In this document: in pieces, positions 1 to 31,673 of the stretch
How positions within the stretch are numbered: the stretch's first letter is position 1
Layout: the number at the start of each line of letters is the position of its first letter
Source: a virus
IMG/VR virus record: IMGVR_UViG_3300045988_094921
Location: 1-31,673 of that record
Direction: 5' to 3' (one strand)
Length of the DNA: 31,673 bases
Program-made: the position numbers and the translations under genes
The notes under the pieces: generated by a model
The model's database searches: none
Seen by the model: only the letters and a program-made list of their open reading frames with translations
Told to the model about the DNA's origin: nothing

Positions 1-959
1 TTAGTGAGCTTACTAATGATTCTAACTTTGTAACTGAAACAGAGGTTTCTGGAGATTTAGCAGGTAAAGCAGATAAGACTTATGTTGATGAGCAGCTTGC
101 TACTAAACAGCCTGTAGGAGATTATGCAACAAAAACAGAACTTGCTGGTAAAGCTGATTCTTCTGTGGTAGAATCTTTATCTACTCAAGTAGCAACTAAT
201 ACTTCAGATATATCAATTATTAAAACAAAACAAGAAGAAGATGGAGATAAGATTGATTCTCTTGATAAAGAGATGGCTACTAAGCAAGATTTACTTGTAA
301 GTGGAACTAATATCAAAACAATCAATAGTCAGTCTTTACTTGGAGAAGGTAATATAGAAATTGAAAGTGGTTCTAATATTCCATTTCTATTTATAAATTC
401 CACTACTCATCTTTCTGGAGATTTCGCTGCTGTTAAGAATGCTATAGCTAATAAAACACCATTTGAGCTTTATTATGTAAATATTCTAGGTTATGGTGAT
501 ATAGCAGCTCCAGAAGTATGTTTTGTTTCAGGAGAAAATATTCAAGCTACTTTCCATTTTGAAAGTACTACAGCTAATCATACTGTAGTTCAAACTACTA
601 TTACTCCAACTGGAGTATCAGCAGATACTAGTTATCATAGTTATCAAGAGCAACTAGTTTCTGGTACTAATATAAAGACTATTAATGGTGAAAGTATTTT
701 AGGAGAAGGTAATCTTGAAATATCTGGAGGTGGAGGGACTACTGACTATACTCAGTTAACAAATAAACCTCAGATTAATTCTGTTGAGTTATCTGGCAAT
801 AAGAGTTTATCAGATTTAGGTATTCAGCCTGCTGGAAACTATATTGAAGCTGGAACTGGAACCCAACCTCAAATAAATACTATTACTGTTCTAACTCAAT
901 CAGAATATGATGGTTTATCAACTAAAGATCCTAATACACAATATTTAATTGTAGAATAA
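1..959 (+). CDS. Tail fibre-like protein, C-terminal part (5' end lies outside the window)
   Basis: Frame 3 is open from nt 3 (SELTNDSNFVTETEVSGDLAGKADKTYVDEQLATKQPVGDYATK...) into track ORF 165..959. It has a duplicated LVSGTNIKTINxxSxLGEGNxEI motif and DYTQLTNKPQINSVELSGNKS, both typical of phage fibre repeats. TAA stop at 957-959. Confidence 0.7.
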   Translation, partial: SELTNDSNFVTETEVSGDLAGKADKTYVDEQLATKQPVGDYATKTELAGKADSSVVESLSTQVATNTSDISIIKTKQEEDGDKIDSLDKEMATKQDLLVSGTNIKTINSQSLLGEGNIEIESGSNIPFLFINSTTHLSGDFAAVKNAIANKTPFELYYVNILGYGDIAAPEVCFVSGENIQATFHFESTTANHTVVQTTITPTGVSADTSYHSYQEQLVSGTNIKTINGESILGEGNLEISGGGGTTDYTQLTNKPQINSVELSGNKSLSDLGIQPAGNYIEAGTGTQPQINTITVLTQSEYDGLSTKDPNTQYLIVE

Positions 960-960
960 T

Positions 961-1803
961 ATGAATATTAGAGATGATTTAAAAACATTTTATGTAGGTA
1001 ACAGACAAGGTACTGCTATTTATGTTGGCAGTACCAAAGTCTGGCCTAGTAATATTTGCACTCCAATAGTATTTAAAAGTTTGGAGTTTAAACAGTTAGT
1101 TATAGATAATCTGTTTCCTGGACAAGATGAAATTACTGATTGTGATGCAAGTACAGTAAATAGTTGGTTTAAAGGTTATAATAGTATATTCGAAAGCACT
1201 TCTATTGAGGATGTATCCGATATGACCTATTTTTCAAATGCAAACATTAATAATGGTAATGGATTATTTTATGGGTGTAGTAACTTAAAAATTGTTCCCA
1301 ATATATTATCTAGATTTACTCAATTTAGTCAAATGTTTCAAAACTGCTCCTCTTTAGTTTCTGTGCCAGATATTAATAATCAAATAGCTGTTGCATATCA
1401 TTATATGTTTAGTGGTTGTAGTGCTTTAAAAAATGCACCAAATATAAATATGAGTAATGCAATACCCGTAGACAATATGTTTAGAGGTTGTATATCTTTA
1501 GAATCAGTGCCACAATACAATGCAGAAAAGTGACAGGATTATAGTAATATATTTGCTTCTGGGCCTTTTTCTTATTTGACAGATTTAGGAGGGTTTACTA
1601 ATATAGGGAAAAGCACTAAAATAGAAATATTAAATTTATCAAACTTACCAGTATTAACGAGTCAGTCAGTAGATAATGTTATAGATGGATTATATACTAC
1701 AGATAGAAATTTAATAATCAAATTTCATCAAACTGTATATAACTCATTAACAGAAGAGCAAAAATCACAAATCACCAGTAAAGGCTGGTCAGTAACATAT
1801 TAG
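961..1803 (+). CDS. BspA/DUF285-like leucine-rich-repeat protein, probable receptor-binding tail component
   Basis: Track ORFs 961..1533 and 1576..1803 share a frame and are joined by one TGA (1531-1533) with no TAA or TAG between them. Repeats of the form MFxxCxSLxxxP (LFYGCSNLKIVP, MFQNCSSLVSVP, MFSGCSALKNAP, MFRGCISLESVP). The C-terminal ~50 aa is paralogous to the end of 3219..4190. Confidence 0.75.
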
Positions 1804-1804
1804 T

Positions 1805-2041
1805 ATGAAAATTGAAATTAAAGAAAAATATAAAGTAGTTAGTCCAGAAGAAGGTTATGTACTTACTAACTATAAAGAAGGAATGGATATTAAATTATAC
1901 AGTTCATTTACTGAATGTATCTGTCCTTTAAGTTGCGATTTAGAGCATCTATCAGAAGTCTCTTTAGATAAGGATGCTGAATATAAAGAATTAGCTATTA
2001 AAGCTTCTAAAGAGTATGAGGAATCAATAAAAGTTAGATAA
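1805..2041 (+). CDS. Hypothetical protein (78 aa)
   Basis: Complete ORF packed tightly between neighbours (the upstream stop at 1801-1803 sits immediately before its ATG at 1805). No recognisable motif. Confidence 0.6.
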   Translation: MKIEIKEKYKVVSPEEGYVLTNYKEGMDIKLYSSFTECICPLSCDLEHLSEVSLDKDAEYKELAIKASKEYEESIKVR

Positions 2042-2043
2042 TT

Positions 2044-2703
2044 ATGATTATACTTAAGAATACTAAAAATACACAAACTTTTTATGTAAGTAAGAAATGT
2101 GGTATTGAACCTGGACAACTTCCTGTTGGTTCTTATACTAAGATTGAAGCAGATGAAAGATTTCAACCTAAAGGTAATTACATTTCTGAGGAGAAAGCAG
2201 AAGAGTTAATTGATACTAAAGTAACAGAAAGTATTGAAGATCAAGTTCCTCCTTTAGTAGATCAATCTATAGATGCTAAACTTGTTCCAATTAATACTGA
2301 GATTACTAATCTTAAAGGGGAAGTTGAGGAGTTAGAAACTTCTAAGATGGAAGTATTCCAAGCTAATCAACCTCTATCTTTACATAGAAATGGAGAAGGT
2401 TTGCAACTATCTGTAGATTTAAGTAATTATGCAACTAAAGCAGAAATTCCTGATACTAGTGATTTTGCTACTAAAGAAGAGCTTACAGCTGTAGAGAATA
2501 AGATTCCTGATGTATCTGGATTAGCTACTAAAGATGAAGTTGCACTTAAAGCAGATAAAAGTGAGTTATCAAACTATGTAACTACAGATGCATATAATAC
2601 AAAGATGACAGAGTTAGATGGAGAAATCTCAGCAATTCAAGCTCAGATTGGTAATATTTCAACTACTCTTGATACAATTAATGGTGAAATTCCAAATGAA
2701 TAG
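2044..2703 (+). CDS. Tail fibre-like coiled-coil protein
   Basis: 219-aa ORF with repeated xxATKxE(I/L/V) units ([51 protein letters not shown]), the same repeat family as the fibre genes at both window ends. Confidence 0.7.
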
Positions 2704-3217
2704 AGTATTAACAAATTATCCTAACTATAGTGTATCTTCTACAGGAGATGTATATAGTAACCCATTGACTTTTAAAGATTCTATTGGAAGAACCAGAAAA
2801 CAAATACATAAAAAGCTAAAACAGCATATAGATAAATATGGCTATAATTATGTAATTCTAGTATCTGGCTTAGATAAACCTAAAGCTATTAAAGTTCACA
2901 GACTAGTAGCAGAAGCATTTATTCCAAATCCTGACAATCTACCATATGTTAACCATATAAATGAAAATAAGACAGATAATAGGGTAGAAAATTTAGAATG
3001 ATGTGATGCAAAGTATAATAATACATATGGAACTAGAATAAATAGATGTATTGATAAAATTAGTAAACCTGTAGGGCTATTTATTAATGATTTACTAGTT
3101 AAAACATATAAAAATGCAATTGAAACATCAATAGATGGGTATACTCATAGTAGAGTTATAGATTGTCTTAAAGGAAGAACAGACACTTATAAAGGGGTAA
3201 AATTTAAATATATCTAA
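2696..3217 (+). CDS. HNH homing endonuclease (NUMOD4-like N-terminus, HNH core, C-terminal DNA-binding module), copy 1
   Basis: The ATG at 2696 overlaps the upstream TAG (ATGAATAG). [12 protein letters not shown]...[17 protein letters not shown] then TGA (2999-3001) then [12 protein letters not shown]. This is the conserved NLEWC motif, and the paralog at 13407..13901 spells the same W with TGG. TAA at 3215-3217. Confidence 0.85.
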
Positions 3218-3218
3218 T

Positions 3219-4190
3219 ATGGCAAATACAATTTCTGATAAATTAACGTATCTTGAAGGTACTAAGAGTGCCATTAAAGATGCTATTGTAGCTAAAGGTG
3301 TTGCTGTATCAGATTCCGATACCTTTAGAAGCTATGCAGATAAGATAGGACAGATTTCTGGAGGTGGTGGAGGAAAGGTTAATTTAAATGATTATGGATT
3401 AACATTTGCATATTCTAGTATGACACAAGAACAATATAATAATATAGAATATTCTCTTCCAGATAATATAAATAATTGATTTGATGGGACTAATTTCATA
3501 TCTACAATAGATATATCAAGTCATATTGATCTGTCTAAAGTATATGACGCATCATATGCCTTCCAAAACACATATAATATATATATTGATAATATAAGAA
3601 CTAGAGTTGGGGATTCGTACGCATTTTCTGGATTTCGAGGCACACTAAATAATTTAGAATTAATTAATACCTCAGCCTTTAGTTGAAGTTATGCAACAAG
3701 AACATTCTTTAATGCTTTTAATTTACCGACTACTTTAAAAGTGATAAATGAAGTTGATACTTGTGTATCATCTTTACAATTTTTCTTTTATTCTGTTAGC
3801 AGTAATGTTCCTGAAATTGAAGTTATTAATGGACAACTATCTTTATATTATTACTTTAGTTCAGATAATGAGGGTGTTACAACAGTAGGAAAAATTAAAT
3901 TAAATAATTGCACATTAACAGAAGATCTAAATGAAACTTCAATATGTGCATATGCTAATACTACTGTTACTTATTTTGGGGGTGTTGAAGGAGCTGATAA
4001 AAGTATGAATTTAGCAAATTTTAGAGCACTAAATAGTCAATCAGTAACTGATATTATTACAAATGTTAGTGATTTAACTGGAAAGGATACCAAAACTTTA
4101 ACTTTTTATACTAACGTTTATAATGCACTTACTGAGGAACAGAAATCATTAGCCACATCTAAAAACTGAACTTTAGCAAGTTTAAACTAA
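3219..4190 (+). CDS. LRR-like receptor-binding or tail protein, paralog of 961..1803
   Basis: Track ORFs 3219..3479 and 3741..4169 share a frame and are joined through TGA at 3477, 3684 and 4167. The true stop is TAA at 4188-4190. The N-terminal LTYLEGTKSAIKDAIVAKGVAVSDSDTFRSYADKI plus a Gly linker is common in phage fibre and LRR proteins. C-terminal NVYNALTEEQKSLATSKN(TGA)T aligns with TVYNSLTEEQKSQITSKG(TGG)S of 961..1803. Confidence 0.75.
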
Positions 4191-4191
4191 T

Positions 4192-4242
4192 TGTCAGTTT
4201 TTATTTTTTCTTAGTACTTTGAGTGAGTAAAAAACTTGACAT
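4192..4242 (+). repeat. Conserved ~50-nt intergenic dyad element, copy C
   Basis: TGTCAGTTTTTATTTTTTCTTAGTACTTTGAGTGAGTAAAAAACTTGACAT starts 2 nt after the upstream stop codon. The arms TGTCAGTTTTTA and TAAAAAACTTGACA are inverted repeats. Confidence 0.8.
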
Positions 4243-4275
4243 TAAAGGAGGCTTAGGTCTCCTTTAATTATTTTA
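4242..4275 (+). terminator. Rho-independent terminator-like hairpin
   Basis: 9-bp stem TTAAAGGAG (4242-4250) pairs with CTCCTTTAA (4259-4267) around an 8-nt loop, followed by TTATTTTAAT. Confidence 0.55.
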
Positions 4276-4343
4276 ATACATTAGTAAATTGGTTTATATT
4301 TTAAGAAAAAGATATGTAAAACTAATGTAAATTGCTGTAAAAT

Positions 4344-4736
4344 ATGAATTATACTCTATTAATGCAAAATACAACTACTAAAGAAGTTTATACATTTGAT
4401 CTTGAAAATCAGAATTATTCTGAGAATATCTACTATAAGTTTGATATTACACTTCAAGAAGGAATGAGAGATGGTGAATATCAATATATTTTATTTACTA
4501 ATCCAAATAAATTTCAAGTTATAGTTGATGTAAACAATCCATTTAGATCAGAGTTATATGGCAATCCAGTTATTCTGGTTACATATAATAATACTCTTAC
4601 TAATGGTACTCAGATATTAGTTGCTGGTAAACCAATACCTATATTGGGAACAGGATTAATAAGAATTGGAGATTATGAGAATAATAATTATCAATACGAC
4701 AAACCTAATACATACGTAAGTTATGAGCGAAAATAA
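4344..4736 (+). CDS. Hypothetical protein (130 aa), first gene of the portal module
   Basis: Complete ORF. Its end overlaps the portal start by 14 nt. No motif recognised. Confidence 0.6.
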   Translation: MNYTLLMQNTTTKEVYTFDLENQNYSENIYYKFDITLQEGMRDGEYQYILFTNPNKFQVIVDVNNPFRSELYGNPVILVTYNNTLTNGTQILVAGKPIPILGTGLIRIGDYENNNYQYDKPNTYVSYERK

Positions 4737-5814
4737 AACAAAAGTTCAGTTAAGTGCTATTGATCCATTTATTGCAAGTAATATCGTATTACCTACAGAA
4801 ACTAAAGTGAGAGGAAAAGATTATGTAATGTGAGGAGAAGATAATAAATATCCATTATATCTATGGGATTTATATTTAAATGTTGCCACTCTCCAATCCA
4901 TTATTAATGGTTCTGCTGACTTTATTGTTGGTAACGATGTTAAATGTAATGCTCCAGGATTTGAGGTAGTTGTAAACAAGAAAGGTGAAACAATAGTTGA
5001 TATAATGAGAAAAATCACTATTGATAAGATGATATTTGGAGGTTATGCTATCCAAGTAATTAGAGATATGCTCGGAAGAGTTGCAGAGATCTATCATATT
5101 GATTTTATGAATGTAAGGTCAAGCGAAAAGAATGATATATTATATTATGCAACTGATTGGACAGCTTGGTCTGTAAAAGCTATAAAATATCCAAAATTTG
5201 GAGCTGGGGATGAAAATCCAGCTAGTATATTTTATAATAAAGGTTATATAACAAGAGGAGTATATCCTATTCCTGTTTATGGAGCTGCTATTTTATCTTG
5301 TGAAACTGAGAAAAATATTAATGAATTCCATTTAAATAACATCAATAATGGATTTATGGGTAATCTTATTATTAACTTTAATAATGGGGAACCTACAGAT
5401 GAAATTAGAGAGGAGATTGAGAGGAATATTAATGAGAAGTTCTCTGGTTATCAGAATGCTGGCAGAATATTGATTTCATATAATGCAGATGAGGCAAATA
5501 AGACTACTATTGAAAGATTAGATTCTGATGATTTTGATGAGAAATATCAATCATTATCTGAGAGAACCAGAGATCAAATATTCTGTGCCTTCAGAGCTAA
5601 TCCTTCGTTGTTCGGTTTAAACTATAGCTCAGGATTTAATGAAAATGAGTTTAATGAAGCATTTAAGCTATATAATCGTACTTTTGTACGCCCAATACAA
5701 TCAGAAATTTGTGACTCATTTGATAAAATCTTCGGCATTAAGAATAGTATTACTATTGAACCATTTAGTTTAACTCCAAAAGGAATGTCAGACAATGCAG
5801 AAAATGTTGAATAA
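4723..5814 (+). CDS. Portal protein
   Basis: The ATG at 4723 is in frame with track ORF 5005..5814 through one TGA (4831-4833, YVM-W-GEDNKYPLYLWDLY). 363 aa. The overall pattern (IINGSADFIVG..., MIFGGYAIQVIRD..., FMGNLIINFNNG..., SERTRDQIFCAFRANPSLFG) resembles phage portal proteins. Confidence 0.7.
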
Positions 5815-6447
5815 TTATACAGTGTACTGCCATAAGAATATAGCTGATAATAAATTATATTTTGGAATAACATCACTTACTTTAAATAATAGATGGGGAA
5901 CTAAAGGTCAAGGTTACAAGAATAATCTTTATTTTAGCAGAGCAATTAAAAAATATGGTTGAGATAATTTTGAGCATATTATAATTAGAGATAATCTTCC
6001 AGAAGCTTGTGCTAAGACTTTAGAAAAGATTCTGATTTATAAGTATAATACTAGAAATCCAAAATATGGGTATAATTTAACTGATGGAGGAGACGGTACT
6101 TGTGGATATTCTTTTTCACAAGATTATAAAGATAGTCTTAGAATTATAAGATCAGGAGAAAATAACTCATTTTATGGTAAACAGCATTCAGATGAAAGCA
6201 AGCGTAAAATGAGGGAGGCAAAACTCCTTGAAATAAAGGTATGAAACTCTCAGATAAAGAAAAACAACTAATTTCAGAACGTCAGTGCAAAAAAGTATAT
6301 AAGTATGATTTAGATGGTAATTTTATTTGTGAGTATAAATCAGCTAAGGAAGCTGGAGAGAAGAATAATGTAGATTCTTCTAGTATATCTAGATCTTGTA
6401 GAAAAAATAAACCCTGCAAAAATTATAAATATTATTATGGAATATAG
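5804..6447 (+). CDS. GIY-YIG homing endonuclease, copy 1, with a broken reading frame (needs a -1 shift at A-run 6220-6223)
   Basis: Frame 2 from ATG 5804 gives MLNNYTVYCHKN..KLYFGIT...AIKKYG(TGA)DNFEH...YGYNLTDGGDGT...FYGKQHSDESKRKMREAK. The C-terminal DNA-binding part (KTP(TGA)NKGMKLSDKEKQLIS...KVYKYDLDGNFICEYKSAKEAGEKNNV) is in frame 1 (track ORF 6241..6447). Frame 2 itself stops at 6269-6271. Confidence 0.7.
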
Positions 6448-7114
6448 AAATGTACTATTAATATCTGAAGATTATATAAAATCAGAATCCAATTTAGACA
6501 ATAATGTTTCTGGTAAATATCTTCAGTCAGCAATTAAACTTGCACAAGATATTGAGCTTCAGTCATTAATTGGAACTAAGCTCTTAGAAAAGATTCAGAA
6601 ATTAGTAATTGATTGAAAAGATCCAAATAAACCAGTTCATCCAATAGAACCTCCTATTTATGATCCTACTTCAATAGATGACCCAGAAAATCATAGATAT
6701 AAAGAATTGCTAGATTACTATATTCAGCCTTATTTACTTTATCAAGTATTAAGTGAGATTACTATACCCATCTCATTTAAGCTGAGTAATTTTGGGGTTA
6801 TGAGGACTGATGATGAGAAAGATTTAACTTCTGATATTAATCAAGTTAATCTTATTAAGAAGTATTATAGAGATAAAGCAGATTTCTTTAAAACTAGATT
6901 GCAAAATTGGGTAATTACATATTATAATGATTTTCCTGAATTGTATTCTTATAAACCTCTTAAAGATATGTATCCAAATATGTATTCAAGTTCATCTTGC
7001 ACTATTTGGTTAGGTGGAGCTAGAGGTAAAGGTTGGAGATATAATTCTTGTGAAGGTCCTCTGCAAAGAGCTTATGATTTCCCTTCAAGTGATAACAATA
7101 AAAAGAGTAAGTAA
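6437..7114 (+). CDS. Possible head-tail connector or adaptor protein
   Basis: The ATG at 6437 (MEYRNVLLISEDYIKSESNLDNNVSGKYLQSAIKLAQDIELQSLIGTKLLEKI) is joined to track ORF 6707..7114 through TGA 6614-6616. The N-terminal pattern and position after the portal resemble gp6-like connector proteins. The functional call is tentative. Confidence 0.5.
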
Positions 7115-7115
7115 A

Positions 7116-7541
7116 ATGACGTATTTTGAATTAATAAACAATTTAAAAGCTTGTGCTCTTGAAGAACCCAATATTAATTTTGTAGGAAGTAAGGATATAT
7201 ATGAACTTAATAGTATCCCAACTATTGAATATAATGTATTTTATATAACTCCAAATACATTTAATATGGATGAGGATACTATTACTTACTCTTTAAATCT
7301 CTATTTTATAGCAAGATGGGATGAAACTGATAATAATCAGCTTGAAGAGCAATCAGCTGGAATATTAGCATTAACTAATATAATTAACCGATTTAATAAC
7401 CAATATCCAGAAGTTGATATTTCTTATCCTTTAATTTTTACTCCATTTTATCAGAAGTTCAAAGATATTTGTACTGGAGTATTTGTTAGAGTTGATTTAG
7501 CTGTAGACAACACTCTGGGTACTTGTTCTGATAATATGTAA
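7116..7541 (+). CDS. Hypothetical structural-module protein (141 aa)
   Basis: The ATG at 7116 (MTYFELINNLK...) is internal to track ORF 7014..7541. The upstream extension overlaps the previous gene in another frame. Confidence 0.6.
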   Translation: MTYFELINNLKACALEEPNINFVGSKDIYELNSIPTIEYNVFYITPNTFNMDEDTITYSLNLYFIARWDETDNNQLEEQSAGILALTNIINRFNNQYPEVDISYPLIFTPFYQKFKDICTGVFVRVDLAVDNTLGTCSDNM

Positions 7542-8194
7542 TGGAAAATAAATTAAACTGGTTTGGAAAGGTATTAGAATGAGTAGATAAATATGGACTG
7601 TGGAAAATAATTAAAGGTGGATTTGGATTTATATTTATTTCTTATGTAATAATTATAAGTACTAATCCAGGAATAATATATGATAAAGTTGTAAGTTATA
7701 TAGAAACAGTTCATAGTACTAATCAAGTAATACGACAAGAAGCGGATCTTAAGGTTAGATATATCCTTAAAGATCTTTTAAATGATACGAATGCAGATAG
7801 AGCTTGAGTTATTGAGTATCATAATGGCACTTCAGGATTAGGAGGATTACCATTCACTTATGGAATTATGAATAGTGAAGAAACAGAACCTGGAGTTGCT
7901 CCAGTTTCAAGTCACTATAAAGACTTCCTATTATCTGATTATTTATTTATATTGGAAACATCTAAAAAAGGAGGATGATTTGGAGATGTTGAAGATATAA
8001 AGGAATTAGATAGAAGAATGTATTATACATTTAAATCTAATGATGTTAATAAGATTGCAATATTCTATTTAAAATCAGAAGATAGAGATATTGGAATTTT
8101 AGGCTTATCTTATTGTGATAATGAGATGCCAGTTGATACTTGAGTAAAACTAAGAGATGCAGGAATTAAAGTAAGTATAATTTTAAATAAATAA
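7541..8194 (+). CDS. N-terminally membrane-anchored protein of unknown function, immediately upstream of the holin and endolysin
   Basis: TAATG start at 7541. Open only if TGA at 7580, 7805, 7976 and 8141 are sense. One hydrophobic helix (GGFGFIFISYVIIIS). TAA at 8192-8194. Invisible in the standard-code track. Confidence 0.65.
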
Positions 8195-8197
8195 GTT

Positions 8198-8359
8198 ATG
8201 AAATATTGGATGAAATATTTAATAGCAATAGTAATTATAATCTTAGTATTTTTAATGGTAAAAGTAATTCCATTTTGGATTACATTAGTACTCATAGCAC
8301 TTGGTGCAGGATGTCATTTATTTTACCGTTATACTATGCTTAAAGATATTATTAAATAA
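8198..8359 (+). CDS. Holin candidate (53 aa, two predicted transmembrane helices)
   Basis: MKYWMKYLIAIVIIILVFLMVKVIPFWITLVLIALGAGCHLFYRYTMLKDIIK. Two hydrophobic stretches and a charged C-terminus. Its stop overlaps the endolysin ATG (TAATG). Confidence 0.6.
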   Translation: MKYWMKYLIAIVIIILVFLMVKVIPFWITLVLIALGAGCHLFYRYTMLKDIIK

Positions 8360-8808
8360 TGAAATATTTTACTATTAGTGAATTAACAAGATCTGATACA
8401 GCTTCTATTAAGAAGATAGATAATACTCCAAATAAAGAGATTACTGAACACCTTATAGAGTTAGTCGAGAAACTTTTAGACCCATTAAGAAGTGATTGGG
8501 CAGAGTATTGTGATGTTAATCGGTTGGGGAATCCAGCAATAAGTGTGAATTCAGGTTATAGATGTAATGAGCTTAATAAAGCTGTAGGAGGATCTTTGAC
8601 ATCTGCCCATCTAACAGGATATGCAGCAGATATAATTCCAAGTAACGGCCAAATGAAAGAATTTCAGGTTTGGATTACTGAAGCTATTGAAAAGTATGAT
8701 TTTGACGAATGCTTTATAGAAAGAAGTAGTACTGCTCACTGAGTGCATATTGCTTTATATAGTATTAAAGGATTACAACGAAGAAAGAAAGGTAATTTAT
8801 ATGTATAG
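8359..8808 (+). CDS. Endolysin, peptidase M15 (zinc D-Ala-D-Ala carboxypeptidase / L-Ala-D-Glu peptidase fold)
   Basis: [28 protein letters not shown] then ...ERSSTAH-(TGA 8740-8742)-VHIAL. The conserved W-x-H metal-ligand motif is spelled with TGA. The true stop is TAG at 8806-8808. Confidence 0.8.
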
Positions 8809-9391
8809 TGTATATGTTCATTTAAACAAGATTAATGGTAAGAAATATATTGGAATTACTTGTAAGAAGCCAGAGATACGATGGGCAAACGGTCTTGGCT
8901 ATAGAAAACAGCCATTTGAAAATGCTATTAAAAAATATGGATGAGATGGATTTGAACACATTATAGTTAAAGAAGGATTACCAGAAGCTTGTGCTAAAAC
9001 ATTAGAGAAGATTCTTATTTATAGATATAATACTCGTAATCTGAAATACGGTTATAATGCTACAGACGGAGGTGATGGCACATTAGGAATTACATTTACT
9101 CAAGAAAGAAAAGACAAGATAAGAGCTAAAAGTATTGGAAGACATCCATCAGAAGAAACTAGGAAAAAGATGAGTGATAGCCAGAAAGGAAGAGATTTGA
9201 GCTATTTAAATAATTCTTTTGGTAATAATCCAAGAGCTAAGAAAGTAGGTGCATATAAAGATGATATTCTTATTAAAGAATATGATTGTGCAGTTAGTGC
9301 TTCTTTAGATGTCGGAGTTCATAAAAATTCTATTGCTAAAGCAATTAGAGAAGGTTATAAAGTAAAAGGATTCAAGTGAAGATATGTTTAA
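8801..9391 (+). CDS. GIY-YIG homing endonuclease, copy 2
   Basis: [20 protein letters not shown]...AIKKYG(TGA 8942)DGFEH...[12 protein letters not shown]...[16 protein letters not shown]...KGFK(TGA 9377)RYV. Track ORFs 8750..8944 and 9170..9379 share a frame. TAA at 9389-9391. Confidence 0.85.
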
Positions 9392-9402
9392 TAAAAAAGA
9401 AA

Positions 9403-9430
9403 AGGAGGGCAAATAACCCTCCTATTTTCA
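9403..9430. terminator. Bidirectional rho-independent terminator between convergent gene blocks
   Basis: AGGAGGG (9403-9409) pairs with CCCTCCT (9417-9423) around a 7-nt loop. An A-tract lies upstream and a T-tract downstream, so it reads as a terminator on both strands. Confidence 0.75.
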
Positions 9431-9431
9431 T

Positions 9432-9575
9432 TTATTCCATTATTTCAAATAATTTATCATCTTCTTTAGGTATTAAATCTCCTGTTTGTAAGTCTACTAA
9501 AAACTTACTATTTTCTGGTATTACATATACATAATACACTCCATTTATACATACTTTATAGGTTTGGTATTTCAT
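9432..9575 (-). CDS. Hypothetical small protein (47 aa)
   Basis: Minus-strand ORF MKYQTYKVCINGVYYVYVIPENSKFLVDLQTGDLIPKEDDKLFEIME, packed 1 nt after the previous minus-strand gene. Too short for the track. Confidence 0.45.
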   Translation of the reverse strand: MKYQTYKVCINGVYYVYVIPENSKFLVDLQTGDLIPKEDDKLFEIME

Positions 9576-9576
9576 A

Positions 9577-9717
9577 TTAATCAGTATATGTTGCATTAGT
9601 AATTTCTGGTTTTGGCATTTCTTCTACTTCTTCCCAAACTAAACCTCTATTCTGGTTTTCTAGTTGAACTATTCTGTATTCTAGTTCTTCAAGCTTTTTA
9701 AATAAATGATCATCCAT
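9577..9717 (-). CDS. Hypothetical small coiled-coil protein (46 aa)
   Basis: Minus-strand ORF MDDHLFKKLEELEYRIVQLENQNRGLVWEEVEEMPKPEITNATYTD, tightly packed in the operon. Confidence 0.45.
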   Translation of the reverse strand: MDDHLFKKLEELEYRIVQLENQNRGLVWEEVEEMPKPEITNATYTD

Positions 9718-9719
9718 AA

Positions 9720-9881
9720 TTAATCAAATTTAGAAATAAACATATAATCTTTATTTTTTAATACTTTGTCTATAATATCACCAAATCTTTTAGTAGCCTC
9801 TTTACATTCGAGCATTCATCTATCTAACTCTTTAATATACTCTTCTGTTTGTTTAATTGTTTCTTTAATATCATTTTCCAT
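9720..9881 (-). CDS. Hypothetical small protein (53 aa)
   Basis: Minus-strand ORF MENDIKETIKQTEEYIKELDR(TGA)MLECKEATKRFGDIIDKVLKNKDYMFISKFD. Contains one in-frame TGA. Confidence 0.45.
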
Positions 9882-9900
9882 AATTAAAATATTTTAATAA

Positions 9901-9951
9901 ATGTCTATTTTTTACTCAACTAATGTATATAGATAAAAATAAAAATAGACA
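9901..9951 (-). repeat. Conserved ~50-nt intergenic dyad element, copy A (minus orientation)
   Basis: The reverse complement reads TGTCTATTTTTATTTTTATCTATATACATTAGTTGAGTAAAAAATAGACAT and starts 2 nt after the helicase stop codon. The arms TGTCTATTTTTA and TAAAAAATAGACA are almost perfectly complementary. Confidence 0.8.
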
Positions 9952-9953
9952 TA

Positions 9954-11672
9954 CTAATTTTTAAAGACATACTTTTTACCTATAATAGTATATCCATAAG
10001 ATCTGTTTCCATTCACTGATTTTTTAGTTACCTTAACTTCATAATATTTTGTAATATCAGTAGCTTTAGCATTAGTTTTATTAACTAAATCATAAGCTTT
10101 TTGTAGTATCTTTTTAATATCAGTATTAGAATACCACATACCTAAAGTTATATCTTTATTAAGTTTATTTGCCACTTTATTATCTACAGATTTATCTGAA
10201 GTTTTAATAAGTTCATCTTTTATTTTAGTAATACAGTATTTTAGAGTGGCCATTTTATTGAATCCAAGTTTAGTAATAGCATCCATTAACCAAGGGTATT
10301 TAATAAGAGCATCATCTAATTTTGGGGTGTTTACCTTATATAAGGTTTCATATTCCTCTCTTACTTCTTTAATTATATCTTTAAATGCTTTTGTTTTAGT
10401 ATTTAGATCTATTTTTATAGAATTATCATATTGTTCTACCACTTTATTAAATCCTTTATTAATATATTCCTTAGAAAGATTAGCTCTAGCAGAATACAGT
10501 CCCCTAGATACTTTAAAATTAAATAAATCAATTTTAGCCATATTAGGGTCAAATTCAAATACATCATCCCAATTTAATTTAATGTATGCATCAGAAGTAA
10601 ATTCTCTAAGTTTCTTTTTAGCTATCTCTGGAAGTTTATTGTATGCTTCTACAGCAATTTTAGTTTCTTCAATATTCTGGATATTAAGCTTTTTAAATTC
10701 TTCATAAGATATATCAGCATATCTTGTTGTAGAATAAATGTGAGTTATCCAATTAATATATTTACTATTTCTAATTCTACCAGCAATCTGCTGTATAGAA
10801 GTTGATATATCAAGTAATGTATTAGCTTTACTTGGATCAGATATAATTATTATCCTTCCATTTTCATCATAAATATCTGAACCTTCAAATACAGTTGAAG
10901 TTAATAAGTTTATTTTCTTAGGTTCATCTAAGACTGTTGAATTAGGAATTGACAGTTTAGTTTTATTGTTTTTGGAATATATAACTCTGGTATTATTAGA
11001 TGTTAATTTGGCTTTCTTAATAAGGTTCTTTATAAAGTCTACTGAATTAACGAATATGTAGGCGTTACCTTCAACCTGTCCGTTTAAAAATCCATTTATA
11101 AGTTTAATAGTAGAAGCTTCTACATTATCACATTTAACAGTTTGCACTTTTACATCTATAACATCATCCCATTCCTGCTTTACTAATTCTAAATCTTTTA
11201 ATTCATCTAATACAAACTCTTCCTCTAAAGGTGTTGCGGTCATAAATGTAAAATCTTTAAATAATTTATAATATTTAAGCACTGATTGAATAGCAGAGCT
11301 TCTAAAGCTATACTGATTAAAGAGAATATGATATTCATCAATTAAAATGCTAAACTCTTTAGGATTAATTGCAGAAATAACTTTATAAAGAGAATCATAG
11401 GTAACAATGATTTTAGGGCATTTAACACTATCTACATAATCTTTAATCTCTTTAATAGTAACACCAGCATAAACTCCAAATATCTTCTCAGTACGTCTTT
11501 CATTTGGATATTGTTGAAGTTTATTTTCAACTAAGCTAGTAAATGGAACACAAATAACATAAGGCTTATTGCATTCAATTGCCATTGAAGTTCCTCCACA
11601 TCCAACTTTTCCTTTATCAAATAAACAGTTAGTTGGCAACTCATTAATAATTTCATTTAAATATGTTTTCAT
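9954..11672 (-). CDS. Superfamily-2 DExH-box helicase-like protein
   Basis: 572-aa uninterrupted ORF. Walker A-like GKVGCGGTS, DEYH box (ILIDEYH) and motif III-like MTATP. All five Trp codons are TGG, with no TGA. Confidence 0.75.
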   Translation of the reverse strand: MKTYLNEIINELPTNCLFDKGKVGCGGTSMAIECNKPYVICVPFTSLVENKLQQYPNERRTEKIFGVYAGVTIKEIKDYVDSVKCPKIIVTYDSLYKVISAINPKEFSILIDEYHILFNQYSFRSSAIQSVLKYYKLFKDFTFMTATPLEEEFVLDELKDLELVKQEWDDVIDVKVQTVKCDNVEASTIKLINGFLNGQVEGNAYIFVNSVDFIKNLIKKAKLTSNNTRVIYSKNNKTKLSIPNSTVLDEPKKINLLTSTVFEGSDIYDENGRIIIISDPSKANTLLDISTSIQQIAGRIRNSKYINWITHIYSTTRYADISYEEFKKLNIQNIEETKIAVEAYNKLPEIAKKKLREFTSDAYIKLNWDDVFEFDPNMAKIDLFNFKVSRGLYSARANLSKEYINKGFNKVVEQYDNSIKIDLNTKTKAFKDIIKEVREEYETLYKVNTPKLDDALIKYPWLMDAITKLGFNKMATLKYCITKIKDELIKTSDKSVDNKVANKLNKDITLGMWYSNTDIKKILQKAYDLVNKTNAKATDITKYYEVKVTKKSVNGNRSYGYTIIGKKYVFKN

Positions 11673-11697
11673 AGTTGTAATAATTTTGGTTATTAAT

Positions 11698-11747
11698 TGT
11701 CTATTTTTATTTTATCTATACACATCAAGTGAGTAAAAATTTGACAC
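11698..11747 (+). repeat. Conserved ~50-nt intergenic dyad element, copy B (plus orientation, inverted relative to copy A)
   Basis: TGTCTATTTTTATTTTATCTATACACATCAAGTGAGTAAAAATTTGACAC, 26 nt upstream of the helicase start codon. Its reverse complement matches 9901-9951 at about 43 of 51 positions by hand alignment. Confidence 0.8.
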
Positions 11748-11763
11748 CTTAATGTTAAAAAGT

Positions 11764-11782
11764 GGCAGGATTTTCACCTGCC
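11764..11782 (-). terminator. GC-rich hairpin in the helicase leader (terminator or attenuator-like on the minus strand)
   Basis: GGCAGG pairs with CCTGCC around a 7-nt loop. On the minus strand it is followed by ACTTTTTAAC. It lies downstream of the two minus-strand promoters and upstream of the helicase. Confidence 0.4.
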
Positions 11783-11819
11783 TAGAAGTAGTAGAATTAC
11801 TTGTTTTATTTTGATAGTA

Positions 11820-11851
11820 CAAATATACAACAATTTTTCTCAATCTCCAAA
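11820..11851 (-). promoter_or_regulatory. Bacteroidota-type promoter P2 (TTTG-N20-TATATTTG) facing the helicase gene
   Basis: Plus-strand CAAATATA at 11820-11827 is the minus-strand TATATTTG (-7 box TAnnTTTG). Plus-strand CAAA at 11848-11851 is the minus-strand TTTG (-33 box). The spacer is exactly 20 nt. Confidence 0.6.
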
Positions 11852-11900
11852 TAATTTAAGCATTATTTTTATTTAAAGTTGTATTTTTATTATCACACTA

Positions 11901-11932
11901 CAAATATAAGAATAATTTTTTTAATCTACAAA
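11901..11932 (-). promoter_or_regulatory. Bacteroidota-type promoter P1 (TTTG-N20-TATATTTG), tandem duplicate of P2
   Basis: Plus-strand CAAATATA at 11901-11908 and CAAA at 11929-11932, with a 20-nt spacer. About 40 nt of flanking sequence is similar to P2, 81 nt away. Confidence 0.55.
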
Positions 11933-12406
11933 ATTTTTAGCACTTTTTCTTGTCCAAAGTTTTGTTAACTTTTTACCATTTTCTTTTTCATATCTTTGGT
12001 TAGCATATGTAATTCAATTCCAATTTAGTGCATTTAAAGAGATTGCTGCCCTACTTAAAGAAACCCCAGATAAACATAATTCTACTAATTTATCTATATT
12101 ATCATTATATCACTCTTTTTTACTCTGTTTATTTATTGTTACGTTATGTGCAGTTTTAAAATCATTCAGCAGCTCTACAATTAACTCATCTGGCAATTCT
12201 AATCATTCTGAATTACTTTTAGTTTTATATGCTCTATATTTATCCCTATAGTAATTTTCATCATCTCTAGTTCCATCTTTAACTATAAAAAATTCTATTA
12301 TTTCATTTGGAATAGCGTTCTTATACGAAGTTAGCCTACTACTTAAATTAGAAGTATATCCAACTTTAATGAAATTTGTCTTGGCTAGTTTAATTACGTA
12401 AATCAT
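11921..12406 (-). CDS. T5orf172/MUG113-type GIY-YIG-superfamily domain protein
   Basis: MIYVIKLAKTNFIKVGYTSNLSSRLTSYKNAIPNEIIEFFIVKDGTRDDENYYRDKYRAYKTKSNSE(TGA)LELPDE. This is the characteristic EWF/EWL motif. It continues through TGA at 12203, 12110 and 12014 to TAA (plus-strand TTA at 11921-11923). The track ORF N-terminal extension (12407-12514) is rejected. Confidence 0.7.
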
Positions 12407-12472
12407 ATTGTTTTTATTAATATATAATAAAAATACAAATAGTAATATTTTTTTGAAAAAATGCATAAAAAA

Positions 12473-12505
12473 TTTGGAGATTTGATTTTTTTTGTTGTAT
12501 ATTTG
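12473..12505 (+). promoter_or_regulatory. Bacteroidota-type early promoter (TTTG-N21-TATATTTG) for the rightward early operon
   Basis: TTTG at 12473-12476, a 21-nt spacer, then TATATTTG at 12498-12505. The first gene ATG is at 12544. Confidence 0.6.
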
Positions 12506-12543
12506 TAATATCAATAAAACAGGTTTAACTAAAATTTTTAATT

Positions 12544-12732
12544 ATGAATTATATAAAAAGACTTAATGATTTAATTGAATCAATAAACTTAACTCCAGAA
12601 ATTGAAAAGGAAATAGCTAGTTTAATTGAAAAAGAAGGATTGGAAACTGCTGTATTATTTATGGAAAAGTTAGCTGGAGTTTCATATAAGAATGAAGATA
12701 AGACCTTTTATGGAGTAGGTGTAATTATTTAA
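12544..12732 (+). CDS. Hypothetical early protein (62 aa)
   Basis: First ORF after the early promoter. No TGA. No motif recognised. Confidence 0.55.
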   Translation: MNYIKRLNDLIESINLTPEIEKEIASLIEKEGLETAVLFMEKLAGVSYKNEDKTFYGVGVII

Positions 12733-12743
12733 TAATATAGAAT

Positions 12744-12983
12744 ATGAAAAATATATTTAAATATGCAGTTATTATACTTTTAGTTTTAATGTGTATAGCT
12801 GGAATTAGAGGATATAAAGCTTATAACGAGTATCAAACTAAAACATTTGAATTAAGATTAGAAAGAGCAGAATTAAAACATAAATTAGATTCAGTAATGT
12901 GGGTTAATCCAGCAAGTGAAGAAGTATCTAATTTATATGAAGAATATTGTGATTTAACACTTAAAATTAATAATATAAAATAA
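12744..12983 (+). CDS. Hypothetical early protein with an N-terminal transmembrane helix (79 aa)
   Basis: The hydrophobic segment IFKYAVIILLVLMCIAGI is followed by a charged helical region. No TGA. Confidence 0.55.
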   Translation: MKNIFKYAVIILLVLMCIAGIRGYKAYNEYQTKTFELRLERAELKHKLDSVMWVNPASEEVSNLYEEYCDLTLKINNIK

Positions 12984-13420
12984 TGAAAACAGATATAAGA
13001 AGCTTAGTCTTTACAAAGAATCTATTTAAAGAGAAATTTAATATAGACATAGAATGATGTAAAGACGATTACTCCAGATATGATGGAACATTTAATTGGA
13101 ATGGAATTGATTATATAATTGAAGTTAAAAGGAGAAGATTTAATTCTAATAAATATCCAACCACTATTATTAATAGGGATAAATTTGATATGCTATCAAG
13201 AAATAATTCTATATTAGTAATAATATTTGATGATGGAGTATATATATTTAAAGATATAAAACAAGCCTTTATAAAGGATTCTATGAAATATGGTTGTTCT
13301 ACAACAGATTTTGGAGGAACTTATGGCTATTCATTAAAAACAGAGTTGTCTTTAAAGAAAGCCATTAAGATAGATGTAAATACAGAATTTAGTAATTATA
13401 TAGCAAATGATAGCCTATAA
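12983..13420 (+). CDS. Possible PD-(D/E)XK-family nuclease
   Basis: The TAATG start at 12983 is joined to track ORF 13190..13420 through TGA 13055-13057 (NIDIE-W-CKDDY). YDGTF...IDYIIEVKRRR resembles a D...ExK active-site arrangement. The functional call is tentative. Confidence 0.45.
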
Positions 13421-13901
13421 AAGAATACTTAATTTTGAAAACTACCAAATTGGAACTGATGGCTCAATATGAAGTTTAAGAGCATCAGTTCCAAAGAGGT
13501 TAAAACCTCAAGTAAAAACTAATGGGTACTTTACAGTAACATTATATAATAAAAATTTGAAAAAGAAGTGTTATATACATAGATTAGTAGCTGAAACTTT
13601 TATATCTAATCCGAATAACTATCCTTGTATAAATCATAAGGATGAAAATAAATCAAATAATAATGTAAGTAATTTAGAATGGTGTACTTATAATTATAAT
13701 AATAATTATGGAACTCATAATCTGCGAGCTGGATATAGTCATAAGAAACCAATACTGCAATTACTAAATGGAATAGTTATTAAAAGATGGGATTCAGCAA
13801 TAGATGCTGAGAGAGAACTAAATATACAATCTAGAAATATTGTAAAGGTTCTTAAAGGGCAGCGAAAAACAGCAGGAGGATATATGTGAACATATGAGTA
13901 A
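13407..13901 (+). CDS. HNH homing endonuclease, copy 2
   Basis: MIAYKRILNFENYQIGTDGSI(TGA)SL (NUMOD4-like), HRLVAETFISNP...INHKDENKSNNNVSNLEWCT (this W is TGG), ending GGYM(TGA 13887)TYE with TAA at 13899-13901. Confidence 0.85.
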
Positions 13902-14202
13902 TAACGAAATTGTAGAAAAGTACTATCCATTTATTATGGAACTTAAGCAAAAATTTGGTGCAGATGATGACTGTGTTCAAATGATTTTTGTAGAAATACT
14001 AGAGTATTCAAATCCAAAATTAAATCAGCTTGATAGCAAAAATGAATTGAAATTTTGGATTACAAGATTATTTAAGAATTATTGGTTTAGTAAAACAAGT
14101 AGATATTACTATACCTATAAGAAATATTATGAGATTGTTAAAGAACCACTTGAACAACAAAATGACGAATTGGAGGATTGATTAAATGAAACGGAAGATT
14201 AA
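13894..14202 (+). CDS. Sigma-70/ECF-family sigma factor, region 2 only (N-terminal half)
   Basis: ...CVQMIFVEILEY...ELKFWITRLFKNYWFSKTSRYY matches the region 2 pattern (...WL..IA+N...D..R+). Under code 4 it reads through TGA 14179-14181 to TAA 14200-14202. About 102 aa, with no region 4. Confidence 0.55.
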
Positions 14203-14439
14203 TATTGACGATTTACTTACTGAGTATGAAATAGACTATAGTATGTTTACAAATATGGATGATAGACTATTAAGTATATATCCAAAATGACTTGAGCTTA
14301 ATAAGGCAGATAAGACAGTAATCATATTATATGCTGAATATCACAGTTATAGAGAAGTGGGAAGAATATTAGGAATTAGTCATACTACCATAGCAAGGTG
14401 TATAAGTAATATTAGAAATAAAATATGTGGAAGGATATA
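14186..14439 (+). CDS. Sigma-70/ECF-family sigma factor, region 4 only (C-terminal HTH half)
   Basis: ...LNKADKTVIILYAEYHSYREVGRILGISHTTIARCISNIRNKI is a typical region 4.2 helix-turn-helix. It sits in a separate frame, with a TAA immediately upstream of its ATG. One TGA at 14288-14290. It is preceded by GGAGGA, the only strong SD-like sequence I saw. Confidence 0.55.
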
Positions 14440-14910
14440 GCTAATTATGAAGGTCTTTATAAAGTAAATAATATCGGAGAAGTTTATAGTATAAGGACAA
14501 ATAAATTTATTAAACCTACTATTAGAAATAACTACTTAGCAGTAGGACTATGAAAAAATGGAAAAGTTAAAATGAAGTCTATACATAGATTAGTAGCTGA
14601 AACATTTATACCAAATATATATAATTTACCAGAAGTAAATCATATTAATGAAGATAAGACTGACAATAGAGTCGAAAATCTAGAATGATGTACTAGGAAA
14701 TATAATACAAATTATGGAACTAGAAATAAAAAGATTTCTTCTTACCTTTCAAAACCTGTAGCTCAATATGATCTTAACGGAACTCTAGTTAAAAAGTATA
14801 ATTCTATTAAAGAAGCTGCGAAAGCTTTAGGTAAGTGTGATTATTCAATTCGAGCTTGTTTATATGGCAAATATAAAACAGGTTATAATTATGTATGAAG
14901 ATTATGTTAG
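14425..14910 (+). CDS. HNH homing endonuclease, copy 3
   Basis: MWKDIANYEGLYKVNNIGEVYS (NUMOD4), HRLVAETFIPN...[17 protein letters not shown](TGA)CTRKYNTNYGTR, with a C-terminal YDLNGTLVKKYNSIKEAAKALG module. Three in-frame TGA. TAG at 14908-14910. Absent from the standard-code track. Confidence 0.85.
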
Positions 14911-15233
14911 AATTATTTATAATAGCAGTAATAATAGTCTTTATAATTGATTTATCTGGGGCTTTGGATAGTTTTAAACACAGTATTTGAAAAAGACTAT
15001 TTAAAGGTATACCTTATAAAGAAGATTGAAGACTAAAACCTTTAGATTGCAGTTTATGTATGACTTGGTGAATTGGATTAATATATATTCTTATTACAAG
15101 TCAATTTTCAATTTTAATGGTTGGATATATTGCACTATTAGCATTTATGACTCCAATTATTAAAGATATTATGATATTATTAAAAGATGCATCTACTAAG
15201 CTGATAGATGTTATATACAAACTTATTAATTAA
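14895..15233 (+). CDS. Hypothetical integral membrane protein (112 aa)
   Basis: MKIMLELFIIAVIIVFIIDL...LDCSLCMTW(TGA)IGLIYILITSQFSILMVGYIALLAFM. Three in-frame TGA. Absent from the standard-code track. Confidence 0.55.
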
Positions 15234-15322
15234 AAATTATATTTTATGGAAACAGAAGTTATTTATCACTACAAGAATGGAAAGTTAATTTCTATATTTA
15301 CTTATACTAAAAAGCGCTAATT

Positions 15323-15658
15323 ATGAAACAATTAACAGAAGAGCAGTTTAAATATTTAAGAGGATTTGAAGATAGATTTGTAACTGCAACTAAGTCTAAT
15401 TATTGCAGAAATGTACAAAAGCAGGATGTAATTAAGCTTAAAGAGATTTATGAATATTTAATTGAACAAGAATATAGAATGAGCGTAGCTTGTGCTACTT
15501 GTATACTTAATCTTATAAAGAGGATTGCCCCAATCTATTTTGAATATCAAGAAAAACTAAAGGAAAATGAAAGTAAAGAATCAGGAACTGCCGAAGAAAA
15601 TAGGGAGACCGAAAAAGGAAGAAGTAAAAGAGGATCAAATAGACGAACAAAAAACTAA
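15323..15658 (+). CDS. Hypothetical protein preceding the terminase genes
   Basis: 111-aa ORF. Its last 92 nt overlap the terminase small subunit ORF in another frame. Confidence 0.5.
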   Translation: MKQLTEEQFKYLRGFEDRFVTATKSNYCRNVQKQDVIKLKEIYEYLIEQEYRMSVACATCILNLIKRIAPIYFEYQEKLKENESKESGTAEENRETEKGRSKRGSNRRTKN

Positions 15659-16019
15659 ATATCTTTATGCAGCAAGATTATTTAATAAAGGGTGGTCCAG
15701 AAATAAAGTAAGTGAGGAACTTCAAACTAAATATGGAGTTGGACAAACTACTGCTGCAAGATATATTGGAGAAGCTTATAAGATAATTGCTGAAAAGAAT
15801 GATAACCTTATAAAAAATCTTAGACATATACAATTAACAAGATTGGAAACATTATTGGATATTGCTATTAGTAAAAATGATGTAAGATCTGCTACTGAAG
15901 TTATTAAAACAATAAATTCTATGTTTGGATTAAATCAACCAGAAATTCAAGTTAATATTCAAAATAATGAATGCCAATTTAAATTTGGAGATCCTATTAT
16001 AAATGACAAGGATATATAA
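15567..16019 (+). CDS. terS: Terminase small subunit (putative)
   Basis: N-terminal basic GRPKK segment followed by an HTH-like region (WSRNKVSEELQTKYGVGQTTAARYIGEAY). It lies immediately upstream of the large terminase subunit gene and overlaps it. Confidence 0.6.
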   Translation: MKVKNQELPKKIGRPKKEEVKEDQIDEQKTKYLYAARLFNKGWSRNKVSEELQTKYGVGQTTAARYIGEAYKIIAEKNDNLIKNLRHIQLTRLETLLDIAISKNDVRSATEVIKTINSMFGLNQPEIQVNIQNNECQFKFGDPIINDKDI

Positions 16020-17250
16020 AGGATATAGGCCATTTATGTACCAATATAAGGTTCATATAGCTATGGCAGATGCTTATAGATCTGGAAGGATATTTACAAT
16101 TAAAGCTAAACGACAAGTAGGTAAATCTTTCTTAGCTGAAAATGAATTATTACGATTTGCAATTAACTATCCAAAAACAGTCAATTGTATAGTAGAACCT
16201 ACTCTTGGGCAATCAAGAAAAGTGTTTAAAGAAATAGTTAATGCTATAGCTGAAGCAGATATTCTTAAACGTAAGAATGAAACTTTGCTTGAATTAGAGT
16301 TTAATAATGGCAGTTCTATATTATTTAGATCTGGAGAACAAATGGATTCGTTACGAGGATTCTCTGTAAGTGGATTACTTGTATTAGATGAGGCTGCTTA
16401 CTTAAAAGATGAAGTATTTGAAATTATTAAACCTACTACTGATGTGTGGTCTGCTCCAATATTAATTATTAGTACTCCAAGGTTCCGAGAGGGTTTCTTT
16501 TATGACTGCTTTACTAAAGGGTTAGATCCGAAATATGACAAGTTCTATAAATCATTTGATTGAGCATTAGAAGATACATCTATGCTTTTAGATAAAGAGA
16601 AGTTAGAGATGTATCGACTTACAACCTCAAAAAATAAATTTAGAACCGAATACTTAGGGGAATTTGCAGATGATGATGGTTGTCTCTTTAATAATATATC
16701 TAACTGCATAATTGAGAAAAAACCAGATTATCAGAGTCTTTATATAGGAATAGACTGGGCTACTGGGAGTGGTAAAGACTATACTTGTGTTACTGCTTTA
16801 AATGAAAATGGGCAGATGGTCTTTATAAAGTATTTTAACGACAAAACTCCAACAGAACAAGTTGATTTACTGACAAATATATTTACTGAGTATCAGGGAT
16901 TTATAAAGATAGTTCAAGTCGAACAAAACTCAATTGGTAGTGTCTTCTATGATATGTTAGTTCGGAAGAATCCGAAAATCAGGATTATACGATTCTTAAC
17001 TACTAATAAGAGTAAGGCAGATATAGTTAATAAGCTTCAAGCTGCTTTGGAGAATGAAAAGATAGGATTATTAAAAGATGATAAACTTTTAAATGAGTTA
17101 AGACTATATGAAGCTTCATATAATCCAAAAACTGGAAATGTTAGTTATAATGCTCCATCTGGATTTAATGATGATACAGTAATTTCATTAATGCTAGCCT
17201 ATGACTCATTAAATACAACTAAAGGACATTATAATATTAAATTTAAATAG
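16003..17250 (+). CDS. terL: Terminase large subunit
   Basis: Walker A KRQVGKS and Walker B LLVLDEAAY. Track ORFs 16003..16563 and 16582..17250 share a frame and are joined by TGA 16561-16563 (KSFD-W-ALED). The nuclease half has FRTEYLGEF and GFNDD. Confidence 0.85.
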
Positions 17251-17251
17251 T

Positions 17252-18036
17252 ATGATAAAATCTTGGAATGAAATGAATTTAGCTCATTATAGAAAACTAT
17301 TGGATGTAATTAGAAAAGAATGAGAAAATGAATTAGATATGAATTTAGCTATGGTATCTGTACTTAGTGATATTTCTTTAGAAGAAATTCAAAATATGGA
17401 GCTGAATAAATTACAAGAATTAATTAACAATCTTAAATTTGTAGAGAGTACATATAAACCTAAAACTCCAGAAACTAAATATATTATTGGAGACAGGGAA
17501 TATAAAGTCTTTTTTAATGTTAATAAGATGACTGCAAGTCAATACATAGACTTCCAGAATTTTTATAAGAAGTATGATGATTATATGCCAAATCTAGCTG
17601 CTTGCTTTTTATTACCAGAAGGTAAGAAGTATGGAGAAGATTATGATCCTTTGGATGAAGCAGAGTTTTTGAATAATCATTTAACAATTGATGTATTTTC
17701 AGATATAATGTTTTTTTTTGTAAACTTATTGCGACTATCAACTCTGAGTACCCTACACTCTTCGGAAAGGGAGATGAAGAAGAGACTAAGGAAAACCAAG
17801 GACAAACTGGAAAGGAGAAAGATTCTAAGGAGTCTGATACAGATGAGACGGTTACTCCTTTTACTCAAAAATGAAGCTGAATTATCTGAATAGATAAAGT
17901 AAGTGAGGTTACTAAATTTAATTGGCATCAAGTTTATGATATGCAAATTAAAGAGTTCTTAAATACAATTTGTTATGTTATAGATAAAGCTAATGAAGAA
18001 AATAGACAAATTGAAGAATGAAAACGAAAACATTAA
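17252..18036 (+). CDS. Structural-module protein needing a -1 shift at a T9 run (possible tail assembly chaperone-like frameshift gene)
   Basis: ATG 17252 (MIKSWNEMNLAHYRKLLDVIRKE(TGA)ENELD...) runs into track ORF 17339..17893. After T9 (17711-17719) the -1 frame gives a protein-like 105-codon continuation (CKLIATINSEYPTLFGKGDEEE...PFTQKWSWIIWIDKVSEV...) ending at TAA 18034-18036, just before element D. Confidence 0.55.
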
Positions 18037-18038
18037 AA

Positions 18039-18088
18039 TGTCAGTTTTTATTTATTTTAACTACTAAATTTGAGTAAAAACTTGACAC
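18039..18088 (+). repeat. Conserved ~50-nt intergenic dyad element, copy D
   Basis: TGTCAGTTTTTATTTATTTTAACTACTAAATTTGAGTAAAAACTTGACAC, starting 3 nt after TAA 18034-18036. Confidence 0.8.
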
Positions 18089-18090
18089 TT

Positions 18091-18120
18091 AATAGGGAGT
18101 AAGTCTCCCTATTTGTGTTT
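18091..18120 (+). terminator. Rho-independent terminator-like hairpin
   Basis: AATAGGGAG (18091-18099) pairs with CTCCCTATT (18105-18113) around a 5-nt loop, followed by TGTGTTT. Confidence 0.55.
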
Positions 18121-18156
18121 AGATACTAACCTATAAATTAATATATTTTAACAAAA

Positions 18157-18645
18157 ATGAATATTCAAGAACTAAATTTCCCAAATTTAAATGAGTTATT
18201 AAGACGTTGAGGAGAACTCATAATTTCTTTATATAGACAGGAATTGGTTCAAACAAGGACTGATGATACTGGATCATTAGGTAATAGTTTAAATTACATT
18301 GTTGAGACCCAAAATGGGGATTATGAAGTTAATGTTAGTTTATTAGATTATTGGAAATACGTTGAAGAAGGCAGACATTCTGGTAAGTTCCCTCCACTTA
18401 ATGATATAAAGAGTTGGATTAAAACTAAGCCAATTATTCCCAGACCTTATAATGGTAAGTTACCAACAATAGATCAGCTTACATATTTAATTGGGAGGAA
18501 GATACATCTTCAAGGAATTCAAGGTAAACATCCATTATCAAATACTATAGAATATATAGAAAATAACTATATGGAGCTTCTTGATGATGCTATAACTAAA
18601 GATCTTCAAGGACAAGTAGATTATTATGTATTTAAAAACTTTTAA
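18157..18645 (+). CDS. Possible HK97 gp10-like head-tail joining or tail completion protein
   Basis: The ATG at 18157 is joined to track ORF 18244..18645 through one TGA (LLRR-W-GELI). TGSLGNSLNYIVE...LLDYWKYVEEGR resembles the gp10-family TG.L..S...YA..VE.G pattern. Confidence 0.5.
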
Positions 18646-18647
18646 AA

Positions 18648-20828
18648 ATGGCATTTATACCAAGTAAATTAGGAATATATAACGCATCAAGGAGTTTTCC
18701 TGTTAAATGGAATAATCCTGGATGGGGAATTACTGGAGAATATGATTATTGGGCTTGGGGAGATGATTATACTGAAGAAGGGCCTTTAGAGGTAACTATA
18801 CAGGATCCAAGTAAAGAAGGATGTACAATACAATTTTTATCTCCTACAACAATAACTACTGATTCTTCTACTGTATTTCATTTTTATCCTAGAGGCATTA
18901 CTACTGCTTTTTTAGAGGAAGATTTACCAATTAATTTACATAGTAAAGCTCCTGGATATTATCCTGCTAATGGCACCATTAAAGTACCAAATACTGGTGG
19001 AGAATATACAGTAGAGTATATATTAAATAGATCAGATATTATTAAATGAGATGCAGCAGTTGTTAATGCTACAGCTTTAGTTAATATGGAAGTTCTGGAT
19101 TGAGATTCTTGCTCTATTAAGTTTAAAGTTACAGTAAGAGCTAATACTCAATGAAATACTGATTTAACTGCAACTATCCAATTAGGGGCTTATTATGATA
19201 CTAATAAATTTATTAGTTATAGTTATGGCTTTAAGATTGAAAAGAGTAATACTCCAGAAGATTTAAAGTTAGTAGTAACTCCTTCTTCTGGAACTTATGG
19301 AGCAGCTGCTTTTGTTACTGAAGAATTTCATTTAAGTACAACTAAAACAGAAGAAACTATTACTTCATTTAATGTTACCTGCCCTCAAGCTAGTAATATT
19401 AAAAAGGATATTGTTGATAACTATTTTGTATTAACTGTTCCAGAGAATAAAACTACTAATAATTTGGAGTTTAGTGCAATGGTTACTGCAACAACTTCTG
19501 GAGGTTATAATCTTGAAGCTACAGTTCCAATTAAACAAGCTGCAACATCTTTAATGATTCCTAATACTAATTATGAAGTAAGTTGAACTGCATCTACATT
19601 AAATATAATTGGTACAGGCTCAAATAACTTAGATGATGTTGTATTTAGTATTCCTGTAGGTTGGATTAGTGGTCAGAAGTTCTCTGTGAATCCTCAAGGT
19701 GTAGCAACTATTAGTTTGAACATTGCAGAAAATTCAGGTTTATCTTCTAGACAAGCAACTATTGGAGTATCTGTTATAAAGAATAGTTCAAGTATTATTA
19801 ATTTATCTATTAATATTACACAATCTGTTAAATCTGATATATCTCCTATTTGGAAAGATTATGTTTGGAATGAGATAATCAGTTCAGATTTTATTGAATA
19901 TCATCTAGATTATGCAGGAGATATGGTTTATGCTGGAAAAGCTTATAAATATCCTGAAACAGATAGAGTAGAGTTTCTATTAAATAATGTAGCTGAAAAT
20001 TATATATCTAATGGGATTATATTTAATACTTCAAAGACAATAGTATCTCCAGAATATCTAAAACCATTTACATTAATAACTTCATCTGGAAATGAGAAAC
20101 CAATTACTTTTTTCAATGATTGGAGTTATAAAGATAGAGATTTGACTAAAGGCACTATGTTAAGTGATCCTATTACTGGTTTAGTTGATCCAAGACAATA
20201 TTTAGTAGCAAGTTGAATTTTACCAACTGGAACTGGAGTTGTTAATAGATTCTTTTATATAGATGGAACATCAACTGCTATAGATATTAGTTTAAATTCT
20301 GGAATTAATGGATATACATATACAGAAGATTTAAGTAATAAATTATGGCCTTGTGGAAGCTATTTAATAGTAGGATTTGTAGAAGGTGGAAATATTAGTG
20401 ATAGACAGATTAGATATGATATAGATACTACAGGTAAAGATTATGTGCTATATTATACTAATTCAGCAGGTGGATGAGATTCGTTACTTGTTGAGGGTAA
20501 TGTTAAAAAGAATGATGAGATTAAATCTGAAACATATACTCGCAAGGTATTAAATACATCACAAGAGTTTGCAAGAAATAAGTATTTGAATACTATAACT
20601 TCAAGCTGGGTTCTTTATACTGGTTATTTAAATGATATTCAAGCTTCTAAGATGTTTAATTTAATTGAGAGTACTAAAGTATATTTGCATAATCTTAAAG
20701 ATAATACTATCACTCCAGTATTGATTACTGATACAAATTGTGAATATAAAACTTATACTAATCAAGGTAAGAATAAGTTCTACTATACAATTAATGTGGA
20801 AGCTTCTCAAGATACTTATCGTAAATAA
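18648..20828 (+). CDS. Large tail structural protein (726 aa) with Ig/BACON-like repeats, possible distal tail protein
   Basis: Track ORFs 18648..19049, 19686..20216 and 20586..20828 are all in frame 0. They are joined through TGA at 19047, 19101, 19152, 19584, 20214 and 20475 with no TAA or TAG. Repeated ~90-aa beta-rich segments end in ...RQATIGVSV-type motifs. Confidence 0.7.
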
Positions 20829-20830
20829 TT

Positions 20831-23800
20831 ATGAGAAAGAATATTAAATTATTTATTGCAGGAAAAGAAGTACATTGTTCTGAAGGCATATCATTACCAA
20901 TGACTTATACTGTAGAAGATTTTCAGAATCCAACAATAGTAAAAAATTCATTCAGTAAGACTATAAGCATTCCAGGAGACAAAAATAATAATAAGATTTT
21001 TGGAGAGATTTATAAGTTAGATAGATTTCTCCATATAAAAGAAGGTAATTTCTCTGGCGTATATTTTGATCCTTCAAAACGAGTTGATTTTGGAATTTAT
21101 AATAATGGCTATTTAGTTGAATCTGGATATATGCAATTAAATAGCATATCTATAAAACAAGCTGTCATTACTTATAATATTACTTTATATGGAGGATTAG
21201 GAGATTTCTTCTATGGACTTAAATATAAAGAAGATGGTACTATTAGGACTCTTGCTGATTTACAATACTTTGTAACTGATGAAGATGGGAATACACTTCC
21301 TGCTGATACTGAACTTAATTTTTATATTAACAAAGATTTTGTAAATACTTGTTTTGACTGAAGTAAAACGAATGAAGGAAGTCAAATATATGATTATTTG
21401 ACATTTATTCCAGCATATAATGGTTTATATGAAGATTTTGATAATGAAACTTGTTTAATAAATACTAATGAAAATAGTATATTTCCTACTAGTAAGACAG
21501 ATTCAGGAGTTACATATACACCTTATAATGGGTATGGATTAGCTAAATTAAATAGAGCATATACAGAATGGGAGATGAGAGATCTTAGAAGTTATATGCA
21601 AAGGCCAGCTTTAAAATTGAGTAAGTTAATTGAAACTATCTGTAGAAAAGAGAATTCTGGATATGATGTAGTATTTGATCCTTCATTTTTTAATTGAAAT
21701 AATCCGTATTGAAGTAAATCCTTTGTAGCTTTACCTTTATTATCTAATCTAGTAAGTGACGAAGAAGATGTAACAGAATCTGGCTTTTTAGTAGAAGATA
21801 GTAAATATAATTATCAGGTAGGTATAAATAAAGGAGAATCTACATCAAGTCCTTTAAAATTATCCATTGCATCACCTGATATTGTTTACGATTCTGGAAT
21901 AATTGATTTAAGTGAGGCTGGATTTAGAAAAAGCCTTTCTACAACTTTTTATTTTAAGTTAAAGTTTAATCGAACTGCAGGAAATGTTGGGGATAGATAT
22001 TTTTTTGGATTTAGAAGGTATTTTAGCTCCTCTGCTCCTCCTTTTTATTCAGCATATAGAGGATACGCTGATGTTTGGCTAACAATTACTAATGAAGTAG
22101 ATGATACTATTTATACTTCTGAAATACATAGATTTACAAATTCAGGAACCTACTCACATCCTATAGCTAATGGGGTTAATCATTTTGGGTATTTTCAAAA
22201 TAATGTATTTTATGATACTTCTTCATTAACTAATGATTTTGTTATTAATATTACAAATTTTAAAATTCCAATTAATAAAATTAAAATTAAACTTAATGTT
22301 GTATGATCTACTGGAAATAGTGTTCGCCCTACTGGATTATTAAGTGAAGTAATAGAAAGAGGAGAGGATTACCAAGCTATTCCAAAAGGAGATCTTATAG
22401 TAGATCTTACTTCTCCCATTGAAATTACTACTTCTACAGAGGTACTTCAAAGTAATGCATTATTAACTAAAAAATTATTATTAAAAACAGAACAATCTCC
22501 TGCTGATTACTTATTGAGTTATGCAAAACTATTTGGGTTATATTTTACAAAAGATATTGATAGTAAAACAATTAGAATATATACTAGAAATAATTTCTTT
22601 AAGAATATAATCTCTGATTGGAGCAAGAGAATAGATTATTCTAAAGATTTCAATGTAAATCCAATATTATTTGATAAGAAGTGATATAGAATGAGTTCTG
22701 AAGGTCCAGAAACTTATTTTTATAAAAAATACAATAAGGAATATTCTATATTATATGGTCAACAAAGATTAAATACTGGTTATAATTTTAATTCTGAAAC
22801 AACTGAACTGTATAGTGATAATATATATGAAAATATAGTTTCTGCAAGATGGAGAAATAAATATTTTAGAAATTTTTACAATTCTTCTTCCCTTGTAGTT
22901 CCTGCATTTATGAATGATAATATTACCTATACATTATTTAATAATAGCACTACTGAACTTAAGACTATAGATCAAGAGTTATACGGAGCTAATTTTATAG
23001 ATCCCTCTAAAACCACAGAATGATATAAAATCGCAGGTAATGATATATTTGCCAAAAATGTATTTTTCTCAATTGATGGTAATGAGGAATCTTTAGAGGA
23101 TATCTCTCAATCCCTAGTATTCTTTAACGGTAATGTTCCTTTAACTGATGTAAAAGGAAATGAAGTAACATATTGAATTACAGATGATCTTACAGAAATG
23201 AACATATTAAATGATCAGGAAATGTGTTATATATCTACTAAAAGTGAGAAAGATATTAGGGGGAATAAAATTGCTATAAAGAGAACTGTATTACCTCAAT
23301 TTACAAGGTATACCGTTTCGTCCTCTAATGTTACTGCTTCTTGAGATTTTGGATTACCACAAGAGATTTATATTGATGATATAACTTATAATATCGGAAG
23401 TACTATTTATAGTAGATTCTGGAGTGAATTTTATAATGATCAATTTGATGTAAATACTAAAAAAGTTACCTGCTTTGTAAGATTGGATGATTTAGATGTT
23501 AAGTATGATTTACTTAGACAGTTCTATTATTTTGAAGATTCTTACTGGGTACTTAATAAGATTGACGCTTATGATATTAATTCAGATTCTACTGTTAGAT
23601 GTGAATTTATTAAAGTTCAAGATATTAATAGTTATTTAGCTGGAGTTCAAAATCTAGGTGAATATATATCATTTGATGATTCAGATCCAGTTGTAGATTA
23701 TAAAGCTGGGACTAAAAAGATTACAGTTACTTCTAATATTCCTTGAGAATTAGGATGATATAGTCCAAATGAAATTGTAAGCATTACACCTGAATCTGGG

Positions 23801-24187
23801 CAGCCTGGAGAAACAGAATTGACAGTTACATATAATGAGAATACTACATATGACCAAAGGAGTTTCTATTTTAGTCTTTATAAACAAGGAAGTATAAATG
23901 GCCCTCAATGTATGTTTACTCAAACTCCAGACCCAAATAAAGCTATTCTTATTACAGGAAAGCTTCAAACTTCTACTGGAGGTATTCCTTCTGGTGTTAA
24001 TCAGATTCTAACTGAAAATGATAATGTCTTAAATGTCACTTATATGAGAGATGATGGAAGTTATAGAATATATGCTCAAAATGGAGTTCAATTTTTATTT
24101 AGAGTATCTGACGGACCAACAGGAACAATTAAATATACAGAGAATTTAACACTAACAGAAGATACTGTTAAAAATATTACAATCTAA
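20831..24187 (+). CDS. Very large tail or baseplate protein (1118 aa) with a C-terminal BACON-like domain, probable host-recognition or tail-tip protein
   Basis: Track ORFs 20831.., 21398.., 22691.., 23483.. and 23819..24187 all share frame 2 and are joined through about ten TGA codons. The C-terminal IP(TGA)ELG(TGA)YSPNEIVSITPESGQPGETELTVTYNENTTYDQRSFYFSL looks like a BACON domain. TAA at 24185-24187 overlaps the next ATG. Confidence 0.7.
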
Positions 24188-26946
24188 TGGCACAAACAGA
24201 AATTAAAAAAGTAATTAGTGTAGATACTAAATCAAGTAATAAATCAATAAATTCTTTAAAGAAAGATATTGATGCATTAACTAATTCGCTGAATGATTTA
24301 GAGATTGGTACTAAGGAATATAATGAAACTCTTTCATTACTTGGTAAGAGACAATCAGAATTCAATAAAATTAATGAGCAGATAGCAAGATCTTCGAGAA
24401 CTACTGCTCAAAGATTTGAAAGTGTAGCTAAAATATCCACTGGCTTAGCTAGTGGATATGGTGCTGCAACTGCTGCTATTACTTTATTTGGGAAAGAATC
24501 AGAAGATTTAAATAAAGTAATGGTTAAGTTACAATCTACTATTGCTTTAGTTCAAGGTGTGGGAGGTATAAAAGATTTATTAGAAGAATTGCCTACTTTA
24601 GGTAATTGGTTTAAGAAATTAACTGATTTTATCTCTCCATTTAATACAGGATTGAATAATGCTGCCAAAAACCTTAATCAGATTGATACATCTAAGCTTA
24701 ATAGCATTGGCACATCTGTTGGTAATGTTGGAACTGAATTAGGTAATATCTCTAAAGTAGTCAAGGATTTAGAAGGCACCAATATTAATCTAAGAGGTGG
24801 AATGGTTCAGGGTATGCTTGGGACTCCTGCTGAAATATCTGCTTCTAATAAAAGTGTCTCTAATACAATTCCGATTATAGGTAAATTAGGAGAAACTGCA
24901 AAAAAGTCCTTTGAAGAAGTAAAACCTACATTTACTACAGTTGCTGAATTTTTAAAGGAAGCAGCAAAAGAGACTGGAACTCCAGCAGAGAGAATGCAGA
25001 AAGCTGCTAAACGTTTAGGTGTAGATCTTAATGAATTAAAGGAAAATGTAGAAAAAGGCATTCCAACTTTGCGAAAAGGAGCAGAGGCTCAGAAAGCAAT
25101 GGCTGAAGCTTCAGAACAAGCTGCTTCTGGAGTAGGTAAAGTTAAAACTGCACTTAAAACTATTGGTAATGTAACTGTATGAATTGCATTAGCTACAGCT
25201 ATTGGAGTAGCTATTAATAAGATAATAGAGTATATATCCTCAATAAAATCAGCTGAAAAGGAGGCTGCTGAATTTAGAAAGTCTATTACAGATACTACTA
25301 ATCAGATTGCTTCTAAATCTATAGCTATCTTTAGAGAGTTACAAATAGCTTACGAAAGAGTTGGAGATTCTGCAGATGCTAAGCGTAAGTTTATAGAGCA
25401 ATATTCCGATAAGATTAAAGAGACTGGTTTAAATATCACTAATGTAAAGACTGCAGAAGATGCGTTTGTAAATAATACAGGCAATTATGTAGAAGCCTTA
25501 GAAGCAAGAGCTAAAGCACAAGCTATTGAACAGGCTGCAATTAAACTTTATGAGGAGTATTTAAACAAACGTACTGAACTGGAGAATCAAATTTCTGATA
25601 CAAGTTTTGGAGAGGCATCTGCTTGGCAGGCTTTTAAAGCTACAGCAATGTTCTGAAAAGATTATTCAAATACAATTTATGAGTATACAAAGCAAAATAA
25701 AGAGAATACTTATAAACAGTTGGATGATTTAAATAAAGACATTGAGAAAAGGCTTAAAAAGCTATTTGAGGATGTAGCAGATACTAATAAAAAGTATGGT
25801 GGGTTCTTTAATATTCCAACTATTACAAAGAACACTACTGAAGCTAAGAAGGTAATAAATGAATTTGATGAATGGCTTCAAAAGAGATTAGAGGATAAAG
25901 ACCCAGTAGATGAACTTGAAGATGAATATATTAGACTATTAGCACTAGCTATTAAAAATAATAGAAGTATTGAAGAAGTTGAGGCTTGGCATCAAGAAGA
26001 GCTGAAGAAAATTAGAGATAAGGCTAGAGAAGATGAAGAAAATGCAAGAAAAAGTGCTGCGGATAAAGCTTGAGATGATCTGCAGACTGAGTTAAAAAGA
26101 ATGCGCGAGGCAAGGTATGATATAAAAGATCCATCTTTAGAAATTCCTAAAACTCAATATACACAAGGATTTGCCAAAATATTTGGATTAAGTGGTGAGT
26201 TCTCTTATTCAAGCAAAAAAGACATAGAGGGATATAAAGATCGTTTATTAGGAACAGATACTGAAGAAGGTTCTATAGATAAATATAATAATCAAATAAA
26301 AACAAGATTGGAGGAGCAGAAGTCTTTTCTATTAAAACAATTAGAAAATGAGACTTTAACAGCTGATCAGAGAAAACTTATTAAACTAGAATTAGATTCT
26401 ATTGATGAGCAATTAACTGAAAATGAAATAGACAGAGAAAATAAGAAAAACAAAGTTAGAGAAAATGTTAATAAGCAATATCAAGAATCTATAAAAGCTC
26501 GCCTTGATCTAGCATCAAAGGTTGCAGGAAGTATGGCAACTATATGAGGAGAGGAAAGTAAAGTAGGTAAAGGATTCGCAACAGCTCAAGCTTTAATTGA
26601 TACATATAGTGCAGCTAACAGTGCTTATTCTGCAATGGCTGGTATTCCAGTTGTAGGTCCAGCTTTAGGTGCTGCCGCCGCTGCTGCAGCAATTGCAGCT
26701 GGTATAGCTAATGTTAAAAAGATTTGAGAAGTAGATGAAACTAGTGGAGCATCTGCATCTTCTGCTTCTGCATCTGTTGCAGCACCTGCTGCTTTAAACA
26801 CTACTCCTGTAGAATACACTCGAAACTTACTTGGTGATAAAGAGACTGATTTATTAAATGAACCTGTTAAATGCTATGTAGTTGAGAGTGATATTACTAA
26901 TGCTCAAACTAAAGTTGCAGTTACAGAATCAAATGCAAGTTTCTAA
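24187..26946 (+). CDS. Tape measure protein (919 aa)
   Basis: Track ORFs 24187.., 25720.. and 26101.. are in one frame, joined through TGA at 25180, 25654, 26071, 26545 and 26725. Long coiled-coil-prone Lys/Glu-rich sequence plus a C-terminal Ala/Gly-rich hydrophobic segment (AMAGIPVVGPALGAAAAAAAIAAGIANVKKI). TAA at 26944-26946. Confidence 0.65.
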
Positions 26947-26947
26947 A

Positions 26948-26967
26948 GTGAGTAAAATTTCTGACAC
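26948..26967 (+). repeat. Half copy (3' arm only) of the conserved intergenic element
   Basis: GTGAGTAAAATTTCTGACAC lies 1 nt after the tape measure stop codon. It matches the GAGTAAAAA..TGACAC half of the element. Confidence 0.6.
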
Positions 26968-27025
26968 ACTACTATGTAAGTTGCTGATTATCAGTGCTTA
27001 TATAGTAGTGCTATGTCTATTTTAT
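26967..27025 (+). terminator. Long hairpin plus T-rich tract (terminator of the tail operon)
   Basis: 14-bp stem CACTACTATGTAAG (26967-26980) pairs with CTTATATAGTAGTG (26997-27010) with one G-T pair. It is followed by CTATGTCTATTTTATTTTTA, which is also the 5' arm of element E. Confidence 0.6.
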
Positions 27026-27062
27026 TTTTATTATATAACCTAGTTGAGTAAAAACTTGACAT
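27014..27062 (+). repeat. Conserved ~50-nt intergenic dyad element, copy E
   Basis: TGTCTATTTTATTTTTATTATATAACCTAGTTGAGTAAAAACTTGACAT, 79 nt upstream of the capsid-module start codon. Confidence 0.8.
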
Positions 27063-27140
27063 TTGATAGTATACAAATATATAAAAATAGAAGATTGTAA
27101 CAATATTACATTTTTAAAATAGCTTATATATTAATAAAAA

Positions 27141-27731
27141 ATGGAAAAAATGTATAATGATCTTCCATTATATCAAGCAATTATTGCTGATGATTGTGAT
27201 GGAATAGAGTTCGTAGCATTGACCAGTAAACCTGCAACCCAAGTTAATTGGCTTGCTTTTGGGGAATCTCAGAAGTTCTCGATGGATGAAGAAAAACATA
27301 TAGTTACTTCTTGTTTAATGGTATGTGATATACCTATATTTAGACGGGATAGTAAAAACGGAGAATATTATATTCAATATGATAAAGAAACTCTCCGTTT
27401 AATGGCTGAAAAAATGATGTATGATAAGAGAACTACTGATGTAAATATTGAACATTTGGAAGATTCAGTAATTCCTGGAATAATTCTTCAAGAACTATAT
27501 GTTAAAGATATAGATAGAGGAATTAATCCAGTTGAATTTGCTGATTGTCCAGATGGTTCATTATTTGCTACTTATAAAGTAAATAATCCTGTTATATGGG
27601 ATGCAATTAAAGCTGGAAAGTTTAAAGGGTTCTCTATTGAGGGATTGTTTACTTTAGAAAGACAATCTGATGAATATGAGGAACTTAAAGAGATTCAAAA
27701 AATGTTGAGAAAAATAAAAAGAGTTAAATAG
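27141..27731 (+). CDS. Putative prohead serine protease (XkdF-like)
   Basis: 196-aa ORF directly upstream of the scaffold and capsid genes. The pattern ...IVTSCLMVCDIPIFRRD...DVNIEHLEDSVIPGIILQELYV... resembles the XkdF/Peptidase_S78_2 family. No TGA. Confidence 0.5.
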   Translation: MEKMYNDLPLYQAIIADDCDGIEFVALTSKPATQVNWLAFGESQKFSMDEEKHIVTSCLMVCDIPIFRRDSKNGEYYIQYDKETLRLMAEKMMYDKRTTDVNIEHLEDSVIPGIILQELYVKDIDRGINPVEFADCPDGSLFATYKVNNPVIWDAIKAGKFKGFSIEGLFTLERQSDEYEELKEIQKMLRKIKRVK

Positions 27732-27732
27732 A

Positions 27733-28344
27733 ATGTATAGTGGAGTTATATATCTAGCAACAAATCTTATAAATGGCAATAAATATGTAGGACAAACAAA
27801 TAATTTCTTGAGAAGAAAGAATGAACATAAATACAGTTCTAATCTTACATATTTTCATAGAGCGATTAGGAAATATGGATTCAATAACTTTAAATGGGAA
27901 ATTCTTCAAATCTTTTGTTGTTCTTCTACAGAATTATTGAAAAGACAACTAAATAATGCAGAAATTAAATATATTCAGTTATTTGATACATTAAATAATG
28001 GTTATAATTTAAATGAAGGTGGAGGTTCTAATACTGGATTTAAACACAGTGAAGAATCTAAACACAAAATGTCTTTAAAACAGTCTGGAAGAGTATTAAA
28101 GGATGAAACAAAATTAAAGTTAAGAGAATGTAGATTGGGAACTAAACAAACTGAACAGCAGAAAGAAAAAGTAAGTAAACGTATAATTATGACAGATATT
28201 AATGATACTTATATATGCACTTGGAAATCTGCTATGGACGCTGAAAGAAACGGAAATTTTGATCATAGTGCTATTATAAAATGTTGCAAAAATAAACAAA
28301 ACTATCATAAAAATTTTAAATTTAAGTATGAACAAATTAACTAA
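27733..28344 (+). CDS. GIY-YIG homing endonuclease, copy 3 (divergent from copies 1 and 2)
   Basis: MYSGVIYLATNLINGNKYVGQTNNFLRRKNEH...AIRKYGFNNFKWEIL, NUMOD3-like GFKHSEESKHKMS, and a C-terminal CTWKSAMDAERNG module. It sits between the protease and scaffold genes. No TGA; its Trp codons are TGG. Confidence 0.85.
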   Translation: MYSGVIYLATNLINGNKYVGQTNNFLRRKNEHKYSSNLTYFHRAIRKYGFNNFKWEILQIFCCSSTELLKRQLNNAEIKYIQLFDTLNNGYNLNEGGGSNTGFKHSEESKHKMSLKQSGRVLKDETKLKLRECRLGTKQTEQQKEKVSKRIIMTDINDTYICTWKSAMDAERNGNFDHSAIIKCCKNKQNYHKNFKFKYEQIN

Positions 28345-28939
28345 ACTGAGAATCGAACTTAGTAAACTCTTAGCAAAATTTAACGATGTTAAGACTAGTG
28401 CTGGAGTTCTAACTTACGATGGTAGTGAGGATGAGGATCTAAGGGCAGGTATGAGTGTATATACAATGGATACTGATACTGGCGAATATGCACCTGCTGC
28501 TGATGGTGAGTATGTTACCGAAGATGGCAAAACGATTGTTGTTAAAGACGGTAAAGTAGAGTCCATTACTGATCCTAAAGCTGAAGTTGATCCTGAAGAA
28601 GACAGAACTGTTGAGGTTGATGCTGCTTGTGGAACTAAGAGAGTAAAAGCTGAGGAAGTTGCTGATCCTGCTGTTGAAACAGACGGTGTTAAAGAAACTG
28701 AGACTGATGCAATCGACGCTATTCATCGCGAAATTAATGAGCTCTATGATATTGTAGATAAGCTTGTTAAGAAAGTAGCAGAACTTGAAGGAAAATCAGA
28801 AGCTACTGAAAAGACTGTAGAAAAAATGAGTAAGATGAGTGCTGCTTTTTCAGCAGAGGAAACACTCGAAAATAAAACAACTGCTCCTATAAGTGGAATA
28901 GCAGAAATAGATAGAAAGCTTAAAAACTTTATTGGTTAA
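28328..28939 (+). CDS. Scaffolding protein (putative)
   Basis: 203-aa highly acidic, helical and coiled-coil-prone protein immediately upstream of the major capsid gene. No Trp and no TGA. Confidence 0.6.
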   Translation: MNKLTKLRIELSKLLAKFNDVKTSAGVLTYDGSEDEDLRAGMSVYTMDTDTGEYAPAADGEYVTEDGKTIVVKDGKVESITDPKAEVDPEEDRTVEVDAACGTKRVKAEEVADPAVETDGVKETETDAIDAIHREINELYDIVDKLVKKVAELEGKSEATEKTVEKMSKMSAAFSAEETLENKTTAPISGIAEIDRKLKNFIG

Positions 28940-28960
28940 TTTATAAAATTTTAAATAATT

Positions 28961-29866
28961 ATGGCAAATAGTCCTGTAATGACAACTCTTCCTGCTTATG
29001 TGGAGCAAAGACGTCTCCCTCTTATTAAGGAAGCTGTTTTAAAAGCTAAGAGTGCAAGTTTGTTCAATCTTCAGACAGATATTAAAACTGATGCTGCTCT
29101 TAACCTGTTATCTACCGATGTTCAGTTCGGTGATGGTCTTACTTGTGGTTGGGATGAGGCTGGAACTCAGACTCTTTCTCAGAGAATTCTTAAGACTGGT
29201 AATATTAAGATTAATATGGCATATTGCGATAAGGCTATGCTGAAATACTGGACTCAGTATGCAGTTAAGGTAGCCGCTGGTCAGAAGACACTTCCTTTTG
29301 AAGAGGATTTCGTAAATGCTGTTGTAGAGAATGTAAAAGAGGCTATTGAGGTAGCTATCTGGCAGGGTGATACGGCTTCAGAAACTAATAACTTGAAGTA
29401 TTTTGATGGTCTGCTTAAGATTCTTGCTGCTGATAATGGTACTGTAGATGTAACAATTGCTGGAACATCTGCCTATACTGATATTATGGCAGTTTATAAT
29501 GCAATTCCTGAGAAGGTTCTTGATGGTGCTTCTATTCTTGTTGGTGCCGATATGTTCCGTAAGTTCGTAAATGAACTTGTTGAGAAGAACTATTTCCACT
29601 ATAGCGGAGAGAGCCTTAATGGTGAGATTTATCTTCCTGGTTCACAGGTTAAGGTTATTGCTGTTAATGGTCTTAATGGAACTGATAAGATTGTTGCTGG
29701 TCAGTTAGACAAGAACTTCTTCTATGGTGTAGATATGATGAACGATGAAGAGAAATTCGAATTGTGGTATTCACAGGATTTCCGCGAGTTCAGATTAGCT
29801 ATTGAATTTAACGCTGGTGTACAAGTTGCTTTCCCTGACGAAGTAGTATTAGGCGCCAAGGCTTAA
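28961..29866 (+). CDS. Major capsid protein (HK97-fold type)
   Basis: 301-aa ORF after the protease and scaffold genes. Visibly higher G+C and biased codon choice. All four Trp codons are TGG. Confidence 0.75.
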   Translation: MANSPVMTTLPAYVEQRRLPLIKEAVLKAKSASLFNLQTDIKTDAALNLLSTDVQFGDGLTCGWDEAGTQTLSQRILKTGNIKINMAYCDKAMLKYWTQYAVKVAAGQKTLPFEEDFVNAVVENVKEAIEVAIWQGDTASETNNLKYFDGLLKILAADNGTVDVTIAGTSAYTDIMAVYNAIPEKVLDGASILVGADMFRKFVNELVEKNYFHYSGESLNGEIYLPGSQVKVIAVNGLNGTDKIVAGQLDKNFFYGVDMMNDEEKFELWYSQDFREFRLAIEFNAGVQVAFPDEVVLGAKA

Positions 29867-29906
29867 TTTCAATAGATTTTATTAACTTCTAAATGATATT
29901 GAAATT

Positions 29907-30431
29907 ATGGCTTGTTTAATAACTATCGCAGGAATCACACTTGATTGCCAACCTTCATTGGGTGGAATCAAACAGGTATGGATTACCCAGTATGCAGATG
30001 TTAAAAGTGTAACGGTTGATCCTGAGAGCAATATGATTTCAGCTATTACTCTTGAGTCTTCAGCTAAATGGTATAACTACCAATTTAGAAAGGCTACTGG
30101 TTCTCTAACCTCAACTTTAAATGTAGATGAAAGTGCTGGTGTTAATTATGTAAGTAATGAGCTTGCTCTTGTATTTACAAAGATGGAAACAGCAAAACGA
30201 GTAGAGATTGCAGCTTTATCAATTGGTCAGCTTGCAGTTGTTGTTGAAGATAGCAATGGTAAGTATTGGTTCTTAGGTAAAGATGATTATGTAAGCGCTT
30301 CCGCTGGTACGGGTGTTACTGGTACTGCTAAAGGTGATCAGAATGCTTATACTCTGACACTTTCAACAGATTCAGATTCTTATCCTTATGAGTTATCTGC
30401 AGAAGCTATCCAAAGCGTTGTAGGTGCTTAA
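29907..30431 (+). CDS. Possible major tail (tube) protein
   Basis: 174-aa beta-rich protein (ITIAGITLDCQPSLGGIKQVWITQYADVKSV...LAVVVEDSNGKYWFLGKDD...) resembling siphovirus tube proteins. Same codon style as the capsid gene and followed by a strong terminator. Confidence 0.45.
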   Translation: MACLITIAGITLDCQPSLGGIKQVWITQYADVKSVTVDPESNMISAITLESSAKWYNYQFRKATGSLTSTLNVDESAGVNYVSNELALVFTKMETAKRVEIAALSIGQLAVVVEDSNGKYWFLGKDDYVSASAGTGVTGTAKGDQNAYTLTLSTDSDSYPYELSAEAIQSVVGA

Positions 30432-30442
30432 TAACAGAAAGA

Positions 30443-30479
30443 GGGGCGAGTATTAATTTACTTGCCCCTTATTTTGTTT
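30443..30479 (+). terminator. Strong rho-independent terminator of the capsid operon
   Basis: GGGGCGAGTA (30443-30452) pairs with TACTTGCCCC (30459-30468) with one G-T pair and a 6-nt loop, followed by TTATTTTGTTT. Confidence 0.8.
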
Positions 30480-30522
30480 ATATACCACATAATGAATAAT
30501 TTATATTTTATAGAAAAATAAT

Positions 30523-31673
30523 ATGGCAAACGAAACTGAAAAGACAATTCTTCCCTATCTTAATGTCCTTGAAGTCGAAACAATAGATAAGTCAAATGTG
30601 ACTAAAGTTATTGTTATTGACAAGGATGATGAAGTTAAGGTTATGGATGGTTCTCAGTTAGGATCAAGTAACTATCAAGATCTTCAATTTAAGCCTGAAA
30701 TCAATGGGGTTGAATTAAATGGAAATATTCCTTCTAAAGAATTAGGAATTCCTTCTATTGAAGATGTTGATAATCAGATTACTGAGAAACTAGCTGACTA
30801 TCCAACTAAAGAAGAGGTAACTACAGAGATTACTGAAGCCACTGCTGGAAAGCAAAATACACTCGTTCAAGGTGACGGTATAGTAATTGAAGAGAATACT
30901 ATTTCTGCAGATTATAATACTATTCGTAACAAACCATCTTTAAATGGAACTGAATTATCTGGAGCAGCTTCAATAGTACCTGCCATTAATATTCAATCAG
31001 TCCCATCTAAAGTTACTTTAGCTCCTGTATTTGGTAATCAAACTGGAGAAGCAGTTGAACTTCCAATATATAATACAGAGACTAATCAAGCTGGTATTGT
31101 TAATGGTCCTCTATATGCACAATTAGCAGATAAATATACTAAAGCTGAAATTGATGCTTTAAATACAGCTATTAATAAAGAGATAGCTTCAAAACAAGGA
31201 ACGCTTACAGCAGGAAAGAATATATCTATTATAGATAATGTAATCTCTGCTTTTGAGAATCATTTCTTACTTAATTTAGATGAGAATGATCCTGTAAGAC
31301 AGAAACATATCTATGACTTTATTAGAACTAATCTGGACTTCTATTTATTCTGCCAGATTACATATAAAGGTGATATTATAGTTATTCCTGTTGCAACTAT
31401 TGAGCATCCCGAAACTATTGATTTATATGGCTATTATTTCCAAGATAATGGTGTATTAGTAGTTATTAATGCAATCTTAGTAAATAATGGTAATATGACT
31501 GTTAAAGTTACTGAGGTTGATCTTACTAATAAAGGTTATACTAAAGATGAAGTAGATGAGAAACTTGCAACTAAGCAAGGTGTATTTACTCCACAAGCTC
31601 CATTAGCTTTTAATGAAGATAAAACTCAGTTATCTGTAGATTTATCTGGATACCAACCAGTTGGTGATTATGC
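30523..31673 (+). CDS. Tail fibre-like protein, N-terminal part (3' end outside the window)
   Basis: The ATG at 30523 opens a frame that stays open to the window end (not in the track because it has no stop). Contains DLQFKPEINGVELNGNIPSKELG, DYNTIRNKPSLNGTELSG and LATKQ...YQPVGDYA, the same repeat family as 1..959 and 2044..2703. Confidence 0.7.
   Translation, partial: MANETEKTILPYLNVLEVETIDKSNVTKVIVIDKDDEVKVMDGSQLGSSNYQDLQFKPEINGVELNGNIPSKELGIPSIEDVDNQITEKLADYPTKEEVTTEITEATAGKQNTLVQGDGIVIEENTISADYNTIRNKPSLNGTELSGAASIVPAINIQSVPSKVTLAPVFGNQTGEAVELPIYNTETNQAGIVNGPLYAQLADKYTKAEIDALNTAINKEIASKQGTLTAGKNISIIDNVISAFENHFLLNLDENDPVRQKHIYDFIRTNLDFYLFCQITYKGDIIVIPVATIEHPETIDLYGYYFQDNGVLVVINAILVNNGNMTVKVTEVDLTNKGYTKDEVDEKLATKQGVFTPQAPLAFNEDKTQLSVDLSGYQPVGDY

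What the first reader, a model, noticed from the sequence alone, without database searches (positions are those of the whole stretch)
1..31673. TGA is a sense codon (Trp) across the window: a stop-codon-recoded phage
**Seen directly.** The standard-code ORF track leaves large apparently non-coding gaps: 3002-3218, 3480-3740, 7542-8197, 14182-15322, 19050-19685 and 21698-22690. In each gap the flanking ORFs share a frame and are separated only by TGA, never by TAA or TAG. Reading TGA as sense gives near gap-free packing with ATGA and TAATG start/stop overlaps, and every gene then ends in TAA or TAG.

**The amino acid is Trp.**
- HNH motif NLE-TGA-C at 2999 and in copy 3, against NLE-TGG-C in the paralog at 13407..13901.
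- LRR paralogs have SKN-TGA-T (4167) against SKG-TGG-S.
- The M15 endolysin metal motif is H-TGA-VH (8740).
- T5orf172 has E-TGA-LELP.
- The BACON-like domain has IP-TGA-ELG-TGA-Y.

I count roughly 55-60 in-frame TGA by hand. I could not see a tRNA-like sequence in any intergenic gap.

**Host signals.** Promoter signals (TTTG-N20/21-TAnnTTTG) and the lack of Shine-Dalgarno sequences point to a Bacteroidota-type host, which is expected to use the standard code. So either a suppressor tRNA(UCA) lies outside this window, or the host natively reads UGA as Trp. Stop-codon recoding in gut phages is published. What stands out here is the small genome, the apparent lack of a suppressor tRNA in about 32 kb, and recoding that reaches early genes.
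Basis: partly seen in the sequence, partly recalled or inferred. Interest (0 to 1): 0.8.

Follow-up and report, generated by a model that had tools for sequence, protein, structure and literature searches.

The report
Gut phage reading TGA as tryptophan
This is the almost complete 31.7-kb genome of an uncultured human-gut phage that reads the stop codon TGA as tryptophan; this kind of recoding is already published, but this phage and all its sequenced relatives carry no tRNA gene that could explain how TGA is decoded.

Summary
**Observation confirmed.** Reading TGA as sense raises + strand ORF coverage from 60% to 84%. There are 54 in-frame TGA codons in 22 of 41 genes. All 40 genes with a stop in the window end in TAA or TAG.

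**The amino acid is Trp, not Gly.** The evidence is TGA/TGG swaps among relatives, TGG in standard-code relatives, I-HmuI, and an invariant endolysin Trp.

**The window is a whole contig.** It is a circular genome lacking only 26 nt. Neither it nor about 35 recoded relatives has any tRNA. "A suppressor tRNA outside the window" is therefore excluded.

**The host is probably a standard-code Bacteroidota.**
- TTTG-N19-21-TAnnTTTG promoters are conserved at matching positions.
- There is no Shine-Dalgarno signal.
- The helicase has homologues in Bacteroidota-type integrated elements.
- A standard-code sister phage has the same promoter type and uses TGA as a stop.

**TGA is selected against.** It makes up 44% of Trp codons, against 81% A-ending in other codon pairs. 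It is almost absent from the early helicase (1/81) and the major capsid protein (0/169).

**Verdict.** This is a new member of a known kind. The decoding mechanism is unresolved. I infer host tRNA-Trp(CCA) with RF2 neutralised.

The parts
1..31673 (.). Whole contig: a circularly permuted, near-complete phage genome with 26 nt missing at the junction. GC is 29.3%. TGA is used as a sense codon and there is no tRNA gene.
   Evidence: The contig is ENA CHAT13-1_SAMEA2163432_METAG-scaffold_1308, 31673 bp. Relatives L001, L011 and L013 bridge the end to the start with 26 nt, in frame.
961..1803 (+). DUF285/LRR-like protein with one in-frame TGA (1531).
2618..3217 (+). HNH homing endonuclease with TGA at 2999 in the NLE-W-C motif.
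   Evidence: (TGG in standard-code relatives).
3219..4190 (+). LRR-like paralogue with TGA at 3477, 3684 and 4167.
   Evidence: (site 317: TGA 22, TGG 10 in the clade; TGG 2 in standard-code relatives).
4723..5814 (+). Portal protein with TGA at 4831.
   Evidence: standard-code relatives: TGG 10, TAT/TAC 7; clade: 18 TGA / 126 TGG.
5795..6271 (+). GIY-YIG/NUMOD3 endonuclease with TGA at 5960 and 6242.
6437..7114 (+). DUF6712 protein with TGA at 6614.
7541..8194 (+). Protein of unknown function next to the lysis genes, with TGA at 7580, 7805, 7976 and 8141.
   Evidence: clade: 74 TGA / 58 TGG.
8359..8808 (+). Peptidase_M15_3 endolysin with TGA at 8740, just before the catalytic His (x-W-V-H).
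   Evidence: All 35 aligned homologues (45-84% identity) have W in this column. Many database copies are 127 or 129 aa long, that is, cut at this TGA.
8750..9391 (+). GIY-YIG endonuclease with TGA at 8942 and 9377.
9954..11672 (-). SF2 helicase-like early protein (572 aa) behind two host-type promoters. It is TGA-free (0 TGA / 5 TGG).
   Evidence: clade: 1 TGA / 80 TGG; AlphaFold pLDDT 83; Foldseek hits to DEAD-box helicases, Mfd, UvsW and HSV-1 origin-binding protein.
11820..11932 (-). Two tandem Bacteroidota-type promoters (TTTG-N19-21-TAnnTTTG) facing the helicase gene.
   Evidence: conserved at matching positions in 22 relatives; 76 matches against about 20 expected.
11921..12514 (-). T5orf172/MUG113 protein with TGA at 12203, 12110 and 12014.
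12473..12505 (+). Bacteroidota-type promoter for the rightward operon.
12544..12983 (+). First two ORFs of the rightward early operon (62 aa and 79 aa). Both are TGA-free, which would make them candidates for an early factor if one exists.
   Evidence: no family match.
12983..15233 (+). Rightward operon genes carrying TGA:
- a 145-aa protein (13055);
- HNH (13470, 13887);
- sigma region-2 ORF (14179);
- sigma region-4 ORF (14288);
- HNH (14551, 14686, 14896);
- a membrane protein (14988, 15027, 15069).
16003..17250 (+). Large terminase with TGA at 16561.
17252..18645 (+). Two head/neck genes: 17252-17893 (TGA at 17321) and 18157-18645 (TGA at 18208).
18648..26946 (+). Three large tail genes of 726, 1118 and 919 aa, with 6, 10 and 5 in-frame TGA.
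   Evidence: The public gene catalogue already lists products of 726, 1118 and 919 aa.
27141..30431 (+). Capsid block: prohead protease, GIY-YIG insert, scaffold-like protein, major capsid protein (28961-29866) and a 174-aa virion protein. The block has 0 TGA and 11 TGG.
   Evidence: Fisher p=9e-4 against the rest; clade: major capsid protein 0/169, 174-aa protein 1/95, scaffold 0/24.
30523..31673 (+). 5' part of the tail-fibre gene. It continues at 3-959 after the missing 26 nt, giving 711 aa.

Best explanation
**What it is.** The window is the essentially complete genome (about 31.7 kb) of an uncultured tailed phage from the human gut. It has no integrase. UGA is a tryptophan codon (genetic code 4), and all termination uses UAA or UAG.

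**Host (inferred, about 0.75).** The host is most likely a Bacteroidota bacterium with the standard code.

**Decoding (inferred).**
- The phage and its whole clade encode no tRNA, so UGA must be read by a host tRNA.
- The most likely reader is tRNA-Trp(CCA), pairing C:A at the third codon position (about 0.4).
- Competition from release factor 2 would have to be removed, either by a still unidentified phage factor or by a property of the host.
- The phage itself needs only RF1, because it has no UGA terminators.

**Cost of UGA.** UGA decoding looks conditional or costly. The early SF2 helicase and the most abundant virion proteins exclude TGA almost completely. Tail, lysis, homing-endonuclease and LRR genes use it freely.

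**Status of each step.**
- Shown: TGA is a sense codon, it means Trp, there is no tRNA, and TGA use differs by gene.
- Inferred: the host phylum, and how UGA is decoded.

**What the confidence covers.** The confidence value refers to the shown part plus a standard-code host. The decoding route has its own lower estimate, given above.
For: **Sense codon.**
- ORF coverage and length rise only for TGA-sense.
- Domains continue across TGA, for example the HNH alignment to I-HmuI runs through X88 to residue 148.
- The endolysin's catalytic His lies after the TGA.

**Trp.**
- Window TGA sites align in recoded relatives to TGA 702, TGG 306, TAT 51 and GGA 8.
- In standard-code relatives TGG is the commonest aligned codon, at 34.
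- Of 976 TGA codons in relatives, 72% align to window TGA and 14.4% to window Trp. That is a 20-fold enrichment, and Gly is not in the top 12.
- I-HmuI has W at NLE-x-C.
- 35 of 35 endolysin homologues have W at the TGA column.

**No tRNA.** Searches find none. Genome closure is shown.

**Host.**
- Two-part Bacteroidota-type promoters are conserved at matching positions: 76 found against about 20 expected.
- SD-like cores occur upstream of 5 of 40 genes, against 3.6 by chance.
- The helicase has homologues in a Hymenobacter chromosome. It also has homologues in integrated elements with Arm-DNA-bind_5/Phage_int_SAM_5 integrases and BACON neighbours.
- The standard-code sister phage L036/L092 has the same promoter type. 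It ends its sigma region-4 gene and one other gene in TGA.
- A related TAG-recoded prophage sits in a standard-code contig.

**Cost or conditionality.**
- TGA makes up 44% of Trp codons, against 81% A-ending in other NNA/NNG pairs.
- Helicase 1/81, major capsid protein 0/169, 174-aa virion protein 1/96 and scaffold 0/24 across the clade (TGA out of all Trp codons). Tail genes run at 30-40%.
- Within the window, Fisher p=6e-5.

**RF1 suffices.** Stops are TAA 30, TAG 10 and TGA 0.

**Literature.**
- UGA read-through by tRNA-Trp(CCA) variants is shown in E. coli (PMC13092985).
- Most code-4 phages lack a detectable suppressor tRNA (10.1101/2021.08.26.457843; PMC11210395).
Against: - No host genome, CRISPR spacer match or proteomic datum was available. 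The host and the decoding route are inferences.
- Genes with up to 10 TGA need near-complete read-through. Near-cognate decoding has not been shown to reach that level in any Bacteroidota.
- No candidate RF2 inhibitor or tRNA-modifying enzyme was recognisable. Pfam, PHROGs and NCBIfam found nothing in the early ORFs.
- TGA occurs in genes only about 500 nt downstream of a host-type early promoter (13055). Any switch must therefore act very early.
- The orthologue counts are not phylogenetically independent.
Confidence: 0.8

Rival explanations
1. The host itself reads UGA as Trp (a native code-4 organism). The phage simply shares its host's code and needs no machinery of its own.
For: - There is no tRNA in the whole clade.
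- TGA appears soon after an early promoter.
- One protein matches DUF285, a family named for Mycoplasma.
- GC is low, at 29%.
- Most isolated code-4 phages infect Mycoplasma or Spiroplasma (PMC11210395).
Against: - The phage encodes an M15 peptidoglycan peptidase, so the host has a cell wall.
- Bacteroidota-type promoters are conserved and there is no SD signal.
- TGA is only 44% of Trp codons against 81% A-ending elsewhere. It is excluded from the helicase and the capsid genes. That is not expected where UGA is a normal codon.
- A sister phage with the same promoter type uses TGA as a stop.
- Other relatives are TAG-recoded.
- A survey of 42,109 genomes found UGA-to-Trp in four phyla. The passages I read name no Bacteroidota among them (PMC13092985).
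Confidence: 0.08
2. A suppressor RNA exists but escaped detection. It could be a highly non-canonical tRNA in one of the conserved intergenic regions, or it could be supplied by a co-resident element.
For: - Borges et al. suggest that non-canonical phage tRNAs may be missed (10.1101/2021.08.26.457843).
- Four or five conserved intergenic motif-plus-hairpin elements of unknown function exist.
Against: - ARAGORN at default settings, in mitochondrial mode and at relaxed thresholds gives nothing credible.
- Rfam covariance models at E<=1 give nothing.
- The candidate with anticodon tca lies antisense inside a coding gene and has broken stems.
- The hairpin loops of the repeated elements are not conserved and contain no UCA anticodon loop.
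- None of 80 related loci has a tRNA.
Confidence: 0.05
3. TGA encodes glycine (code 25), as in phages of Absconditabacteria and Gracilibacteria.
For: Code-25 phages occur in gut and oral samples (10.1101/2021.08.26.457843). GGA is occasionally aligned to TGA sites (8 of 1178).
Against: - Trp dominates every test.
- Gly is not enriched at TGA-aligned positions.
Confidence: 0.01
4. The TGA codons are real stops. On this view the genes are fragmented pseudogenes, subject to rare programmed read-through, or assembly errors.
For: Under code 11 the ORFs do end at these positions. Many database copies of the endolysin are annotated as 127 or 129 aa.
Against: - The same TGA positions are kept or swapped with TGG in dozens of independent assemblies from different samples.
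- Sequence stays conserved downstream of TGA, and catalytic residues lie beyond it.
- There are 10 TGA in one 1118-aa conserved tail gene.
Confidence: 0.01

Closest known systems
Stop-codon-recoded gut phages of Borges et al. (code 4 and code 15). Named clades include Agate, Jade and Sapphire (large) and Garnet, Amethyst and Topaz (22-34 kb). bioRxiv 10.1101/2021.08.26.457843.
   Same: - TGA means Trp, in phages predicted to infect standard-code Bacteroidetes or Firmicutes.
- Close relatives use the standard code or TAG recoding.
- The standard-code relative is depleted in TGA stops (L036: 1 of 22).
- A key early gene is kept free of the recoded codon (the integrase there, the helicase here).
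- Only 35% of code-4 genomes there had a detectable suppressor tRNA.
   Different: - About 35 related genomes here lack any tRNA, over the whole circle.
- The most abundant structural proteins (major capsid protein, scaffold, a 174-aa virion protein) are TGA-free. In that study recoding concentrates in structural and lysis genes.
- There is no integrase, RF1 or TrpRS.
TGA- or TAG-recoded Crassvirales (Yutin et al. 2021, PMC7886860; Mgcod preprint 10.1101/2022.06.29.495998).
   Same: - Bacteroidota hosts.
- Low GC.
- Stop-codon reassignment, with parts of the genome free of the recoded codon.
   Different: - From my own knowledge, those genomes are about 100 kb, often carry suppressor tRNAs and have their own transcription and replication modules.
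- Here the genome is 31.7 kb. The major capsid protein and the DNA have no match in INPHARED.
- The TGA-free genes here do not use TGA as a stop, so this is avoidance and not a second code block.
Phages of Mycoplasma and Spiroplasma (native code 4; PMC11210395).
   Same: TGA means Trp and no suppressor tRNA is needed.
   Different: - Those hosts have no cell wall and natively read UGA.
- This phage has a peptidoglycan peptidase and Bacteroidota-type promoters, and it under-uses TGA.
UGA-to-Trp decoding by tRNA-Trp(CCA) without a tRNA(UCA): Ca. Zinderia, Blastocrithidia, and 4-bp anticodon-stem variants tested in E. coli (PMC13092985).
   Same: UGA is read as Trp with no cognate UCA tRNA. This is the only published route that fits a tRNA-less phage.
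   Different: - It is described for cellular genomes, generally ones without RF2.
- It has not been shown in any phage host.
- Whether this phage's host has such a tRNA is unknown. The paper does record Bacteroides oleiciplenus as carrying both the 4-bp and the 5-bp forms.

Membership tests
Genetic code 4 (TGA = Trp) recoded phage | In-frame TGA lies inside conserved protein-coding genes, and the coding signal continues across it. | tested here: met
   There are 54 in-frame TGA in 22 genes. + strand coverage rises from 60% to 84%. Alignments to I-HmuI and to M15 homologues run through TGA.
Genetic code 4 (TGA = Trp) recoded phage | TGA positions align to tryptophan in homologues. | tested here: met
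   TGG is the dominant alternative codon. Trp is enriched 20-fold, and 35 of 35 endolysin homologues have W.
Genetic code 4 (TGA = Trp) recoded phage | TGA is not used as a terminator. | tested here: met
   Stops are TAA 30, TAG 10 and TGA 0. One ambiguous case: the TGA at 14179 lies 7 codons before the TAA of the sigma region-2 ORF and just before the next ATG.
Genetic code 4 (TGA = Trp) recoded phage | A phage-encoded suppressor tRNA(UCA). This is typical but not universal. | tested here: not met
   There is no tRNA in the window or in 80 related loci.
Genetic code 4 (TGA = Trp) recoded phage | The host uses the standard code, which separates recoding from native code 4. | tested here: inconclusive
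   The evidence is indirect.
- Bacteroidota-type promoters.
- No SD signal.
- A sister phage with TGA stops.
- Bacteroidota-linked homologues.

No host genome was identified.
Genetic code 25 (TGA = Gly) phage of Absconditabacteria or Gracilibacteria | TGA positions align to glycine. | tested here: not met
   GGN codons are rare at TGA-aligned sites: 8 GGA of 1178. Gly is absent from the top residues.
Native code-4 phage (Mycoplasma or Spiroplasma host) | TGA is used like any other A-ending codon of an AT-rich genome, and the host has no cell wall. | tested here: not met
   TGA is 44% of Trp codons against 81% A-ending in other pairs. It is excluded from the helicase and the major capsid protein. 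An M15 peptidoglycan peptidase is present.
Crassvirales | Detectable similarity of the major capsid protein or the DNA to crAss-like phages. | tested here: not met
   Neither megablast nor tblastn with the major capsid protein finds a match in INPHARED at E<=1e-5. That collection, to my knowledge, includes cultured and metagenomic crAss-like phages.
Garnet, Amethyst or Topaz clades (Borges et al.) | Placement inside the clade on the large-terminase tree. | not testable with these tools
The only parallels are size (34 kb), a Prevotella host for Garnet, and a related TAG-recoded prophage (L087).

The most novel reading that the evidence does not exclude
This clade changes the meaning of UGA without any tRNA of its own.
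- A small TGA-free early product would neutralise host RF2. Candidates are the 62-aa and 79-aa ORFs at 12544-12983, the small leftward ORF at 9577-9717, or a virion-delivered protein.
- Host tRNA-Trp(CCA) would then read UGA.
- Because the phage terminates only at UAA and UAG, it would depend on RF1 alone. Host genes ending in UGA would be mistranslated.

That would be a protein-based code switch that also serves as host shut-off. The near-absence of TGA in the helicase and the capsid genes would mark what must be made before the switch, or at highest yield.
Probability: 0.25. Interest if true: 0.8.

Novelty: new member of a known kind. Interest (0 to 1): 0.45.

Why it matters
How recoded phages that lack a suppressor tRNA decode their reassigned stop codon is an open question. 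Surveys report that 65-85% of code-4 phage genomes have no detectable suppressor tRNA.

This lineage is a compact case for studying it:
- The genome is closed, at 31.7 kb with about 45 genes.
- Dozens of sequenced relatives all lack tRNAs.
- A standard-code sister phage and TAG-recoded cousins are available for comparison.
- Very few early genes are TGA-free, so the search for a code-switch factor is small.

There is also a practical point. Standard-code gene callers truncate these genes. For example, many database copies of the endolysin are cut at 127 or 129 aa, so annotation of this lineage needs code 4.

Tried and rejected
- **Non-canonical tRNA.** ARAGORN with lowered thresholds, introns and mitochondrial mode gave only poor candidates. 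These were c[6554,6651] 'SeC tca', antisense inside a gene, and c[11756,11838] 'Cys aca'. Both have broken stems and were rejected.
- **The 148-kb IMG/VR contig as a host clue.** Contig 3300045988_175865 (L029/L079) continues as phage for more than one genome length. It is probably a concatemer or chimera and says nothing about the host.
- **GTDB genome scan with the major capsid protein.** It gave only two distant hits (47-48% identity), in an 'Azospirillum sp. CAG:239' bin and a Bacteroidaceae bin. This is too weak to assign a host.
- **INPHARED searches, DNA and protein.** No match.
- **Nucleotide after TGA as a read-through signal.** Its distribution matches codon position 1 background, so there is no signal.
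- **Family searches of early ORFs for RF-like, tRNA-modifying or aaRS functions.** Pfam, PHROGs and NCBIfam found nothing.
- **Early-region comparison with the standard-code sister phage.** The regions differ too much to single out a clade-specific factor. The helicase family also occurs in TAG-recoded and standard-code elements, so it is not code-specific.
- **Endolysin homologue on a 92-kb contig.** It is another phage, not a host.

Full report
**1. The observation.**

The window has 29.3% GC. With the standard code, ORFs of at least 60 aa cover 60% of the + strand. With TGA read as sense they cover 84%, and mean ORF length rises from 134 to 186 aa. TAG-sense gives 66%. TAA-sense inflates both strands alike, as expected for AT-rich DNA.

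A TGA-sense gene set of 41 genes packs almost without gaps.
- It holds 54 in-frame TGA in 22 genes, against 70 TGG.
- It uses TAA (30) or TAG (10) as terminators and never TGA. The 41st gene runs off the window end.
- Two small ORFs add one TGA each.

**2. TGA means Trp.**

I collected 80 related loci from IMG/VR using the major capsid protein and the 572-aa protein.
- About 35 genomes form a clade that is recoded in the same way: coverage is 0.63-0.88 under code 11 and 0.92-0.97 with TGA-sense.
- In these relatives the window's TGA sites align to TGA 702, TGG 306, TAT 51, TTT 18 and GGA 8.
- In standard-code relatives TGG is the commonest aligned codon, at 34.
- In reverse, 976 TGA codons of relatives align to window TGA (72%) or Trp (14.4%, a 20-fold enrichment). 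Gly does not appear in the top 12.

Two independent standard-code anchors agree.
- SPO1 I-HmuI (PDB 1u3e) has W where the HNH genes have NLE-TGA-C, and F at a second site.
- All 35 aligned endolysin homologues (45-84% identity) have W in the x-W-V-H column.

Code 25 (Gly) is excluded.

**3. The window is the whole genome and has no tRNA.**

The window is an entire ENA contig of 31,673 bp. Relatives join its last base to its first with 26 nt, in frame. This completes a 711-aa tail-fibre gene.

No tRNA was found by any method.
- ARAGORN finds none in the window.
- Rfam models at E<=1 find none.
- Relaxed ARAGORN modes give only broken structures.
- None of the related loci, which together cover the full circle, has a tRNA. 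The standard-code sister phage has none either.

A suppressor tRNA "outside the window" is therefore excluded.

**4. Host.**

TAnnTTTG alone is not enriched (46 found against 48 expected). The two-part motif TTTG-N18-22-TAnnTTTG occurs three times, and all three lie in the divergent early region (11820-11932 on the - strand, 12473-12505 on the + strand). The same motif sits at matching positions in 22 relatives. The boxes are conserved and the spacers vary, with 76 matches against about 20 expected. From established knowledge, this is the Bacteroidota housekeeping promoter type.

Other evidence points the same way.
- SD-like cores precede 5 of 40 genes, against 3.6 by chance.
- The 572-aa protein is an SF2 helicase by structure (pLDDT 83; Foldseek hits to DEAD-box helicases, Mfd, UvsW and HSV-1 origin-binding protein).
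- It has 46-49% identical homologues in a Hymenobacter chromosome. Other homologues lie in integrated elements with Arm-DNA-bind_5/Phage_int_SAM_5 integrases and BACON-domain neighbours.
- One such element (L087) is a TAG-recoded prophage inside a standard-code contig.
- The closest standard-code relative (L036/L092, 66% major capsid protein identity, GC 26-28%) has the same promoter type. TGA is rare among its stops (1 of 22 in L036). It nevertheless ends its sigma region-4 orthologue and one other gene in TGA.

I conclude that a standard-code Bacteroidota host is likely, at about 0.75. No host genome was identified. The single GTDB scan gave only two distant hits.

**5. Pattern of TGA use.**

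Other NNA/NNG codon pairs are 81% A-ending, but TGA is only 44% of Trp codons. TGA against TGG across unique orthologues in the clade:

| Gene | TGA | TGG |
|---|---|---|
| Major capsid protein | 0 | 169 |
| 174-aa virion protein | 1 | 95 |
| Scaffold-like protein | 0 | 24 |
| Prohead protease | 4 | 40 |
| Helicase | 1 | 80 |
| Portal | 18 | 126 |

- The three large tail genes run at 31-40% TGA.
- HNH, GIY-YIG, LRR and tail-fibre genes run at 50-100%, apart from the GIY-YIG insert in the capsid block (0/10) and the LRR-like gene 961-1803 (25%).
- Within the window, capsid block plus helicase has 0 TGA and 16 TGG, against 54 and 54 elsewhere (Fisher p=6e-5).

The orthologues are related, so these counts are not independent. 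Even so, TGA/TGG swaps are frequent at other sites in the same genomes.

Genes behind the rightward host-type promoter do carry TGA from the third ORF on (13055). The first two ORFs and the helicase do not. The nucleotide after TGA shows no read-through context.

This pattern fits a codon that is costly or not decodable at the very start of infection. It does not fit a host in which UGA is an ordinary Trp codon.

**6. Mechanism (inferred).**

There is no phage tRNA, and UAA and UAG are the only terminators. The simplest route is therefore near-cognate reading of UGA by host tRNA-Trp(CCA), with RF2 competition removed. C:A reading by tRNA-Trp(CCA) variants has been shown in E. coli. It is proposed for Ca. 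Zinderia, which has no tRNA(UCA) (PMC13092985). That paper also records a Bacteroides species with both tRNA-Trp forms.

No RF2 antagonist or tRNA-modifying enzyme could be recognised among the early ORFs. This step is a hypothesis.

**7. Comparison with what is known.**

- Stop-codon recoding in gut phages is published, including TGA to Trp, small clades of 22-34 kb and standard-code sister phages depleted in the relevant stop. The same study finds suppressor tRNAs in only 35% of code-4 genomes (10.1101/2021.08.26.457843).
- A second survey found Sup-TCA tRNAs in 15% of table-4 phages, and 46 table-4 vOTUs in the UHGV catalogue (PMC11210395).
- A Dutch cohort study found 21 TGA-recoded contigs against 5706 TAG-recoded ones (PMC9610469).
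- The public gene catalogue already calls this contig's genes in a TGA-sense code.
- The lineage has no match among INPHARED genomes.

This is a new member of a known kind. Three features go beyond the published general picture:
- the complete absence of tRNAs across the whole clade;
- the exclusion of TGA from the major virion proteins as well as from the early helicase;
- the very small set of TGA-free early genes.

**8. Verdict.**

- Interest is moderate, at 0.45.

Noticed in passing
window 4195-4241, 11701-11746, 18042-18087, 27016-27061 (variant near 26946-26970), all on the + strand: A repeated intergenic element, c(A/T)nTTTTTATTT-N15-GAGTAAAAAyTTGACA. Three copies (4195, 11701, 18042) are followed by a clear hairpin and the 27016 copy by at most a weak one.
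- Three copies sit in front of the gene blocks starting at 4344, 18157 and 27141.
- The fourth lies in the intergenic region 11673-11920.
- The core is conserved, always in the same orientation, in nearly all recoded relatives.
- It may be a phage-specific (late?) promoter or a regulatory site, perhaps for the phage sigma factor.
- The hairpin loops are not conserved and do not look tRNA-like.
   Followed up: partly
window 13894-14202 and 14186-14440: An ECF-type sigma factor is split into two overlapping ORFs in different frames.
- The first matches region 2 (model positions 4-104) and the second matches region 4 (positions 117-161).
- The split is conserved in 17 relatives and in the standard-code sister phage (L092 6565-6873 and 6866-7186).
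- This suggests two polypeptides or a programmed frameshift.
- The TGA at 14179 lies just before the second ORF's ATG. Reading it as a stop or as Trp changes only a 7-residue tail.
   Followed up: partly
window 2618-3217, 5795-6271, 8750-9391, 11921-12514(-), 13407-13901, 14425-14910, 27733-28344: Seven homing-endonuclease-like genes in 31.7 kb: three HNH, three GIY-YIG and one T5orf172. They are present only patchily among relatives (3-8 unique orthologues each). One GIY-YIG is inserted between the prohead protease and the scaffold gene.
   Followed up: partly
L087 (ENA LEMO22-1_SAMN17215489 scaffold_71, locus 5900-21740): A TAG-recoded prophage next to an integrase. Coverage is 0.53 under code 11 and 0.88 with TAG-sense. 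It sits in a standard-code host contig (GC 38.6%, flanked by glutamine synthetase and TerC). It carries a 48% identical homologue of the 572-aa helicase.
   Followed up: partly
L058 (Bacteroidaceae MAG contig CAVCAD010000156.1), L046, L048: More distant relatives of the capsid module (45-52% major capsid protein identity) look TAG-recoded. For L058, coverage is 0.73 under code 11 and 0.88 with TAG-sense. This structural-module family therefore contains standard-code, TGA-recoded and TAG-recoded members.
   Followed up: partly
L029 and L079 (IMGVR_UViG_3300045988_175865, 148,631 bp): The last 33.5 kb or so of this 148-kb 'viral genome' already spans more than one unit length of the 31-kb phage. 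The contig is probably a concatemer or a multi-strain chimera and not a large phage or a host fragment.
   Followed up: partly
window 8359-8808 and its database homologues: Dozens of public protein entries for this endolysin are 127 or 129 aa long. They are cut exactly at the TGA before the catalytic His, because the gene callers used code 11.
   Followed up: yes
window 17894-18156: This 263-nt 'intergenic' stretch holds a 31-codon ORF (17941-18036) with an in-frame TGA. A longer stop-free reading frame begins right after the stop of 17252-17893. It may be an unannotated small gene or a frameshift extension.
   Followed up: no

Follow-up and report, generated by a model that had tools for sequence, protein, structure and literature searches.

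Structured repeats scattered over a genome are familiar from bacteria (REP, ERIC, Correia) and from T4-type phages (PeSL), and are hardly described for small tailed metagenomic phages. The Correia/NEMIS elements of Neisseria are bacterial MITEs with outward-facing promoters, and the RNase III processing hairpins of the early and late mRNAs of phage T7 offer an intercistronic comparison case. The PeSL cassettes of T4-type phages are composite terminator/promoter motifs (PMC2839356, PMC4122927).

We analyzed a stretch of 31,673 nucleotides of phage DNA (IMG/VR record IMGVR_UViG_3300045988_094921, hereafter the window), in which an earlier note had pointed out a repeated dyad-symmetric element. 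This 50-base repeat was limited to one phage genus, the bound used being a TerL at least 80% identical. In behaviour, its nearest analogues appear to be the bacterial REP/ERIC-type palindromes and the stem-loop half of the PeSL cassettes. Like REP/BIME and ERIC, it is a short imperfect palindrome, hairpin-capable and strictly extragenic, often located just past a stop codon, within operons or closing them; its copies lie in either orientation, evolve in concert and have a density of about one per 6 kb, and the expected 3'-end-stabilising hairpin is here a predicted one. It differs in residing in a 31-kb phage genome with 3-5 copies per genome in this genus instead of hundreds, in its greater length (48-50 nt), its very high A/T content and its conserved loop bases, and in lacking a GTAG head; no RAYT/Y1 transposase was found in Pfam scans of most of the window's proteins.

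Like PeSL, it is an intergenic regulatory sequence that recurs in a phage of a highly mosaic family and has a stem-loop terminator and a sigma-70-like promoter as neighbours. However, the dyad comes in addition to these, upstream of the terminator, and is itself neither terminator nor promoter, and the PeSL unit was rejected since the dyad has no U-tract and, except at copy E, no -10; it does not lie at the tested recombination breakpoints either, and no mini-circle, indel, deletion or inversion between copies was seen. As in the T7 hairpins, the dyad is intercistronic, about two helical turns long, and interrupted by bulges or internal loops; it recurs at the borders of gene blocks and would leave behind a hairpin that protects the 3' end. 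In contrast to them, it is A/U-rich with G.U pairs and is also found antisense, its cleavage is putative, and no phage RNase III was found. Correia/NEMIS elements resemble it by their terminal inverted repeats (13-nt arms here), their intergenic location, a transcribed hairpin as potential RNase III substrate and ends that can supply promoter boxes (as at copy E), whereas the phage element is a third of their size, with no TA target duplication and no new insertions evident. Mycobacteriophage stoperators, which are 13-14-bp asymmetric repressor sites in dozens of copies with an orientation tied to transcription, were rejected, the element being a 50-nt dyad in 3-5 copies whose orientation is not tied to transcription; no repressor was found. 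The earlier note knew of no described family with this sequence, and Rfam indeed returned no match at E <= 1.

Copies of the element and their gene context

The window was scanned with a covariance model (R1) with filters off, and copy ends were trimmed to ACA. The five full copies and one 3' half copy reported previously were borne out, exactly five full copies being detected, all intergenic:

Copy C, 4192-4241, plus strand: arms TGTCAG / CTTGACA; 75.8 bits
Copy A, 9902-9951, minus strand: arms TGTCTA / TAGACA, a perfect pair; 61.8 bits
Copy B, 11698-11746, plus strand: mixed arms TGTCTA / TTGACA with one T.T mismatch; 66.4 bits
Copy D, 18039-18087, plus strand: 76.4 bits
3' half copy, 26948-26966, plus strand: sequence GTGAGTAAAATTTCTGACA
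Copy E, 27014-27061, plus strand: mixed arms TGTCTA / TTGACA; 54.8 bits

The full copies matched R1 with 55-76 bits (E about 8e-9 to 2e-13), and the remaining matches with E < 0.8 were opposite-strand readings of C, A, B and D. The next distinct match in the window had E = 0.8, and no convincing copy was detected within coding sequence. The exact word TGAGTAAAAA occurred five times, each time inside a copy, and the exact left-arm pattern was present in four copies, copy E differing by one mismatch.

TGA is read as tryptophan in this human-gut phage, and genetic code 4 was used. Every copy occupies a non-coding gap where a gene block ends, usually 1-2 nt past the stop codon. Under code 4, the gaps were 1 nt for C, 2 nt for A, 2 nt for D and 1 nt for the half copy, which agrees with the position just after stop codons claimed for these four. 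The preceding gene is an LRR/DUF285-type fibre gene (3219-4190) for C, a 572-aa helicase-like gene (9954-11672, minus strand) for A, a reading frame ending at 18036 for D and the tape-measure gene for the half copy; a small ORF starts 20 nt beyond copy A. Copy B lies between a minus-strand terminator and the start (11672) of the helicase-like gene, antisense to the local genes, and copy E between the tape-measure gene and the protease/capsid block. The features surrounding the copies were as follows:

4241-4268, plus strand: intrinsic terminator directly abutting copy C
4273-4300, plus strand: promoter-like TTAATA-N16-TATATT after the copy C terminator, a candidate by position only
11764-11782, minus strand: intrinsic terminator 17 nt right of copy B, ending a gene with a T5orf172 domain
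18091-18113, plus strand: intrinsic terminator 3 nt past copy D
18118-18147, plus strand: promoter-like TTTAGA-N18-TATATT after the copy D terminator, likewise proposed from its position only
26967-27010, plus strand: long A/T-rich hairpin (14-bp stem), separating the half copy from copy E

The usual order is the element, a rather weak intrinsic terminator and a promoter-like -10. The promoter-like stretch after D ends 9 nt upstream of the ATG at 18157. At copy E, the T-rich tail of the A/T-rich hairpin is itself the left arm of the copy, with which the half copy is predicted to pair. The hairpins described previously downstream of the element are therefore present, but they are not anonymous: those of C and D are plus-strand terminators and that of B is a minus-strand terminator. 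The terminator-promoter stretches following C and D, whose hairpins were given as unconserved, are related to each other; with a third at 30432-30522 they are paralogous and of one cassette type, a further likeness to PeSL. The promoter-like motif was not over-represented, and the promoter scan overall was not above chance. The element itself is no intrinsic terminator, as the terminator scan did not call the dyad; a U-rich run directly follows it only at copy A.

Pairing of the arms and predicted folding

The 13-nt arms (TGTCAA-TTTTTA / TAAAAA-TTGACA) are kept complementary. Changes in one arm had been claimed to be mirrored in the other, and the window alone carries this claim weakly: between C/D and A, just a single base pair differs in both arms (A-T to T-A), and the left arm of A (TGTCTA) is joined to the right arm of C/D (TTGACA) in copies B and E, breaking the covarying pair. 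The claim held in the larger alignment, where about 40 related human-gut phage genomes exhibited the compensatory arm pairs TGTCAA/TTGACA, TGTCTA/TAGACA and TGTAAC/GTTACA. There, 90% of the cells paired, five pairs changed on both sides, the observed covariation score was reached by 0 of 500 shuffles, and slid registers paired only 37-57%. The D copies of two relatives (L013 and L008) are identical save one pair, A-T to T-A. At three sites, arms of type 2 (TGTAAC/GTTACA) are present, with two pairs that differ from type 1; both types occur together in L003, L006, L012, L024 and L025, and no chimera between these two main types was observed among the related genomes. RNAalifold gave consensus support to the outer six pairs only. 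Integron attC sites were rejected, as only the type-2 arms partly resemble the cores RYYYAAC / GTTRRRY; no integrase was found in the Pfam scans of most window ORFs.

The compensatory changes and the lack of chimeras argue for selection on the dyad as an imperfect-palindrome hairpin and not as a dimer operator, which favours the hairpin among the two options raised earlier. Part of the arm "covariation" could nevertheless come from hairpin-templated correction or from different master copies, and not from selection. The halves of the dyad are often unequal yet still pair (TGTCAG vs TGTCAA), and the unpaired central TAC and GAGT are conserved, which hints at some factor recognising the sequence itself.

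On the strand with GAGTAAAAA, invariant G.U wobble pairs extend the stem to about 16-20 bp. Sense strands had a mean folding energy of -12.0 kcal/mol, against -7.4 for antisense strands, and were the more stable in 37 of 41 distinct copies. Folding z-scores in the window were as low as -4.5, and predicted tandem hairpins with the terminators had z-scores of -4.5 and -5.3. Being a true palindrome, the lower stem still forms when the element is inverted; a 12-bp stem was predicted for an inverted D copy. The copy B hairpin on the transcribed strand was weak (-4.8 kcal/mol, z = +0.3). All alleles of copy B and roughly half of the D copies run antisense to the neighbouring genes yet keep the GAGTAAAAA asymmetry, which a purely sense-RNA function leaves unexplained.

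The reading that we favour, tentatively, is that the copies are a genus-restricted structured intergenic repeat, REP/PeSL-like, with a putative folded-RNA role in 3'-end formation or processing.

Variation of the element within the genus

Only five syntenic sites were counted in 32 related loci, the same five recurring in all genomes, and no insertion at further sites was detected among about 40 genomes. Syntenic sister phages have tight junctions, with neither element nor terminator. No copies were found among 185,579 species genomes, a pattern scan giving six chance matches in unrelated taxa. Copy A is missing from L005 and L012, and no target-site duplication was visible between filled and empty sites at this single presence/absence site. 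Copy D is inverted, with TGTAAC / GTTACA arms, in 14 of the 27 related loci having a copy. The half copy is kept where the copy E arms are type 1 and absent where they are type 2, and decayed copies are present in L018 and L025. Overall, phages can do without the element, and it does not extend beyond one genus.

Between D alleles with otherwise similar flanks, the ~50-nt element alone was replaced, and an identical type-2 D element was found in alleles with very different flanks. In 100-nt windows, the D element is 84-88% conserved against 51-78% for its flanks, which makes it the most conserved part of the D block. Copies cluster by subtype and not by site, which indicates concerted evolution; copy replacement or ectopic gene conversion keeps the copies at different sites similar to one another. 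The genus restriction, the dispensability, the orientation flips at D and the concerted evolution had been missed by the earlier reading. Identity around D breaks at gene borders (17250 and about 18650), with the element inside the swapped block, and the right edge of the copy B terminator (11807) is the only copy-related point coinciding with a breakpoint. Most other identity breakpoints coincide with homing-endonuclease genes. The phage has many HNH/GIY-YIG nucleases.

A possible, rather unlikely, alternative is that a selfish or nearly neutral MITE- or REP-like palindrome, present in the genus ancestor, spread to five intergenic "safe" sites in either orientation, its copies being replaced, inverted, lost or decayed independently of their flanks and any RNA effect being incidental. 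The confinement to the genus and absence from syntenic sister clades, the presence or absence of copy A, the two orientations and element-only swaps at D, the clustering by subtype and the decayed copies are all consistent with it, as is an orientation that tracks the DNA strand (C, B, D and E all plus) as well as transcription. From the sister phages and decayed copies, any benefit of the element must be small, and a selfish element fits these equally. However, no transposase, RAYT (REP-associated Y1 transposase) or recombinase was detected by Pfam in most window ORFs, the sites are fixed, with neither visible target-site duplication nor new insertion, copies are absent from the species genomes, and the element is what is best conserved at D. 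It is doubtful, in turn, that the copies represent a mobile or self-homogenising phage miniature hairpin element without a recognisable transposase, which would install operon-end hairpins, and sometimes -35 boxes, in either orientation; HNH/GIY-YIG nucleases or hairpin-templated strand switching might then be the movers.

Other roles considered for the dyad

Binding of a phage or host protein to the element as duplex DNA, which would make it an operator, transcription roadblock or insulator at operon borders recognised by the TGT..ACA arms, the phased T and A tracts and GAGTAAAAA, appears improbable to us. Such a site would function in either orientation (copy B, inverted D copies) and would account for the conserved TAC and GAGT; T5/A5 tracts flank the centre, recalling phi29 p4 sites, and all copies are upstream of a promoter-like -10. 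Against it, and against the dimeric protein site proposed before, stand differing arm sequences in one genome, single-pair compensatory changes and unequal half-sites that still pair. In addition, the arm centres are ~44 bp apart, the element length varies (48-50 nt), the next -10 follows at anything from about 11 to 65 nt, and no regulator was found. The sigma halves supposed earlier found no support in Pfam either: 13894-14202 had no Pfam match, and 14186-14440 matched HTH_50 with sigma region 4 below threshold.

It is very unlikely that the element is a promoter module, with each arm acting as an A-tract UP element and outward TTGACA -35 that drives the neighbour gene. The copy E right arm and TATATA at 27078-27083 do form a sigma-70-like promoter (TTGACA-N16-TATATA), perfect in L025 and L045 (TTGACA-N17-TATAAT), and in the B2 allele, read by eye, the left arm supplies TTGACA-N16-TAAATT, whose end is 9 nt from the start codon (ATG) of the helicase-like gene. 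But copy E (type 1) and the B2 allele are the only ones with sigma-70-type -35/-10 spacing: the hexamer pair is absent at C, D, A and the type-2 copies, there is no usable -10 past the arms at C, D or A, a terminator directly follows C and D, type-2 arms read GTTACA, and the type-2 E copy has no -10. The whole promoter scan was not above chance, and the host's promoter type may differ from the sigma-70 one.

Least probable of all is a nut/put-like antitermination signal or a recombination "linker" for module shuffling, for which the terminators lying shortly downstream of C, D and the half copy, the highly mosaic family and the potential of dispersed 50-nt repeats as recombination substrates could be cited, but lambda nut and HK022 put were rejected as B is always antisense and D is so in 14 of 27 loci, the downstream hairpins are ordinary terminators and Rfam gave no boxA/boxB or other match, while a boundary role, also suggested earlier, is opposed by D breakpoints at gene borders and not at the element, by other breakpoints lying mostly at homing-endonuclease genes and by the lack of rearrangement between copies.

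Discussion

Under the favoured hairpin reading, the element would act through its fold and not as a protein operator. Once transcribed, it would form a stable hairpin beside the stop codon of the upstream message, which may protect this message from 3' exonucleases or mark a processing point; the latter would matter when the terminator is read through or absent (copy A, and copy E where its arms are type 2). At copy E and in the "B2" variant of copy B, some lineages may also have turned an arm into a TTGACA -35 box. A role as transcript 3'-end or processing hairpin is the likeliest of those considered here, and 3'-UTR stability or processing remains the most economical function.

The ~40 natural genomes supply compensatory mutants, inverted copies, empty sites and decayed copies, with which one can ask directly whether hairpins of this kind shape the ends of mRNAs or are no more than selfish passengers. 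The repeats also break assemblies of this abundant human-gut phage and make a handy genus marker. The case shows how a phage lineage can gain terminator-promoter punctuation that its relatives lack, and, if the mobile reading were true, the element would be the phage equivalent of REP/REPIN and would drive the rewiring of regulation in a gut phage with TGA read as tryptophan.

Copies of the element and their genomic setting

The earlier note had described five full copies and one 3' half copy of the palindromic element, and we found all of them in the window:

4192-4241, plus strand, copy C
9902-9951, minus strand, copy A
11698-11746, plus strand, copy B
18039-18087, plus strand, copy D
26948-26966, plus strand, 3' half copy
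27014-27061, plus strand, copy E

The word TGAGTAAAAA occurs exactly five times in the window, each time within a copy. A covariance model built on 30 distinct family members and scanned across the window recovered the same five copies (55-76 bits, with E-values between 8e-9 and 2e-13); the next match not overlapping them had an E-value of 0.8, and the scan gave no convincing copy in coding sequence. Rfam returned no match for the element or for the window as a whole. As had been proposed, copies C, A and D and the half copy begin 1-2 nt past a stop codon when genes are read with code 4. The fibre gene closes with codons for KNWT (TAAAAACTGAAC; 4160-4176) whose sequence is complementary to copy C in its left arm (4187-4203); the second possible hairpin that these would form across the stop codon is probably a coincidence.

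The window (28% G+C) is coding only when TGA is taken as an amino acid. The summed ORF length rose from 6,092 to 10,426 aa with code 4, and TGA falls at conserved tryptophans (NLEWC in HNH enzymes, KYGWD in GIY-YIG enzymes). TGA is missing from the protease-scaffold-capsid block (27141-30431) and the helicase-like gene (9954-11672), and is frequent in the tail genes. A tRNA scan of the window detected no tRNA gene, and no gene start in the window carries a Shine-Dalgarno sequence. The genes are arranged as in a small tailed phage, with seven free-standing genes of homing-endonuclease type among them (three of the HNH/NUMOD4, three of the GIY-YIG and one of the T5orf172 kind):

up to 4190, LRR/DUF285 fibre-like genes
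4723-5814, portal gene
12514 to 9430, leftward block with a T5orf172-domain gene, a 572-aa helicase-like gene and three small ORFs
12983-13420, gene for a PD-(D/E)XK-like protein
16003-17250, TerL, preceded by small genes
24187-26946, tape measure gene, last of the tail block
27141-30431, protease, scaffold and capsid genes
2618-3217, 5795-6271, 8750-9391, 11921-12514, 13407-13901, 14425-14910 and 27733-28344, homing-endonuclease-type genes

In the coding region upstream of copy D (17252-18036) two frames overlap: one spans 17252-17893, and the other is open between about 17677 and 18036. The peptide at the C-terminal end (...NTICYVIDKANEENRQIEEWKRKH) is conserved among relatives, and the split may reflect either programmed frameshifting or miscalling of a small gene.

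Base pairing between the arms

The earlier note had also proposed that the two arms co-vary. Within the window, one pair is indeed changed on both sides between copies C and D (TGTCAG...CTTGACA) and copy A (TGTCTA...TAGACA), but copies B and E combine the left arm of A with the right arm of C and D, breaking that pair, and the case from the window's sequence is thin. It was restored by about 40 related genomes, which we collected by scanning viral contigs for TerL and for the motif and which provided 41 distinct copies (a looser motif scan was swamped by chance matches and added one true copy). Of the cells in a 30-sequence alignment, 90% pair, and at five pairs both sides have changed; the observed covariation score was reached by none of 500 shuffles, and slid registers gave only 37-57% pairing. 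The D copies of two related loci, L013 and L008, differ solely by an A-T to T-A change at one pair.

Type 2 arms (TGTAAC/GTTACA), present at sites B, D and E, differ from type 1 arms (TGTCAA/TTGACA) at two pairs. Both types coexist in five relatives (L003, L006, L012, L024 and L025), which rules out an arm type following a genome-specific trans factor, and type 1/type 2 chimeras were not observed. This arm pattern is predicted by base pairing and not by the dimeric-protein operator suggested earlier. Since the T.G wobbles of the inner stem (TTTATTT versus GAGTAAA) are invariant, the strand carrying GAGUAAAAA folds better, with a mean energy of -12.0 kcal/mol compared to -7.4 kcal/mol for the other strand, and is the stabler one in 37 of the 41 copies. 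RNAalifold commits to the outer six pairs only, because bulge positions vary among copies.

Distribution and exchange of copies among relatives

The related contigs (29-33 kb) come from human-gut assemblies, some of them with 58-130x coverage. We found no close cultured phage: there was no DNA match, the capsid protein had no match and TerL was at most 30% identical. A TerL search of species genomes for a host or prophage gave nothing, and the element motif scanned across 185,579 species genomes gave chance matches only. Two long contigs, L025 (148,631 nt) and L234 (175,808 nt), each contain this phage of about 31 kb; the stretches read were plain phage sequence and therefore bring no host evidence, and these contigs may have arisen by concatenation of strain assemblies instead of being prophages. 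A number of contigs of the family stop exactly at a copy, as expected if repeats break assemblies.

The element is genus-restricted, with only five family sites, all syntenic and intergenic. Syntenic phages with TerL identities of 56%, 63% and 77% carry no element where C, D and E would lie; the junctions there are tight, apart from one that has a plain terminator. Relatives at 42% TerL identity possess neither a homologous nor an analogous element. One of them, L033, carries a different motif, TTTTTTGTATATTTG, in four intergenic copies (404-441, 3143-3180, 5820-5857 and 9498-9535); this motif resembles a Bacteroidota -7 promoter element and may be a hint on the hosts of the wider group.

Copy A belongs to the lineage of the window and is missing from L005 and L012 despite their retained helicase-like gene; this was the only usable empty site, as searching by joined flanks was too noisy in A/T-rich DNA. 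Copies A and B are lost jointly where another replication module replaces the helicase block. At these positions, L013 (5300-7170) and L014 (4790-6660) carry an HNH gene and a 248-aa protein, preceded by iteron-like direct repeats (ATTCAGTACCC..., about 6300-6340 in L013), which looks like an alternative replication module. Copy D is on the plus strand in 13 related loci and inverted in 14, the inverted form always with type 2 arms, and copy B is always on the plus strand though its genes lie on the minus strand. Decayed copies, whose arms are not complementary and which lack GAGT, were observed in L018 (site B) and in L025 (site D), the latter also without a terminator.

Copies cluster by subtype rather than by position. 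Type 2 copies at B, D and E share 88-90% identity, compared to 78-82% with their positional counterparts, and A, B and E of the window have a common subtype (TGTCTA with CTATA(T/C)AC); the mixed arms seen in B and E resemble tracts of partial conversion. Across 100-nt windows of the D block, conservation reaches 84-88% at the element while the flanking genes are 51-78% identical, and an identical inverted element is found at D in alleles with very different flanks. A recombination linker joining shuffled modules is a minor alternative: the identity profile places the breakpoints near D at gene borders (17250 and about 18650), away from the element, and breakpoints elsewhere are mostly gains or losses of homing-endonuclease genes, which also make up most indels between close relatives.

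Neighbouring terminators and promoter-like motifs

The hairpins reported downstream of the copies are present, those after C and D being ordinary intrinsic terminators and the one beside B an opposite-strand terminator. The dyad itself, having no U-tract, is ruled out as a terminator. Three places share a cassette in which a terminator is followed by TTnAnA-N16-19-TATATT shortly upstream of an ATG:

4243-4343, cassette after copy C
18089-18156, cassette after copy D
30432-30522, third cassette

These cassettes are related in sequence (C-D, z = 3.7; D-30441, z = 5.5) and are absent from the corresponding junctions of sister phages. In two of them the -10 lies 9-15 nt before the gene ATG; after C, the distances are 13 nt to a two-codon ATG-TAA (4314-4319) and 43 nt to the gene start at 4344. 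The arrangement suggests punctuation resembling the PeSL cassettes of T4-type phages, with leaders short or absent. The cassettes match the composite terminator/promoter idea of PeSL (PMC4122927), whereas the dyad is an extra piece ahead of them, missing at 30441, and is conceptually related to both REP and PeSL elements.

The right arm of copy E provides the TTGACA of a sigma-70-like promoter, perfect in L025 and L045; type 2 E copies have neither this promoter nor the arrangement of half copy and long hairpin. The element as a promoter module is a minor alternative. All promoter calls are positional inferences, since TTATATTTTA is not over-represented (25 found, 33 expected). Those counts rule out TTATATTTTA as an over-represented promoter word, and we retain it as a positional observation only. 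A Bacteroidota -33/-7 promoter reading had the wrong spacing, judged by eye, and was rejected.

Possible function of the element

Overall, the element is real, selected or at least homogenised, and is to be seen as a hairpin rather than as an operator. As to function, our tentative preference is for a structured intergenic repeat that would work through its fold, in protection or processing of the upstream message. The predicted tandem folds of hairpin and terminator gave z = -4.5 and -5.3, and the palindromic lower stem is still predicted to form in the inverted element. We hold this reading to a cautious level because copy B and the inverted D copies retain the GAGTAAAAA asymmetry on the non-sense strand, the loop bases are conserved and the element is dispensable. 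These facts fit the main competing explanation, a miniature palindromic element that would be selfish or close to neutral, which we consider rather unlikely; Pfam scans, covering most but not all ORFs of the window, revealed no transposase or recombinase, nor any RNase III. A protein site acting at the DNA level fits the same three facts less well and is more doubtful still. The split sigma factor of the earlier note was not upheld: 13894-14202 has no Pfam or PHROG match, and 14186-14440 encodes a helix-turn-helix of the HTH_50/NUMOD1 type, for which sigma-70 region 4 stayed below threshold. A nut-like signal is also a minor alternative, and the integron attC analogy was rejected.

According to the favoured reading, an element transcribed in the usual orientation would form a 16-20-bp A/U-rich hairpin right after the stop codon, in tandem with a modest terminator. 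The upstream message would thereby be protected or processed, chiefly where the terminator is weak or missing, as for copy A and the type 2 E copies.

Follow-up and report, generated by a model that had tools for sequence, protein, structure and literature searches.

ORF1 and ORF2 are adjacent genes that probably encode, as two subunits, a divergent sigma factor of the ECF type (group IV-like) in a gut phage of roughly 32 kb that reads TGA as tryptophan. ORF1 (13894..14202, 102 aa) would be the sigma-2-like subunit, and ORF2 (14186..14440, 84 aa, with a HTH at residues 37-80) the sigma-4-like subunit. Both lie in the window, the 31,673-nucleotide stretch of DNA that was analysed, within a locus whose gene order under code 4 is HNH-A, ORF1, ORF2, HNH-B, with all four genes on the plus strand. 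The ORF1 sequence includes ELKFWITRLFKNYWFSKTSRYY and that of ORF2 includes YREVGRILGISHTTIARCISNIRNKI. The coordinates given in an earlier note on this DNA hold for ORF1, but its ORF2 end, 14439, is one base short.

The use of code 4 in the window is clear-cut. The long ORFs contain six to ten in-frame TGA codons each, no gene in the window is terminated by TGA, and TGA and TGG interchange at invariant tryptophan positions among relatives. Codon 96 of ORF1 (14179-14181) and codon 35 of ORF2 (14288-14290) are both TGA. Because the genome uses code 4, the TGA at 14179 is a tryptophan codon and not the stop that a standard-code reading had made of it, and the ambiguity of the junction between the two codes disappears. 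The code-4 extension of ORF1 into ORF2 that had been considered alongside is the correct form, with a real overlap of 17 nt (14186..14202, plus strand) that may serve as a translational-coupling site. A reading in which TGA acts as a code switch gating a late sigma factor is unsupported; TGA and TGG are mixed in most genes, and their usage shows no clean early/late partition.

In the window and in all relatives examined, ORF2 reads in the +1 frame of ORF1 and spans its stop codon, and the overlap lengths by lineage (17, 26, 50, 41, 41, 44 and 20 nt) are all 2 mod 3. A GGAGGA (14172..14177, plus strand) lies 8 nt 5' of the ORF2 ATG in the window and encodes part of a Leu-Glu-Asp in the ORF1 tail. 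The constant frame and this GGAGGA, which loosely resembles the prfB stimulator, could point to a programmed +1 (or -2) ribosomal frameshift that re-fuses the halves at least part of the time. Such a frameshift is very improbable and was rejected: a TAA (14183-14185) directly 5' of the ORF2 ATG, in the frame of ORF2, closes the +1 frame, the 14 nt available for a shift hold no known shift-prone motif, and every ORF2 has its own ATG. The GGAGGA is not visible in the printed junction sequences of L005 or L009, conservation of the overlap sequence between clades is not seen in the printed junctions, and common descent with indels in multiples of three would by itself keep the frame constant. The coordinates thus agree with the earlier description of two ORFs in different frames, with a TAA just before the second ATG, which simple frameshifting is unlikely to fuse. 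The GGAGGA before ORF2 had also been described as the sole strong SD-like sequence noticed in the window, but ORF1 has a second copy (13875..13880, plus strand), at the 3' end of the HNH-A cassette and 13 nt 5' of the relocated ORF1 ATG. Of 40 gene starts in the window, these two are the only ones with GGAGG upstream.

A sigma-2 domain (regions 2.1-2.4) is recognisable in ORF1 by profile comparison. The top NCBIfam match is TIGR02937 (sigma70-ECF, E 8e-4), with ORF1 residues 4-94 aligned to profile positions 4-104 of 165 at 19.0 bits against a curated cut-off of 42.9, and all five NCBIfam matches are sigma families. The window protein itself has no match in Pfam. There are 481 relatives at E <= 1e-3, and Sigma70_r2 is the Pfam family that they match most often (31 of 150, best 8.9e-6); the four most-matched PHROGs among them are all sigma factors, led by phrog_1740 (1.4e-9). 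With hhalign, the ORF1 family aligns to region 2 of Pfam-verified ECF sigmas at 94.8% (E 4.8e-8), the templates having been retrieved via an 8-mer shared with a family member, and at 51% when the E. coli sigmas only are used, a set in which cross-domain controls give about 0.5%. A single RpoE sequence as template produced a colinear alignment with a probability of only 6%. The family signature is W..R..KN.WFSKTS.YYY.YKK.

The AF2 model of ORF1 has a helical core at residues 1-65 (pLDDT above 90) and an acidic C-terminal tail. Foldseek with this model found no sigma factor at E <= 10 and no significant match in the PDB, and nothing meaningful came of searching PDB sequences with the ORF1 profiles (A1, A3). 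In BFVD, sigma factors appeared only at E 2.8-4.4; the matches are uncharacterised phage proteins of 160-232 aa (TMq about 0.6), which are probably fused relatives.

A sigma-4 domain (the HTH of regions 4.1-4.2) is recognisable in ORF2, again by profile comparison. Residues 37-80 align to positions 117-161 of 165 in TIGR02937 (E 2.5e-4, 20.7 bits against the cut-off of 42.9), and Sigma70_r4_2 is matched at 4e-4 (20.4 bits against a gathering score of 25.7). In the Pfam check that had been suggested for the two domains, ORF2 matches below threshold and ORF1 only through its relatives. PF08281 is a precomputed match in most close ORF2 relatives, and the ORF2 family aligns by hhalign to sigma region 4 at 92.8% with the E. 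coli sigmas only and at 89% with the Pfam-verified ECF sigmas. The best matches of ORF2, however, are of the TyrR type in both Pfam (HTH_50, 5e-8) and NCBIfam (HTH_TypR, 3.6e-6), and Foldseek cannot tell the ORF2 model apart, since HTH domains of the sigma-4, LuxR/GerE and TyrR types match it about equally well, none with an E of 0.5 or less. Since no structural match ties ORF1 to sigma-2 either, the two proteins may share sigma ancestry and no longer act as one sigma, with ORF2 a TyrR/Fis- or LuxR-like activator or repressor and ORF1 a separate RNA-polymerase-binding or other small helical protein, and T4 gp55, which acts without a DNA-binding sigma-4, offers an analogy. This is considered unlikely, given that gene order, overlap and +1 frame are kept down to about 30% identity, that natural two-domain fusions match ECF profiles end to end, and that ORF1 and ORF2 fill complementary halves of a single sigma model.

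Fused relatives, which the earlier note had proposed to look for, do exist. They have 156-245 aa and carry both halves in the same order (alignment A4), and seven of the eight that were scanned match TIGR02937 over its full length (E 7e-11 to 5e-6), the best at 42.0 bits against the cut-off of 42.9. Their C-terminal domain aligns to the ORF2 family by hhalign at 95.5% (E 1.5e-8), and their best PDB sequence match is to sigma-H region 4 (0.0038). ORF1 and ORF2 match complementary halves of this single ECF sigma model, which agrees with the original proposal that they are the region-2-like and region-4-like polypeptides of one ECF-type sigma factor. The curated cut-offs of Pfam and NCBIfam are reached by neither ORF1, ORF2 nor the fused relatives scanned. 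Since the matches fall below these cut-offs and Foldseek gives no significant support, the sigma homology is remote, but it is consistent across four libraries. ORF1 is best described as a remote homolog of sigma domain 2 and ORF2 as one of sigma domain 4, an assignment that rests on sub-threshold profile matches and the fused relatives, with no clean Pfam match.

All relatives examined, down to about 30% identity and with standard-code phages and a prophage among them, have the split. Both ORFs are intact with invariant residues, and dN/dS values of 0.08-0.34 show that purifying selection maintains the conserved two-gene form. In the 150 top representatives there are about nine split forms for every fused one, and the ORF2 cluster P0023 has 501 contigs listed, with 874 blocks in the collection index. 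The family comprises hundreds of representative clusters from gut and other metagenomes, and these sequences show the split to be old and spread widely through this uncharacterised phage family. Because fused relatives exist, a single frameshift in the linker could create the two-ORF arrangement, whether by inactivating a sigma gene or as an error of assembly or sequencing. The chance that the split is such damage is minimal, and the conservation data effectively refute it, as the same two intact ORFs are found in hundreds of independent assemblies and across deep divergence, and split forms are in the majority.

No BLAST-detectable homolog of ORF1, of the fused P0253 or of the split P0284 was found in GenBank phages (about 50,000 deposited genomes), where DNA-level matches occur only for the HNH genes and TerL identity is below 30%. 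Scanning genomes with A1 turned up no close-clade prophage. The relatives found in cellular genomes are all from Bacteroidota.

ORF1 and ORF2 would be expressed from one mRNA with coupled translation, as suggested by the position of the ORF2 ATG, which falls inside the Asp/Asn-Glu codons of the ORF1 acidic tail, and by the +1-frame overlap of ORF2 with the ORF1 stop. The sigma-2 subunit would dock on the beta-prime clamp helices of the host RNA polymerase and read a -10-like element, the sigma-4 subunit would dock on the beta flap and read a -35-like element, and the two together would redirect the host polymerase to phage promoters. The ORF1 acidic tail and the N-terminal 30 residues of ORF2 may be the counterpart of the linker in the fused forms. 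The pair sits close to the start of a long operon that runs rightward, with the terminase and structural genes following a few genes downstream, a position that suits a middle or late switch. It is possible, though put forward tentatively, that this locus belongs to a large undescribed phage family of ECF-like sigmas in which the two-gene form is dominant and long-lived, coupled through the conserved +1 overlap, with occasional fused members, and in which the halves assemble on the host RNA polymerase without a covalent linker, the acidic tail replacing a sigma-3.2-type linker.

None of the promoter searches (a sigma-70-type scan, counts of TATATTTTA and the distribution of a dyad/TTGACA element) produced a motif that can be linked to the two-gene factor. 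The sigma-70-type scan gave 63 sites against 71.7 in shuffles and was no better than these, and TATATTTTA is not enriched (7 occurrences against 4.9 expected). The dyad/TTGACA element occurs only in the close clade. It was rejected as a promoter of the two-gene factor and is not assignable to it, because it is absent from L005, L007 and L019-L022, all of which carry the sigma pair.

Canonical single-chain ECF sigmas, such as E. coli RpoE and the Bacteroidota ECFs of L023-L037, have the same domain order of sigma-2, linker and sigma-4, and a total of about 170-200 aa, like ORF1 and ORF2 together. They share with the pair the DDLxQ helix (region 2.1/2.2), the W..RI..N of region 2.3 and regions 4.1-4.2. 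In contrast to the single ECF chain, two polypeptides are predicted here, from two ORFs that differ in frame and have separate ATG and stop codons. In the ORF1 family, region 2.4 is replaced by a family-specific S-K-T-S-x-Y-Y-Y-x-Y-K-K motif, and every match of ORF1 and ORF2 to the canonical families is below curated thresholds.

To our knowledge, natural split sigmas amount to very few cases, SigO-RsoA and, functionally, T4 gp55/gp33, and we know of SigO-RsoA only as an isolated case, whereas in this phage family the split form appears to be the rule. SigO-RsoA likewise consists of two small proteins from adjacent genes, and as in that system the sigma-2-like and sigma-4-like domains of ORF1 and ORF2 appear to lie on separate co-encoded polypeptides. 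SigO-RsoA is cellular, whereas ORF1 and ORF2 are phage-encoded, their split dominates a phage family and natural fused relatives exist. The domain assignment of SigO-RsoA is listed differently in PMC10141391 than in another source.

T4 gp55 and gp33 are phage-encoded, as are ORF1 and ORF2. In T4, gp55 docks at the sigma-2 site and reads the promoter, and gp33 binds the beta flap at the sigma-4 site, the two together being termed a split sigma in a review (PMC2988020). gp33 has no DNA sequence recognition, the late promoters lack a -35 element, and the gp45 sliding clamp is required for activation (PMC2988020). Unlike gp33, ORF2 retains a canonical region-4.2-type HTH. No clamp gene was noticed in the window, and PHROGs and Pfam scans detected none of the gp55, gp33 and gp45 families.

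If ORF1 and ORF2 act as one sigma, the covalent linker between sigma-2 and sigma-4 would be dispensable in nature, and the family would offer matched split and fused variants for mechanistic work. The pair would also be a lead to the transcription switch in a group of TGA-recoded gut phages that is common and uncultured. If the wider proposal of a dominant, long-lived two-gene family is true, it would provide the first natural system in which many split variants are paired with fused ones, so that the purpose of the ECF linker can be probed, and it would supply a ready-made orthogonal two-part sigma, apparently for SD-independent hosts.

HNH-A (13407..13901, 164 aa, with two in-frame TGA codons read as tryptophan) and HNH-B (14425..14910, 161 aa, with three) are predicted free-standing homing endonuclease genes. 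HNH-A matches HNH_3 (1.6e-5), I-HmuI_NUMOD-like (6e-8) and NUMOD4 in Pfam and phrog_59 (1.5e-39); HNH-B matches HNH_3 (3.5e-11), NUMOD1 (1.1e-11) and NUMOD4 (1.1e-8) in Pfam and phrog_59 (8.4e-45). The profile matches place the HNH catalytic motif and NUMOD DNA-binding modules in both, confirming that both flanking genes had rightly been called HNH endonucleases. A MAFFT DNA alignment of the locus in six genomes gave the cassette boundaries and the diverged tracts. The HNH-A cassette (13413..13899, 487 nt) is absent from L001, L002, L010 and L012 and 100% identical in L011, and the HNH-B cassette (14419..14897) is absent from L002, L010, L011 and L012, so that all four occupancy states (no HNH, HNH-A, HNH-B and both) occur in near-identical genomes.

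The HNH-A insertion point is the original start codon of ORF1, and HNH-A uses that ATG. HNH-B is inserted just 5' of the last three codons of ORF2 and ends with the ancestral RLC-stop. It appears that these predicted homing genes invaded the ends of a conserved gene pair, HNH-A seizing the ORF1 initiation codon and supplying a new GGAGGA and ATG for ORF1, and HNH-B seizing the last three codons of ORF2. A diverged tract flanks each insertion. The tract at the 5' end of ORF1 beside HNH-A (13900..about 14010, plus strand) is about 53-65% identical in L010 and L012, with 100% identity on either side, and the tract at the 3' end of ORF2 beside HNH-B (14389..14418, plus strand) reads TIARCISNIRN, against TIQRFIKQIRE in HNH-B-free genomes. 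Both tracts are probably cleavage-immune or co-converted sequence.

The adjoining HNH genes and the alteration of both neighbouring sigma-gene ends might suggest that a sigma gene that was once fused was split here by homing activity. This is extremely improbable, as neither HNH gene sits between the halves, the ORF1/ORF2 junction is identical in genomes with zero or one HNH gene, and distant standard-code relatives are also split. HNH-free relatives (L002, L010, L012, L005-L009, L020 and L022) have the same two-ORF arrangement, which refutes an HNH-caused split and indicates that the split predates the insertions and is independent of them. The flanking genes are later, independent selfish insertions. 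The earlier suggestion that homing-endonuclease activity shaped or split the locus holds for the shaping, since the HNH genes did alter ORF1 at its very 5' end and ORF2 at its 3' end, but not for the splitting.

In their HNH_3 and NUMOD modules the two genes resemble I-HmuI-like HNH/NUMOD endonucleases and those of T4 seg/mob-type intronless homing. They share with free-standing phage homing endonucleases the presence/absence polymorphism at exact gene junctions in near-identical genomes and the short diverged tract beside each insertion. HNH-A is unusual among these in that it seizes the start codon of the invaded gene and carries a replacement start. The pair is a clean natural example of selfish endonuclease genes at both ends of a conserved regulatory gene pair. 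One of the HNH genes also rewrites the residues right after the sigma-4 recognition helix.

ORF1 (the sigma-2-like half) and ORF2 (the sigma-4-like half) are identified by profile comparison as remote homologs of sigma-2 and sigma-4, respectively. Direct scans of the window proteins give a signal that is weak but specific. Where the earlier note looked to Pfam sigma domains, ORF2 does match Sigma70_r4_2, at 4e-4 and below threshold, along with HTH_50 at 5e-8, and ORF1 has no Pfam match. The top NCBIfam match of ORF1 is TIGR02937 (sigma70-ECF, E 8e-4), with residues 4-94 aligned to positions 4-104 of the 165 in the profile, and its remaining four NCBIfam matches are all sigma families. ORF2 aligns to the same profile (E 2.5e-4) with residues 37-80 on positions 117-161, so that the two proteins match complementary halves of a single ECF sigma profile.

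The family-level evidence for sigma homology is stronger than the direct scans. An exhaustive profile search with the ORF1 family found 481 relatives at E <= 1e-3, and Sigma70_r2 is the commonest Pfam match in the best 150 of these (31/150, best 8.9e-6). The four commonest PHROGs of the family are all annotated as sigma factors, led by phrog_1740 (11 members, best E 1.4e-9). Profile-profile comparison separated the two domains: with a template of five sigma factors from E. coli, it placed the ORF1 family on region 2 (51%, E 1.5e-4) and the ORF2 family on region 4 (92.8%, E 3.8e-7), and both cross-comparisons to the opposite region gave ~0.5%. A deeper ECF template (RpoE, FecI and Bacteroidota ECFs passing Pfam r2 and r4_2) gave 94.8% for the ORF1 family (E 4.8e-8, ORF1 13-66 on sigma residues 36-89) and 89% for the ORF2 family against region 4, with the caveat that its Bacteroidota members were found via the 8-mer KDLAQDIY, which they share with the split family member P0284. 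Structure comparison gives no support for the sigma assignment. The predicted structure of ORF1 is confident over residues 1-65, and Foldseek found no sigma factor for it in the PDB and, in BFVD, nothing beyond uncharacterised phage proteins 160-232 aa in length; the ORF2 model matched the HTH domains of sigma-4, LuxR/GerE and TyrR to a similar degree, with no significant match.

Fused relatives, whose existence the earlier note had thought worth checking, are the strongest argument for ORF1 and ORF2 as halves of a single functional unit. About 16 of the top 150 ORF1-family representatives are 156-245 aa long. In 14 of these the alignment shows an ORF1-like N-terminal domain joined by a variable acidic linker to a C-terminal HTH domain, the last matching the ORF2 family (95.5%, E 1.5e-8). 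In scans of eight fused proteins, seven gave full-length matches to TIGR02937 (E 7e-11 to 5e-6) and one matched at only 0.047; the top one reaches 42.0 bits, under the cut-off of 42.9. Against PDB sequences, the fused-relative profile hits sigma-H factor region 4 best (3mzy, E 0.0038) and aligns weakly over its full length with RpoE.

The window uses code 4, in which TGA is Trp, since ORFs lengthen when TGA is sense, no gene ends in it, and TGA and TGG swap among relatives at invariant Trp positions of ORF1. Under the bacterial code, translation of the locus is interrupted by in-frame TGA; reading TGA as sense raises the total ORF length in the window from 8,300 to 12,488 aa and opens long structural ORFs, e.g. 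18648-20828 (6 TGA) and 20831-24187 (10 TGA). None of the 40 genes then terminates in TGA, and the whole window has 55 in-frame TGA and 69 TGG codons. ORF1 W55 is TGG in the window and TGA in the close relatives L001 and L002, and W64 is TGA in the loci L005 and L009. TGG is the only Trp codon in a gene of 572 aa on the minus strand and in the genes of the capsid region (27141-30431). ARAGORN and Rfam found no tRNA or suppressor tRNA in the 31.7 kb of the ~32-kb genome. The phage itself resembles TGA-recoded clades of small gut phages that have been described (bioRxiv 10.1101/2021.08.26.457843).

Under this code the locus comprises HNH-A (13407-13901, 164 aa), ORF1 (13894-14202, 102 aa), ORF2 (14186-14440, 84 aa) and HNH-B (14425-14910, 161 aa), HNH-A and HNH-B being the HNH genes that abut the pair. 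Translation of the locus bears out the earlier note in that ORF2 is in another frame than ORF1 (the +1 frame), with a TAA (14183-14185) directly 5' of its ATG. The TGA at 14179, which that note gave as the stop of ORF1 under the standard code, is a Trp codon, and the two ORFs therefore overlap by 17 nt. Nor is the GGAGGA upstream of ORF2 (14172-14177) the only strong Shine-Dalgarno-like sequence, since another precedes ORF1 (13875-13880). An upstream GGAGG occurs at 2 of the 40 gene starts, exclusively those of ORF1 and ORF2; the other 38 lack a Shine-Dalgarno-like sequence and have A/T-rich leaders. Gene starts of this kind, with no Shine-Dalgarno-like sequence, are typical of translation initiation of the Bacteroidota type. 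In cellular genomes, relatives of the ORF1 domain were found in Bacteroidota alone (L023-L037), as canonical ECF sigma factors. The gene 3' of HNH-B (14895-15233) encodes a small hydrophobic protein of 112 aa, probably membrane-located; in the relatives examined this gene comes after ORF2. Where HNH-B is absent, the ATG of the gene and the stop of ORF2 share bases (ATGTTAG), and overlaps thus chain three genes together.

The split is widely conserved. The 20 close ORF1 relatives are all 98-102 aa except P0001 (a 157-aa gene call), the 109 ORF2 relatives are nearly all 79-89 aa (a few are 47-58 aa), and no fused form occurs among either set. At all loci examined an ORF1-like gene is followed by a +1-frame ORF2 homolog that overlaps its stop by 17-50 nt, the ORF2 ATG sitting within Asp/Asn-Glu codons of the ORF1 acidic tail. 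These loci are those of the close clade (L001-L004, L010-L012), of a clade at 64% (L005-L008), of one relative at 53% (L009) and of four standard-code relatives at ~30-50% identity (L019-L022). L019 is a prophage inside a 148-kb bacterial contig, and its ORF2, though uncalled, is present (76 aa, E 1e-16). Without exception, the pair lies 3' of a ~145-159-aa gene and a few genes 5' of the large terminase. The family's largest sequence clusters consist wholly of split forms, and the few fused members are in part scattered. dN/dS ranges from 0.08 to 0.21 in ORF1 and from 0.21 to 0.34 in ORF2. The split is thus of long standing, frequent and under selection, which excludes a pseudogene or an assembly error. 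Programmed frameshifting that joins ORF1 and ORF2 is unlikely, as the earlier note had also reasoned of simple frameshifting, because the TAA immediately before the ORF2 ATG shuts the +1 frame, the overlap has no shift-prone motif and no conservation was seen between clades, and every ORF2 has its own ATG.

HNH-A and HNH-B, which the earlier note had called HNH genes, are both HNH/NUMOD endonucleases in domain scans. All four combinations of the two occur in genomes that otherwise match the window at ~100% identity: neither gene (L002, L010, L012), HNH-A alone (L011), HNH-B alone (L001, L003, L004) and both (the window). The HNH-B of L001, L003 and L004 is a different allele (184 aa, L001 6544-7098; 35-78% nucleotide identity) at the same site. 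The HNH-A insertion (13413-13899, 487 nt) lies directly after the original ATG of ORF1 (13407), which now serves as the HNH-A start, and the 3' end of the cassette supplies ORF1 with a replacement GGAGGA and ATG. HNH-B (insertion 14419-14897) entered right before the last three codons of ORF2; the ancestral RLC-stop is now the HNH-B end, and ORF2 ends in a newly gained NKICGRI-stop. Beside each insertion a short tract (13900 to ~14010 in ORF1, 14389-14418 in ORF2) differs sharply from the HNH-free allele within identical surroundings; in ORF2, just 3' of the HTH recognition helix, TIQRFIKQIRE has become TIARCISNIRN. Such a pattern is expected where free-standing homing endonuclease genes have flanks that are co-converted or immune to cleavage, and it shows that the HNH genes altered the sigma gene ends and did not split them. 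The observation of the earlier note is confirmed and its interpretation holds in part: the split sigma is supported by profile homology and fused relatives, and the suggestion that HNH genes caused the split is not borne out. These junctions have taken up endonuclease genes repeatedly, in L001, L003 and L004 and in the distant standard-code relative L021, where a NUMOD4/HNH-type gene (3450-4016) abuts the ORF1-like start. The window has at least seven selfish genes of the homing-endonuclease type in ~32 kb, ~12% of the genome; three of them are HNH, three are GIY-YIG and one is T5orf172. The five beyond HNH-A and HNH-B, at 2618-3217, 5795-6271, 8750-9391 and 27733-28344 (+) and 11921-12406 (-), are free-standing and comprise one HNH/NUMOD4, three GIY-YIG (two with NUMOD3) and one T5orf172/MUG113.

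The pair combines remote sigma homology and fused relatives with conservation, a coupling-type overlap and its genome position. ORF1 and ORF2 would be made in similar amounts off one mRNA, ORF1 docking on the beta-prime clamp helices and ORF2 on the beta flap of host RNA polymerase, and may jointly recognise phage promoters. Window scans identified no promoters for the factor. A dyad element of ~50 nt, TGTC(A/T)(G/A)TTTTTATTT...GTGAGTAAAAA(C/T)TTGACA, is repeated in long intergenic regions at ~4200-4242, 11700-11746, 18040-18087, 27012-27061 and 26949-26965 (partial), all (+), and at 9902-9950 (-), with three exact 16-mer copies and a GC-rich hairpin directly 3' of three copies (~4226, 11731, 18072). 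It is kept in close relatives, and in L009 both arms are altered in complementary fashion (TGTGAG...CTTCACA); it is confined to the close clade and missing from more distant relatives that retain the sigma pair.

Among known systems the nearest are SigO-RsoA of B. subtilis, a split ECF (PMC7826278), and T4 gp55+gp33, termed 'a split sigma', in which gp33 reads no DNA (PMC2988020). The ORF1/ORF2 pair differs in that it is phage-encoded, retains a region-4.2-type HTH in its sigma-4 half, belongs to a large family in which the split is the norm, and has natural fused relatives. The literature searched has no description of such a family, and BLAST of deposited phage genomes detected no homolog.

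The protein encoded after the terminase may be extended by a programmed -1 frameshift or transcriptional slippage. What looks like a 263-nt gap 3' of gene 17252-17893 codes, in the -1 frame, for a peptide (...SEVTKFNWHQVYDMQIKEFLNTICYVIDKANEENRQIEEWKRKH) without its own start codon, and the region 17677-18036 has a slippery run, T TTT TTT, at 17713. The peptide is conserved in L001, L005, L007, L009, L011 and L020, the last with TGG in place of the window's TGA. L011, read over the 20 kb around the gene, is a near-identical phage copy at ~171-191 kb of a 198,436-nt ENA metagenome scaffold. This copy may be integrated or concatenated, in which case it would point to the host.
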